Position numbers and translations under genes: made by a program. Source: Octopus vulgaris (lineage: Eukaryota). From it: a DNA stretch of 64,000 bases. Location of the stretch: the NCBI GenBank assembly GCA_951406725.2, contig OX597826.1, positions 25,482,001 to 25,546,000 on the forward strand, written 5' to 3'. A model generated the notes under the pieces. That model worked only from the letters and a program-made list of their open reading frames with translations, was not told the DNA's origin and did no database searches. Positions within the stretch are counted from its first letter, which is position 1. Each line of letters opens with the position of its first letter. This document shows, one piece after another, positions 1 through 64,000 of this stretch.

Positions 1-19
1 TGCGGGTGCTAGCATTAGC

Positions 20-93
20 ACTATCATCATCATCATCATCATCATCATCATCGTCATCAATAATAATACCAAGAATCACAATAATAACGGCGG

Positions 94-144
<51 letters not shown>

Positions 145-267
145 AGCTAATATCGATAGCGGCAGTAGTAACAAATATGAGCAGCAGCAGCAACAGCAGC
201 AGTAACAACAACATTGATAGCAGAAGTAGTAGCAACAACAATAGCGGCTGCAGCATTGGTAGTAGTC

Positions 268-301
<34 letters not shown>

Positions 302-1251
302 CAGCAGCAGCAGCAGCAGCAGCAGCAGCTGTAGCACGAAGACGACGACGACGACGACGACGACCACCACTACCACAACTAACAGGAGAATGAGTTGTAA
401 GGTCAACAACCGCAAAACCTGAAATATTAGCGAAAAGGAAGGAAGAACAGCTACAGCAGCAGAAGCTGCAATAACAGATGCAGCAGCAGCAGATGTAATC
501 GTGGCGGTATTTGCAGTATCTGCAGCAAGGGAAAACAACGGCAGCAACAACAGCAACAGCAGCATTAATGAAAGCGAAGACACAGTAGTAATGACGTAAC
601 TAATCTGACAATTAATAGCAAAGGACAAAAGTTGCAGCAACGGTGAATAAACAGCTGCAGTTACACGAGAAACCAATTGCAACAACAGTGCATAACTACA
701 GCATCAGTTGCACAAGGAGCTGCAGCACAAGGAGCTTCAGCAGCAAAACCCAACTGTTGCAGCAGCTCACACCAGTTGCACCGTCATCAGCAGCGCACAC
801 CAGTCGCATTATCTTCAGCAGCAGCACCCAGCCGTTGCATCATCGTCACCAGCAGCACGTAACTGTTGCATTATCTTCATCAGCAGCACCCATCAGTTGC
901 ATCATCGTCACCAGCAGCATGTAGCAATTTCCATCATCTTCATCAGCAGCATCCAGATATTGCAACAACAGTAGCACGAACTTTTGCAGCTGTACCCTAT
1001 GTCGTATGTGGTTCATAACTGCGCGCAACAGCTGCATACGACTACAACAGTCTTATACATACAACTGTTGCAACATCAGCGGCAGCACACTGCAGTAACG
1101 GCAGCGGTGGTGTAAAACAATTTCGACAATGTCGGACTGGATAACAATTGCAGCAATTGCACACAAGAGTTGCGTTGCAGTAACTGCAATAAAATAAACG
1201 ATAACTGAAACAGCAACATGAATGAATGTAATGTTAACGGCCATTCATCTA

Positions 1252-1284
<33 letters not shown>

Positions 1285-1320
1285 CAACTGCAGCAGTAGT
1301 AATATCTGCTGCAACATGAA
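20..1320. repeat. Compound trinucleotide low-complexity region (CAT, CAG, TAG, GAC) with an embedded ~30-bp minisatellite
   Basis: Pure (CAT)n, (CAG)n, (TAG)n, (GAC)n runs; repeated cagttgcatcatcgtcaccagcagca-like units at 770-955. Confidence 0.9.
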
Positions 1321-1415
1321 AGTAGATTTTCCTGATATGACCAGTTTTGGACAGCAAATGAATAAAATAGGAAAAAAACAAAAGAAAATTTTAACGTAAT
1401 CTTTTTGGAAATAAT

Positions 1416-1578
1416 AGGCGTAGGAGTGGCTGTGTGGTAAGTAGCTTGCTTACCAACCACATGGTTCCGAGTCCAGTCCCACTGCGTGGCACCTTGGGCA
1501 AATGTATTCTACTATAGCATCGGGCCAACCAAAGCCTTGTGAGTGGATTTGGTAGACGGAAACTGAAAGAAGCCCGTC

Positions 1579-1661
<83 letters not shown>

Positions 1662-1905
1662 TACATACACACACACACACACATATATATATGTGTGTGT
1701 GTGTATAAGTTTGTATGTCTATGTTTGTCCCCCCAACATCGCTTGACAACCGATGCTGGTATGTTTACGTCCCCGTTCGGCAAAAGAGACCGATAGAATA
1801 AGTACTAGGCTTACAAAGAATAAGTCCTGGAGTCGATTTGCTCGACCAAAGACGGTGTTCCGGCATGGCCACAGTCAAAATGACTGAAACGAGTAAAAGA
1901 ATAAA
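1416..1905 (+). mobile_element. tRNA-derived SINE, family A, full length
   Basis: A box tggctgtgtgg, B-box-like gagtccagtccc, CORE-like caccttgggcaa, internal (AT)n/(GT)n, tail gcatggccacagtcaaaatgactgaaacgagtaaaaga; many copies in the window. Confidence 0.92.
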
Positions 1906-1924
1906 AAAAGTATAATAATCAAAT

Positions 1925-2250
1925 AAATCGATCGAAGACTTATTCTTAAGCCTGGTATCTTGGTACCTACTTTATCGTTTTTCTTTTGCCGAACCGCGTA
2001 AGCGTGTCAACATTGGTTGTTAAGTTGTAATGGGAACAAACATATACTCTCTCTCTCTCTCAAATATACACACACACACAAACACAATTGACTTCTATAC
2101 AGTTTCCGTCTACCACATTTATTCATAAGGCAATGGTCGACCTGGGGCTATACTAGTAGACACTCGCCCAAGGTGCCGCGGAGTGGGACCGAACTCAAAG
2201 CCACTTAGTTGCAAAGCGAGTTTCTTAACCACACAGCCATGCCTGCGCCT
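1925..2250 (-). mobile_element. SINE family A, diverged copy
   Basis: Reverse complement of head (aaccacacagccatgcctgcgcct) and body (agtttccgtctacc, cccaaggtgccgc). Confidence 0.8.
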
Positions 2251-2739
2251 GCTTTTGTATGGATTTAATTCATCTGTTTCGGTCGAATGTTGAAATTCGC
2301 TTTGTAATCCCTAGACCACTGCGTAGTGCAACGAGGGTAAGTCACATTTTCGAGTCGATTTAACTCTTGTGAATGGAATTGGGGTGACGGAAACTGTGTG
2401 GAATCCCGCCAGATTGGTTGAACTTGTAATGCAAAAGTTACAGCAATGATGCACACCACTGCATCATAATAATTCCGCCTGAGAATTACAATAAGAAAAC
2501 ATGTGTCTTAGGAATACTCAGCCACTTGACATGGTAATTCAATGAGAGAGTAGTTCATTTGATCGAGCAACGCGGCCTTCATCGTCGAAAATGGTGAAGA
2601 TCCATTTATTTTCTTATCATCACCACGTAACCTAGTTGACACCATCCCTACCATGCTCCTGTTCCTCCTGTTCCGCCTTCTCTTCTTCACCTCCCCTTCT
2701 CCCCCACACCCCCTCATCCTCCCTCACACCCCTCCCCCA

Positions 2740-2902
2740 CATCCCCTCCTCATCGTTATCATCGTCGTTGTCATCACCGTTATCATCAACGTCGTCGTCA
2801 TTGTCATCGTCATAACCATCATCATGATTGTAGTCGTCGTCGTCATCATCATCATCAGTAGCAGCAGTAGTAGAAGCAGCCATAGTAGTAGTAGAAGCGG
2901 TT

Positions 2903-2935
<33 letters not shown>

Positions 2936-2992
2936 CAGTATCGTCGTCGTCATCGTTGTCTTCGTATTCCTCCTCCTCCTCCCCATCATCCC

Positions 2993-3039
<47 letters not shown>

Positions 3040-3040
3040 C

Positions 3041-3072
<32 letters not shown>

Positions 3073-3090
3073 CTACCACCATTACCCTGA
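2740..3090. repeat. (CAT)n/(CAG)n/(CGT)n microsatellite cluster
   Basis: Direct inspection. Confidence 0.9.
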
Positions 3091-3519
3091 ATACCACTAT
3101 TAACACCACCAATGCTCTAATATCGAACCTTACAACATTGAACACCTCCATATATATACCCTTTCTACCACCACTCGCTGACGATACAACTGGGAAGCTT
3201 CTGAATGGTTGCACCACCTGCTAAAAATAGCAGTCAAATCTCCCGTCACGTCAACCCCATACAACTTTAAATAAAGATATAATTCATAATTCAGCGTTTT
3301 TTGCATTCCCATCAGCAGTGCCCTCTGGTGGTTTCCTCTCATTCACCCATCTCGTCAGTTCACCTGCTGCACTTCTTTAATAATCAATATTTTCTACAGG
3401 ATGAGAGACGAGTAATTGGTCGGATCCATTGAACTATCGTCTACTTCTAACAGCCTAAGATTCATGGAAATGTAGGCGGCCTCTATCTCGGTTGAAACCC
3501 GACTTCTTTCTTTGCACAA

Positions 3520-3870
3520 CTACGTAGTTAAGAAGCACGCTTTGCGACCACATTGTTTCGAGTTTTGTTCCACCATGCAGCACCTTGAGCAAATGTCTTC
3601 TATCACAGCCGTTGAAAATCCATCGTGTGTGTGTGTGTGTGTGTGTGTTTGTATATGTATGCCCCTTTCCTCCTCACCAACTGACAACTACCGTTGGTTT
3701 GTTCATGTCCCCGTAACTTAGTAGTTCGGCAAAGCAAACCGACAGAATAAGTGCAAGACTTAAAAAAACAAAATAAAACATAAGTACTGGGATCGATTTA
3801 TTCAACTAAAACGCTTCGTGGTGGTGCCCTAGCATGGTCGTAGTTCAATGACTGAAACTAGCAGAAGACA
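3520..3870 (+). mobile_element. SINE family A, diverged copy
   Basis: caccttgagcaaatgtcttctatc, gtccccgtaacttagtagttcggcaaa and the tail gtggtgccctagcatggtcgtagttcaatgactgaaac. Confidence 0.75.
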
Positions 3871-4835
3871 ACAAACGCTCGTAAACAAACAGGATCTTTG
3901 AAATTGAGTAGTGACATCAGCAAAAATCCATCCAATCAAATTACAAGAAACACATCACAGATTTTCGAGCAATGACGTCATCCCAGGTTTGATGCGTGTC
4001 ATCTGAACGTAAATCTCCTCACACAACTCGACGCAGTGTGTGACAAATCTGTACCGTTTGAATTACACGTGCAATCCACCCAAATGGATTCTATACAACT
4101 TCTGTTCATCCATTTTTATACTCAAGATTTTGGTCAGTCAGCCGCCATAGAAACTGACATATGCCCAAGATTCCACAGAGAGGGATCGAACCCGAGACCT
4201 TATGGCTGCGAAATGAACTGCTTAATGATTTGTCCCTATTGCGATCATCAGATGATGATGGCGACGGAGATGATGATAGTGATGATGATGATGAGGGCCC
4301 CCCTTCGACGGCGTACATTCAACACTGGCCAATCCAGATTTGCCATTCCCATCTGTTGTGGTCAACACTTTATGGAGACAGAGTGGTTTCCGACCAAATC
4401 AGATATGTCTCCACCTGGTTCTCTCTCTCTCCCTCTCTCTCTCTCCCTCTCTCTCTCTCTCTCTCCTTCCCTCCAATCAGATGTTCAGATTGGCTGGGTA
4501 TTAACTATATCAGTCTCACTACTCTGCAGATGGGAGATAGTGAGAGAAAGAGATAGATAAATATCAAATAGCGAGACAAGGAGAGGGGGAGATACAGGTA
4601 TTGCCCTCCCTCCTCTCCTCATTATATATCTCCTACATTTATAGATTCGACTGAAATTACTGGCATTAGTAAAGCCACCAATAGGATACTACGTAATGGT
4701 GGTGGTGTGGGTAGTGTTGGTTGGTGGGGGCGTACATTGCTTCTGATGTAGCATGGTGTAGTGTAGAGTGATTTATACCGTTGTGCATAGTGTGGTGTAG
4801 TGTGAATATATATTAATGTGCGTACAGCCATATAC

Positions 4836-4915
<80 letters not shown>

Positions 4916-5217
4916 TGTATGTATGTGTGTTATTATTCAATTTATTTTAAGATTTCTTACCAATAGAGAAACAGCCGGTTTTTAAACCTAGATCCAAGGT
5001 TCCTCCATTGGAATTTCAACATCAACAACAGAGCATTTTTGTATGTATGTACGTACGTATGCATGCAAACATGTATGTATGTATGTATGTATGTATGTAT
5101 GTATGTATGTATGTATGTATGTATGTATGTATGTATGTATGTATGTATGAATGTATGTATGCATGCATGTATGTATGTGTGTATGTACATATGTATATAT
5201 ATATATATATATAATTA

Positions 5218-5257
<40 letters not shown>

Positions 5258-5288
5258 CATTGTCTCCCGAGACAGAAAGGATGCCAAT

Positions 5289-5362
<74 letters not shown>

Positions 5363-5373
5363 TGTATATATAT

Positions 5374-5780
5374 AGGCGCAAGCGTGGTTGTGTGGTGAGA
5401 AGCTTGCTTCCCAGTCACGTGGTTCCGGGTTCAGTCCCACTGCGTGACATCCTGGTTATTTTCTACTATAGCCTCAGGCCGACCTGTGAAGGGATTTGGC
5501 AGAGGGAAACTGAAAGAAGCCTGTCATATTGTGTGTGTGTGTGTTTGTGTACATGCGTGCGTGTGTCTGTGTTTGTGTTTGAACCCCCATCACCACTTGA
5601 CAACCGGTGTTGCTATGTTTACGTCCCCGTAATTTTGCGGTTCGGCGAAAGAAACCGATAGCATAAGTGCTAGGCTTAAAAAAAGAAACGAGTCCTGGGG
5701 CCGATTTGTTCGACAAAAACTTTCAAGGCAGTGCTCCTGCATGACCACATTCAAAGGACAGAAACAAGTGAAAGAATAGT
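5374..5780 (+). mobile_element. SINE family A
   Basis: Head aggcgcaagcgtggttgtgtgg, B box ggttcagtccc, body and tail match 1416-1905. Confidence 0.88.
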
Positions 5781-5783
5781 ATA

Positions 5784-5861
<78 letters not shown>

Positions 5862-6703
5862 ACATATAATCATGTAACGACACACGTACTTTTCACCGCC
5901 CTATCTGCTTCTTTCGCCTTTTCCTCTTCTCTTCTCTGCACTTTTTTCTCTTTCCGACCAAGAGCCAAGCTCGAAACGTCATTTCAAATCTTATTTTCGC
6001 ATCTAAAACTTTCACTGAGCGTCCATCTAATATTTTCATTGTGTACGTCTAATTGACTTTTGTTGTTGTTTCCTCTTTGACAACCGGCGTTGGTTTGTTT
6101 ACAAGCGCGTAACTTAGCGGTTCCGTAGAAAGATTTCAATATAATATGAAACAGACTAAAAATAAGTACCAGTGGCGATTTTGTCGACTTCATCTCACTT
6201 AGCGGTTCGCCAGCATGGTCACAGTACAATGATTGAAACAAGTCAACACGCACGCACGCGCACACACACATCCATACGATGTTCTTTCAGTTTTCACCTA
6301 CCAAATCCACAAGGCTTTACTCGTCCCGGTGCTATAGCAGAAGACATTTGCCCAAGACACTACATAGTAAAATTGAACCCGGAATCATGTGATTGTAAAG
6401 TAAGCTTCTTACAACCCAAGTCGCACCTGAACCTCTGTAATATATATATCATTGGTTAGTTGTCTATTACTCAGAATAAAAACATTCTAAAGATAAATTG
6501 AGCGGTTACATTTTAATATTGTCCACTAATGTATTCTTTATTATGGCGTATAACCTGCCAAAGTGTTATCCATGGTTTACCGACTATTGGCCCTTGGCAA
6601 TGATGACAATTATTGCCAAGAGCAATAGAAAGCACGAAACCTTCGGTAGCAGTCTGACAGGTTATCTGCCGTAATCAGGAACATACTGCTGGACAATATA
6701 GCA

Positions 6704-6784
<81 letters not shown>

Positions 6785-6928
6785 GTCTGTCTGTCTGTCT
6801 ATCTATCTGTGTGTGTGAGCGCGCGCGTGTGTGTATGAGCGTGTGTGTATGAGCGTGTGTGTATGTGTGAGTGTGTAATTATGCATCATAGACAACGAGA
6901 CAAAGTGTACATGCAATATATGTAAGCT

Positions 6929-7144
6929 CAGGCAGTGAGCTGGTAGAATCGTTAGCATGCCGGCTAAAATGCTTAGCGGCATTTCGTCCGTCTTTACGTT
7001 CTGAGTTCAAATTCCGTCGAGGTGGACGTTGCCTTTCATAATTTCGGAGTCAATAAAATAAGTACCAATTGAGAACTGCAGTCGATGTAGTCGATTAAGC
7101 ATCCTCCCCTGAAATTGCTGGCCTTGTGCTAAAATTTGAAACCA
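6929..7144 (+). mobile_element. tRNA-derived SINE, family B monomer with non-Tx1 tail (tail i)
   Basis: Head ggcagtgagctggtagaatcgttagc, B box gagttcaaattcc, Meta-domain-like gcctttcat...ataagtacc, tail ggccttgtgctaaaatttgaaacca. Confidence 0.88.
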
Positions 7145-7214
7145 ACACATATAAGCTTATGTCGTTTGTGGGGTTCGATGGTGCGGGGTATGGAGGCAGA
7201 AAGTCAGTTACGTC

Positions 7215-7920
7215 AGCAGGTGCAACGTGTTATGTATGCTTGTGTATAAAATTGTGTATGGATCAGTGTATATATGCGTTTGCTTATATAAGTGCATGTG
7301 CGTGAATGTATGTGTGTGTGCGCGCGCGCGTGTGTGTGTGCTTGTATATGTGTGTGTGTGCTTGTATATGTGTGTGTGTGCGTATGTGCATGTGAATATA
7401 TATACTTGCTCGTATGGGTGCGGGCGTATATATATGTCTACTTGCAAAAGTGTGTGTATATGTGCATGTGTACGTATGTGTTCGTTTGTGTGTGTATGTG
7501 TGTGCGCGCGTGCATGTATCTATGTGTGTGTATCTATATGTGTGTGTGCGTATGTGTATGTGTGTGAATATATATGATTTGCGTATGCGTGTGGGCGTAT
7601 ATATGTCTACTTGCTTAAGTGTGTGTATATGTGTATGTGTGTGTGTGTGTGCGCGTGCATGTGTGCATGTATATATGTGTATGCGTGTGTGTGCCTGTAT
7701 GCGTGTGAAGATATATATAATTATGCGTATGCGTGTGGGCGTATGTCTACTTGCATAAGTGCGTATATATGTGCATGTATACGTGTGTGCACATGTGTGT
7801 ATGCATGTATGTGTGTGTGTGTATGTATGTATGTGTGTGTGTGTATGAGCATAAATATATGTACAGTATCTATTTGTATTAATGTGCTTATGTTTACGTG
7901 CGCACGTGCGCGCGTGTGAG
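7215..7920. repeat. Compound (GT)/(AT) microsatellite with higher-order periodicity
   Basis: gggcgtatatatgtctacttgc recurs near 7422, 7593 and 7737. Confidence 0.8.
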
Positions 7921-8070
7921 CGTGCTAAACTCTCCTATCGACTAATAGATTGGTTGTTATAGCTGACTCTGACGTCAAATGTCATGTGACTATCACCCAT
8001 CGATACCTCTAAACACCCTACTTCCACAAACCTACTGTTTCTCCACTGCCGGATGCAGCGGCATCCTTAT

Positions 8071-8236
8071 CTATTTCTTTACTACCCACAAGGGGCTAAA
8101 CACAGAGAGGACAAACAAGGACAGACAAACGGATTAAGTGCGTAACTGGTACTTAATTTATCGACCCCGAAAGGATGAAAGGCAAAGTCGACCTCAGCGG
8201 AATTTGAACTCGGAACGTAACGACAGACGAAATACG
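8071..8236 (-). mobile_element. SINE family B (Tx1-type tail), 3' part of the copy interrupted by the LINE
   Basis: Body and tail match array units at 21001-21570; the missing head is at 13502-13564. Confidence 0.9.
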
Positions 8237-8439
8237 AATTTCTTTATTGCCCACCGGGGGCCAAACATAGATATGGACAGTACAACTGATGGGATCAGTG
8301 AATCGATATGATTTTACCGAATGGAATACACAATACAAAAACAATGCAAATGAAGCGATGATCAGGTTACGCTCCGACCCCACAAGCCCCGATCTACCGC
8401 TGATACCTTTTTTTTTTCCCGTCTATTCACACGGTTCCT

Positions 8440-11400
8440 TGCACGCACAACACTCGTGCAACATGCTTCCATCTCTTTTGGAACGTACACTCCGACAGAC
8501 ACCTCTTCTCCAGCCACAGTTTCCTTTTCAAATGAAAAGAAAAAAAAGATCGTAAATTGTGGCCAGAGATAAAGTTGCCTGTCTTAATTCCTTTTATCCT
8601 AGTCTTCCATACTGCCTCTTTTGCTATTGCTACAACCGTGAGAAAACAATTCTTACCTTCGTTCGTTAGAACTCCTGGTGGGTCAATTTTTATAATCGAC
8701 TCAGTCGACAGCTGTACTCTTCCTTCATTTCAGTTATCTCCGGACACTGAACAATAGCGTGAGGGACGGTTTCCCTGTCCCCCACGCAACTTGGACAAGT
8801 CGGCGACTGACGTTTACCATGTCTTGCGAGCTTATCCCAAACGGGCAAGGCACCTCTGTAGCATTGCCAGGTTAAGGACTTTTGGAAGTTGTCCAACGTT
8901 CTCAACCCGAATGTACGATGGAACAGGCTGTCCAGTTGAATAAATCCGAAATCTAGAGTCGACCCCAGACCATCGTCGCATTCAGACTCTACCAACCCAC
9001 TATATAAAATCCGTGTGGAACCCCCACCGGTGGCGTTGCCCGAGCGCCGGAACAGCAAGAGGGCCTTACGGCACTCTTTATGCCACTCACTCGACCTCGG
9101 TCTACGAGAACACCAGGCTTCCTGTTCGCAAAAACTCTTGAACTCAGGGAACATTTGTCTGGCTAGCGGAGACCACACCCGTTCACTATCCAGGAGAATC
9201 CAGAGGTGCCTCAACCTCAACGCATGTCTGCGCATCCTTAACCAAGGCATCCCTAAACCTCCCTTTAAAGGCTTTTGACAGCAGACAGAGCGTTTCACAA
9301 GTGGCGACCTGCCCTTCCACAAAAAGCGAAAGAGCTGTCTCTCCAACCTGATCAACCACAAATCCGGACAGGGCACGACGGTCAGGCGGTAGGTAATGAC
9401 CGATGCGATAAACACATTGGCCACCTCCGCTCTCCATTTCAGGGATAGCCACCGCCAAGACCAGGTCTTGACTACTGCAGCCACCCTGCTCAATACCTCC
9501 GTCCAGTTCTTTTCTATCTGGAGGCCTGGTCCAAACCAGACTCCCAGCAACTTAACCGGTCCCTCCGTCCAGCGCCCAACAACGCTGTCTGAAGGCATCG
9601 ACTTGCCAACCCAGGTGCCGAGCTGCAAGCCGACCGACTTTTCCCGGTTAATCTTTGCTCCTGCTACCTCCTCGTAAGCCTCAATAGTCTTACCTACTTC
9701 ACGTAGGCGTGCTACTCTGGTTACACTGATAGTGATATCATCCGCGAAAGCCGTAATAAACTCCTCTAGTCCTGGTTCTCTCGGGATGCCACTCAACCTT
9801 CGCAGTAATGGCTCGAGAGCCATCACATACAAAAGTGGTGAAAGCGGACATCCTTGACGAACCGAGCGTTTGATGCAGAACGGCTTCGAAAGGAAACCGT
9901 TCACCCGAACTATTGAGTCAATGTTGTGGTACAAAGCGATAAACCCTCTGAGGAAGCCAAGACCCAGGCCAAACCGCGCAAGTACAGTCGCTAGGTATCG
10001 ATGGTCAACCCTATCAAAAGCTTTAGACTGGTCCAAATGCACCAATGCCCCACCTTTGCCAGATTTATTACCAACCTTCTCTATGGTATAGCGAATAAGA
10101 TGGAGGGTATCCTGAATGGTTCTGCCTGGGTTGGCACATGTCTGTGCCTCCCCGACTATACCATTCGCGACACGCGCCAACCTTTTTGCTAGAACCTTGG
10201 TCAAAATCTTCACTTCTGCGTTTAACAGAGTGATGGGCCTGAAATTCTCTAGAACGTCCCCCTTATCCGGGTCCTTTCTGACCAACGTCACTACTCCCCG
10301 GCGCACAGATCTGGGGATAAACCCATTCTGTTTCCAGTTCGCGTACACGTCAGTCAGTAGTTGCCCGAACAAGTCTGGCATATATTTATACAGCTCGTAC
10401 GGAAGACCATCAAGTCCCGGCGACTTACCCGCTTTACAATCGGCCAAAGCCTCCATCACCTGCTCAGGCGTGATTGGCCCTTCGCAAGACTCCGCATCCG
10501 ACCCCGAGAGGCACGGCAGCCCGGCAAGAAAGTCCTCGAGGGCTCTCCCACCACCAGGACCGCCGTCACCTCCGAACAGCTGGACGAAGTACTCCCGAAA
10601 GACCTCACACATTTTCTCGGGTTCGTTTACCAAGACACCATTTTGATTCGTCAAAGACCGAATAGAGGAACTATTTCCTTGCCTAGCTTCCACCACTCGG
10701 GCCCATCCAGCAGCCTTGATTCCTTCACTTTCCATTGCACGTAACTTAGCTCTGGCAATACTTCCCATGTGGTGGGCTTCAAGATGCTGGTTTAACTCCA
10801 GTCTTTTCACCCTCGCTTGGTCTGCATTACCAGTCCTCCAGGCTTCTTCTAGTTCCTTAACTAGACCATCTCCTATTTTACGTCCCTTCTTAGCTAAACT
10901 TATGCAAAACCTAATAGACTCATATTTGATGGCTCTTTTTAGGGCCTACCACCACTTGTTATTAATGATGGTACTTGTTAATGCCCTCTGTATTAACATC
11001 TTGATCCGCTTTCTGTACTCCCCAATCGCCAAAAGGGACGTATTGAGTTTCCAGTAGCCAGATCCCTGTCTATGCAACTTATCTACCGTCAGTTTACAGG
11101 TAACCATCTTGTGGTCACTGTAGCTGACTAGAAAAAACTGTGGACACTCAACTATGGACTTATCTTTTTCTCTAATTAAAATCCTATCTAGATATGTTCT
11201 GGTAGACCCGTCACTATTTGACCACGTCCACTGTGGAGTGTTCGGGTGCTCCAACCTATATGAATCTGCTAGCTGAAATTGACTTAGTATATCACGAAAG
11301 CCTGGGTTACATTTTCTGTTCATGTTCGAGCTCGAGCCAACACAATCTGTGTGCTGCACATATTGTATTAAAGTCTCCTAACAGTACTAGTGAATGCGAC

Positions 11401-11794
11401 GTGGCTAGGAACTTTCCCAGGTCACGAAAATATTCAGTTTGCGGGCCAATAATGTTTGGTGCGTAAATAGTGACTAGCCTGATTGTCTTGCCACAACTGA
11501 ATGTCAGGTCAAGAACGACCAACCTGCCTTCTGGGTCAGAAAAACCAACTTTTTCTCGGCTACCCGGTTTCTTTTTAGTAGGACCAACACCCCACCCCCA
11601 CCTCCTGCCCGACTCGGAGAAACGTATTTCTCGTAGCCGTTCAGGAGGGGGAGCAGATCTCTTGGCCCCTTCACCCGGGTTTCCGTTGCAACAATTACAT
11701 CCAAATTTCTCGACCTGATGTCATTTAGAAAGCGTCCTTGCTTCCAGCTTGACATCAGGCCACGGACATTTATACAACCAATGTGAATAGACAT
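8440..11794 (-). pseudogene. LINE ORF2: APE endonuclease, reverse transcriptase and CCHC finger
   Basis: EN motifs INVRGL, ATETR, IYAPN, LGDFN, YLDRI, SDH, YWKLN split across three ORFs (two frameshifts, stop at 10946); 706-aa ORF 8690-10810 has KSPGLDG, FRPITLLN, DQSKAFDRV, RQGCPLSP, FADDI and CPSC...ETVPHAIVQC; further lesion near 8730. Confidence 0.95.
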
Positions 11795-11805
11795 GACTAA
11801 TCTGT

Positions 11806-13109
11806 TTAATCAGGATTGTCCGGAGGAGGGGGACCCTCCACCTTTTTTTGATCCAGGGTCGGAGGTGGACGGTCTTGGGAAATAGATTTGTCAAAATCCC
11901 GTCTCACCACCGACACAGAATTATCAGGTGGAGGGGGAGTCTCCACCTTTTCCTTTTCTCGCGGGATCGGGGCTGGTAATCCATGAAATATCGACTTGTT
12001 AAAATTTAATTTCATTGAAGATACTGTCTTTCTGTATTTGTTTTGTAAAATTCTATGAATCTTATTTGAGACTTCATATACGTCGTAATTGATAAATTCC
12101 TCTGAAAGGTAATCTTTTTTTTACAGTCTTTATCAGTTGAATGTCTCTCATTAGCTCAGTATCTTTAGTGTATACGGCTAGTATGCTTTTTCCTCTTCTG
12201 GCAGTCTTTTTTGGTCGTTGTTCTGTAGTAGTCGCCGCTCTCGGTTGAGTTGCTGGTTGTATTTTCCTTTTGTTTGTTGTTTTTTTCTCATCTTTTTCTT
12301 CTTTTTCTTCTTCCTCTTTGTCTTTTTTCTCCTCTTCCTCCTCTTCCTCATTTTCCTTGCAGTTCCTTCGAATGTAGTCTAATTGACCACATTAAAAAAC
12401 ATCGAGGTTTTCGACCTTCAACAAACACCACGAGGCTCTCCTCTCCTACCTCAATTGTCTCGGGAATTGCTTGAATTATTTTAGGGTCCGCTTGAATGAG
12501 GAGATTAATTGTTTGACCATCCCAGTGTGCGTTTTCGGTAGCGGTAGCCTGGAGGAGAGTAATTTTTTCTTCCTCTTTGATTAGGACTGCCACCTACAAC
12601 AACATAGCGTCCACTTCCGGTGGGACCCTTGTAATTTTTATTCTGGACGTTCTCATCCCCATATAGGTGGGAATGATCTCCTCGTCGTTCGTTTTCAGTG
12701 TTTCTACTGAGTTCTTTTGTGCTATTTCTTTATTGGTGAACCTTACTTCCACCGTTCTGAATTTCTTGCCTCTTCTCAGATAAACTACGTCGCCCCATAT
12801 TGGCTTTAAGCACTTTTCTATTTTCTCTTCTGACATTCTTTCAATTTTTCTTTTTTGTAAACAATATGTTTTGAAAATTAATGTTTTTTGTTTTTCTTGT
12901 AGTAACTTTTCCGGAGGTTCAATTTTCACAACGTTGTCAGTTATTTTCATCATTTGGCTGTATTTCATAAAGTCTCTCTTATTCGTCGAAAGCAGCCGGG
13001 TTCCACCCCCAGCTGCTAACGCAAAACTTTTTTTCTCATTTTTTGGTTCTGTCTGGATGCTAGGTACATCAATCATTCTTTTCGACACAATGCCCTTGTT
13101 CTCTGGCAA
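11806..13109 (-). pseudogene. LINE ORF1 (Tx1-type nucleic-acid-binding protein)
   Basis: ORFs 12594-13109 and 12348-12593 are in frame, separated by one TAG; frameshifted zinc knuckle CFxCGQLDYIRRNC near 12360-12405; Lys/Glu-rich and Pro-rich C-terminal part. Confidence 0.85.
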
Positions 13110-13501
13110 AGTCGGAAACTCTTCTGGTGAAACTCTTCTGACGAGCTTTCAGACACATCTCCAAAAAAATCAAATATATTATCCATTCTGCTATTCCTTC
13201 TTGTAGCGGGAGAAACCCTTATTTCCCTGTCTGTAGTTGGCTCCTCGCGGACATGTATTTCCTCCTCTGAACAGGAGAAACACATATTTCTGCTCCAACG
13301 GTAGGCTCCTTGCTAGACAACATTCTTCCCCCCAAAGGGGGAATGAACAACGCGTGCTACTACAAGCACTAAGTGTTTTCAAATGAAAACTCCAACAGTT
13401 AAGTTATTCAACAATTTAACAATAAACAACAGTTATTAGAAACAGCAGTTATTAACAATATTAACTCCAAGAAACAGTAATTTTTACCACGAACACATGT
13501 G

Positions 13502-13564
13502 CGGCAGACGAAATACGGCTACGCATTTCGTCTGACGTGCTTACGTTTCTGCCAGCTCGCCGCC
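13502..13564 (-). mobile_element. SINE family B 5' head (A-box half) upstream of the LINE
   Basis: Reads ggcggcgagctggcagaaacgtaagcacgtcagacgaaatgcgtagccgtatttcgtctgccg on the minus strand. Confidence 0.92.
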
Positions 13565-14395
13565 TTATCACCAACAGTCTGTTCTACTGGGATTTCACAC
13601 GTAAAAAAGTCAAGTGGACGGATTTGCACCGATCTCAACGACGAGCTCTCTGGTGTTAGATCAATCAAACTGAGTGTACTCGCTTATCCGGTACACTTCC
13701 ACTTATCTGGTACTCAAATAATCACAACTCTCAAGCAACCGGCACCTAGGAAAAGTAGGTGGAGGAGATAAAAGAACGAATACGTGTTGTTTATTAATCA
13801 AGAGAACTTATGCTAATTTATGCTAATTTATGTTAATTGACATTAACAGAAACTTTTAGCTCGGTGCAGCATTTTCTTTTACAGTATTTACTAGACCTGT
13901 ATGTTATCTTTTTTATGTTTTATTTTTTACTTGTTAGACTGCGACCTTGCTGGGGCACCACCTTGAAAGGCATAGTCGAACAAATCAACATTAGTACATG
14001 TTTTATTTTTGAAGTTTGGTACTAATTTTATCGGTCCCTTTTACCGAACCGCCAGTTTACAGGGACGTAAACAAACAAACATCGGTTGTCAAGTGGTGCT
14101 ACGGAAACAAACAGAATGGTACGCACACATGTATGTATGCACGTATGCATGTATGTATTATGTTGTATGTGTATATCTTTCAGCTTTTAGTCATTTGACC
14201 ACAGCCATGCTGGGGCACTACCTTGAAGATTTTTAGTCGAATGAATCGACCCCAGTATGTATTTTCCCTAAAGCTTGATACTCATCGGTCTCTCTTCCGA
14301 ACTGCTAAGTTATGGGGACGTAAACATACCAACACTGCTTAAACACAGATACAAAGATATATATATATGCTATATATATATATATATATATATAT

Positions 14396-14559
14396 AGGCG
14401 CAGGAGTGGTTGTGTGGTAAGTAGCTTGCTAACCAACCACATGGTTCCAGGTTCAGTCCCACTGCGTGGCATCTTGGGCATATGTCTTCTGCTATAGCCC
14501 CGGGTCGACCAATGCCTTGTGAGTGGATTTGGTAGACGGAAACTGAAAGAAGCCTGTCG

Positions 14560-14598
<39 letters not shown>

Positions 14599-14745
14599 TG
14601 CGGTTCGGCAAAAGAGACCGATAGAATAAGTACTGGGCTTACTAAAAGAATAAGTCCCGGGGTCGATTTGCTCGACTAAAGGCGGTGCTCCAGCATGGCC
14701 GCAGTCAAATGGCTGAAACAAGTAAAAGAGTAAAAGAGTAAAGAG
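14396..14745 (+). mobile_element. SINE family A with internal deletion
   Basis: Head, body and (gagtaaaa)n tail present. Confidence 0.9.
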
Positions 14746-15249
14746 ATATACGCATACTCATACATAGGCACATCTCCATACGCACACATACACATACAAA
14801 CACTCGCTCACACATACGTACTCACAAACTCACCCCCATTCACATGCATGCGCACACACACACCATTCTCACATACATATACTCGCTTGCGCACCTTAGT
14901 TCGTTGGGTCACCGTTATCGTTATTTTTATTATTATCTTCCTTTCATTCAGCCTCTTTTTTCCCGGTCATCTCGTCATACTGGACCGTTGAACTTATCAC
15001 ATTTTTCTCTTTCTCCGTTTTTTTCATTCTCTCTCCGTTTTTTTTTTTTACCTCTTAATCCTTTCTTTCGAGGGTCCTAGGCTCGAAACGTAAAATACTT
15101 TTTCCATTCTTCCCGAAGGTTAAACTAATATACCTGCTTGTTGTTCGTACACCGCTATTCGTCTTTTGTCCTGTGTTGCATAATTCCTTACCTAACCTAA
15201 TTTACCTGTTGTTGTCGTCTGCCGAATTAAAGTAACCTTCCTTTGGTTT

Positions 15250-15600
15250 CCTTTATTCTTTTATATGTTTCAGTCCAATGACTGTGGCCATGTTGAAGCA
15301 CCACCATTATGATCATCTTTCCACTTTCCACCTTTGTCGGAGCGGTTTTTGGTGAAGGATGGAGTTCGATGTTACTGCCCTCTTTTGAGATTCTTGCTTA
15401 GATATTGGTTCATCCGGGATCTCGGTGAGCCAGAGGTCAAGTTCACGTTTGAAAACGTCTACATCCACTCCATGGAGGCACCTCAGATGCTTCGGCAGAC
15501 AGCTAAACAGTGAATAATTTGAGACAAAATCGGTTATTTCTTGTACATCGGACGACCATGTGTAAGCTTCAGTGTTGACACAGACTCTTCCAATGGTTCT
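15250..15600 (-). mobile_element. 3' remnant of a CR1/L2-group LINE whose 3' end matches the family A SINE tail
   Basis: Translates to FxCLPKHLRCLHGVDVDVFKRELDLWLTEIPDEP; ends ggtggtgcttcaacatggccacagtcattggactgaaacatataaaagaataaagg. Confidence 0.75.
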
Positions 15601-15715
15601 TCAGTTGTAATTGTTGTTGTTTTCATCTTCGTCGTAGGAGTGGCTGTGTGATAAGTAGTTTGCTTACCAACCACATTGCTCCGGGTTCAGTCCCACTGCG
15701 TGGCACCTTGAGCTA

Positions 15716-16114
15716 AATATTTCGTCTGCCGCTACGTTCTGAGTTCAAATTCCGCCGAGGTCGACTTTGCCTTTCATCCTTTCGGGGCCGATTAAATAAG
15801 AACCAGTTATGCACTGGAGTCGATATAATCAACTTAATCCGTTTGTCTGTCCTTGTTTGTCCCATCTGTGTGTAGCCCCTTGTGGGCAGTAAAGAAATAA
15901 GAAACGTTAGCACACAGGGCGAAATGTTTAGCGGTATTTCGTCTGCCGTTACGTTCTGAGTTCAAATTCCACCGAGGTCGACTTTGCCTTTCATCCTTTC
16001 GGGGTCGATAAATTAAGTAGCAATTGCGCACTGGTGTCGATGTAATCGACTTAATACCTATGCCTGTCCTTGTTTGCCCCCTCTATGTTTAGTCCCCTGT
16101 GGGCAATAAAGAAA
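15716..16114 (+). mobile_element. SINE family B dimer (Tx1-type tails) following a family A head at 15635-15712
   Basis: Two bodies joined at aaagaaata|agaaacgttagc (~15900). Confidence 0.9.
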
Positions 16115-16254
16115 TTTATATTGTCAAACGCATACCAGTCACCATCTCACCATGTGTTTTTTTTTTCTCTCCTCTTTTTGGATACTGTGGACTATATATA
16201 TAATCGGGCGTGGCTGCTATTTCTAGTTCGTCGATTGACAATTCATAGTTCTCT

Positions 16255-16266
16255 AGCAGCAGCTGC

Positions 16267-16305
<39 letters not shown>

Positions 16306-16465
16306 GGTGGTGGTGGTAGTAGTAGTAACAGAAGCAGTAGCAGCAACAGTAGTAGAAGTAGTAATAACAGAAACAGTAGCAGCAGCAGCAACAGCAGCAA
16401 CAGCAGCAGCAGCAGTAGTAGTAGTAGTTGTAGTAGTTGTAGTAGTAGTAGTAGTAGTAGTAGGT
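16255..16465. repeat. (TAG)n/(TGG)n/(CAG)n microsatellite
   Basis: Direct inspection. Confidence 0.9.
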
Positions 16466-16819
16466 GTTGTTTATCTGTAGGTCAGTGTTGACAAAACAAA
16501 GCTGTGACGTAAGACGTCCGCCGAGCGATTTGTAATTGCTATCGTTGTTCTTGTTGCATTTATTGTTGCATTTATTGTTGTAGCTGTTGTTTATGCTGTT
16601 TTTGTTGTTGTCGTTGTCAAGGTTGTTGTTTTCACTGTTGTAAAATGCACACAGTTTGATAGAGTAGATTCGGCTAAAATATAAATTTACATTGGTGCAC
16701 AGCTGTCAATTTGTTATTAGACAAATATAATCGATCGATCGATTCTAATACAAAATATGGCGATTGGTAATTGCGTTATCGACAACGGCAACTGATCCAA
16801 ATAGAAAGTATAGACGGGA

Positions 16820-17022
16820 CTCTTTTACTTGTTTCATTCATTTGACTGCGGCGAAGCTGGAGCACCGCCTTCAGGCGAGCAAATCGATCCCAGGACTTAT
16901 TCTTTGTAAGTCTAGTACTTATTCTATCGCTCTCTCTTGCCGAACGGCTAAGTTATGGGGACGTAAACACACCAGCATCGGTTGTCAAGCGATGTTGGAG
17001 AGACAAACACAGACACGCAAAC

Positions 17023-17053
<31 letters not shown>

Positions 17054-17222
17054 TATATATACATACATATACATATACATATATACGACGAGCTTCTTTC
17101 AGTTTCCGTCTACCAAATCCACTCACAAGTCTTTGGTCGGCCCGAGGCTATAGTAGAAGACACTTGCCCAAAGTGCCACGCAGTGGGACTGATCCTGGAG
17201 CCATGTGGTTGGTAAGCAAGCT
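16820..17222 (-). mobile_element. SINE family A
   Basis: Reverse complement of family A body and tail. Confidence 0.9.
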
Positions 17223-17473
17223 ATTTTATTTCATTATATTTGCCATAAAGGCAGTACATAGAGTATAGTAGCTTTGCGGGCTGGACAAGGACATTAATGA
17301 AATGAATGATAACGAAAGATGATAAGGATGGGAGAAGATGAAAAGCGCCCGCCGACTTTTGCTTCTCTAAAACATTGTTCTTAAAAACACAAACACAAAA
17401 CGAGGTATTAAACCTGTTACAGTTTTTACAATTTCTTCAATTTTTTGGACTTCATTGTCCATTACAAATAATA

Positions 17474-17620
17474 ACGTTCTGAGTTCAAATTCCGCCAAGG
17501 TCGACTTTGCCTTTCAGCCCTTTCAGGTCCGATAAAATAAGTACCAGTTGAACAATGGGGTCGATATAATCGGCTCATCCCCATCTCCCCCAAGCTGCTC
17601 TTGTGGAAAAAATTTGAAAT
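17474..17620 (+). mobile_element. SINE family B, 5'-truncated, tail i
   Basis: acgttctgagttcaaattccgccaaggtcgactttgcc ... cttgtggaaaaaatttgaaat. Confidence 0.85.
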
Positions 17621-18810
17621 AATTATTTCTACTATAAGGTCAAGGCTTGGCATTTAATCAACTCCGAAAGGATGGAAGACAAAATCAACTTCGACGGAAA
17701 TTGAAGTCCAGCGTGCTATCGATTCTGTGAGATTGTCGCCTACCTCCTCTTCATTAGAGATTATTTCTATGTCTTTATACGCCATTATGTTTGGACAAGT
17801 TTAAAGTGTGAAACCATCTTGATTCTTATTCAACATGGTAATTTGATCTGACCTTTTTCTCCAGCCTTCACAAACCCATAAATTAGCCCACTTCTCCTGA
17901 GGAAAATCACTGCCTCAGACATAAATTTTTATAAGGCCAAGGAGATAGGACGAGTGGGGGGCGGGTAAGGGAAGGAGATTTTGGTATGTCCAGACAAACC
18001 GTCTTGTTTGAATGCTTTACAACTGAGTGTATACCTGAGTTCCATGTGGTAGTGGTGGTGGATATGACAGAGGGGAGGGTAGTGATGGCAGCGGCGAGGG
18101 CAGAGGTGGTCGCGGTGGTAGTGGTGATGACAGCAGTGAGAGTAGTGGTGTCGGCGGCGTGGGCTGTGGTGGTGGTGGTAGTGGTGTTAACCGTAGCAAA
18201 GAATGAAGTAAACCACGCCTGTACAGTCCATACGATAGGATTCCTTACCATTTTATCTACGTCGAGTCGACCCGGATCTAACGTAGAAGACAGTAACAGT
18301 AACCAGAGGTGGTGCACGCAGGAGCGAACCAGGAATCACGTGATTGAGAGGTGAACTTGTTTGTTGTGTTGTTTGTAAACATTTGTTCTTTTCTTTTTAT
18401 CTATTTCTCGAAAACGACCTCATTTTAAACATTTTATATGTCCGAGTGCAAAAGAAAATAAACGAAAGAAAAAAAAGTAAAGTGTTTAAAAGCGTGAATT
18501 CAATGGACAATGACAATGAGAAAAAAGAATTTTTATAGCAACTCGTTCGGGAAAATTTTTGTGAAAAAATATTTCTTACACAATAAAAGACGTGAACGTA
18601 ATGGGGATTACAAAACACAACAGTTGGATTGTCAAATAAATTTGTATTTTTTTTTTTACCTTTCTCCTTGGTACAACATTGTCATGTCTTGAAATTTCAA
18701 AAGCGATAAATAGAAATTGTAGATGAAGAGCAGAACTACAAAAAATTAAAAGAAAGGAAAAAAAGCAGCATAAAGCTTTATAGTAAAAATATTTTTTTGG
18801 TGGCAGGGTT

Positions 18811-19251
18811 GGATCTTTTCGGTTTGAACGGCAGTTTTTAACATAATTTCTAGGTAACTAAAAAAATTTTAACTTTGTATACTGGTAGAATGTCTTTATA
18901 AAACATCTTTTGCTCTTGGCTGTCTTGAGAAAATTCTATAGTTTGTAAGATATTTGTTGTTTTTTTTTTCTTCAATTTCTGCAATTTCAACCAATCAATT
19001 ACGTCTATTGAGGTAAAAAATATTCTGTGTCGTATGAATATGTCCCTCGTTTAAGAAACAGATTGGGTTTATTTACATTTGTGAAGAAAAAAAGATACCC
19101 TTCCCCCCACCTCTAACCGTAACCCTAACCCTAACTAACCCTAACACTAAAATAGATTGAAATGCAATAGATCGATACTAGGGTCATAATTATGGGTGAC
19201 AATTTCATATGACACCGCTAGAAAAAACTGCCGTTCAAACCGAAAAGATCC
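18811..19251. mobile_element. MITE with 29-bp TIRs and 8-bp TSD
   Basis: ggatcttttcggtttgaacggcagttttt / aaaaactgccgttcaaaccgaaaagatcc; gcagggtt on both flanks. Confidence 0.92.
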
Positions 19252-19523
19252 GCAGGGTTAATTCAAATAACATTGGAAAAGTATTAAAATAAAAGGATGG
19301 GTGGGGCATATACTGAACGAATTTATATGACAACCCAATAAAATAGAGGTAAAATATAAGATTGGCCTCAGGAAGCGGAAAAAAATCCGTGATTAAGAAA
19401 AATGAAATACAATTAAAAGAAGATAATATATATTTTTTTACAGTTATCTTCACAGATTTTCTATAGAAATTAGAGATAGGACTGAAAGTTAGGACATTTC
19501 GTATACGAATACGTCGATGCAAG

Positions 19524-20010
19524 GGATCTTTTCACTTTGACCGGGAGATCTGAAATATAATTTTTTGTAACTAAGCACTTTTAAACTTCGTTTACTGGTA
19601 GAATGTGTCACATAAAACATCTTTTTGTCTTGGCGTTCTTGAGAAAATTCTGTACTTTGTAAGCTATTTGTTGTTAAATTTCTCGTATTTTGGTAATTTC
19701 AACCAATCAATGACGTCTAGTGAGGTGAATACAATTACTGCTGTTGTTTGTCAACAAAAGTTTCGGCGGTGTATATTTCGTTTAAGAAACAGATTGAAAT
19801 GCAATAAAATAGATCGATACTCGGTCGCCGGCACCGGATGCCACAACTTATATGAAATATTAAACATACATTATGAGGGCTAAACCGATTAAAATGATAA
19901 CGATATAGAGGGCATTAGTAAATTATATATTTAACATTAAGGGTGTATATACCAAATTAAATAAGTACTTAGTGTGTAACCCAGATCTGCCAGTCAAAGT
20001 GAAAAGATCC
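19524..20010. mobile_element. Related MITE with GGATCTTTTC TIRs and 8-bp TSD
   Basis: ggatcttttcactttgac / gtcaaagtgaaaagatcc; flanks gatgcaag / gatgcaaa; shares roughly 150 bp of internal sequence with 18811-19251. Confidence 0.88.
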
Positions 20011-20149
20011 GATGCAAATAATAATGATCGATGATAGAGAAATAGGTAAAGGGTGTATATATATATTTCAGGAATTGTTGCTCTTTCTTCAGTGCCACAG
20101 GCAATCCATTAACCGACCAAGAACACATTGCTTAAATAGGCACTAAATT

Positions 20150-20650
20150 TAGTGTGGTGTAACAATTGGATAGACCAACTTTACATATTTGTTGAAAAAA
20201 TTGTGAACCTTTTGGCGATAAAATTGATTCAGCCTTGATAAGAAAAAAAAAAAAGAGAAACCAAAGAGACCTTTCTGTAATAGAGGAGAGATTGTTAGGT
20301 CTTGTCACCAAATATTTGCAAGATCTTGCTGATAAATATATCGAAAGATAAGTAGATGATATTGTTTTGTAGAAGCAAATAATTACAACATGCAAAAAAC
20401 TCTTTACTAATGTATCTGAGTAACAAGATGACCTTTTCAATGCGTGTGCTATATTTTCTTTAGCTTTGGGCGAATCCGAATCTAGCAACTTAAGTTATAT
20501 CATATTACTCAACTAAGCTTATTTATGAGAAACAGTGTCGACAGTTTTAGCCCTTTTGAAGAACTTTTCGGCTTTAAGTAGCCTCCATTGTAAGGCGCGC
20601 TTGTGTAGATGCCAGAAATTGAAAAACCCGTTTTATAATTTTTCAGAGAA
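20150..20650 (+). mobile_element. Degenerate hAT (Charlie/GTF2IRD2-like) transposase remnant
   Basis: FSLALGES resembles the conserved FSLALDES motif; FEELFG downstream; many stops. Confidence 0.45.
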
Positions 20651-20918
20651 GAAAAACGAACAAAAGTAATATTCGACATTACGTTTTCTACTGTCTGAGA
20701 AACCGGCCATTTGTCAGAGAAAACCTCCGAGTAACAGGATGTGGGCTAAAAAACGAAAGATAAAAAACAATGCGAAATATTTGAATAACCCACACTGGTG
20801 AAACAGTGCAGCAATGGAAACATAATTAACGTATTTTGGTTTAATACAAAGATACCCACTCAACCAAAATATTGAGTTGTCTTTTTTTCCGTTATCGCAC
20901 ATATATATTTACATAGAC

Positions 20919-20950
<32 letters not shown>

Positions 20951-21000
20951 AATGAAATAAAAAACAGAACACAAAGGATGTCGCGGTAAACATATATACT

Positions 21001-21570
21001 CGGCGAAATGCCTAGCGGTATTTCGTCTGCCGTTCACCCTGAGTTCAAATTCCGCTGAGGTCGACTTTGCCTTTCATCCTTTCGGGGTCGATAAATTAAG
21101 TACCAGTTACGCACTGGGATCGATATAATCGACTTAATTCGTTTGTCTGTCCTTGTTTGTCCTCTCTGTGTTTAGCCCCTTGTGGGTAGTAAAGAAATAG
21201 GTATTTCGTCTGCCGATACGTTATGAGTTCAAATTCCGCCGAGGTCGACTTTGCCTTTCATCCTTTCGGGGTCGATTAAATAAGTACCAGTTATGCACTG
21301 GGGTCGATATAATCGACGTAATCCGTTTGTCTGTCCTTGTTTGTCCTCTCTGTGTTTAGCCCCTTGTGAGTAGTTAAGAAATAGGAATTTCGTCTACCGC
21401 TACGTTCTGAGTTCAAATTCCGCCGAGGTCGATTTTGCCTTTCATCTTTTTGGGGTTCGATTAAATTAGTGCCAGTTAATCACTGGGGTCGATGTAATCG
21501 ACTTAACCCCCTTGTCTGTCCTTGTTTGTCCCCCTCTATGTTTAGCCCCTTGTGGGCAATAAAGAAATAA
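21001..21570 (+). mobile_element. SINE family B head-to-tail trimer, 184-bp period
   Basis: Units restart at gtatttcgtc (21201) and gaatttcgtc (21385) straight after aagaaatag. Confidence 0.95.
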
Positions 21571-21989
21571 ATATATACACAACACAAGCGCAAATATTCA
21601 TACATACACAAGAGTGTATTCATACAGACACGCGTCATATCAGATGCTTAAAGAACTAAGATATTGTCCGACTGAACATTTGAAGACTACAACTTCGAGC
21701 GTTTACATGTAGAAGAGAGAATAAAACGATCAAATTTCACAGAATACAGTAAATCACTGACTATGGCTTGGTTCAAGCTGTGCTGCAGATAATATGATCG
21801 ATTATCATGGTTACCCAATATCGTCTTTCTTTTTTTCTATTTCGCATTTATCGATCTTGAAATCAGCTCTCAATTTGTGGTCAGAAACTGGATCAGCAAC
21901 TGTAGTAGTTCTCGCACTTTCTCTCTTTTATAGATGCACTTACACAAGCCTATATGTGTATGTGTGTGTGTATCTATTCCTCTCTCAGG

Positions 21990-22780
21990 TAACGAAGGAA
22001 TAGAACTTTTGCAAAAAGAAATCTTTGTATTCAGTTGTTGAACGAAGAAAATCAGTGCTCCAGAACAAAAACCTGTGCGCCAATGCTTTCATTATCTCTA
22101 CCGTCCCACACAAAGACTGCTACAAATACACAGGCATTGATAAAATATACAGAGATACTGTGGCCCGAGAATATTACACCAGATTTTGAAAAATATAAGG
22201 AACTCTCCTTATGCAACAAATCAATACCCCACAGAGCATTTGCAATACAAGTGCCGATATCAACATTAAAGATATTTGACTGGTCTGTAGAGGATATTCG
22301 CTCCATTGCAATTGTGATATCGATAAGCTCTACTTAAGAAGTGATGAAGGCAGTAGAGGATTGAGAGGGCAGTGCTGATAGCGTTCGAATGTTGTATAGT
22401 GTCTTTCAGACTGCACCCGCTAAGCAACAACAGAAAAAATAAGTATGTAATCTTATTGTTGAGAAGCAAAAATAGCAACAGCTTACGTGTTTGCACCGAG
22501 CTCTTTAGGAAGTGATCTTTTCTTTACGACTTCACATACAGCCTCAAAACAGCCCTCAAAAAAAAGGCTTAAGTGTGAAACGTTCAGCATACCATAAAGA
22601 CTATGCGTGCGTGTTTCTCGAAGACTTGAAGACAATGTAAATATCGACATGAAGTGCAACCTTTCTGGGACCTACGATCGTTCCATCACATTACATTTCG
22701 AAAGTTATACGTTTGCAGTACAAGAGCAGGAGATTGCTGCAAAATACCGAGTAAACAAAAGCGGTAGTGAAGCCATTGGA
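21990..22780 (+). mobile_element. Decayed R4/Dong-like non-LTR retrotransposon (post-RT region)
   Basis: Fragmentary motifs in order: YKYTGID, IFDWSVEDI, DIDKLYLRSDEGSRGL, HFESYTFAVQEQEIAAKY. Confidence 0.65.
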
Positions 22781-22889
22781 TCCCCAAGATATCACTTGAG
22801 AATAACTGAGAATGTTTCTCTTTCTCAACTTCTATTTGTATTGTATTTTTTTCTTAGAAATTTCAAAGAGATTAAACAGAGCTATAATC

Positions 22890-23270
22890 TTTTCTACTCT
22901 TGGCACAAGGCCCGAAACTGTTTGGGGAGGGGGGGGGCAGTCGATTACATCGGCCCCAGTACACAACTCGTACTTAATTTATCGACTCGGAAAGGATGAA
23001 AGGCAAAGTCGGCCTCAGCGGAATTTGAACTCAGAACTTAAAGACAGATGAAATACCGCTCAGCCTTTCGCTCGGCGTGCTAAAGTTTCTTATTTCTTTA
23101 TTACCCACAAGGTGCTAAACATAGAGGGGACAAACATGGACAGACAAAGGGATTAAGTCGATTACATCGACCCCAGTGCGTAACTGGTACTTAATTTATT
23201 GATCCCGAAAGGATGAAAGGCAAAGTCGACCTCGGCAGAATTTGAACTCAGAACGTAACGGCAGACGTAT
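22890..23270 (-). mobile_element. SINE family B: Tx1-tailed copy abutting the head of a tail-ii copy
   Basis: Junction aaagaaata|agaaactttagcacg at ~23090. Confidence 0.88.
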
Positions 23271-23499
23271 AATCAAATATAATATCGTAATCCGTAGCAT
23301 GGAAAGATTGGAAGAAACAAAATCCTGAAACTGAAATTCGAATACGAACAGAATTTAAAGAAAAACAAAAATGAAAATAAAAATGCAATACTTTTACTGT
23401 TTGTTTCTTCGAATATACTCTTTTTTCACATCCGGATTTCTGTTGAAGAAACACTTGTATAAATTTCTACAAATTAAACAAACGTAAACAAAGATAATT

Positions 23500-24280
23500 G
23501 TTTCAAATCATGGTAGCAACTTTTGTGGTAGTGGGTAGGGCAAGCCGACTGCATCGGCCTCAGTATTTGATTGGTACTTATTTTATCGACTCCTAAAGGA
23601 CGAAAGCCAAAGTTGATCTCAGCAGTATTTGAACTCAGATTGCAAAGAGCTGGAAGAAATGTGACTATGTATTTTGTCCAGCATGCTAAATATTCTTATT
23701 TCTTTATTGGCCACAAGGGGCTAAACATAGAGGGGACAAAGAAGGATAGAAAAAGGGATTAAGTCGATTACACCGACCCCAGTGCGTAATTTATTGACCC
23801 CGAAAGGATGAAAGTCAAAATTGACCTCGGTGGAATCTGAATTCAGAACGTAACGACAGACGAAATACCTATTTCTTTACTACCCACAAGGGGCTAAACA
23901 CAGAGAGGACAAACAAGGACAGACAAACGGATTAAGTCGATTATATCGACCCCAGTGCGTAACAGGTACTTATTTAATCGACTCCAAAAGGATGAAAGGC
24001 AAAGTCGACCTCGGCGGAATTTGAACTCAGAACGTAGCGGCAGACGAAATACCTATTTCTTTATTACCCACAAGGGGCTAAACATAGAGGGGACAAACAA
24101 GGACAGACATAGGTATTAAGTCGTGTACATCGATCCCAGTGCGTAACTGGTACTTAATTTATCGACCCCGAAAGGATGAAAGGCAAAGTTACCTCGGCGG
24201 AATTTGAACTCAGAATGTAGCGGCAGACGAAATGCCGCTAAACATTTCGTCCGGCGTGCTAACGTTTTGGCCAGCTCACT
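23500..24280 (-). mobile_element. SINE family B: Tx1-tailed trimer (23696-24280) joined to the head of an older tail-i copy
   Basis: Internal junctions at 23869 and 24053 (184 bp apart); final junction at ~23696. Confidence 0.92.
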
Positions 24281-24292
24281 ACTTTAACAAGA

Positions 24293-24570
24293 ATCCTTTC
24301 TACTAGGGGTAGAAGGCCTGAAATTTTGAAGGCGGGGGATAATCGATTATATCGAACCCAGTGCTCAATTGGTACTCATTTCATCGACCCCGAAAGAATG
24401 AAAAATCACAGTCGATCTCGGTGGCACTTGAACTCAGAACTTAAAGACGTACGAAATGTTGCTGAACATTTTGTCCGACATGCTAAAGATTCTGCCAGCT
24501 CACCGCATTATACAACAGAAACAATAATTATTTCTACTCTAGACACAAGGCCTGAAATTTTGTGGGGAGG
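24293..24570 (-). mobile_element. SINE family B with tail ii, plus an isolated tail-ii fragment
   Basis: Tail aatttcaggcctt...tagtagaaagga; head at ~24506; tail-only piece 24530-24570. Confidence 0.8.
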
Positions 24571-25185
24571 GACAAGAAAATAATTATAAAAATGAAAAAA
24601 AGATCGGGTCAAAAATTCAAGCGGAATTTCCGTTCTTTGCGATTTGTAGCTTCCGTTGAAAATTTTTGCCAACGAAGCTGAAATCCTCTCAACAGTAAAC
24701 AGCCTTAACCGCACCAATGTTAGAGATACGATCTAGTGAATATACGTATACAGACCGCAACATATTTCCTTTTTATTACATAGCTTCCATCACTGTATTA
24801 ATTTTTCTTTTGTTCACTGTTTGAAAACATATTTTAGAACAAGACGAGAGTGGAGCAACCTTTTCATTGTCTTTTAAATCTTTTTTGCCTCTTTACTTTC
24901 TTTTCAGGCATTGTACACCCCTTATATGAGTTTAGTTTATTGTTTTTGCTTTTGTTAAAGTTTATTCCTTATTCTAGCGTTCTCTTTTGCCGAACCACTA
25001 ACTAATGGGGATGTAAACAAACCAACAGCGGTTGTCAAGACATGGTAAGGATAGAAGAAGTCGAAGTCTGCTTTCGATTTTTTTCTATTCTACAGGATTT
25101 TTAAACCCATTTATTGCTATTATTTAAATGTATCATTTGTAGCTCTATGTGTGTGCTTCGAGGTATTTCAAAAAAACAACACACT

Positions 25186-25218
<33 letters not shown>

Positions 25219-25219
25219 C

Positions 25220-25438
25220 GTGGCACTCCGTCGGTTACGACGACAAGGGTTCCAGTTGATCCGATCAACGGAACAGCCTGCTCGTGAAATTAACGTGCAA
25301 GTGGCTGAGCACGCCACAGACACGTGTAACCTTAACGTAGTTCTCCTGGATATTCAGCGTAACAAGGCTAGCCCTTTGAAATACGGGTACAACAGAAACA
25401 GGAAGAAAGAGTGAAAGTTGTGGTGAAAGAGTACAGCA
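25220..25438 (-). mobile_element. SINE family C, 3' portion
   Basis: gtggcactccgtcggttacgacgac...gatcaacggaacagcctgctcgtgaaattaacgtg also at 41764 and 56908. Confidence 0.8.
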
Positions 25439-25584
25439 TTAACCAAATTTCATAATCTATAGGAATAATTATAAATAACCCTGACCTCTTCATCAAAGCG
25501 AAAAACTGAATTGCAGCAAATCTTTTATTTTTTAAAGAAAAATAGTTATCAGTCACAAATTAGTTAAAATTCTTTTTTCTATAT

Positions 25585-26180
25585 AGGCAGGGGTGTGGCT
25601 GTGTGGTTGAGGCGCTTGTTTCCAACCACAATGTTCTGAGTTCAGTCCCACTCTGTGGTACCATGGGCAAGAGTCTTCTACTTTAGCCTCAAGCCGACCA
25701 AAGCCTTATGAGTGGATTTGATAGAAGTCCATCCGGTCATTTCAATATGTGACCGCTTGTGTATCGTTGGCGATTTTCTTTCTCTGTCTTCCCTTCTTTG
25801 GTCTTTTTCTATATTTCTGATGAAGAGCTCCGCTCGAAACGTGAAACCATCTTTCTTTCTTTCCTTTCCTGAGCGTCCAATAACACAATACTCGTTCCAC
25901 GTCCTCGCGTTGTTTTTTCCTGCTTGTTCTTGTTTGGATTGATTGTATATGTGTGTGTGTTTGCGTGTGTATCTATGCTTGTCCTCCAAAACCGCTTGAC
26001 AACCGGTGTTGGTACGATTATGTTCCCGTAAATTAGCGGTTCGGCAAAAGAGTTCGATACAATAAGTTTCAAGCTTTAAAGAAAAATAAGTATTGGGGTC
26101 GATTCATTCCACTAAAAATTCTTCAAGGCAGTGCACCAGCATGGCCGCAGTCTAATGACTGAGACAAGTAAAAGCTAGAA
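25585..26180 (+). mobile_element. SINE family A interrupted by a hammerhead-bearing element
   Basis: Head to gagtggatttgataga (~25725), resumes after 25945. Confidence 0.85.
25730..25945 (+). mobile_element. Short Penelope-like non-autonomous element with a minimal hammerhead-like motif
   Basis: CTGATGA(25817) a gagc tcc gctc GAAA cgtga; homologous copies at 44363-44560, 28870-28970, 49220-49315. Confidence 0.7.
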
Positions 26181-26379
26181 GATATACGAATATATTTTGT
26201 GATAAGAAATTCAATTACCTAAGCATCTGCAAACGATGACATTCCGATCCCATCCATATCCTGTAATCGTTGTTTTGACCACGTTTTATCCTACTCCTTA
26301 AAAATAAAAAAAAAAGCAAATAAAAATTAAAAAAACCCAATTAAAATATAAATAAATAAAAAGCTAGAAAGTCAAGTTC

Positions 26380-28570
26380 TTCCACTGCTATATATTTTAG
26401 GTATTTCCCATTTTTTTTCACATTCCTTCCTTTCACTGCTTCGTAGATCCCGTTGACACTTAATTTCAGTGAGATCATCGGTAGTTAAGTCTTTTGATTG
26501 TGAAGCCATTAACGCGATCATATTTTCCTGAATCAACATCTTTAAGACAAGCAAAGCTGTGTGGTTGAGAAATTTGCTTTGCAAACCATATGGTTTCAGG
26601 TTCAGTCCTGCTGCGCTGCATCTTGGGCAAGTGTCTTCACTATGGCCTCGGGGCAGACCAATGCCTTGTGGTTGACGGAGATACAACACTTAAAAGTGAA
26701 AACAAATTATAGTAATAAGTCAAGGAGTCGATTTGTTCGACTAAACCTTCGAAAGCGATACCTGAAAAGCAAGTAAAAGGTAAAAAAAAAAAGTGCCCAT
26801 GACGCCTCTAATGGCACCAAAGTATTGATCGAATTCTTTTAATTTTTTTGATGCCATAAAAGTCATTGAAGTATTTCAGGTTAATGTTTTTCCAGACTGT
26901 TCTCAGATACTATCTCTCACTTCTTCCTAAGACTTAAGGAGGTGTGTAACTGGTTATTTGATGTTAATTATTTGCCAAAAATTTCTGAAAGTGACATCCA
27001 GTTATAACTTTAATTACCTATCTGACAAATCCATCCAATATTCCAATATGATAACCTTCGAATGTAGCTGTAGTTCCTTAATCTGTACTAAGGATATCCT
27101 TTTCTACTCTAGGCACAAGGCCCGATTGCTTGTAGTTTCCATTTAAGATCCATTGGTTAATCGTCTTGATAAATAAGCATCAGTTTTAAATTGGAGTCTT
27201 TCTCAGCTGTTCTTCTTAGTAGCGGAATAAACAGTCTTTTGATGCTTTTAACCAGGTGACAATGCTTCACTTTTACCAAAATACTTCTTGATGGCATTTT
27301 CTTCTAGACAATTCCAGTTTCAATCAAGAACAAATTATCATTGGAATTATTTTATTCCAATTATTTTCTTTAACACAGCAGAATATTTAATTGCAGTAAC
27401 TTTATCTGAATTCGCAATTTTTGTTATTTTCACGGTTTTCATTCCTTTTTGAAATATAGTCTAAGCAACATTTGTAGGTATAATACAGAGTATCTCATAG
27501 TGATGGGGGTACATTTTAAACGCAAGTAACTAGGACTGAAGCATAATTTTTAAATTAATAATATAATTCATAACTAAGGTACATTACGTGACTCCCTGTA
27601 TATTTTTACTCGTTTCAGGTTTTAGACTGCGGCCATGCTGGAGCACCACCTTAAAGGGTTTAGTCGAATAAATCGACATCAGTACTTAGTACTTCTTTTT
27701 TTTTACTCTGTAGTACTTATTTTATCGCTCTCTTTTGTCAAAAACAACTTATTTACGAGAATGTAAACACCGGTTGTCAAGCGATGGAAGAGTGACACAG
27801 ACAAACACGAACACACACACATATGTACATGACAGGCTTCCACACAGTTTTCGTCAACTAAATTCACTCACTAGACATTGGTCGGACCAAGGCTAAAGAA
27901 TAAGACACTTGCCCAAGGTTCCACGCAGCGTGACTGAACCCGCTATCACGGGATTGCAAAGCGAGCTTCTTCACCACACATCAGATGCAGTTCTGTTCAT
28001 AATATTATTGGCCTGAATTGGTATTCGTTGCTAATTACAATCTTGAAACCGTTTTATTAATAATTCTCTTTTCCTTAATCTCAAACATTATTTGGACCTT
28101 AATTCCCACCGCATTGCAAATTTAATGATATTGTTCTTTTCTTACATTGGTTCCCGTACACACTTGTATTGCCCCATACAGTTTACATCGTAGACTCAAT
28201 AAAATCTCTCTTCTGATCTTAGCTTTGTTTTCACCATAATCAAACTTTTTAATAATTTCGAGTTTAACGTCTAGAGTAATAATCTTTCTTTTCATTTTAT
28301 TACTTTCAACAGTTCTTCATGTCAACATGGTTAGGCGGGGGTAATATCTAAACTTCAAAAGAATGTGATAAATTTGTAAGTAAACGGTCCATTCTCACTT
28401 GTGGCCTGCCAGAAACTAAGATGTAGTAACGAAGGTAGGGAAACGATGTCGCCTCAGCTGGTCATTTGCAGCTGTTTACACTCAAAGTATAATAATAAAA
28501 ACACAGCGTACATAAACACCACGGAAAGGTGTAAAATTATCGTCTAAAACTTTTTAATGTGAATTTATTT
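26380..28570 (-). mobile_element. Fragmented Tigger/pogo DNA transposon remnant with nested SINEs
   Basis: N-terminal KRKIITLDVKLEI (~28255-28295) and C-terminal ALMASQSKDLTTDDLTEI (~26460-26520). Confidence 0.6.
27603..27980 (-). mobile_element. SINE family A, diverged
   Basis: gactgcggccatgctggagcaccacc tail; gacacttgcccaaggttccacgcag. Confidence 0.85.
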
Positions 28571-29061
28571 TCTAAAACTCTTTAATTTTTTTTTATTAGG
28601 TTAAAATTTCAGCTTGTAGTAACTCTTAGCGATTGTTTTGTATTTCTTAGCTATATTATCGAGCATTAGATAGTTCATGTTTGGAGTAACTATATATACC
28701 GCACGCTCACACGGACCCCGGCCTTCTGACTGACTTGGATAACCAATTCCTGGATTTTTACACCTACGGATTACTGTTACCATTCATCCGGAATACGCCA
28801 CTGTGATCGTGATTGGAAATCCTCAAAAAATTTGTCCGTGACTCTTCCACTTTTTCTCGTCCTCTAAATCCCCCTTCTTTCTTTCCTTTCCTGAGCGTCC
28901 AATAACACTATACTTGTTCTACGTCCTCACGTTGTTGTGTTTTCTCTTTGTTCATGTTTCGAGTAACTATATTCATCGCTGGTTAAGGCTATGAAAGTAA
29001 CCAAGGTGTAACGCTGGCGTCGGTGAAATGGATGTTGATGTAATCATGCAAGAACATAAAC

Positions 29062-29661
29062 CTATTTCTTTACTACCCACAAGGGGCTAAATACAGAAGA
29101 GACAAACAAGGACAGACAGACGGATTAAGTCGATTATATCGACCCCAGTGCGTAACTGGTACTTAATTTATTGACCCGGAAAGGATGAAAGGCAAAGTCG
29201 ACTTCAGCGGAATTTGAACTCAGAACGTAACGACAGATGAAATATCTATTTCTTTACTACCCACAAGGGACTAAATACAGAGGAGACAAACAAGGACAGA
29301 CAGACGGATTAAGTCGATTATATCGACCCCAGTGCGTAACTGGTACTTAATTTATCGACCCCGAAAGGATGAAAGGCAAAGTCGACTTCAGCGGAATTTG
29401 AACTCAGAACGTAACGACAGATGAAATATCTATTTCTTTACTACCCACAAGGGGCTAAACACAGAGTAGACAAACAAGGACAGACAAAGGGATTAAGTCG
29501 ATTATATCGACCCCAGTGCGTAACTGGTAATTAATTTATCGACCCCGAAAGGATGAAAGGCAAAGTCGACCTCAGCGGAATTTGAACTCACAACGTAACA
29601 ACAGACGAAATCCCGCGAAGCATTTCGCTCGGCGTGCTAACGTTTCTACCAGCTCGCCGCC
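29062..29661 (-). mobile_element. SINE family B trimer with one complete head, 184-bp period
   Basis: Junctions at 29246 and 29430; head ggcggcgagctggtagaaacgttagcacg. Confidence 0.95.
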
Positions 29662-30823
29662 TACCATACTCTTTGATAATGTCAAGAAAAATCAAGAAAT
29701 CCCAATTCACGGATCTATTCGTAATTTCGATGAACTCATACGACAGCATTGATATATGCGATGAAATTACTTTGAATACTTACTAATTCTAACATCGGGT
29801 TCAACCGAAACGAGGGATTAGCCGTATCACACAACAACAGACAAAACTTTAGACAAAAAAACCCCCTCATAGTCACTACAAACAAACAAGGACTGAAGTT
29901 AATGTATGTGCGAACTTACATACGTACTTGCCTTCACGTGCATAAATATAACCCATCCCACTTGAAAATAGCATCACCACCGCTCTAGCTTGGCCTCTTA
30001 TGTACTCGCGTGCTTTCATCCCAGGAAGCCACGTATACACTTGATATTTATTACTTTCTCTTATTTACTGCCAAAGACACGCATTCCCTCTTTTCACACA
30101 CTTGATAGTGTTTTTCTTTCAAACTGGTAACTTCTTGGGGTACATACGCACGCACACTCGCGCGCGCGCACACACAGACACAGACACGTGCACACATGCG
30201 CGCGCGAATACACATACGCACGCACACATACACACACATACATATATGTATGTGTAGTTTCACGTGATTGCTGGTCATGCCACTCCGGTTTGTCACGAAG
30301 TAGTAATCAGGAAAACTCGGAAAATGGTACTTGTGTTTTACAAGCCTTTATCACTTATAATCCAACGAACTACATATGTTATTGCAACCTCGTTTGTCAC
30401 CCTGTCTCCTGAAAGTCCTAAGGTGATGGAAGAGGGACGACGACGTAAGCGGACCTAACCAATTAGAAGCGCATTGTAAATGACAACATTCGTCTGTCAC
30501 CTATGCTTCGAACGACACAAATTTGCAAAGGGACTAAATTGTCATCTGAAAGGTCATGGACAGAGAGTCGAAAATGGCATCGGCAACGTAGAAGCAAGAA
30601 AAGACGGCAATCATCTGTGAAGATGGAACAATCACCATATGTGTATGAATGTACAGATGTATATATCTACGCGCGCGCGTACACACAAAAACACACACAC
30701 ACACATACATATACTTGTATTTATTTATATGCATGTATATATATAAATATATGTATAGATATATATGTATATATATGTATGTATATATATATATGTATAG
30801 ATATATATGTATATATATGTATG

Positions 30824-30854
<31 letters not shown>

Positions 30855-30917
30855 GTATAGATATATATGTATGTGTATATATATGTGTATATATATATAT
30901 CTATATCTATCTATCTT

Positions 30918-30949
<32 letters not shown>

Positions 30950-31299
30950 GTATATATATATATAGTATATATATATATATATATATATACACTCTCATTT
31001 ATATACATACATATATATGTACGTAGACGTAGTCATATATATGTATATATATCTTTAATCATTTCTAGGTCGTTTGAACAATCAAGGCCCGGCACATACC
31101 GGAAAGACCGCTACAGCACGATATCAGCGTAAAGTACAAACTCAAATCTTCCCATAGATCCCTCTCCCCACCATCCTCTTCATTTCACGGTTACACCCTC
31201 AATCTAACAAGGAAACATCCAGTTTCCATTTTTAACAAATTATTGAAAAATAAAACCATCGTTTCTTAAAATAACTTTTTACAAAAGGAACTGAAAAGG

Positions 31300-31735
31300 G
31301 AACTGGAGTTCTATACCCTAGAGAAAAGGCGTGGAAGATATGCAGTGATATACATGTGGAAGATTCTGAAAGCTATAGGAACCACCGAACTGGGTGGTAT
31401 CGCATAGTACCAGAGATCCCGTTTTCTCTATCTAGAATAAGTACCCAATACTGTAATAGCTTGGGTTTGAAGGATCGAAGCGTATTCAACATTCTGCCTA
31501 GCAATCTCAGAGATTTGCGAGATGTAGATGTGGAGTCCTTGAAAATGTGTCTGGACGAATTTTTATCTGAGATGCTAGATGAATCCGTATCGCGCAGGAA
31601 ACACAAAGAAGAGCAGCTTCGTCCAACTCGCTATTTCACCATAAACTGCTCAGAAAAAGGAGCCCAATCCCACGGAAAGGCGGTGCTCAAGGATGACCTC
31701 AGGCTCTGGCTGAAATAAGTACATAATTAAAGATA
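31300..31735 (+). mobile_element. 3' remnant of a CR1/L2-group LINE related to 15250-15600
   Basis: YCNSLG...FNILPSNLRDLRDVDVESLKMCLDEFLSEMLDES; 3' ggcggtgctcaaggatgacctcaggctctggctgaaa. Confidence 0.75.
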
Positions 31736-32100
31736 TAAGCTTAGCAATAAAATTTCTATCGTGACCATCACTAAAATATATAAAAAAAACGAGGGCTTGG
31801 AAATCCACGTGACAGTATTTATTGTAACAATTCTTTATTGTTCGTTCCTCATTTCTTCAAAAAGCAGTCTTTCGTTTATTCATATATATCCAGAGTACAT
31901 CAAGAAGTTTAATTTTATTTATTTATTTATTTATTTAAAGACAAAATTTTTTATAACAAATATTAATTTCTTCAAAACCATCTGGCTGCCAGAAGTGTGG
32001 AATATTTTAATGTTGAATGTGTTCTTTTTATTACTTTCATTGGTAACTTAAGTGCCGTGTTTGTGTTTGTGCTGATCATCGCGATTCTATGCGCATGTCT

Positions 32101-32169
<69 letters not shown>

Positions 32170-32359
32170 ATACATACACGCACTGAAACATAGTGACAAA
32201 GACATACACACACATGCATAGACATTTATAAATGTGTATTATTATGCATATAAATGTCAATGTATATATATACACATATATATGTGTGCGTGTGTATGAT
32301 TGTGTATATGTGTAGACATGTATATACATACACATATATATATATATATACATATATAT

Positions 32360-32432
<73 letters not shown>

Positions 32433-32433
<1 letters not shown>

Positions 32434-33508
32434 GTTTATATATTTGTTGTACAAGATTTTTTATGTGAAGTCGTGTGTTGAAACAGATATTGTTATAATT
32501 CGGAATGGTCATTTTGCCAGTTTAGCCAATAAAAACACACGCACTATATATTTGGTGTTACTTTGCTTCAGTGTTATTTATTTTTTATATTAATCTTAAT
32601 CTTATTTCGGCCAGAGTTCTTTCGTCACACTCCTGTGACCGCATCAGTGGTCCTTTGTTTTCTTCTTTCTTATTTGTGTCTCTCCTTACTAACCGTCAGC
32701 CATTTTGTATTTCTATTGTATGTCTTCATTTGCGCATGCTTATATCTCTATGTGCGTCTATTTAGTGTGTGTGGGGGGATGCCTGTAATATTTGTATCTT
32801 CTGTAATTTGTTTTTGTTGTTGTTGTTTTTGTTTATTCTTATTTTGTTCATGTATTTACATCCACTTATTATTATCATTACATATGTTTGTATGTATGTA
32901 TGTATAACAACAATACTAGTAATAATGATAATAAATCGAAAAAAAAAGTTATTTATTTCTATTTGTTTATTTATCTGTGTATTTATTATGTTTTCGGGAT
33001 CCTCTACCGTCATATGTTGTGGTGTGTGCTAGTGTTCCATTCTAGTTTTCTATTCAGGCTAGGTTTATTTTCTATTATGTGTGTAGCTTCTGTAATTTGT
33101 CTGATTACATGAACGTATATAAACAGAAGATACAAATATTACAGGTATCCCCCCCCCGTACACTAAATAGACGCACATAGAGATATAAGCATGCGAAAAT
33201 GAAGACATACAATAGAAATACAAAATGGCTGACGGTTAGTAAGGAGAGACACAAATAAGAAAGAAGAAAACAAAGGACCACTGATGCGGTCACAGGAGTG
33301 TGACGAAAGAACTCTGGCCGAAATAAGATTAAGATTAATGTAAAAATAAATAACATGGCTGTGTGGTAAGTAGCTTGCTAACCAACCACATGGTTCCGGG
33401 TTCAGTCCCACTGCGTGGCATCTTGGGTAAGTGTCTTCTGCTATAGCCCCGGGCCGACCAATGCCTTGTGAGTGGATTTGGTAGACGGAAACTAAAAGAA
33501 GCCTGTCG

Positions 33509-33539
<31 letters not shown>

Positions 33540-33815
33540 TTGTGTGTCTGTGTTTGTCCCCTAGCATTGCTTGACAACCAATGCTGGTGTGTTTACGTCC
33601 CCGTCACTTAGCGGTTCGGCTAAAGAGACCGATGAATAAGTACTGGGCTTACAAAGAATAAGTCCTGGGGTCGATTTGCTCGACTAAAGGCGGTGCTCCA
33701 GTATGGCCGTAGTCAAATGACTGAAACAAGTAAAAGAGAGTAAAAGAGTAACACTGAAGCAAAGTAACACCAAATATATAGTGCGTGTGTTTTTATTGGC
33801 TAAACTGGCAAAATG
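32433..33815. mobile_element. Inverted-repeat element in (AT)n with a hammerhead-like motif in each arm
   Basis: Arms 32510-32804 and 33123-33815 (right arm split by a SINE); cca CTGATGC g gtcac aggagt gtgac GAAA gaac TC tgg at 33278-33317. Confidence 0.85.
33356..33748 (+). mobile_element. SINE family A inserted in the right arm, TSD taaca
   Basis: The empty site is preserved in the left arm; taaca at 33351-33355 and 33749-33753. Confidence 0.93.
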
Positions 33816-33834
33816 TATATATACACACACACAC

Positions 33835-35908
<2,074 letters not shown>

Positions 35909-36681
35909 ATATATATATATATATATATACACATACATATATATATACATATATATACATGCATCCTCTCTCTCTTCTATCTTTTCTCTTTTAAAAAAAA
36001 AAAATGTTTTTCCAAGCTTTCACTATTTTCGTTTCGTTCTGGTTTAACGACCCGCCATGTTTTGTTTTCGTTCGGTTTCTTTGTATGTCTCCTCTGTCAT
36101 GTTTTTGTTCCCAACTTTGACCCTCCATAAATCCCCAATTTTATTTTAGAATTCATGGTACCAACTATCTTTGAAAACTCATATTGTCGTTGAATGCTCG
36201 AAATGACGAGCTGATAGACAGCCAACAACTGATAAAGGGTCCTTTCTCTGTGTTTACTTGTCCTGTTTTCTATTTTTTCTCGTTGTTTCCGTATTTAACT
36301 TATTTGTTTACATATTTCATGTTATTTGCATCGCTGGTTGCGTCATGTACCCATATATGCATGTATATATAATAAATAACATATAATAAATTGTATACAA
36401 TATATAATATAATATAATATAATATAATATAATATAATATAATATATATCGCTAGCTACTAAACCGTTTTTATTTTCTCTGCCCCTTTATTTCTGTGTCT
36501 CTTTCTGTTGAAGAGCGTAGGCTCCAAACGTAAAAGACTGTCTTACTTCCCGAGCCTTAAACTAATACTTCTGTTTGTTGTTTACCCACCCGTCTTCGTC
36601 TTTTGCTTCTATCGTAAATTCTCAGTATATATATAATATTTCCACCTGCCTTCGTCTTTTGTTTATTTTCATAAAGCTTTC

Positions 36682-36787
<106 letters not shown>

Positions 36788-36965
36788 GTAAATAATATTA
36801 TGTATTATTTATATGTTAATTATTATATATCCATGCATGTATGGCTACAGGACGTCACCAGCGGTACAAATAACATGAAATACGTAAACATATATATTAT
36901 ATATTACTTATTACACATACACCCGCACATACACACATACACACACATACACACAAACAAACATA

Positions 36966-38244
36966 GAGGGTGTGATGGGTACATTGTCGTCATTTTATAT
37001 TCTTAATTTCACGCATGCACATTGTTTGCTTTTGATTTTGTTGATTACATAGTATAGTAGGGTCAGTTGGACACCGTTTGTGAGAAAAACAGCACCATGA
37101 TGCAATTCACTCTACCAGAAATTTGGTAACGACATGCTGTTCTGCTTGGCATTGGCACCGGAAGCACCAATGCGAACATTTCAGAGTGTTAGGGTGTCAA
37201 TCTGAGGACAGTGCAGAGAATTCGGAATGAGTTGGATGAATTTAATGGTGATTATGAATGTACAGTAGCTCGAAAAATTCACTCTGTTTGTTCTGATAAC
37301 AAAAGAACTGAATTTGTTGGTGAGATCCAGACTATGATTGACAACGTACCTCCAATTCAACCAGGTCCATTGCCAGGGACATGGGAGTTTCTGAGTTTCT
37401 TATCAAGCAGGTACTGCATGAAGACATTCGGTATACCTCATACAAGATGAGAAAGAGCCAATTTTTATCCCAAGCTATCAAGGACAAGAGGAAAGGCTGT
37501 GCTACGAAGCTTTTCAACAAACTCATGCATCCCCTCCAACCGAACATGTTCTGGTTTTTCTCAAGGATTAGATGGTGAATCCACAAATTAACCGTTGGCT
37601 TGCCCTGTCCCCAAAACATTATTGAGAGTGATAAAAATCAAACATCCAGTCAACATGTGGTGTTTGGAATGATCACTAGTGATGGCGATGTTATGCCTCC
37701 ATTCATCTTCCCATACTGCCTCAGACTCAACATGGAGGCTTACGTCAAGTGCATGGAGGAGATAGTGTTGCCCTGGGTCAAGAGGGTGGCTGCTGAAAGA
37801 CCCTATGTCTGACAACAGGACTCTGCACCATGTCACACAAGCAGGAGAACCCAGTCATGGCTGACAGACAATTTCTGCGACAACATCACTCCTATCATCA
37901 GACCACCTAACTCCCTAGACTGCAACTCCCTTGATTATTATGTGTGGGGCGCAGTCGAGCGAGAGACCAACAAAACTCCTTGTAACACCAAATATGAACT
38001 GAAGGCACAGATTATGGCAGTATTCACCAACGTAAACAAGGAGACCATCCAGAAGAGTTGCAGGAGACTCCGAAGTCATCTGGAGGCCGTGGTCAAAGCC
38101 AATGACGATTTTATTGGATAAATTTATTTTTTAGCATTTCGAGATATTTTCACGTAATTTTGGTAAATATATCTGTTAAAATGAGACATCAGTGTTATTT
38201 TCATTTTTGCGTAATTTAGACGACAATTTATTCGCCGCATTCTG
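36966..38244 (+). mobile_element. Tc1/mariner DD37D (maT-type) transposon, defective
   Basis: TA flanks; TIRs ending attgtcgtc; QQDSAPCHT...PPNSLDCNSLDYYVWG has 37 residues between the last two Asp; stops and frameshifts. Confidence 0.9.
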
Positions 38245-38332
38245 TATATATGTATATACATACAGAATGCGGCGAATAAATTGTCGTCTAAATTATATGC
38301 GTGTATAGGTAGAAGTGTATATATGTATATGG

Positions 38333-38384
<52 letters not shown>

Positions 38385-38585
38385 CATTAATTAATAAATT
38401 TTAGGGTAGCAAAAAATTCTAGAAAAATTATCCGCTACCAGCGGTCAAGTGAGAAAGAAAAAATAGTCAATAGACTATGTAATATACATTCAAACATTTC
38501 AGAATTACAACTATTAGTGGTTTGGAGTTTGGCTGCTCTTTCTAGTGAGTCGGATGTCCTATTATGGCCATCCCTTATATGTTTG

Positions 38586-38628
<43 letters not shown>

Positions 38629-39312
38629 GCATTTATATACATATGCGTGTCTATCTATCTATCTATCTATCTATATATATAATATATATACACGCTTATG
38701 TATTTTTTGTATATGTATTTTGTATTTGTACATATAATCTTTAATGTATACACATACACATTCATATACATACATACACATACATAGACAAACCGACACA
38801 TATTCACACACCTAACTTCACAAGGACGTGCTTATAAATAACAAGCTGTTAACAATTAAGGCTATCGACAATAATTAGACGTAGCTGTTTCCCCTCTGCC
38901 CACCTCCCACGGGACGGAACGGAACAGGAATGGAAATGGAGAGCTAGAATATGACAGAGTGAAGTCTTCGCGGAAGCTATGTCTTCCAGATTATTATTTT
39001 GGGGGAGGGGTGGGGGTGGTTGTGGGGGGAATACTTTTCAGACTTTTTATAGACATCCATGAAATCCGCATCATGGGTCGGGTTATTTCTGCAAGACTGG
39101 CTCCCGTAGATAGAGCTTCTGGCTATGTTCAATGTGTATGTATGTATGAATGTATGTATGTATGTATGTATGTATGTATGTATGTATGTATGTATGTATG
39201 TGAGGGAATGTGTGTGTGTGTGTGTGTGTATGTGTGTGTTTGATTTTGTGCGTGTGTATATGTATATGTATGGCCACAACCTTAGGGCTGAAACGTGTAA
39301 ATGCGTAAAAGA

Positions 39313-39371
<59 letters not shown>

Positions 39372-39374
<3 letters not shown>

Positions 39375-39520
39375 CTCATGAACGGTCACGTGAAACTTAG
39401 TAACAGTTTGTGAAGATTCTTTTCAGATTTAATAAAATATCTATTACCTACTACTCTACCTTTTGGTATTCGGGTACTATTTTTTCACCTTGTTTTGCAT
39501 TATGCGCTTACATGTGTGTA
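39372..39520 (+). mobile_element. (AT)n-embedded element with hammerhead-like motif, same family as 59232-59410
   Basis: cTCATGA acg gtca cgt GAAA cttag TA acag; downstream tactctacc..tggtatt..gtact shared with 59232-59340 (minus). Confidence 0.6.
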
Positions 39521-39560
39521 TAGACATACGTACGTACATATATACATACATACAAATGTA

Positions 39561-39622
<62 letters not shown>

Positions 39623-39839
39623 GATTGATATGTATATATATATCTTTGTTTGCTTTTATGATCAGTTATAATATGAACAATTTTATATTTAATCTTATGA
39701 GTCACTCGATACTTTTGTAGTGTACAAATTGATTAGTCTTAAACAAGAATATTATAGATAGTGACTTCAAAGTTTCACCCAGTTAAACAATCGCTGGACT
39801 GTCAACAATATGCGTAATATATACACATATATATATATA

Positions 39840-40322
39840 ATCAAAATAAGCAGCAAGGATATCCAGAGGTAATGCATTACGATCGTTTCATGCAACACCA
39901 TTTAATTGAACGATGCAATCATTACATCAATTTAAAATGTAGAGCAATCTTCAGCTGCACAAAGACATAGAATTTAATTAAATTAGAACAGATGGACACA
40001 TTAGTATAATTATACCTAAAATCTCCAAGAAGTTAAGGAGATAGACAAAGAACATGTACCTACAACAGCATAGCCGTAACTAAAATTTTCAAGAAGATAT
40101 TTTCTGTCATTGATTTTTTTATGGGGTCATTTTTAATTTATTGACTAGTTTATCAAATCCATTGTATATTTAAGGCTGAGAGAAACAGAGGGCAGTATAT
40201 GTTTGGGGTAGGGTTGAGGGAGTAGAGAGACATTCTAGATGGTACAGTCATAAAAATCAAGATTTATTAGAAGCAATGTCATGAGGTTTAGTAAGGAAAA
40301 CTTAAAACAAGATGTTAGCTGA

Positions 40323-40325
<3 letters not shown>
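39840..40325 (-). mobile_element. (AT)n-flanked Penelope-like fragment with hammerhead-like motif
   Basis: Minus strand CTGAAGA (39948-39954) ttgc...gcat GAAA (39886-39889) cgaTC. Confidence 0.5.
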
Positions 40326-40406
<81 letters not shown>

Positions 40407-40628
40407 TACACTCTCTCTACCTCCGACTCACCCATATAAACACACATAAATGTATATTCTTTTCAAGACATAGCAGAAAGTGGATACAGGTATATGCAAC
40501 AGCTAGCAACATATAGGATTAAAATGCCCTTGGATGGAAGATCGACAAAAGTTTCTTACGAGATTTGAACCCACATAACTCTTGTACTTATGGAAGACTT
40601 GCTAATCGACTATATATATATATATACA

Positions 40629-40661
<33 letters not shown>

Positions 40662-40662
<1 letters not shown>

Positions 40663-40953
40663 TTTTATCTTTTATTTGTTTCAATCACTAGACTGTGGGC
40701 ATGCTGGAGCATGGTCTTGAAGAATTTCTTTTGTAATCGAACGAATCGATCCCAGCACATAATTTTGTTTTTTACTAAGCCCTGTACTTATTCTATCAGT
40801 TTCTTAAGTAGACGCAGGAGTGACTGTGTGGTAAGTAGCTTGCTTACCAACCACATGGTTCCGGGTTCAGTCTTCTACTATAGCTTTGTGCCGACCAAAG
40901 CCCTGTGAAAGGATTTGGTAGACGGAAACTGAAAGAAGCCCGTCGTATATATG

Positions 40954-41004
<51 letters not shown>

Positions 41005-41395
41005 GTGTGTGCGCGTGCGCGCGTGTGTGTCTGTGTTTGTCACCCTAACATCGCTTGACAATCGATGTTGGTGTGTTTACGTCCCCGTAACTTAACGGTT
41101 CTGCAAAAGAGGCCGATAGTATAAATACTAGGCTTACAAAGAATAATTCGATTTGCTCGGCTAAATCGCGGTGCTCCAGCATGGCCGCAGTCAAATGACT
41201 GAAACAAGTAAAAGAGAACAATTATACATATATATATACACATGATAGGTTTCTTTTAGTTTCCGTCTACCAAATTCACTCACAAGGCTTTTGGTCGGCC
41301 CTGGCTACAGTAGAAGACACTTGTGTAATGTGCTACGCAGTGGAACTGAACCCGGAACCATGTGGTTAGGAAGCAAGCTTCTTACCACACAGTTA
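40662..41395. mobile_element. Nested SINE family A copies (plus-strand 40810-41215 between minus-strand pieces)
   Basis: Minus tail 40662-40800 and minus head 41245-41395 flank a plus copy. Confidence 0.85.
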
Positions 41396-41761
41396 AACGT
41401 GTGCGCGCTCATTTATGGTTGGTATATTGACTAGATGTAAAATTCACAAATTGTTATTCCAGGTTTCACGTTTTCGATTTTCGAACGATTGTGCTGTATA
41501 TAACATGGATAAAGCTTTATTCAAAATAACATAAGTTTATATTCGGATGGCGTATGAACCGTTGGATGTGTTCTATATACGTAAATCAATTGTTACCCGC
41601 AAATAAATAAATGAATAAATAAGTAATGGAATAAAATAAATAAATAAATGAAATATAAATAAGAAATACATATAAATACAAATATATAATCTTTACGAGG
41701 AAAAACTAGGAAAGGAGCGAAGGAAAAATTAAGTTACATATAAAAAACAAAAACGAGTATT

Positions 41762-42075
41762 TTGTCGGTTACGTCGACAAGGGTTCCACTTGATGTGATC
41801 AACGGAACAGCCTGCTCATGAAATTAACGTGAAAATTGGCTGAGTACTCCACAGACACGTGTACCCTCAATGTAGTTCTCAAGGAGACTCAGTGTAACAC
41901 AGAGTGGGACAAGGCTGAGCCTTTGGAATTCAGGTACTGCTCAGTTTTGTCACCTGAGTGAACTGGAGCAACATGAAATAAAGTATCTTGCTCAAGGACA
42001 CAACGCAGCGTCGGAAATCGAACCCGCGATCTTACGATGGTGAACCGAATACCTTAGCCACTAACCCACATACCT
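41762..42075 (-). mobile_element. SINE family C (tRNA head plus CORE-like domain), near full length
   Basis: Minus strand B box ggttcgatttcc, then gcgttgtgtccttgagcaagatactttatttcatgttgctccag; a second head on plus at 42207-42315. Confidence 0.8.
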
Positions 42076-42699
42076 TCGCATAAGTGACATAATAATCAGT
42101 GATCAAATCCTACCGTGTTCGTCTCAGCCTATCTCCCCCACCTGGGCTGGTTCATATATTCAGCATCACTCAAATACTGAACAGTGCAACACTTCTGAAT
42201 CTGTGAGGGCGTGGTTAGAGCGTTTCACTCACGATCGTGAGATCATGAGTTCGATTCCCGGACCGGGCGGCGCGTTGTGTTCTTGAACAAAACACTTCAT
42301 TTAACGTTGCTCAGCGTATGTGAGAGTGGCAGAATCGTTGGCGCGTCGGCAAAGATGTTTTACAGTATGTATTCCAGCTCTCTACATTCTGAGTTCAAAT
42401 TCTACCTGCCTGAAGAAGGCAATGGGAGACTACTCCAGTCTTCATGCCAAGTCTAGTCATGGATCACCGTAGTTCCAGTAATCTACTCAACGGTGGTAGG
42501 TGAGGGTACAGTCCCTTCCAGGTCGTATAGAGTGTGCTGGGTAAGTTGCACATGCTCGGAACGTGCACAAAGGTAGACCACCAATGACTAGACTATCTTT
42601 ACCTCTGACGCCTCTTAAAACATATGCTTCTCCTTTCTATTGCGTTGAGTTAAATGCTTTGATATTTCGGTGACTTATTTGCATTATTCGTCAAGTAAC

Positions 42700-43250
42700 A
42701 ACAAAAGCAGCCCAGCATTCAAAGTAAGGGCTATCGAGTCGCACCGTCTAAAGCCACCTTTCTGCTAGTTCTTTGATCCCCTGTTCATAATAATTCTGTT
42801 CCTTCGAGGCGAAGAAATACTTCATCGAAGCTTCCACCACCTTTTGGTTGATGGAGGGTAGAAAGTGAGCCATAGATCGGAGAAAAGGAATAATCCAAGA
42901 GAGCTTCTGCCGAAATCGATGCTAAGTATGGCAACAGATCGATTTCCTCAAGTTCCTGGAGATTATTTTGGCGTGTTCAAGCTGTAGGACGTTTGCGTTG
43001 TCTTGCTGCTTTCTCTTAACCAATGCCGGGTATTTTTGTCGCACAATGGCATACATCTACTCCAGCTGTTTGAAGTACAGGTTGGCAATGATGGTTCAAC
43101 CATCTAGAATGAACTGCAGGGGATTATCCCCTCATAAGTCCATCAGATGCAGAGCATCACCTTGTGTTCGAAACGCTGTTGCTTAGTGACAGGTTCGGTA
43201 GCTGATCCTTGCTTAACCACTGCTTATGTACGTTAGCACTGGGGGAAAAT
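42700..43250 (-). mobile_element. Degenerate mariner transposase remnant
   Basis: QQDNA motif at ~42993-43007 on minus; otherwise heavily decayed. Confidence 0.45.
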
Positions 43251-43358
43251 ATCTCCCTCAAATTATTACTTGGAATAATGGATCACCAAGTTATATCCAC
43301 ATTCTTTTCTTTATGTATAAGCAGACGATCAAATGAGAGTAGCACATACATCTTTATA

Positions 43359-44133
43359 CGAAGTCTGATCAATAAGTATCCGGACTGTTACCATAGTAAC
43401 AAAGCTAAAGCACGCAGAGTCAAGCCACATGGCAGACATTGATCTTGAACTCTGTTGTGCACGTGCACTAAGTTTTAACGTTCTAGCTCACTTGTGCTAT
43501 TTACAGCAGTGCTTGGAAGGAACATGTGTAACGTGTGATCGTCGCATTGACCACGCCAGAGAAAGTTCTCATGGCGATACCTGCTCAGATACCTGTGCAA
43601 AGTTGCAGAAAGTGTATGGAGAGGAGTGTATGAGCCGCACACAAGTGTACGAATGGTTCAGACGTTTACAAGATGGCCGAAAAAATGTCGATATTGGCGA
43701 ACGTTCTGGGAGACCAGCAACCAATAAAACTGAGAAAAACATCGCAGATATGCGAGCAGCTGTGAGAGGAAATCATCGAATCAGCATCCATGAGCTATCA
43801 GAGGATGTGCAGATTAGTTGCGGTTCAGTTCAATCCGTTATCACTTGGGTATGAGACGCGTCTCTGCCAAGTTTGAGCCAAAACTGCTTTCAGCTGATCA
43901 AAAAGACGCTTGGGTTTCAGTTGTACAAGACCTCCTTGATTGTGTCAAGAAAGCACATGGTTTCGGGTTCATTCCCACTGCATGGCACCTTAGGCAAGTG
44001 TCTTCTAATATAACCTCGTGAGTGGATTTGGTAGACAGAAACTGAAAGACGCCCGTCGGATATGTATATATATATATGTACCCTGCGTGTATGTACTATG
44101 GCAGCAGTCCGGATACTTATTGATAACACAACG
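43359..44133 (+). mobile_element. Internally deleted mariner transposon with a nested SINE A fragment
   Basis: TIRs atcaataagtatccggactg / cagtccggatacttattgat with TA flanks; VYGEECMSRTQVYEWFRR, RSGRP and LGMRRVSAKF motifs. Confidence 0.9.
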
Positions 44134-44362
44134 TATATTTATCATTGGTTACTATAGTTTCGATATAGCTCCATAAATGGTTTCAAACTGATTTCAAAAT
44201 GTGCGCTTTTACATTGAACCCAATATATCCGTGTGTGTATAAATATATACACACACACGCATACATATACGTGTGTGTATATATATATGTATATATATGC
44301 ATAAATATACGTTTATATATATATTTGTACATATAAATATATACGCATATACATGCATATAT

Positions 44363-44560
44363 TGACCGCGTGTGTATCATTGGCGAATTTTTCCTTCGTC
44401 TTCCCTTGCTTTTCCTATGTTTCTGACGAAGAGCTCCGCTCGAAACGTTAGATCCTACTTCTTTCTTTCCTTTCCTGCGCGTCCAATAACACTATACTTG
44501 TTCCACATCCTCGCGTTGTTGTGTTTTCTCTTTGTGTTTTCATGTTTGGATTAACTTTAT
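44363..44560 (+). mobile_element. Short Penelope-like element with minimal hammerhead-like motif
   Basis: CTGACGA(44423) a gagc tcc gctc GAAA(44442) cgTTA; homologous to 25730-25945. Confidence 0.72.
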
Positions 44561-44567
44561 ATATATA

Positions 44568-44691
44568 ATCAGCCGAAATTGCGAAGATGATCCGGTTCTT
44601 GACTGAAGATTGAAGGCTTCGAATGTTCCGTCCGTGTTTTTTGTATCGTCTTCTAAATGTTTCACGTTCTTGTCCCAGTTTGTATTTTTTT

Positions 44692-44698
<7 letters not shown>
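44568..44698 (+). mobile_element. (AT)n-embedded short repeat family (also 49393-49525 minus and 51800-52100 plus)
   Basis: Shared gccgaaa...gatgatccggttcttgactgaaga...gcttcgaatgt...cgttcttgt. Confidence 0.7.
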
Positions 44699-44739
<41 letters not shown>

Positions 44740-44829
44740 TAGATAGATAGACAGATAGATAAACGCGCAAACACACTAACATACACACACAGTCACACAT
44801 ATATGTATATGTAACATATATATATATAT

Positions 44830-44884
<55 letters not shown>

Positions 44885-44887
44885 TAC

Positions 44888-44918
<31 letters not shown>

Positions 44919-45031
44919 CATATATACATATATATACATATATACATATATATATATATACATATATACATATATATATATATAAATACATATATATATA
45001 TACATAGGTGTATATATACTTTTGTATATAC

Positions 45032-45063
<32 letters not shown>

Positions 45064-45422
45064 TGCATGCATGTATGCATGTATTTATGTATATATGTAT
45101 ATATGCGGTTATGTATGTAAATATTTCATTTATCTCTTTATCCTACCCGGAAATAATAACGACAACACCAGCAGTGGCAACAACAACGATAGCAAAAACA
45201 TATCTAACAACGATAAAAACAATACCAATAACAACAACACCCATTACTAAGTACAGTACTAAAAATAACTTCAATACTAAAGAATTCCCCGAAGCCATTT
45301 TGGAGCAACAATGTACATGTGCGTCTGGGTGTATACATAAATATATGTGTGTGTGTGTGAGTGTGTCCTGATATGTACTGATGTATATGCGAATATACTT
45401 ATGCAAAAACAAACACACATGT

Positions 45423-45477
<55 letters not shown>

Positions 45478-45830
45478 CACACACGTAAACAAACATACAC
45501 ACACACACACATTGACATGTGTGTGTATATAATACCTTTGTGTATGTGTTGATATACTCACACAAATATACGCATACACAATGATAAATATTGACATAAA
45601 TATATGACCATATACCCGTGTGCGCGCACGCATAGTTAAACTATTTGTAAAAAATGTTTGTAACAGGAAGTATACAAAGATTTAACTGTTATAGTTAAAG
45701 CCGAAAATAAATATGACATAAATAGAAGAAAGACATGAGAAAAAAAAACAGGTAGACAAATAGACAGACAAGTTGATAGATAGATACATAGGTAGATAGA
45801 TAAATAGATAGATGGATAGATAGACAGATA

Positions 45831-45860
<30 letters not shown>

Positions 45861-45870
<10 letters not shown>

Positions 45871-46156
45871 TTAGAGACAAAACCACTATTTTGCAAACCA
45901 AACAAAGAAAGACTTAATCCAATACATAAAACAATTTTAATATAAATTAAATAAAATCATGAAACAATTGTAGTGGCGAATATAATTTTATTTAATTTAT
46001 ATTAAAATTTTTTCATGTATTGGATTAAGTCTTTCTTTGTTTGATTTGCAAAATAGTGGTTTTGTCTCTAATTAATATTATATAATATTTTACTATAAAA
46101 TTGGATTCAATCCTAAATCTGATTTTCCCTGTAAATTTGGATTTATTCCCTAATAT

Positions 46157-46165
<9 letters not shown>
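45861..46165. repeat. ~100-bp-arm inverted repeat in (AT)n with an asymmetric extension
   Basis: Arms 45861-45957 and ~45984-46081; spacer contains GAAAcaattgTA. Confidence 0.85.
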
Positions 46166-46228
<63 letters not shown>

Positions 46229-46239
46229 TCTTTTTTTCT

Positions 46240-46650
46240 CTCTTTTACTCTTTTACTTGTTTCAGTCATTTGACTGCGGCCATGCTGGAGCACCGCCTTT
46301 AGTCGAGCAAATCGACCCCCAGGACTTAGTCTTTGTAAGCCTATCTAGTACTTATTCTATCGGTCTCTTTTGCCGAACCGCTAAGTTACGGGGACGTAAA
46401 CACACCAGCATCAGTTGTCAAGCGATGTTGGGGGAACAAACACAGACACACAAACATATACACACACATGCATATATACATATATATACATATATACGAC
46501 GGGCTTCTTTCAGTTACCGTCTACCAAATCCACTCACAAGGCTTTGGTCGGTCCGAGGCTATAGTAGAAGACAGTTGCCCAAGGTGCCACTCAGTGAGAC
46601 TGAACCCGGAACCATGTGGTTGGTAAGCCAGCTATTTACCATACAGCCAG
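46240..46650 (-). mobile_element. SINE family A
   Basis: Full-length reverse-complement match. Confidence 0.92.
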
Positions 46651-46697
46651 ATAGACAGATAGGTAGATAGATAGACAGACAGATAGACAGGCAGCTT

Positions 46698-46770
<73 letters not shown>

Positions 46771-47232
46771 CTCGATCAGATAGCGAACTAGTTAGGTAAT
46801 ATGGCACCGACGACGAAAACGTGCGTCACATTCGAGTGTTTATGACGACGACAACGAGGCTATATCAACGATGATAATTGTGATAATAATGTCGATAATG
46901 TTGACAAAATAAAAGTTGGAAAAGAAGAAAAACGCTAAGACTACCGCAGGCATTTCTCGTTTACCACCAGATTCATACCCGAGAGTATTTTGGCAGCATT
47001 AATAGCGGTCCCCTTCGCACCAATATAAATATTTACATTAAAACTATCCTTCCAATATATATACTTCTGTACAAGGAAGGCTTGTCGTAAATTCTTTTAT
47101 AAAATCTAACTAATATAAACACGTGACAAGGGGAAGTAATTATGATGGTCCGGATACATATTAAGATTTCCTTTCTCTTCTTTCTTTTTCCTATTTAATA
47201 TAAAAAATGATACAACGTATATACAAGTGTGA

Positions 47233-47263
<31 letters not shown>

Positions 47264-47405
47264 TGTATGTATGTATGTATGTATGCATGAATGCATGAAT
47301 GTATGTACGTATGTATGTATAACACACACATATATATATACACAAATGTGTTGATTTATACATATATAAATGTACACACATGCGCATCTATACACATTCA
47401 CAAAG

Positions 47406-47439
<34 letters not shown>

Positions 47440-47457
47440 GAACATATAATATACATT

Positions 47458-47547
<90 letters not shown>

Positions 47548-47620
47548 GATATACAACATGCGAGCGCGTGTGTGTTTGTGTATCCACATACGCATTTGGG
47601 TGAATATATATATGTGTGTA

Positions 47621-47690
<70 letters not shown>

Positions 47691-47997
47691 TGTGTGTGTG
47701 TATGTGTGTGTGTGTGTATATTTACAATATCTTATTTTTCTCATTGGCAATCGGCCATCATTTTGAAAAATGGAGGGAGAAATAATTGTAGATTAGATCA
47801 ACTTCAGTACATGTCTGGTATTTATCTCATTGACTCCGCTCACGCTCTCCCACCCATCTACCCCCTTTCATACCACTCCACCCATCCCACCACACCATCC
47901 CTCTTCCCTGCAGGGATAAAAGTCAGACTGTCGTCTCATCAAACGATGTTTTGAATTCAAAATATCGAGGGACTAGATACGCACGCACGCACGCACA

Positions 47998-48032
<35 letters not shown>

Positions 48033-48219
48033 TTCACATCATTAGATTACCATCTCGGATTACGTCGTTTCTTCATCCTTGATTAAATACGCACGCATGC
48101 GTGGGTGCACACATACAAACACGCACACATACACACCCTAACAAACATGCATATATATATGTATGTATGTAAATATTCATATATAAGATAAATATATATA
48201 TGTATATTCTCATATTCAT

Positions 48220-48323
<104 letters not shown>

Positions 48324-48329
48324 TTCTGC

Positions 48330-48361
<32 letters not shown>

Positions 48362-49309
48362 GCATTTATAATATACATATGCATTTATATAGATGTATAT
48401 GTGTTTTTTTTTTTGTGACCGGGCGGCCTGAGAGCAGATGTCAGTCACTCACTAACATAGACTGTTCCATTACAAAGTTACAGCTTTCTGATCTGCTCAG
48501 AGTTATCTCTCTTCGTTATTTCTTACTGTACTGAGGAAGGCGGTAAGGGGCCAGGAATGAGTCTTGGAATCCGATCGAGGGCGGCACTGAACAGTTTTTA
48601 CATCTTTTACTATTTGTAGACAACTAAGTCATTTATTTTAGGCCATCAATGTTGAGCCGCTGACGTCTAGTAAAGAAATTCGACGCTCTACTACATCGTA
48701 ATGGTCAATGACAGGCTGTGGGCGATTTCTTCTGCAGTAGACAAGAAGTATTTGAAAATATACAAAACAAACAGCAGCTGGGGGACTAACAATTATTTTA
48801 AGTTAAAATAATATGTGTGCCCTTGACCATTAGTAGCATATCAAATTTCTTTACTGGATGTTAATATTAAACCCATGATACGAACTAACAATGATTTAAG
48901 GTTCATGATAAAAAAAAAAAAGGCGGCCTAATTCTCTATTAATTGCACACTGACCAAATTCCTTCCTTTCTTTTTCTCTGGCCGTTGGTTTGTTGCAGCT
49001 CTGAAGGTAGCGGAACCCTGTATTTTCAGTCGGACAATCGATCGCCTGAGAAGACAAAAACGTGAACACACCTAAACGTATATCTCAAACAGCTGCGAGG
49101 CTATAATAAAGAAATTAACGTATATAACCCATTAATTATGTCTGTCTGTCTGTTGCTCTCTCTCTCCCCTCTCCCTCTCTCTCTATATATATGCGTTTGT
49201 GTTTATGTGTGTGTGCGTGTTTTCCTTCTTTCCTGAGCGTCCAATAACACTATACTTGTTCCACGTCCTCGCGTTAGTGTGTTTTCTCTTTGTGTTTTCA
49301 TGTTTGGAT

Positions 49310-49387
<78 letters not shown>

Positions 49388-49525
49388 ATGATATGTAGAA
49401 AATTACAAACTGAGACAAGAACGCATAAGAACTTAGAAGACGATACACAAACACAGACAGGACATTCGAAGCCCTCAGTCTTCAGTCAAGAACCGGATCA
49501 TCGTAGTAATTTCGGCTGATTAATC

Positions 49526-49558
<33 letters not shown>

Positions 49559-49650
49559 CTTAAAGGAAATAATAAATTTTTCCTTTATGAGGTTTTTCAC
49601 GCTAACTACTTGATAAATTCTTATAAAGAATTTATCCTATTTTAAAATTG

Positions 49651-49736
<86 letters not shown>

Positions 49737-49876
49737 CATATATATATATATTATATATACATTAACTCGAAGGATTGCTCCATACATTTGTAAGGTACAA
49801 TTATATAGTTCTTCAACAAGATTAGTACTGATAGTGACTTCAAAGTTTCGGTCAGCTAAGTCATCATCGGAGTGTG

Positions 49877-49926
<50 letters not shown>

Positions 49927-51399
49927 AACACTCACACAAACACACATCACATTATTAATATATATTCGAAATAAAGCGAAAATACGACAAAATAAAAAAG
50001 AAAAATGTGAGAACTATACGACAAAGCTTATGTATATTGTGTGTGTGTGAGTGTGTTTGAGTGTGTGTGTGTGTATTGTGTGTGTTGTGTGTTGTGTCCC
50101 GTCATCCATTTTCTTTGTTGTTGCTTTCCTCCCTGTCTTTTTCTGTCTTTCATGCTTTCCTTCATTCCTGCCTTCTTTTTTTCTTTCCTTTTACTTTTTC
50201 ACTCTTTCCTCTCCATTTCTATCCATCCAGACATTAATTGAATAATAACCATGATGAGTAAGATAAATACAAGGATGAAGATAATTATCATTACCGCAAT
50301 TATCGCATGTACAACAGCAGCCGCCATTACCACCACCACCACCACCACAATTACTAACGCCACCACCACAATTAATAACGCCACCACCACAATTAATAAC
50401 GCCACCACCAAGTGGACGATCGTCTTCTAAAAATAGCAACAAAGTCCTTCCTATTCTCGACCTATTGCCTCAAATACAAGGACACGTTTTAGATAATGGG
50501 GTCGTAGATAGACACCAAAAAGGCAGGGTGATGATGGTTAGAAATGCCTTCAAGGATCCAATCGGCTGAGCTGCCGACATCAATTCTGTTCGAATTGATT
50601 TCATATTCAGTGTAATGATACACTTTTATATGCTAATGAATGACTTGAAAATCATTTTTGCTATAAATCAATAAACAAGGAGTCATTAGCAACTAAACTT
50701 TGAAAATTTTGGTAAGCCACAGATACATTTAAGCCTGTTTCCATAGTAACAAGCAGAATATGAGAACTTTGTTGTCTGCGAGAAAGCACAAGTTGGCAAA
50801 TATATTGAAACCACTTGTTTTACCTATCTATTGACAATTGAGCATGTGAATTCATGAACTAGTCAACAAAACGTTTTTTTTTAAATAGTATATTATTATT
50901 TAATTTGTAACGCGTTGTTTATCGCATTTGCATAAAATGCATATTGAATGCTTAAAACTATTTGTTTACTCGTTTCTTTTTGTCATTAAGGTGGTTGTGA
51001 GGTGTGCTAAAAATAACAGCTAAATAACGTGTTTTGGATAAGTTGATCTGAGATTAACCTCACTTACAACATAAAAAAAAACACCACCACTGTCGCCGCC
51101 GCCGCCATCGCCACCGCCACCACCACCACGACCATCACCACCACCAAAAACAACAAAACCATCACCACCATATAAATATATATATATATATATGCGTGTG
51201 TATGTAAGTATGCGTGTGTGTGTGCATGGGGGTATGTACACACGTTTGTGTGTATATATAAAATGATTCTTAATCATTCGTTTCGTTTCAAATGTTTATT
51301 TCTTCCAAATTGTCATTGTGACGTCCATAACGTTTTTTTCCGGAGCTTTCGTTTCAAAAAAGTTTCGATCAATTTCAACCTTTCGCGGGTATTAGAGAC

Positions 51400-51770
51400 T
51401 TGGGAATGTTGTGTACCAGGCGTACCCAGACACCTGAAGAATAGCATGAAGTGGTAGACATCTTCATTTCGTTTTTGATGTTTGTGGGGATGTTTTATGC
51501 ACCTTTGATTTCTTGAACACCCATTGTAACATACTGGCTGGTAGCATAACATAGTTACAAGTTGTCCGGTAGTTTTCCTATACCCGCATAAACTCTTAAC
51601 CAGGCAATTTTAGATCAGAAAACTTGGGTGCTCCAACCAGGAACATATATTTCACTCTTGATAACATTCACGCAGAATGTAGCCTCTATTATATTCCTTC
51701 CCATGACTTTCATCTCTTATGCCCCTTCCGTAAGGCTTCACTTCCACACACACCAGCTTAATTTAATTCA
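51400..51770 (-). mobile_element. Possible Helitron helicase C-terminal remnant
   Basis: NIIEATF, SDLKLP, YNGCSR, NEDVYH in the order expected for NVIEATI, SDxxLP, YVACSR, NVVY; badly decayed. Confidence 0.4.
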
Positions 51771-52097
51771 TTCTTAGTCGAAAGACGCCTGTTGTTAATG
51801 TCCTGTTGTTTGTATTCGTAAATGTGCACAACTTCTCCGTTTTTTTCGTCCTTGCTTTCGTATACATTCGCTTGTTTTCTTCCAAGGAATCTAGCGCTCT
51901 TAATTTAGATTTTCTTGGGGCCGGCCAGATTGGAGCAGTCTCAAGTGTAACCGGCCGAAACTGCAAAGATAATCTGGTATTGACTGAGGATAGGAAGCTC
52001 CGAATGACCCGTCTTTGTTTTTTCCTGTCCTTTTTATCGTCAAACTGTCCGGATGCTTTGTTGTCGCCTGTTACGTTCTTGTTCCATTTTTTGTTTT

Positions 52098-52141
<44 letters not shown>

Positions 52142-52719
52142 TTATATATCACTTATTTTTGCTTCGGTACACCCCATCCAGACACACTTGATAGAAGATA
52201 CACTCTTTCTTCACCTATTTCCTCTCCTGTCTACCTTTATATATAAAATTGAGTGAATTTAAAGAGAATGTGGCATTAAGTAGCAACAGTGGCGTTTCTT
52301 GAGTGTGTGCTATTCATGGGCGGTAACCCTTGAGTTTGCCTTTATCATCATCATCTTCCTCAATATCATCACCAGCAGCAGCAGCAGCCGCAACAGCAGC
52401 AGCAGCCGCAACAGCAGCAGCACCGCCACCACCACCACAAGCACCATCACCCCCACAATCACCGCCTCCACTACTTTCATCATCATCATCCTCAACTTCA
52501 TCACTACAACTACCTCCACTACTACCGTCTCCACCACCACCGCCGCCGCCACCACCACCACCACCACCACCACCACCACCAATACCACGACCATAACTTT
52601 TATATTTTTGATGTGGGGGAGTATACCTAATTATCCCTTATGCTACTTTCCATCGTGTCTACATTTTATTTTACCTTTTTACTTGTATTTCTGTTACTTT
52701 TCACATTTCAAAGCTAAAG

Positions 52720-52739
52720 TAAATAAATAAATGAATGAA

Positions 52740-52782
<43 letters not shown>

Positions 52783-52865
52783 ATGAATGAATAAATAAAT
52801 AAATAAATAAATAAATGAATAAATAAATAAATGAATAAATAAATAAATAAATAAATAAATAATGA
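52720..52865. repeat. (AAAT)n microsatellite
   Basis: Direct inspection. Confidence 0.95.
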
Positions 52866-53110
52866 AATAGTCGCCATTCTTTACAGCTGTCTTTTGAGGA
52901 TTCGAGAACTGAAACATGGAAACCCGCAGACAAATCGTCGAGTGATTAATGAACTTGTTGATTGCTATAAGGAATGAGTTGTTGGCGTCACGACGTGATG
53001 ACAAAGATGACGACGATGGTGATGATGATGAATACGATGGTGATGACGACGATGATGATTTTGATGCTGATGTTGATAACAGTGGTGGCAGTGTTGGGTG
53101 GTAGTGGTAG

Positions 53111-53145
<35 letters not shown>

Positions 53146-53286
53146 TTGATGATGGTACTGCTGCTGATGACGCTGCTGCTGTAGCTGATGATGATATGCC
53201 GCGATAACAACGATGTAATTGCCAATAAGTGGTGGTGACGTATATGAAAGGGGGTAGAACAAGAAACAAGAACAAGAAACGGAGCC

Positions 53287-53487
53287 GAAGAAGAAGAAGA
53301 AGAAGAAGAAGAAGAAGAAGAAGAAGAAGAAGAAGAAAAGAAGAAGAAAAAGAAGAAGAAGTAGAAGAAAAAGAAGAAGAACAAGAAGAAGAAAAAGAAA
53401 AAGAAGAAGAAGTAGAAGCAGAAGAAGAAGAAGAAGAAAAAGAAGAAGAAGAAAAAGAAGAAGAAGAAGAAGAAGAAGAAGAAGAAG

Positions 53488-53519
<32 letters not shown>

Positions 53520-53620
53520 GAAGAAGAAGAAGAAAAAGAAGAAGAAGAAGGAGACGAAGAAGGAGAAGAAGAAGAAGGAGAAGGAGAAGAAGACAAAGAG
53601 AAGGAGGAGGAGAAAGACTA
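53287..53620. repeat. (GAA)n polypurine tract, about 330 bp
   Basis: Direct inspection. Confidence 0.95.
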
Positions 53621-53839
53621 TAAAGAAAGAGCCAAAGAAAGAAATACAGAATGAAATATATGAAAGACAAAATGAGAATAATTGACAAATGGTGTAGAAG
53701 TTAAAGAAATGATGATGGTGATGATGATGATGATGATGATGATGAAAGAGGAAGAGGAGCGGAAGAGTAGGAGGAGGAACAGAAGAAGAAGATGATGATG
53801 ATTTTAAATAAACGAATAAATTAAGGAACAAATTGTACG

Positions 53840-54222
53840 TAGATTGCTTACGAACCACATGGTTCCAGGTTCAGTCCCACTGTGTGGCACCTTGGGCAAT
53901 TGTCTTCTACTTATACCCTCGGGTCAACCAAAGCCTTGTGAGTGGATTTGGTAGATGGAAACTGAAAGAAGCCCGTCGTATATATGTGTATATATGTATA
54001 TATATGTGTACGTGTGAGTGTGTGTATATGTTTGCGTGTCTGTGTTTGTTCCCCCAATATCGCTTGAAAATCGATGCTGGTATGTTTACGGCCCTGTAAC
54101 TTATCGGTTCTGCAAAAGAGACCGATAGAATATGTACTAGAATAAGTCCTGAGGTCGATTCGCTCGACTAAAGGCGGTGCTCCAGCATGGCCGCAGTCAC
54201 ATGACTGAAATAAGTAAAAGAG
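53840..54222 (+). mobile_element. SINE family A
   Basis: Body and tail match. Confidence 0.9.
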
Positions 54223-54225
54223 TGT

Positions 54226-54400
54226 ACCGGACAAAATGTTTAGCGGCATTTCGTTCGTCTTTACGTTCTGAGTTCAAATTCCGTCGAGGTCGACTTCACC
54301 TTTCATCCTTTCGAGGTCGATAAAATAAGTACTAGTTATACACTGGGATCGATTCACCCCTCCCCCCAAATTGCTGCCCTTGTGGCAAAATTTGAAACCA
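54226..54400 (+). mobile_element. SINE family B, tail i
   Basis: Ends gcccttgtggcaaaatttgaaacca followed by (gta)n. Confidence 0.88.
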
Positions 54401-54561
54401 GTAGTAGTAGTAGTGGTGGTGGTGGTGGTGGCTCGTAGTCTTTGTAGCGATAGAGAAGAGTAAAAAAAAAGAAATAAAAAATCATTGAGACGAATGACCA
54501 AAGAAAAAGAAAGGAAAGAAGTGTGGAATTAAGAAATAGATATTGAAAAAGAAAAGACTTC

Positions 54562-54965
54562 TGGTAAGAAGCTTGCTTCTCAATCATATGGTTCCGAGTT
54601 CACTTCCACTGCGTGGCACCTTGGGCAAGTGTTTTCTACTAAGCTTCGGGCCGACCAAAGCCTTGTGAGTAGAGTTGGTAGACAGAAACTGAAAGAAGCC
54701 CGTCGTATATACGTACACACACACACACACACATGTCTGTGTTTGTCTCTCGCCACCGCTTGACAACCGGTGTTGGTGTGTTTACGTCCGCGTGTTATAG
54801 CGGTTCGGCGAGAAAGATCGATAGAATAAGAATCAGGCTTAAGAAAAAAAAAGAAAAGAAAATTAGTGGTGGGGGTCGATTCATTCAACTAAAAACATTC
54901 CTCAAGGTGGTGCTCCAGCATTGCCACAGTCAAATGACTGAAGCAAGTGAAAGGATAAAAGAATG
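54562..54965 (+). mobile_element. SINE family A
   Basis: Head, body and tail match. Confidence 0.88.
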
Positions 54966-55708
54966 AAAACAAGCAAATAAATAAGGAGACAGGCAGAAAG
55001 GGTGGTGGTTAGGTGGGGAGAAATAAATAAATTAAAAAAAAGAACGGAAGAAAAGAGAGTGCGCGCGCGCGTGTCTGTGTGTGGGGGAAGAGCTTAGGGG
55101 TGGGGTAAGGAGACACAAAATTCCAGTCTGAAAGCGGAATTTGATTCCTGAAAGAAGACCACAATGATGTGAGCGAAGAGTAAACATGTTGGTTGGCTTA
55201 GATTTTTATAAGTAACCCTATTCTCAGCTTGATGATGTATGCAGGTATGTGTGTATGTATTTATGTGTGTATGTATGCATGTGCGTGTATATATGTATGT
55301 ATGTGTGTATGTGTGTATGTGTGTGTGTGTATGTATGTATATATGTATGTATATGTGTATGTATATGCATGTATGTATGTATTTATATATGTTTGTATGT
55401 GTGTATGTATGTATATATGAGTGTATATATGAATGTATGTATTTATATATGAATGTATGTATTTATGTATGTATGTACGGGTGTACATGTGTGCGTGTGT
55501 GTCTGTCTGTATGAATGCATGTATGTATGTGTGTATGTATGTATGTATGTATGTATGTGTGTGTGTGTGTGTGTGTATGTATGAATATATGTAGGTACGT
55601 ATGTCTATTTGTATGTATGAGTCTGTATGCATGTATGTGGGACGGTTTGTATGTCTGTGTATGCGTGAATAAATGTATGTATGCGTACATATATATATAT
55701 AATATATA

Positions 55709-55760
<52 letters not shown>

Positions 55761-56409
55761 TATAATATATATAATATATATATGCATGTATGTATGCATG
55801 TGTGTGTGTTTCTATGGAGTTGCATCTGAGAGAACCTGCAGGTCACATTTAATTCCCAGACTTATTGTTCTCTCGTTTTAAATTCTTACATTGTCAATGC
55901 TCTTGGCGAAGACATGAACATCATAGTAACTGCTGGGCCAATCCACCCCACCCCGCTCCCATCCACCGACATTCAATCTTTCTCTGTCTGTATGTCTGTC
56001 TCTCTGTCTGTCTCTGTCTGTCTTTCTCTTTTCATCGGTCTTTGTCTCTGGGTCAAAATTAACGATTTACTTGCTGGTCATCACGAAATACTAGAACTTA
56101 AGCATATTCATGGTTGTATAGACTGGAAGAAGAAATAGAGTTGTTTGTGTTTGCGTGTTTCCCCCCACCCCACTCTCCCCCCGACCCCCAACTCTCCTCC
56201 CCTCTCTCTATGTGAGTGTGTGTAGCGCCTGGTGTTATTTTTCAAATTTCTCAGCAACGGATACAATCTCAAACCAAGAAAGAAGGCTTTCTCACTAGAA
56301 TCTAGACAACAATTGTCATGTAGTTATTATGTATGTATGTACATATATATATATGCCTGCATGCACAGCCATCTACACACACACATGTATATACACACAT
56401 ATATCATAT

Positions 56410-56770
56410 TACTCTTTTACTCTTTTACTCTTTTACTTGTTTCAGTCATTTGACTGCGGCCATGCTGGAGCACCACCTTTTAGTACTTATTCTATCGGTC
56501 TCTTTTTGCCGAACCGCTAAGTGACGGGGACGTAAACGCACCAGCATCGGTTGTCAAGCAATGCTAGGGGGACAAACACAAACACACACACATATACATA
56601 TATATACATATATACGACAGGCTTCTTTCAGTTTCCGTCTACCAAATCCACTCACAAGGCTTTGGTCGGCCCGGGGCTATAGCAGAAGACACTTGCCCAA
56701 GATGCCACGCAGTGGGACTGAACCCGCAACCGTGTGGTTGGTTAGCAAGCTACTTACCACACAGCCACTC

Positions 56771-56772
<2 letters not shown>
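56410..56772 (-). mobile_element. SINE family A
   Basis: Reverse-complement match with (tactcttt)n tail. Confidence 0.92.
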
Positions 56773-56817
<45 letters not shown>

Positions 56818-56865
56818 GTATATGCATGTATATGTTTATATAGCTGTATACGTATATATATGTAC

Positions 56866-56909
<44 letters not shown>

Positions 56910-57061
56910 TGGCACTCCGTCAGTTACGACGACGAGAGTAAGTTGATCCAATCAACGGAACAGCCTACTCGTGAAATTAACGTGCAAGTGGCTGAGCACT
57001 CTACAGACAGGGAACTATGTGGTTGGCAAGCAAGCTACTTTCCACACCACCACTCCTGCGC

Positions 57062-57092
<31 letters not shown>

Positions 57093-57126
57093 ACAACAAC
57101 AACAACAATAATAATAATGGTAATGT

Positions 57127-57510
57127 TTTCTTTATTGGTCACTAATTCCTAACACAAAACAAAGAGGGACAATACCAAACAAGGATCAAGTGGGGTTTAG
57201 CTCAAAAATACGTGTATACAATAAAAACAATAACAATTAACAACAACCGTTCAACAACCAAATTTCCCCAGTTGAGGGAGTTCCACCCAGAGCCAACCAA
57301 AGAGCCCCACACATTCTGGTCACCTGCAGGCATTTCTCTCCTTCTCAACCCCTCCGGCTTACAAACGTACGTAAGCGCATGTGGCCATCCTCACCACATT
57401 CACCCCACTTTTAATAAAATTACTGGGATGGGTGGGTTCTGTGGCAACACTTCTTTGAAAAAGTCGTTGAGGGCTTGGTCAAAAAGGAAAGTATCTGTTT
57501 TCAGTCCTTA
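57127..57510 (-). mobile_element. 3' fragment of a second Tx1-like LINE family
   Basis: Minus strand KGLKTDTFLFDQALNDFFK resembles KGIKTGNFISGHNLRSFF at the end of ORF2 of the main LINE; ends ccaataaagaaa. Confidence 0.65.
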
Positions 57511-57852
57511 AAATTGACAAGACGATTTCATATTTTTCCATAGAGGAGAACATTATATCAACTGCAAGATTTCATTGCTACACAAATCCGGCAGAGCGAT
57601 TGTAAACATCTCTCAAGAAACAAATCTATCGCTTGAAATAGGTGAAGTTAAACGTCTTCATTGAGTAACTAACGGATGCTTAAGATATAACTGCGGTTAG
57701 AATTGCATGACAAAAGACAGGATTGGTTATTTTCAAAAGACGAAATAATTTCAAAAAATAAAAATAAAAACACAAATGGATATTTGCAGGCATACACATG
57801 TACATACAGACATTTTGGCAAATATGTAAATATTTACATACATATATCTATG

Positions 57853-57886
<34 letters not shown>

Positions 57887-57916
57887 TGTATGTATGTATG
57901 TATGTATGTATGTATG

Positions 57917-58003
<87 letters not shown>

Positions 58004-58010
58004 CTTATAT

Positions 58011-58069
<59 letters not shown>

Positions 58070-58256
58070 CATATATTCTCATACATACGGACGTGTGTAT
58101 ACATACATACATACATACATACATGCATAAATACGTACGTACACCCGTACACACTGACATTTATATATTCATGTATGGTCTCTTGACACGCAAAAAACAT
58201 AAACATGCAAAAATATTTCAGACTCACGTACACACACACGCACACACACACGCGCG

Positions 58257-58323
<67 letters not shown>

Positions 58324-59023
58324 TGACACACACGTACATAAATACTAATTCATCCGTCCACACATACTCTCAATATTTCTCACAAATTTCCATTTTCAAC
58401 TTTTACACGAACTCATAAACTAACGTATTATGTTCAAACTCAGACATGTAAAAAATATAGCGAAAACGAAATAAATTTAAAATGGCCGACCCAGACGATA
58501 TTTTGCATCAGCGGCGTTTATAATATAAATATATGGAACAGAAGCGAGACCAACAGTGCAATGATGTTTTCTATAGCATTTTTTTTCTGACTTTGTTCGT
58601 TAGTTTATTTTATTTCTCAGTTGGGGTGGGTTCATATTCGTTTTATTTTAACACTAATTTGATTTTTCTCTCATTTTCTCTCGACCACACATACACACGC
58701 ATGCGCACATACAAGCACAAACCTATTCAAATACAAAGATACCCACAAGCATATAAGATATGACATGTACACAGATTCATAAAAGTTATTTATCATTCAA
58801 CGTACATTTCTTTACCGCAAATAATATATCGTGGAAATTGCATAAACTACATATGTTATGGTGCTGGTTAATGGTACAGGATATTGTGGTGGCGTTGGTG
58901 TTGGTGGTGGTGGGTAGCTAGTTTTTATTTTATCATAAATAGAAGCACGTGCCATAAACATAAAAAAATGGTTTGCTGTATTCAGGCGCTCTATGTTTAT
59001 CTACACACACACACACACAAACA

Positions 59024-59111
<88 letters not shown>

Positions 59112-59190
59112 TACACACACACACACATTTGTGTGCATGTGATTCAAAAGAAGACGACCAAGACAAAGAAAGATTTTTTCAAGTCTTATT

Positions 59191-59228
<38 letters not shown>

Positions 59229-59231
59229 TAT

Positions 59232-59509
<278 letters not shown>

Positions 59510-59730
59510 AATTGAATAAGGGTAGAAATTGATTTTAATCAATTAAAACCAGTGGCCTAGCATTTAAAAAAAAATCCGAAGATTAAAATATTTTTCACAT
59601 ACAAAATTTAAGGGACTGACCACTAAAAGTGGACTGTCAATATGCTAGATATAGACGTCAAAAGCGATTTTGACGTCCATATCTAGCATATTGACTGTCC
59701 ACTTTTAGTGGTTATTCCTTTAAATTTTTT
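59510..59730. repeat. ~60-bp-arm hairpin in (AT)n with an asymmetric extension
   Basis: accactaaaagtggactgtcaatatgctagatatagacgtcaaa / tttgacgtccatatctagcatattgactgtccacttttagtggt. Confidence 0.85.
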
Positions 59731-59742
59731 ATATATATATAT

Positions 59743-59895
59743 ATTTCTTTATTGCCAAACATAGAGGGGCCAAACATAGAGGTGACAAACAAGGACAGAC
59801 AAATGAATTAAGTCGATTACATCGACCCCAGTGCGTATCTGGTACTTAATTTATCGACCCCGAAAGGATGAAAGGCAAAGTCGACCTCGGCGGAA
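59743..59895 (-). mobile_element. SINE family B, Tx1-type tail, 5'-truncated
   Basis: tttctttattgcc...gacaaacaaggacagac...aaagtcgacctcggcggaa. Confidence 0.88.
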
Positions 59896-60324
59896 CGGGA
59901 CTGTTAGCTTTCGTTGAACAACTGATGTCAGTGATGGGAAGGGTACACCTATCGGCTGAGTCTATCATCGAGATCGTGCCACCCCCTTCCCTTAGCAGGG
60001 AAAGGAAGGCCTGTTTTTTCTACCATACTGAAAGAAACCGTATGGAAGACACGTGTGAAAGGCATAGTGACAGGTACCTTAGTTATATATATATTGGAGC
60101 CTGCAATGCCGAATGGGTCCAATGGCTGACACACACTGCTACCCAAGGTGTACAAAAGGACATGCTGGACATCACATTGGTAGACAGGGGGGGGGCGCCT
60201 CCGTGACCAAGCTTGTGGATGAGTAAGCCTGCTTTTGAAGAACACACACGCACACACACATACACATACGCACACACACATACACGCACACAGACACACC
60301 AGACACACACACACACATACACAC

Positions 60325-60510
60325 GCAGAAGGAAATGGCGAACTTCTGCTGACTACTTCGCCACAGCTTTCTCTCACTTTTTCCTCCTGCATCTTGCGGC
60401 TCAACTGCGACGGACCGGCGTCCCGTCCAGGTGGGGAACCTATACGCCAAGGAAACCGGGAAACCGGCCCTAATGAGGCAGGTATGGCCCGAGAAGGAAC
60501 AAAAAAAAAA
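60325..60510 (+). mobile_element. SINE 3' body related in part to family C
   Basis: gccacagctttctctcac resembles 25405-25438 (minus); gcgacggaccggcgtcccgtccagg motif typical of invertebrate SINE bodies; A-rich end. Confidence 0.55.
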
Positions 60511-60691
60511 AACATACACAGACACATGCACACACATATATATCGCTTAGGCATTGTAAGACTAATAACTTGGTGTAGAACTCAATATACTCAATATACA
60601 TATGTTTCAGAATGAAGTGCTAGCTGAGTATAGAGCGATAATAAGAAAATGAAACGACAAAAGAATAAACAATTATTTAATGAAATTCATT

Positions 60692-61180
<489 letters not shown>

Positions 61181-61958
61181 TAGTACAGCTGTTTCTGCTA
61201 TCAGATGCTGCGGACTCATAGTTGAGTGCCGGAATAACACCTTATAGCTTCACCGGAGCTTTGATTATGAAGTGCAATTTATTTGGGAAAGAATTACATT
61301 TGCGCATATACAAGGAACGGCATCAGCGATGAGAAAGTCAATACAGATGTATATAAAAAGAGATTGTATATCCAGAAGGTAATAACATGTATCAGTGGAA
61401 GTAAGTGTATATACTCGTACGCACGCACTCTGAGACTGTTGCTGGGTGGGGACTGACTTGTGGTCAGTGTGGACTGACTTGTAGGTCCCCCTTGCAGGCC
61501 TTAGGAGCTGTGCGAGACGTCATCAACAATGGGGAGACCAAACTTGAGATGTTTCTAAGGGCGAAATAGGACTAGTAAATGGTCTTACTCGGTCACGAGT
61601 TGACTTCGACCACGTATCACAATAAAACTCAAGAACACGAGAAATCCAAACATAACGCTTTACAAAATGAAAATAACTGTAGAGCGAATAATAGTATTTT
61701 ACAAGTTCAATGTAGCGAACGAAACATGCTTTCGTAAATTTATAGAAAACTTTTCTAAAACAGAATATTCTGTTTTGGAGGAGCCATTCATGATTTAGCG
61801 GAAGCGAAGTTTGTGTGTGTGTGTGTGTGTCCGTCCGTTTGAGTGTCTGTATATGTTTATATATACACATATATATTGTATATACACATATACACATACA
61901 TGCATATATATACACGTATATATACGAATTTATGTACACATACTCATATATATATACT

Positions 61959-62025
<67 letters not shown>

Positions 62026-62142
62026 AAATATATATATATAATATATATATATATGTATATATATAATATTATGTATTATTTATATGTTAATTATTATATA
62101 TCCATGCATATATATATATACATATATATATATATGTATATA

Positions 62143-62855
<713 letters not shown>

Positions 62856-63072
62856 AATACATATATGTTAATGTTTATTTTTATATAATAAAAACTAGTT
62901 TACATTAATTTGAGATGTTACCCTATACTGATGTCGAGTAGAAGTTTATTCTTAAACAAGAATATTTTTGACTTCGAAGTTTCGGCCAGTTAAGCTATCA
63001 TCGCATGGGCTTAACTGGCTGAAACTTCGAGGTTACGGGCAACAATATTCTTGTTCAAGAATAATAAACATC

Positions 63073-63575
63073 GATGTCTGGGATTCCTGATAGATGGCGA
63101 CACTGAACAGACAGAAAGTTTACACACCTATTTACCATAAGTGAAATATTTTTCCACGGTAACTGCAATGAATTTTGTCTTTTAGCAGTTGAAATATGTC
63201 ACAAATGTGTTTTAACTAATCTAAACGCTGCTTGGCGCTAACATTTCGTTATTTTCCATAATCGGGCGATCTACCAGCGCAAATCAGTCAACATTGTTGA
63301 CTATATTTTACATAAAGCTATGGTTTTATAAGTTTCTACAGAGTTGCCTCTCTTGAGTACATCCCACTGACAAGAGTAAAAAAACTCGACACACAGATGT
63401 CTGGGATTCCTCATAGATGGCGACACTGAACAAACAGGGTACTTTTACGCCTTTTTACCATAAGTGTAATATTTTCCCCACGGTAACTGTCTTTTAGTAG
63501 TTGAAATGTTAGAAACATATTTAAACTAAACTAAATTTTCCTTATGCCTAAACACTGCTTGGTGCTAACATTTCG
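63073..63575 (+). repeat. Diverged direct duplication, period about 325 bp
   Basis: gatgtctgggattcct(g/c)atagatggcgacactgaaca at 63073 and 63397, with further collinear matches. Confidence 0.85.
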
Positions 63576-64000
63576 ATATATATATCAAAGACACGAAATT
63601 AGATTTATTAGATTCTTTATTCAAAATTTACTACAATTGTTTCGACTCATTTTGCACTTGTAGCTCTGAGATATCAGACGAACCCACATCACAGCAAAAC
63701 ACGCACAAAATGCACGCGCACGTGTGTATTAAAGTTGCTGGCATTTTTTCAGGTATTCAAATTGGGGGCCACAGTAGGAGAGGTATATGACAACCAAGCT
63801 AGTATTAATCCTGTCCCTTATTCTTTGAAGACACTAGGGCCATCTCACAGCAACAATGAAAGCCATTGGAATTGAGTCTAAATCGTTTGAAACACAAGCC
63901 CGAGACTGTAGCATGTGGTGGTTCCATCACCACCGTAAACAAAAGCTTCGAAGCCATCAGAAGAGAATGTAAAATTGATCAAAATAAACGAAAAATGTCT

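What the first reader, a model, noticed from the sequence alone, without database searches (positions are those of the whole stretch)
8071..29661. Self-targeting retroposon circuit: a Tx1 LINE targets SINE B, and SINE B carries the LINE's tail and inserts into itself
Seen: (1) the LINE splits a SINE B head with a 16-bp TSD; (2) some SINE B copies end in the LINE's 3' end; (3) only those copies form arrays, and six internal junctions (21200, 21384, 23869, 24053, 29246, 29430) lie at the position where the LINE 3' end joins its host (8236/8237). Known: Tx1-clade elements often have sequence-specific endonucleases (Tx1L in Tx1D, Keno in U2, Mutsu in 5S rDNA, Dewa in tRNA arrays), and SINEs borrow LINE enzymes through shared 3' ends. 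Inference: by capturing the tail of the LINE that attacks it, the SINE became both passenger and target, so retroposition builds 184-bp arrays and each new unit adds a new target. I cannot tell from the sequence whether this is already catalogued.
Basis: partly seen in the sequence, partly recalled or inferred. Interest (0 to 1): 0.92.

Follow-up and report, generated by a model that had tools for sequence, protein, structure and literature searches.

The report
LINE and SINE target the SINE
In this probably octopus genome a long jumping gene sits almost only at one exact spot inside a very common short repeat, and copies of that repeat bearing a similar tail are often found at the same spot in each other, likely because they borrow the long gene's enzymes, so the passenger would keep building landing sites for itself and its carrier.

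Summary
Observation confirmed; interpretation mostly supported, with corrections. In 66 of 69 distinct LINE copies the 3' end is followed by SINE B from position 49. In 1.2 Mb of unselected DNA, 36 of 94 LINE-tailed (tail iii) SINE ends join position 49, against 0 of 96 other tails; 23,220 exact junctions genome-wide. Self-insertion is shown by full-length tail-iii copies inside older SINE B hosts with 13-16-bp host-type duplications; 6 of 7 loci picked by their 5' joint alone had the predicted 3' joint, two at array junctions. Corrections: longer arrays, including 29062-29662, were partly expanded locally; a second site (position 16) exists; most tail-iii copies land elsewhere, often at GGTA; the upstream half of the LINE's 16-bp repeat is likely carried by the LINE RNA; 15 truncated LINEs lack a host head, unexplained. 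Tx1 membership rests on domains and one named hit, not a tree. Closest known: crocodilian Tx1-Mar/SINEU, which share a Mariner target, not the SINE itself. Not found in nine paper searches; Repbase and Dfam unseen. The scan noted this system before on other DNA of this genome.

The parts
13502..13565 (-). SINE B head, positions 1-64, upstream of the LINE; 13502-13517 is the upstream copy of the 16-bp repeat (positions 49-64)
   Evidence: same head through position 64 before all 36 LINE copies seen with an intact 5' end
8237..13501 (-). Full-length LINE of the L1/Tx1 group, about 5.3 kb; this copy is broken by frameshifts, stops and deletions
   Evidence: median 3.5% pairwise distance among 14 full-length copies
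11800..13250 (-). ORF1 region (approximate ends, interrupted here); a related copy carries a CCHC zinc knuckle
   Evidence: zf-CCHC E 8.7e-5 in L039
8690..11794 (-). ORF2 region (interrupted here): apurinic-type endonuclease, reverse transcriptase, zf-RVT
8237..8284 (-). LINE 3' end shared with SINE tail iii; contains AATAAA
8071..8236 (-). Host SINE B body from position 49 with tail iii (19-bp internal deletion); 8221-8236 is the downstream copy of the 16-bp repeat
15717..16115 (+). Two tail-iii units joined at position 16 (junction 15900, 217-bp period); first unit headless, fused to a fragment of another SINE
21003..21569 (+). Three-unit 184-bp array, junctions 21200 and 21384; units 8-14% apart, mixed tail subtypes, so probably independent insertions
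22890..23267 (-). 5'-truncated tail-iii unit joined at position 16 (23090) of a tail-i SINE B
23500..24277 (-). Head plus three tail-iii units (junctions 24053, 23869; units 10-14% apart), then a position-16 joint (23696) into an old, degenerate SINE B
29062..29662 (-). Head plus three tail-iii units, junctions 29430 and 29246; units 2.4-6% apart with shared private changes, so probably locally duplicated
6930..7146 (+). Solo SINE B with old tail ii (control type, not followed by a SINE unit)
24290..24506 (-). Solo SINE B with old tail i (control type)
59742..59895 (-). 5'-truncated solo tail-iii copy at a non-SINE (TA repeat) site

Best explanation
A LINE of the L1/Tx1 group sits at position 48|49 of SINE B, and a SINE B subfamily with a LINE-like tail likely uses that enzyme lineage to insert at the same site in other SINE B copies, seeding head-to-tail 184-bp arrays that in part were likely lengthened later by local duplication. 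Steps. (a) Shown: shared site, shared tail, 13-16-bp host-type duplications around full-length SINE-in-SINE insertions. (b) Inferred from known target-primed reverse transcription: the endonuclease nicks before position 49 and cuts the other strand about 16 bases on. (c) Inferred: the RNA runs a few bases into its old target and those bases are copied or pair with the new target, because the base at position 49 follows the element, not the host. (d) Inferred: when donor and host are alike, the cDNA's 5' part pairs with the host head, so exactly one headless 184-bp unit is added and donor bases overwrite positions 49-64 and a variable part of the head; when they differ, a plain joint leaves two heads. 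(e) Shown: the new tail|position-49 junction is itself used as a target. (f) Shown as a pattern, mechanism inferred: longer arrays hold near-identical neighbours, as from unequal exchange.
For: LINE 3' flanks: 29 of 30 (query left out the last 13 bases and the flank) and 37 of 39 distinct further copies (35 by cut-off, L162 and L194 by eye; duplicate L171 dropped). The 3 exceptions begin with target-like bases, one (L021) with a 13-bp duplication. Hosts are varied: tails i, ii, iii and several subtypes. Truncated LINEs abut a head or array unit at seven different break points (L003, L034, L166, L181, L182, L189, L195); in L182 both copies of an 11-bp duplication share a private base. SINE: 36 of 94 versus 0 of 96; 23,220 of 101,678 exact tail ends. 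Double-head insertions: 7 of 64 head-bearing first units, one doubtful; 6 of 7 loci chosen by the 5' joint alone end in tail iii plus position 49 of an old-type body, L276 and L277 at array junctions. Off-target tail-iii flanks start GGTA in 18 of 48 (background 0.26%) and the GGTA lies inside the duplication (14 of 27 solos with a duplication, 1 in the shifted control). RNA-carried bases: 0 of 58 old-tail heads have C at 49, yet LINEs in tail-i hosts L161, L164, L176 have C there. Overwriting: before old-type hosts the upstream copy of position 60 is donor-type in 24 of 25 (a few of these are double-head cases). Old last units are more decayed than first units in 10 of 13 arrays (p 0.03).
Against: 15 truncated LINE copies have a SINE body downstream but no head directly upstream and no duplication around LINE plus body; unexplained. 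LINE 3' UTR distance and downstream body distance correlate weakly (rho 0.24; pairs not independent), as some co-mobilisation would give. The window's LINE subfamily is younger (3.5% pairwise) and far rarer (66 exact 3' ends) than tail iii and ends in a different last base, so the true partner may be an older relative. The tail subtype closest to the LINE uses position 16 more than 49 (67 of 100 listed position-16 joints versus 3 of 100 listed position-49 joints). L273 broke the prediction (tail i after the donor head). In arrays made only of tail iii there is no age gradient (13 versus 12 of 27). No empty orthologous site and no biochemistry.
Confidence: 0.82

Rival explanations
1. Arrays and LINE-plus-SINE composites are copies of a few multimeric or chimeric source elements that retropose as one RNA; the site was hit only rarely.
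For: No run of four T in the SINE copy checked, so read-through of arrays is possible; all full-length LINEs carry the same head variant and the same 5' joint; 15 headless truncated LINEs; weak UTR-body correlation.
Against: Downstream bodies differ in tail class and are more diverged than the LINE UTR (7.2% versus 4.4% outside CpG); seven separate truncation points abut a head or unit; double-head insertions carry host-type duplications; dimer units are as unlike as random pairs in 18 of 20. It probably contributes, but cannot be the whole.
Confidence: 0.1
2. Arrays arise by local unequal crossover or slippage of a SINE monomer; the match to the LINE site is incidental.
For: Near-identical neighbours: 11 of 49 adjacent pairs within 4.5% against 0.7% of between-array pairs; a 10-junction run on C1; the window's 29062-29662 array.
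Against: Cannot put a young tail-iii unit before an old tail-i or tail-ii body (13 of 96 in unselected DNA; 234 exact joints of one old-type start), cannot make double heads, and gives no reason for a fixed phase or for 0 of 96 with other tails. It explains growth, not seeding.
Confidence: 0.04
3. The endonuclease has little specificity; site choice comes wholly from pairing of the RNA's read-through bases with any nick, or from reverse transcriptase jumping between SINE RNAs.
For: Off-target starts track the element: CGTA for LINE subfamily 1 (L021), GGTATT for subfamily 2 (L178, L198), GGTA for the common SINE tail subtype, AGA for the subtype that uses position 16.
Against: 66 of 69 LINE copies at one base and a recurrent 16-base stagger are hard to get from chance nicks; jumps between RNAs would join a tail to a 5' end (position 1), not to position 49. 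Not excluded as a co-determinant.
Confidence: 0.04

Closest known systems
Crocodilian Tx1-Mar LINEs and SINEU-1/2/3 (Kojima 2015, PMC4494074; passages and section 15 read)
   Same: A Tx1 LINE and its passenger SINE share a target inside another repeat; tandem SINEU-3 copies are read as sequential insertions; SINE preference is partial (13-90%).
   Different: Their target is a third element (Mariner-N4_AMi). Here the target lies in the passenger's own head, so insertion renews the site, and most units lose their head on joining.
Tx1L in Tx1D, Keno in U2 genes, Kibi/Koshi in microsatellites (as described in PMC4494074); Dewa and Mutsu
   Same: Endonuclease-bearing Tx1-type LINE at one base of a multicopy target.
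   Different: Targets are a DNA transposon, RNA genes or simple repeats, none a SINE carrying the LINE's tail.
R2 with co-transcribed target sequence (noted in PMC4494074 discussion; details of homologous 5' joining recalled)
   Same: Flanking target sequence in the RNA strengthens site-specific integration; fits the head carried by full-length LINEs and the donor-type upstream repeat.
   Different: R2 uses a restriction-like endonuclease and an rDNA target; here the enzyme is apurinic-type and the target a SINE.
SINE-derived satellites of squamates (PMC10702118) and tandem SINEs of bivalves (PMC11481361); passages read
   Same: Short head-to-tail SINE arrays; unequal recombination invoked for growth.
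   Different: No fixed insertion site set by a partner LINE in the passages read; here seeding is by site-specific insertion at tens of thousands of loci.

Membership tests
L1/Tx1 group non-LTR retrotransposon | ORF2 with N-terminal apurinic-type endonuclease, reverse transcriptase and zf-RVT, no RNase H | tested here: met
   (PF03372, PF00078, PF13966 above cut-off in copy L044, no other family); for the window copy
L1/Tx1 group non-LTR retrotransposon | Separate ORF1 with CCHC zinc knuckle | tested here: met
   (L039, E 8.7e-5, above cut-off)
Tx1 clade | Reverse transcriptase groups with Tx1L/Keno/Dewa rather than with L1 | tested here: inconclusive
   Best named hit is an automatically labelled 'Transposon TX1 149 kDa protein' at 322 bits versus 209 bits for human L1 ORF2; no curated references, no tree built
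Sequence-specific non-LTR retrotransposon | More than 20% of flanks in one repeat (criterion in PMC4494074) | tested here: met
   66 of 69
Sequence-specific non-LTR retrotransposon | Endonuclease cleaves the target selectively | not testable with these tools
   needs an in vitro assay
LINE-SINE pair with shared 3' end | 3' tail homology | tested here: met
   28 of 34 and 36 of 42 bases
LINE-SINE pair with shared 3' end | Same insertion signature (site and duplication length) | tested here: met
   position 49 and GGTA starts; 13-16-bp duplications ending near position 64
LINE-SINE pair with shared 3' end | Conserved 3' stem-loop recognised by the reverse transcriptase | tested here: inconclusive
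   three 54-nt ends fold no better than shuffles (z 0.34 to -1.34) and not alike
tRNA-derived SINE | tRNA-like head with A and B boxes | tested here: inconclusive
   no ARAGORN call, no Rfam match to E 10, strict box patterns not matched, a B-box-like word at position 76
Named octopus SINEs (OK, OR1, OR2) or tRNA-Deu/Nin class | Sequence match to the published consensus | not testable with these tools
Tx1-Mar/SINEU-type system | Shared target is a third element (Mariner) and SINE head is snRNA-derived | tested here: not met
   target is the SINE's own head; no Rfam snRNA match. It works like this system but is not a member.

The most novel reading that the evidence does not exclude
A closed two-way loop with an inherited address: the SINE supplies the LINE with its target and with the 5' head its transcript starts in, the LINE lineage supplies the SINE's enzymes, and each element's landing site is passed on by the few target bases its RNA reads through (C or G at position 49; position 49 or 16 by tail subtype), so site specificity is inherited from where the source copy sits and is renewed with every insertion.
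Probability: 0.35. Interest if true: 0.85.

Novelty: new variant of a known kind. Interest (0 to 1): 0.66.

Why it matters
Site-specific LINEs usually rely on a target that the host or another transposon maintains. Here the target is made by the LINE's own passenger, a positive feedback that has left at least 23,220 exact junctions and channels insertions into existing repeats. It gives a concrete route from a dispersed SINE to satellite-like arrays, and thousands of natural insertions with distinguishable donor and host alleles, which makes 5' joining and the role of RNA read-through in target choice countable in one genome. It also warns that headless 184-bp units will be mis-annotated as separate SINE families or satellites.

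Tried and rejected
Head-allele test for host-head retention: first-in-array heads carry T at position 44 more often than solos (22 of 26 versus 4 of 16 for one tail subtype with all loci, p 2e-4; not significant in unselected DNA alone, 16 of 22 versus 17 of 29). Downgraded, because donors in double-head insertions also carry T in 9 of 13. An 'escape and re-targeting' arms race built on it was dropped for the same reason. Empty orthologous sites: contigs of public runs laid twice; no piece bridges the locus, no verdict; they show only that LINE pieces and the tail|position-49 joint exist in coded organisms C, D, E and F. No RNA holder listed. A non-autonomous 520-bp derivative suspected from L182/L198 proved to be another repeat inserted into a short LINE fragment. 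No duplication found around 15 headless LINE-plus-body composites. No tRNA or Rfam match for the head; no shared tail fold. Rows dropped before counts: overlapping loci L132, L141, L149, L152, L154, L156, L157, L258; duplicate L171; cores within 100-140 bases of a locus end or with under 45 aligned bases. 7 of the 66 exact LINE ends were not fetched.

Full report
Setting. The window lies in G000, 2.8 Gb. That it is an octopus is inferred from recalled SINE sequences and the wording of earlier notes, not from a name in any call. Positions below count along the SINE B copy at window 29662-29430 (head 1-48, body 49-167, tail 168-232).

Observation. The LINE spans 8237-13501 on the minus strand, between a SINE B head and the rest of that SINE, with a 16-bp repeat (one mismatch) at 8221-8236 and 13502-13517. 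The six array junctions are all position 49, the LINE's own 3' junction. Tail iii matches the LINE's last 34-48 bases. Three more junctions in the window join tail iii to position 16.

The LINE. Related copies have ORF1 with a CCHC knuckle and ORF2 with endonuclease, RT and zf-RVT; the window copy is broken. The best named relative is labelled Tx1 (322 bits), human L1 ORF2 scores 209; Tx1 membership is likely but no tree was built. 29 of the 30 best 3' UTR hits are followed by SINE B from position 49. Of 66 exact 3' ends I saw 59; the 40 new ones gave 37 of 39 distinct copies at position 49, two of them judged by eye. Total 66 of 69, window copy included; the three others start with target-like bases. 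Hosts include tails i, ii and iii. All 36 copies with an intact 5' end follow a SINE head through position 64, nearly always of one head variant, even when the downstream body is of an old type whose heads never show that variant (0 of 58). So the upstream half of the '16-bp TSD' is likely brought by the LINE RNA, though its end point equals the stagger seen in SINE insertions. Truncated copies next to a head or array unit have duplications of 1-11 bp, one of about 39 bp. Fifteen truncated copies have no head upstream and no flanking duplication; several abut other repeats and one an inverted ORF1 piece; this remains open.

The SINE. In 120 stretches of 10 kb taken at round coordinates, 250 SINE B cores were found: 94 tail iii, 37 tail i, 59 tail ii, 60 untyped. 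Tail iii was followed by position 49 in 36, position 16 in 10, other DNA in 48; tails i/ii by position 49 in 0 of 96, by a head start in 5. Genome-wide exact counts: 101,678 tail-iii ends, 23,220 with position 49, 1,347 with position 16; exact matching undercounts junctions. Non-SINE flanks start GGTA in 18 of 48, and solos carry 9-21-bp duplications (14 of 27, control 1) that include it, so the preference is in the target DNA.

Self-insertion. 13 of 96 old-tail bodies are headless and preceded by tail iii. Full-length donors inside hosts, with two heads and a 13-16-bp host-type duplication, were seen in 7 of 64 head-bearing first units, one doubtful. Seven loci found by the 5' joint alone gave the predicted tail iii plus old-type position 49 in six; two sit at array junctions; L273 has tail i instead. 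Most composites have a single head, and there the upstream positions 60-64 are donor-type (24 of 25 at position 60), while 3 of 8 heads before tail-ii hosts keep host-type bases at positions 20 and 37 (position-37 A in 0 of 17 solo donors). That fits joining by pairing of cDNA with the host head (inferred). In L244 the upstream copy keeps host C at 51 and the downstream copy has T, which fits read-through bases being copied at the 3' joint (inferred).

Growth. Of 54 arrays (40 dimers, 10 trimers, 4 tetramers as linked by the script), adjacent tail-iii units are within 6% in 2 of 20, 8 of 17 and 8 of 12 pairs, against 4.9% between arrays; in unselected DNA alone 3 of 18. The 21003 and 23697 arrays look independently built, the 29062 array locally duplicated.

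Known systems. Closest is Tx1-Mar with SINEU (PMC4494074, passages and section 15): shared target, tandem insertion, but the target is a Mariner element. SINE arrays in squamates and bivalves (PMC10702118, PMC11481361; passages) are ascribed mainly to recombination. A 2026 octopus repeat annotation (PMC13282606; part 1 of 3 and a term search) lists L1-Tx1 families and has no occurrence of 'target' or 'nested'; its supplements were not seen. Passages only were read of PMC4758252, PMC3747384, PMC4824008, PMC8967140, PMC5804259; other papers were seen as listings. Nine searches showed no report of a SINE targeted by its own partner LINE; subscription journals, Repbase and Dfam were not searchable.

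Earlier notes. Eight notes of this scan describe the same system on other pieces of this genome; they are not independent support. My reading was recorded before the look-up; the notes gave the leads on double heads and overwriting, which I then tested.

Verdict. Real, genome-wide, and a new variant of the Tx1 LINE-SINE shared-target theme; insertion pattern well supported, enzyme partner and RNA-level mechanism inferred.

Noticed in passing
window 15900, 23090, 23696; L127:779-1864: Second insertion site at SINE position 16 (217-bp period), 1,347 exact joints, used mainly by the tail subtype closest to the LINE; no LINE copy seen there.
   Followed up: partly
L022, L024-L030, L047, L165, L170: An older LINE subfamily with a different 5' region, followed by G rather than C at position 49 and more often in old-tail hosts; two full-length copies have a 10-base repeat at the 5' joint.
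   Followed up: partly
G000:C3:153112106 and 153118556 (L171, L016/L043): A 6,450-bp tandem duplicate holding the whole LINE with identical flanks; assembly artefact or recent duplication.
   Followed up: no
G000:C1:4676262-4677965 and C1:4607428-4608382: Runs of 10 and 6 exact junctions at 184-187-bp spacing, satellite-like.
   Followed up: no
L010, L015, L195: A tail-iii subfamily with a 10-bp deletion and a changed tail end, recurring as LINE host.
   Followed up: no
L182, L198, L081, L093, L100, L164, L223: An unrelated repeat of about 375 bp, 91-94% alike, twice inserted into short LINE 3' fragments.
   Followed up: partly
L082, L277, L165: Short stutter of the tail end (an extra GAAATA) at some junctions, as from slippage at priming.
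   Followed up: no
window 1417-1900, 14398-14720, 60693-61180 and others: A second abundant SINE family with a central (TA)n/(TG)n tract; a fragment of it is fused to the first unit at 15717.
   Followed up: no
window 35145-35615 versus 34623-35148: ORF list shows a long low-complexity stretch repeated in inverted orientation.
   Followed up: no
window 43369-43854: Frame that looks like a mariner transposase fragment (by recall, not searched).
   Followed up: no

Follow-up and report, generated by a model that had tools for sequence, protein, structure and literature searches.

To our knowledge, the LINEs known to be target-specific insert into host genes, microsatellites or transposons unrelated to them. 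The system closest to the one described here is Tx1-Mar/SINEU of crocodilians, in which Tx1 LINEs and their likely passenger SINEs prefer one site in another repeat (Kojima, 2015, PMC4494074). Further likenesses are the tandem SINEU-3 copies, which flank a duplication, and the SINE-like heads borne by some Tx1-Mar families; dependence on flanking transcription is also discussed there. The two systems differ in their target, which in crocodilians is a third element (Mariner-N4_AMi) and in octopus is the passenger SINE itself. SINEU lacks a LINE-like tail, terminates in poly(A) and is argued to be a non-Pol III element, whereas the octopus LINE and SINE have a common tail and the octopus arrays are headless. 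Tx1L/Tx1D, Keno, Kibi and Koshi are, like the octopus LINE, APE-type elements with sequence-specific insertion into multicopy DNA, but they insert into a DNA transposon, U2 genes or microsatellites, and the LINE itself multiplies none of these (as described in PMC4494074).

Another comparison is offered by R2Ol, which is co-transcribed with 28S flanks. Target sequence on the ends of R2 RNA makes the 3′ start more accurate and relates to the structure of the 5′ junction, although R2 differs from the octopus LINE in its restriction-like endonuclease, its ribozyme and its use of an essential gene as target (PMC6795142). SINE parts arrayed head-to-tail have been described as SINE-derived satellites in squamates and as tandem SINEs in bivalves; these accounts, in the sections available, ascribe the arrays to unequal recombination and invoke no targeted LINE, and the octopus junctions differ in lying at one base in about 30,000 places (PMC10702118, PMC11481361). 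Repeat annotation in octopus has reported recent activity of L1-Tx1 (13 families, 421 insertions) and very abundant SINEs, and the sections available describe neither a preferred target nor a partner tail or the structure of arrays (PMC13282606, PMC8967140). Searches of the published literature brought up no LINE with its partner SINE as target.

An interrupted SINE in Octopus vulgaris

The window analysed is a 64,000-nucleotide stretch of contig OX597826.1 (assembly GCA_951406725.2, positions 25,482,001 to 25,546,000). It contains a minus-strand LINE that interrupts a SINE on the same strand, with the following features:

8072..8220, minus strand: SINE body together with its LINE-like tail; 19 bp are deleted
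8199..8211, minus strand: B box of the SINE
8221..8236, minus strand: downstream copy of the 16-bp site
8237..8271, minus strand: LINE 3′ tail, without poly(A), 82% identical to the SINE tail over 34 nt
8237..13501, minus strand: LINE (L1/Tx1-like), 5,265 bp, coding regions broken, both ends intact
8430..11791, minus strand: ORF2 region (APE endonuclease, reverse transcriptase, zf-RVT), interrupted here
12015..13323, minus strand: ORF1 region, in several frames here; its CCHC zinc knuckle is seen in the natural copy L111
13502..13517, minus strand: upstream copy of the 16-bp site; across the family, its final bases track the LINE lineage
13505..13534, minus strand: 13-bp inverted repeat with a 4-nt loop; the insertion point is the border of loop and 3′ arm
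13518..13564, minus strand: SINE head (5′ part) with an A-box-like motif at 13544-13554; such a head lies upstream of 28 of 30 LINE 5′-end loci

The first-pass annotation had described a full-length LINE with a 16-bp target site duplication. The first term is right for the ends but not for the coding regions, where the longest open stretch is 751 aa and ORF1 and the endonuclease part are scattered over several frames; other, young copies retain long natural reading frames. Two 16-mers do flank the LINE, with identity at 15 of 16 bases rather than all. Scripted excision of the LINE and one 16-mer leaves 212 bp; aligned with a natural 232-bp monomer, these show 197 identities and a single deletion of 19 bp, so that a SINE in the same orientation is restored as had been claimed. 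The insertion also lies between the A-box region and the B box as proposed, at the apex of a 13-bp hairpin in the head, and the boxes are 51 nt apart in the reconstructed empty site. The outer duplication around the whole unit is only 5 bp here, which leaves the origin of both halves from one SINE copy unconfirmed at this locus; the outer duplication score is at least 9 at 13 of 20 testable sister loci. In an empty-site check with public runs, unique-flank contigs ended inside the SINE head at 13544 in three of four runs, and a junction search at 99% found no locus-specific bridge. Joints that skip 5.3 kb are uninformative in such runs because any SINE copy could yield them. Short pieces over the head-LINE junction, with fewer than 31 letters per side, occurred in two runs, one carrying another organism label, and are a hint only.

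The natural ORF2 of copy L111 has 1,132 aa with domains PF03372, PF00078 and PF13966. Its best solved relative, over residues 4-866, is human L1 ORF2p, to which it is closer (E 9e-64) than to R2 (E 4e-20). The family has the traits of the L1 superfamily, namely an N-terminal APE, a reverse transcriptase and a C-terminal zinc motif in ORF2, a separate ORF1, target duplications and 5′ truncations. ORF1 of L111 carries a CCHC zinc knuckle (PF00098, 23.2 bits, cut-off 20.8), which is typical of the Tx1 clade. The nearest named proteins of ORF2 are unannotated ones from Argonauta and Sepia, with no named Tx1 reference among the matches, and the element is here called L1/Tx1-like. As for the SINE, its tail shared with a partner LINE and its dispersed copies with duplications are traits of tRNA-derived SINEs. 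No tRNA was called in its head by ARAGORN (on the window) or by Rfam (on one intact copy), so the A and B boxes rest on motif likeness. Members of the MetaSINE superfamily, which this SINE may resemble, have a 66-bp Meta domain directly after the tRNA region. Octopus SINEs named OK, OR1 and OR2 were reportedly described by Ohshima and Okada in 1994.

A LINE insertion at this site had been expected to silence the Pol III promoter. The geometry fits this prediction: 5.3 kb are placed between the A-box-like motif and the B box, and the LINE has its first T4 run at nucleotide 113. No substitute B box was found at a fitting distance in the LINE 5′ end, where one weak match occurs at nucleotide 154, beyond that run. 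The companion proposal, that a SINE inserted at the same site keeps the spacing, agrees with arrays in which one head is followed by the site and a B box at the original distance; 124 of 163 array units have no T4 run. Since LINE junctions number about 100 and exact SINE tails more than 95,000, LINE insertions are too rare to hold the SINE in check by disrupting its promoter.

One target base and independent insertions

The first-pass annotation overlooked that the site is the specific target of the LINE family. Nearly all of its roughly 100 copies lie at the same base of the SINE. This base is occupied in 29 of the 30 best LINE 3′ matches, the window copy included, and, of the 73 exact LINE tails, in 29 of the first 30; at the 5′ end, a SINE head precedes 28 of 30 loci at the site. 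Among resolved copies, 32 of 37 are on target, and the other five are mostly more diverged. A target preference has been defined in Tx1 elements as more than 20% of flanks in one repeat (PMC4494074), a share that both 29/30 and 32/37 far exceed. Three off-target truncated copies (L068, L075, L143) have their own duplications of 16-18 bp. Eleven other 5′-truncated copies are on target on the 3′ side, with no head upstream and no clear duplication, and L081 and L086, also truncated, directly adjoin a head.

Could an untargeted LINE have landed in this SINE by chance? The SINE is highly abundant, with 95,589 exact tails, yet exact copies of the target site make up about 2.4e-5 of genome positions, and the expected share of insertions there would be far below 1 in 1,000. 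The 97 exact LINE-SINE junctions genome-wide (0 in the control) and the exact tails on the site refute chance nesting, which retains practically no probability. A single past insertion, after which head, LINE and body moved as a composite unit, would also place each copy at the same base, inherited rather than targeted. Outer duplications around the whole unit (13 of 20 loci), truncated copies with a body and no head, and a weak correlation of LINE distances with those of the downstream bodies (Mantel r 0.35-0.40, p 0.006-0.03) speak for such a unit, although common locus age could produce the correlation too. The flanks, however, are 6-8 times more diverged than the LINE: 27 full-length copies have a median divergence of 1.3-1.6%, and their host SINEs differ by 11.8% in the heads and 8.8% in the bodies. 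With LINE copies about 1.5% apart in hosts 9-12% apart, the insertions are independent. The hosts also vary in unit number and tail type between loci, both alleles at several polymorphic sites occur among the SINE bodies, two truncated copies adjoin a head as noted, and none of the 11 headless truncated copies has a clear outer duplication. A composite is thus very unlikely. 3′ transduction was rejected as the origin of those headless copies on the same absence of a clear outer duplication.

Ends that follow the LINE lineage, and SINE arrays

The 16-mers flanking the LINE had been read as a plain target duplication, which is contradicted in part by the family as a whole. The two are identical in 7 of 30 copies, and 3 of 42 variant positions are common to both members of a pair. 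One lineage has C directly after the LINE tail in 38 of 41 copies, and the other has G in all 13. At site position 14, one LINE clade has T upstream in 15 of 20 copies, a base found in 1 of 20 ordinary heads of the same type (p=1e-5), and C downstream in 13 of 14 readable copies. An unusual head variant, about 25 nt long, recurs in two older copies located on different contigs. Judged from the mismatched pairs and these end bases, the apparent duplication often does not copy the target, and the pattern suggests R2-like target-derived arms on the LINE RNA. A distal head variant, at about position 19, does not track the LINE tree, so overwriting would be confined to the part near the site. Among 75 first units, no subfamily marker significantly tied head type to body.

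The SINE also occupies the same base in itself, in arrays. SINE arrays in the window, one of them joined at another site, are:

15717..16115, plus strand: two units joined within the A box, at a second site; 217-bp period
21018..21568, plus strand: three units, 184-bp period
23698..24283, minus strand: three units with one head, joined at the LINE's site; 184-bp period
29064..29661, minus strand: three units, 184-bp period

Genome-wide, 30,049 headless SINE-SINE junctions lie at the LINE's site, as do 100 exact head-duplicating junctions; the latter insertions carry 14-19 bp duplications, and 7 of 11 such loci examined return to the site after the tail. Duplications of 16-17 bp recur at head-duplicating and at off-target insertions. 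Specificity is looser for the SINE, since 16 of the first 30 exact SINE tails are off target (18 with two look-alikes). Target duplications were detected in 22 of 58 terminal copies, compared with 0-2 in shuffles. A template bias in off-target SINE duplications (10 versus 1) was dropped, as it came mostly from doubtful low-complexity calls. Last array units are more diverged than others (0.088 versus about 0.05). A LINE lineage for the A-box site was not found among 20 of 21 matches examined, 17 of which were SINE tails and the other three without an ORF hit.

Arrays of this kind have elsewhere been attributed to slippage or unequal recombination (PMC11481361, PMC10702118), here conceivable through a short GGTAT-like repeat and with no SINE-in-SINE insertion at all. 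Near-identical units in three arrays (L153, L155, L165) and smaller unit distances within arrays (0.050) than between them (0.092) fit this route, and many junctions are therefore duplications, not insertions. As the sole source of arrays it is extremely improbable: a second tail type is absent from 100 inner units but forms the last unit in 18 of 53 arrays, and such mixed arrays, like the head-duplicating insertions with their duplications, cannot arise by duplicating one monomer. The LINE, for its part, might be targeted by its endonuclease only and make ordinary duplications, its masters having once captured a few target bases with no ongoing co-transcription. RNA pairing is not needed to explain the targeting, the 16-bp stagger or the off-target motif resembling GGTAT, and the distal head variant limits overwriting to the near-site part. 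We nevertheless regard this account as unlikely, because the target-derived ends differ by lineage (one base at the 3′ end, three to about 25 at the 5′ end) and headless arrays outnumber head-duplicating insertions by about 300:1 in exact counts whose pattern stringency differs. That excess calls for homologous 5′ joining or later recombination.

A proposed LINE-SINE partnership

The LINE's position on a fixed base of the SINE, their common tail and self-insertion of the SINE there point to a LINE that likely carries the SINE and lands on it. We consider it probable that the family inserts at this base by target-primed reverse transcription and mobilises the SINE, which, being moved by the LINE that targets it, would insert into itself at the same base. 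The endonuclease would cut, with a stagger of about 16 bp, at a motif resembling GGTAT, to which the apex of the hairpin in the SINE head is the best match. The RNA would begin inside the host head and extend beyond the tail, so carrying target sequence on both ends; its 3′ extension may base-pair with the nicked strand and its 5′ arm may anneal to the target head. Assistance of integration by target-derived flanks has a precedent in R2Ol (PMC6795142). For SINE RNA, a seamless 5′ join would give one head followed by headless 184-bp units with the A-B spacing kept, and local duplication would later extend some arrays. Weighing against this reading are the eleven headless truncated copies, the off-target LINE and SINE copies, the weak LINE-body correlation and the many array junctions that stem from duplication.

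More tentatively, and with rather less confidence than doubt, the partnership may form a closed loop in which the LINE multiplies its own target. Host-SINE sequence on both RNA ends would steer the next insertion to the same base, making site choice partly RNA-templated and heritable within a lineage, while SINE self-insertion would yield arrays that Pol III reads through and that act as new masters, with heads shuffled relative to bodies.

A LINE making its own safe harbour by mobilising the SINE that it targets would be a different ecological arrangement, and it would account for SINE arrays that number in the tens of thousands in a single genome. The joining of the 5′ end by APE-type LINEs is a poorly understood step, of which the mismatched "duplications" would be a natural record, and young copies with long natural reading frames render it testable. 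In genomes of this kind, apparent target duplications and counts of SINE families may mislead.

The LINE in the window and its host SINE

The first-pass annotation had described a full-length LINE inside a SINE, flanked by a 16-bp target site duplication. The element was found to be complete and a SINE is restored on its excision, but the bordering 16-mers match at 15/16 bases rather than throughout.

8237-13501, minus strand: LINE, 5,265 bp, full length, not coding-intact
13544-13554: A-box-like motif of the host SINE
8199-8211: B box of the host SINE
5607-5743, 13914-14345, 26006-26160, 33576-33726 and about nine more places: second short repeat family

The longest open stretch of this LINE is 751 aa. 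Excision by script left 212 bp of flanks, which show 197 identities and a 19-bp deletion relative to a natural 232-bp SINE monomer. The A-box-like motif would then lie 51 nt from the B box. The outer duplication of the host SINE is just 5 bp (a score of at least 9 was obtained at 13/20 testable sister loci), so it is likely rather than certain that both halves represent one SINE copy.

The second dispersed short repeat family, represented in the window by about 14 copies or fragments, has short motifs in common with the first SINE. At 59738-60020, a headless SINE body (minus strand) directly adjoins a short stretch on the plus strand with 52% likeness to the C-terminal region of ORF2.

Targeting of a single SINE base

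The genome-wide LINE-SINE system is real, and targeting by the LINE is near certain. The same SINE base was found directly 3' of the LINE in 29/30 best 3'-end matches, after the LINE tail in 29 of the 30 exact tails listed first (73 in all), and in 32/37 resolved copies of a wider set partly overlapping the other samples. SINE head and site lie upstream at 28/30 LINE 5'-end loci. Exact LINE tail-site junctions number 97 genome-wide (control: 0); the share of the genome taken up by exact sites is about 2.4e-5. Among 27 full-length copies, the median pairwise LINE difference is 1.3% (5') and 1.6% (3'); at the same loci SINE heads differ by 11.8% and bodies by 8.8%, and host SINEs vary in unit number and tail type. 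Two observations count against targeting. There is a weak correlation between LINE and SINE-body distances (p 0.006-0.03), and upstream of 11 truncated copies, all with the site on their downstream side, there is neither a head nor a clear duplication. Three off-target truncated copies each have their own 16-18 bp duplication, and the LINE 3' end is therefore placed at the tail.

In L062, L071 and L072 the LINE ends 839-845 bp from the tail and upstream DNA is unrelated; a more diverged relative (55-72% aa) lies upstream in L062. Inverted ORF1 sequence precedes the truncation at L067, and L086 has a 38-bp duplication extending to the B box. A segmental duplication likely accounts for two full-length LINE-in-SINE copies that lie about 6.4 kb from each other and whose flanks are almost the same (G000:C3:153112095-153123904).

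A natural copy, L111, encodes an ORF1 of 440 aa, which carries a CCHC knuckle, and an ORF2 of 1,132 aa, which carries APE endonuclease, RT and zf-RVT. The closest solved relative of ORF2 is human L1 ORF2p (E 9e-64), with R2 proteins much weaker (E 4e-20); named sequence relatives come from Argonauta and Sepia. Architecture and targeting both fit a putative Tx1 membership. The last 34 nt of the LINE are 82% identical to the SINE end, a likeness that usually marks a partner pair.

The SINE head contains a 13-bp hairpin, and the site is at the border of its loop. Of 85 heads, 64-85 preserve any given pair. For the closing pair, T-G was seen 56 times, T-A 16 times and G-C 6 times, and pairing extends to the next position in 1/85. 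Because the heads are related, this conservation is only suggestive of a role, which could be that of an RNA hairpin or of a DNA palindrome.

Origin of the duplicated ends

The 16-mer pairs are identical in 7/30 full-length copies, and their variant positions are mostly one-sided (3 shared, 20 upstream only, 19 downstream only); the 15/16 match in the window fits this pattern. In one LINE clade, position 14 upstream is T in 15/20 copies vs 1/20 ordinary same-type heads (p=1e-5), and position 14 downstream is C in 13/14 readable copies. The base after the LINE tail is C in 38/41 younger-lineage copies and G in 13/13 older-lineage copies; exact SINE heads are of both types (C-type 16,953, G-type 20,130). 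In one truncated copy the upstream head is A-type and the downstream base is C, and a head variant of about 25 nt that departs from the usual form recurs in two older copies on different contigs. The duplication thus derives partly from the element.

In R2Ol, target flanks have been described as aiding integration (PMC6795142). By analogy, a mechanism is likely in which LINE RNA would bear target sequence at both ends and its cDNA would anneal to the target head. The same 5' join with SINE RNA would produce headless arrays and would help account for the lack of linkage between SINE head type and body variants. A simpler, though less probable, explanation of element-derived ends is that each master LINE captured a few target bases, fixed thereafter.

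Insertion of the SINE into itself

Exact SINE tails number 95,589 genome-wide. The first base at exact tail-site junctions is G in 30,049 cases and C in 335; exact junctions at a second site inside the A box number 2,033, and exact head-duplicating insertions 100. The patterns were unequal in stringency, so ratios between these counts are rough. After the inner tail, 7/11 distinct head-duplicating loci fetched return to the site; here one SINE has simply inserted into another, duplicating close to 16 bp. The first 30 exact tails listed divide into 12 calls at the site (of which 2 are off-target look-alikes), 2 calls at the A-box site and 16 tails at other places.

15898-15934 and 23056-23092: second recurrent junction, inside the A box, 217-bp period
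22887-23056: SINE form with another 3' tail

No LINE was found at the A-box junction. Duplications of 12-22 bp, most of them 16-17, flank 22/58 off-target SINE copies (about four doubtful; shuffles 0-2) and frequently begin with a GGTAT-like motif; the A-box-site motif also begins some off-target SINE insertions. At SINE 5' ends, 1-4 extra bases, mostly AA, stand between duplication and head in dispersed and nested copies (L190-L201, L232-L251).

Arrays were studied in 148 SINE loci, a sample deliberately enriched for them (53 arrays). The second tail type occurs in 0/100 inner units yet terminates 18 of 53 arrays, and the most diverged units are the last ones, as expected if new units insert directly behind the head. 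Unit distance is 0.050 within an array vs 0.092 to other units, and local duplication therefore contributes too. The form with the other tail, which has the same head and core and is found only as last unit (L061, L062, L069, L070, L071, L086, L102), is likely older, with a different partner LINE. Head-only tandem repeats, with as many as 8 copies and a period of 64-69 bp, end at the target site (G000:C10:17996024-17996504; C13:69036077-69036320).

It had also been proposed that the LINE silences the Pol III promoter and that SINE insertion preserves it. The geometry held: the LINE splits the boxes and carries a T4 run at nucleotide 113, and arrays retain the original A-B box spacing, with 124/163 units free of T4. 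This arrangement of motifs is compatible with the predicted promoter effect. About 100 LINE-interrupted SINEs cannot matter to a family of more than 95,000.

The nearest system is crocodilian Tx1-Mar with SINEU, which have a common target in a Mariner element (PMC4494074). SINE arrays in other animals have been attributed to recombination (PMC10702118, PMC11481361), and octopus repeat papers record how abundant L1-Tx1 elements and SINEs are and mention no targeting (PMC13282606, PMC8967140, PMC9115989, PMC4758252, PMC4824008), as far as the accessible parts of these sources go. The accessible parts of PMC3747384, PMC5786205 and PMC9258296 hold nothing on this LINE-SINE pair. The literature searched, which included few subscription papers, yielded no description of a LINE that has its partner SINE as target; Repbase entries or supplements may note such a case. 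The system is a variant of known Tx1-type targeting in which the passenger SINE also targets itself.

What the first reader, a model, noticed from the sequence alone, without database searches (positions are those of the whole stretch)
8237..8287. LINE 3' terminus is homologous to the SINE B array tail
LINE (+ strand): tttctttattgcccaccgggggccaaacatagatatggaca. SINE 21530-21568 reverse complement: tttctttattgcccacaaggggctaaacatagaggggaca. About 40 bp of clear similarity, ending in aataaagaaat with no poly(A). A shared tail suggests sequence-specific RNA recognition, unlike mammalian L1, which recognises poly(A).
Basis: partly seen in the sequence, partly recalled or inferred. Interest (0 to 1): 0.7.

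Follow-up and report, generated by a model that had tools for sequence, protein, structure and literature searches.

The report
Self-targeting SINE and its LINE
In this cephalopod genome a long jumping gene (LINE) ends in the same ~45-base tail as a very abundant short one (SINE) and lands at one fixed spot inside that SINE's own head, so the SINE likely borrows the LINE's enzymes and inserts into its own copies, which would explain the tens of thousands of head-to-tail SINE junctions.

Summary
The shared tail is real (40 of 48 columns), but the LINE lies on the minus strand (8237-13501). The tail is the LINE's own end: all 30 best genome copies carry it, and so do sister LINE families only ~75% alike that do not sit at this SINE site.

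The LINE sits inside a SINE head, flanked by a 16-bp duplication. Of 67 copies with the exact LINE tail, 65 lie at that site, including 5'-truncated copies and hosts from three SINE families.

SINE B tails meet the same site in 34,318 of 140,158 exact matches. A sister SINE with another tail does so 2 times, against 6,963 tails.

Best reading: a stringent-type, target-specific L1/Tx1-group lineage mobilises SINE B, which inserts into its own head and builds head-truncated tandem arrays; local duplication adds to some arrays. Trans-mobilisation and tail recognition are inferred, not shown. The window LINE is a young subfamily; older relatives match the SINE tail better. This is a new variant of a known kind (Tx1-Mar/SINEU), with cargo and target being one element.

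The parts
8237..13501 (-). Full-length (5.26 kb) L1/Tx1-group LINE, young subfamily 'A'; ORF1 and the endonuclease part of ORF2 are interrupted in this copy
   Evidence: a less broken ORF2 in L047 has APE + RT + zf-RVT, ORF1 in L044 has zf-CCHC
8690..10945 (-). Open part of ORF2: RT (RVT_1) and C-terminal zf-RVT
   Evidence: closest solved RT is human L1 ORF2p
12594..13148 (-). Open fragment of ORF1
   Evidence: homologous ORF1 of L044 carries zf-CCHC
8238..8285 (-). 3' tail shared with SINE B (about 45-48 nt), containing a predicted 4-bp/5-nt-loop hairpin and an AATAAA; no poly(A)
8286..8298 (-). LINE-only upstream hairpin (CTGA...TCAG), kept in all sister LINE families aligned, absent from SINE B
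8221..8236 (-). Downstream copy of the 16-bp target motif (site 1 of the SINE head)
13502..13517 (-). Upstream copy of the 16-bp target motif (apparent TSD; across copies partly LINE-borne)
13502..13565 (-). 5' part of the host SINE head (A-box-like side), GTAGCC variant; forms a strong predicted hairpin around the target
   Evidence: z -4.05
8072..8236 (-). Remainder of the host SINE B (B-box-like motif, central domain with an internal deletion, B tail)
21017..21569 (+). SINE B array, three 184-bp units, each starting at site 1
23697..24249 (-). SINE B array with site-1 junctions
29062..29628 (-). SINE B array, three 184-bp units
15718..16115 (+). SINE B dimer with a 217-bp period: junction at a second site about 33 bp further upstream in the head

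Best explanation
The window holds an L1/Tx1-group LINE that ends in a conserved tail without poly(A) and sits at one fixed site in a SINE head; SINE B carries the same tail and meets the same site, so it is likely copied by this LINE lineage's protein and likely builds its tandem arrays by inserting into its own and its sister SINEs' heads.

Steps. (1) Shown: the tail is LINE-lineage sequence shared with SINE B. (2) Shown: the LINE lineage inserts at site 1 of SINE heads, independently and over a long time span. (3) Inferred: ORF2p recognises the tail, probably through its predicted stem-loop, and its endonuclease nicks at a C|GGTA(T)-like site whose best genomic match is the SINE head. (4) Inferred: reverse transcription is primed with help from a few read-through bases, because the base next to the tail follows the element's subfamily rather than the host. 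(5) Inferred: at the 5' side the cDNA pairs with the homologous upstream head, so a SINE insertion adds exactly one head-less 184-bp unit and can overwrite the host's head variant. (6) Likely: some arrays then grow further by local duplication.
For: TAIL. 30 of 30 best copies of the 3' UTR, found with a query lacking tail and target, carry the tail. The motif upstream of the tail has 616 exact matches against 0 in the control. Families about 73-76% alike keep the tail but sit at other targets. For the stem-loop I named, 94% of cells pair, 4 pairs change on both sides, 0 of 500 shuffles reach this, and slid controls pair at 35-51%.

LINE TARGET. Of 68 exact-tail copies, 67 are LINE; 65 of them lie at site 1 and 63 have a SINE body behind them. 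Hosts have B, C and D tails (54/9/2). Host units are 13% apart against 2.3% for LINE bodies, with no correlation to the LINE distances (Mantel p 0.23, 36 copies). Ten young copies truncated at different points abut a SINE head (9) or an array junction (1). The host SINE's own TSD still brackets the composite in many loci. In the tree, 54 of 57 rows of one supported clade are at site 1, with end branches from 0.06 to about 0.

SINE TARGET. B tail 140,158 matches; followed by AGGTA 65,866; followed by the full site-1 motif 34,318. C tail followed by site 1: 2 matches, against 6,963 C tails (patterns not exactly nested). Solo SINE B have 9-23 bp duplications (most 12-18), often starting GGT (21 of 42 with a TSD called). 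C units behind B tails do not cluster (7 of 21 nearest neighbours, shuffle mean 8.5) and are as divergent as solo C.

5' JOINING. The upstream copy has T at position 14 in 24 of 42 copies against 6 of 42 downstream (Fisher p 8e-5). The GTAGCC head variant leads 3 of 8 unselected B...C arrays but 0 of 34 C units directly behind a head.
Against: No experiment shows trans-mobilisation or tail binding. The tail hairpin is not unusually stable per sequence (z +0.55 to -1.5), and RNAalifold did not predict it. The structure counted came from my own fold of these sequences.

Adjacent array units are somewhat more alike than units of different arrays (0.925 vs 0.906; 14 of 36 pairs above the 95th percentile), so some arrays are local duplications.

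The best tail match to SINE B is family F, which does not sit in SINE heads (score 59.9, against 58.8 for an older SINE-targeting subfamily and 46.6 for the window copy).

Nineteen truncated copies (16 of them with the older TG junction) have no head upstream, against 10 that do. Only about a quarter of exact B tails show the exact junction. No LINE was found at the second SINE site.
Confidence: 0.75

Rival explanations
1. The LINE is site-specific, but the SINE arrays arose mainly by local duplication or unequal crossing-over, or by re-insertion of a few read-through dimer masters, not by repeated targeting of SINE B into heads.
For: Adjacent units are more alike than random units. Loci L118, L128, L170 and L184 share private variants between units. 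Head-truncated SINE multimers are described in a blood clam, where unequal recombination is discussed (PMC11481361, passages).
Against: The junction is the very base at which the LINE inserts. Only the SINE with the LINE tail forms it: 34,318 vs 2. C units behind B are old and unrelated to each other. 22 of 36 adjacent pairs are no more alike than background. Solo B insertions already prefer GGT(A).
Confidence: 0.13
2. SINE B took its tail from, and is moved by, a sister family that does not target SINE heads (such as F). Its site preference then comes from read-through bases pairing with the nicked DNA rather than from the endonuclease of the SINE-targeting lineage.
For: Family F has the closest tail. 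Some solo B insertions carry AGGT-like bases not present in the upstream duplicate (L105, L154, L159). The second SINE site has no LINE found at it.
Against: Family F copies sit at an unrelated target. Most GGT starts are present in both TSD copies, so they were in the target. An older SINE-targeting subfamily matches the tail almost as well and has the same G junction as SINE B.
Confidence: 0.1
3. The LINE's apparent end is a remnant SINE tail, or LINE and downstream SINE move together as one composite transcript.
For: Nearly every copy is followed by a SINE. The upstream head is partly LINE-borne.
Against: The tail has LINE-specific letters and is conserved in families with other targets. 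Downstream units are five times more divergent than the LINEs and belong to three families. No convincing outer TSD was called at the 5' junction of head-less truncated copies.
Confidence: 0.02

Closest known systems
Tx1-Mar LINEs with SINEU in crocodilians (Kojima 2015, PMC4494074; passages and one fifth of the text read)
   Same: A Tx1-group LINE and a SINE share a target inside another repeat. The SINE is less strict than the LINE. Tandem SINE insertions occur. Some LINE families carry SINE-like 5' heads.
   Different: There the target is a third element (Mariner-N4), tandem SINEs sandwich a TSD, and in the parts I read the link rests on target preference and shared heads. Here LINE and SINE share a 3' tail, the target is the SINE's own head, and the tandem units are head-truncated at the target.
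Xenopus Tx1L in Tx1D, Keno (U2), Kibi/Koshi (microsatellites), as summarised in PMC4494074 (passage)
   Same: Site-specific APE-type LINEs whose families differ in target; sister families here also have separate targets.
   Different: The target is an active SINE head, and no SINE partner is described for these in the passage read.
Stringent SINE/LINE pairs: eel UnaL2, zebrafish ZfL2; L1-clade cases maize ZmSINE2/3 with LINE1-1_ZM and Chlamydomonas SINEX-3 with L1-1_CR (PMC3472496, PMC3747384, PMC4176376; passages)
   Same: Shared 3' tail with a predicted stem-loop.
   Different: Those surveys found only 3 L1-tailed SINEs among 58 pairs, and the ones named are plant or algal. This is an animal L1/Tx1-group case, ends without poly(A) or terminal repeats, and is site-specific. 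Binding is shown for ZfL2, not here.
Tandem SINE arrays in the blood clam (PMC11481361, passages)
   Same: Multimers in which internal units have truncated tRNA heads.
   Different: There internal units are also 3'-truncated and recombination is suggested. Here the tails are complete and the junction equals a LINE insertion site.
Octopus SINEs OK/OR1/OR2 (Ohshima and Okada 1994; seen only as cited in PMC4824008 and PMC4758252)
   Same: tRNA-type SINEs of octopus; SINE B or its sisters may be among them.
   Different: Not compared: no sequence of these families was available through the tools.

Membership tests
L1/Tx1 group of non-LTR retrotransposons | Two ORFs; ORF2 with APE endonuclease, RT and C-terminal zinc motif | tested here: met
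   L047 ORF2 (1100 aa): Exo_endo_phos, RVT_1, zf-RVT; L044 ORF1: zf-CCHC
L1/Tx1 group of non-LTR retrotransposons | RT closer to L1 than to R2-type elements | tested here: met
   PDB: L1 ORF2p E about 1e-45, R2 1e-21 or weaker; CR1/RTE proteins were not among the hits to compare
Tx1 clade (as distinct from L1) | RT phylogeny groups with named Tx1 elements | not testable with these tools
   Homolog searches returned no labelled Tx1 references
Tx1 clade (as distinct from L1) | Target-site specificity, family by family | tested here: met
   65 of 67 at site 1; sister families at their own targets
Stringent SINE/LINE pair | SINE 3' tail homologous to the LINE 3' end | tested here: met
Stringent SINE/LINE pair | Conserved stem-loop in the tail | tested here: inconclusive
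   Covariation on a structure I named; not predicted by RNAalifold; weak z-scores
Stringent SINE/LINE pair | Tail needed for retrotransposition; trans-mobilisation of the SINE | not testable with these tools
   needs an assay
tRNA-derived SINE (SINE2) | Dispersed high-copy short element with TSDs | tested here: met
tRNA-derived SINE (SINE2) | Head homologous to a tRNA | tested here: inconclusive
   A- and B-box-like motifs are visible in the sequence; ARAGORN found 0 in 30 heads at 95% threshold and 20 hits at 75% with mixed identities; no Rfam tRNA match
Octopus OK/OR1/OR2 or CORE/V/Meta SINE superfamilies | Sequence match to the published consensus or central domain | not tested
   no reference sequence available through the tools

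The most novel reading that the evidence does not exclude
A closed loop: the SINE's head is the preferred landing site of the LINE whose tail it stole. The SINE therefore inserts into itself, splitting the promoter boxes of host copies and overwriting their head variant by cDNA pairing. At least two LINE lineages converged on different offsets of the same head, and the LINE's junction base changed together with a young SINE head variant, as in a LINE-SINE chase. This would be an animal L1/Tx1-group element with strict tail recognition, and a retrotransposition route to tens of thousands of minisatellite-like arrays.
Probability: 0.5. Interest if true: 0.7.

Novelty: new variant of a known kind. 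Interest (0 to 1): 0.55.

Why it matters
Shared tails are rare in the L1 clade (3 of 58 surveyed pairs, PMC3472496). An animal L1/Tx1-group case without poly(A) bears on whether strict tail recognition is the ancestral state. The genome also holds a natural series: sister LINEs with almost the same tail but different targets, and one very young subfamily. That series would let tail recognition and endonuclease targeting be dissected separately. It also offers a mechanism for a large class of tandem repeats in a cephalopod genome (at least 34,318 exact junctions) that repeat annotation would file as satellite or as plain SINE.

Tried and rejected
Remnant-SINE-tail reading: rejected.

Upstream GTAGCC head private to the LINE: rejected; it is a SINE B subfamily with 18,176 exact matches.

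3' co-transduction of LINE plus downstream SINE to new sites: no convincing outer TSD at head-less 5' junctions.

A single B-C dimer master: not supported.

LINE at the second SINE site: 0 matches to one pattern; this does not show absence.

tRNA origin of the head: ARAGORN and Rfam were inconclusive. Labelled Tx1 references: none obtained.

Expression: no RNA holder listed, so transcript ends were not examined.

Literature: nine full-text searches that ran plus one on read-through priming found no paper describing this pair. Repbase, SINEBase and most subscription journals are not covered, and no supplements were read (the pair tables of PMC3472496 are in supplements). One paper on read-through priming was not held, so that precedent is recalled only.

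Full report
OBSERVATION. The two stretches are homologous: window 8238-8285 (minus strand) and the last unit of the SINE array at 21017-21569 match in 40 of 48 columns, score 62 against at most 36 in 10,000 shuffles. The LINE is on the minus strand: an open 751-aa frame at 8690-10945 carries RVT_1 and zf-RVT. A less broken copy shows APE + RT + zf-RVT, another shows ORF1 with a CCHC knuckle, and the nearest solved RT is L1 ORF2p. Named homologs come from Argonauta and Sepia, so the genome is a cephalopod, probably an octopus (inference). The labels A, B, E-I for LINE groups and B, C, D for SINE tails are mine.

THE TAIL BELONGS TO THE LINE. A search with the 3' UTR, leaving out tail and flank, gave 40 scored copies. 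All 30 returned as loci (one is the window) carry the tail, one with a deletion inside it, and none has poly(A). Of 39 longer loci, one lacks the terminal part (L057). Sister families about 73-76% alike to this LINE keep the tail while sitting at other targets, and a LINE-only hairpin motif just upstream has 616 exact matches against 0 in the control. The window copy is not the closest match to SINE B: mean scores against 134 B tails are 59.9 for family F, 58.8 for an older SINE-targeting subfamily and 46.6 for the window copy. A terminal stem-loop has moderate support: 94% of cells paired, four pairs with changes on both sides, 0 of 500 shuffles, 26 sequences. However, I named that structure myself, RNAalifold did not find it, and single-sequence z-scores are weak.

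THE LINE IS SITE-SPECIFIC FOR THE SINE HEAD. In the window the LINE is preceded by the 5' part of a SINE head and followed by the rest of a SINE, with a 16-bp motif on both sides. The exact LINE-type 33-mer occurs 68 times, and I held 68 distinct copies. One is a SINE; of 67 LINE ends, 65 lie at this site and 63 have a SINE body behind them. Hosts carry three different tails, are 13% apart where the LINE bodies are 2.3% apart, and do not track LINE distances. Ten young copies truncated at different points abut a head or an array junction, one with only about 40 bases of LINE. The host's own TSD often still brackets the composite. In a tree of 83 copies (only those with a near-complete 830-bp ORF2 segment; bootstrap not fully settled), 54 of 57 rows of one supported clade are at this site, from old to nearly identical copies, and a three-copy side branch is not. 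Against this tidy picture, 19 truncated copies, 16 with the older junction, have no head upstream; deletion is my guess. Contigs from runs under other organism labels also run from the LINE end into the head, by 31 bases in X18 and fewer in X19 and X20.

SINE B USES THE SAME SITE. The B tail has 140,158 exact matches; 65,866 continue with AGGTA and 34,318 with the full site-1 motif. A sister SINE with the same head but another tail gives 2 such junctions against 6,963 tails. Solo B copies have ordinary TSDs, many starting GGT, so the nicking preference looks like a short motif best matched by the head (inference). Arrays often end in a C unit; those C units are unrelated to each other, as expected if B landed in older hosts. 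Units start exactly at the site, lacking the first ~50 bases of the head.

HOW THE JUNCTIONS LIKELY FORM. The upstream 16-mer is not always a copy of the host: it has T at position 14 in 24 of 42 full-length LINEs against 6 of 42 downstream. The young GTAGCC head variant precedes 35 of 39 LINEs against 11 of 113 unselected free heads, leads 3 of 8 unselected B...C arrays, and precedes 0 of 34 C units. This fits cDNA that extends into head sequence and pairs with the host's upstream head; a preference for GTAGCC hosts may add to it. At the 3' side the base after the tail follows the subfamily (C in young LINEs, G in older ones and in SINE B), even where the host has another base (L034, L210). 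That suggests priming aided by read-through RNA. Co-transcription with the target aiding site-specific insertion is mentioned for R2 in PMC4494074 (passage); the R1 precedent is recalled only. For a SINE, this 5' joining adds exactly one head-less 184-bp unit. Local duplication also occurs: adjacent units average 0.925 identity against 0.906, and 14 of 36 pairs exceed the background 95th percentile.

COMPARISON. It works like Tx1-Mar with SINEU (PMC4494074) and like stringent SINE/LINE pairs (PMC3472496, PMC3747384, PMC4176376). It meets the structural and targeting features of the Tx1 clade, but placement by phylogeny could not be tested. Unchecked notes from this scan report LINEs landing in SINE heads in other genomes, so that habit alone recurs. 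What is distinct here is that the tail donor's target is the borrowing SINE itself, at genome scale.

VERDICT. Real; new variant of a known kind; mechanism inferred from junction statistics; interest 0.55.

Noticed in passing
window 15718-16115; also 23108 and 23714; L024, L028, L100: A second SINE B junction about 33 bp further upstream in the head gives 217-bp units (13 of 225 B tails in hand). No LINE was found at this site with one pattern.
   Followed up: partly
L331, L333: A LINE family about 73% alike inserts into the same SINE head at a third offset, about 12 bp upstream of site 1, and sits in another branch of the tree.
   Followed up: partly
L277-L285, L287, L289, L290: A young sister LINE family inserts with a ~15-bp duplication into another unidentified repeat; some copies lie about 5.2 kb apart as tandems.
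   Followed up: partly
L268, L269, L271, L273, L312; L275, L276, L324; L303-L306: Further sister families, each with its own repeated downstream target.
   Followed up: partly
L061, L063, L064: A side branch nested in the SINE-targeting clade that lies outside SINE heads; L064 has its own 19-bp duplication. Possible loss of specificity.
   Followed up: partly
L037, L053, L066, L051: The older subfamily has a different 5' region and ORF1 (about 65% alike) on a ~90% alike ORF2, suggesting a 5' swap.
   Followed up: no
L045:7035-7300: 85-bp tandem repeats made of SINE head only, downstream of a LINE.
   Followed up: no
L217, L228: Insertions of only about 40-45 bases of LINE tail inside a SINE head.
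   Followed up: yes
L084 and L085 (G000:C3:153.11 Mb): Two LINE copies 6.4 kb apart with identical downstream flank: segmental duplication or assembly repeat.
   Followed up: no
window 43369-43854 (+): Mariner/Mos1-type transposase fragment (HTH_48).
   Followed up: no
window 6967-7098, 17474-17582, 24334-24457, 54234-54353; 14420-14740: Other SINE copies sharing the head but not the B tail, and a different SINE-like repeat near 14.5 kb.
   Followed up: no
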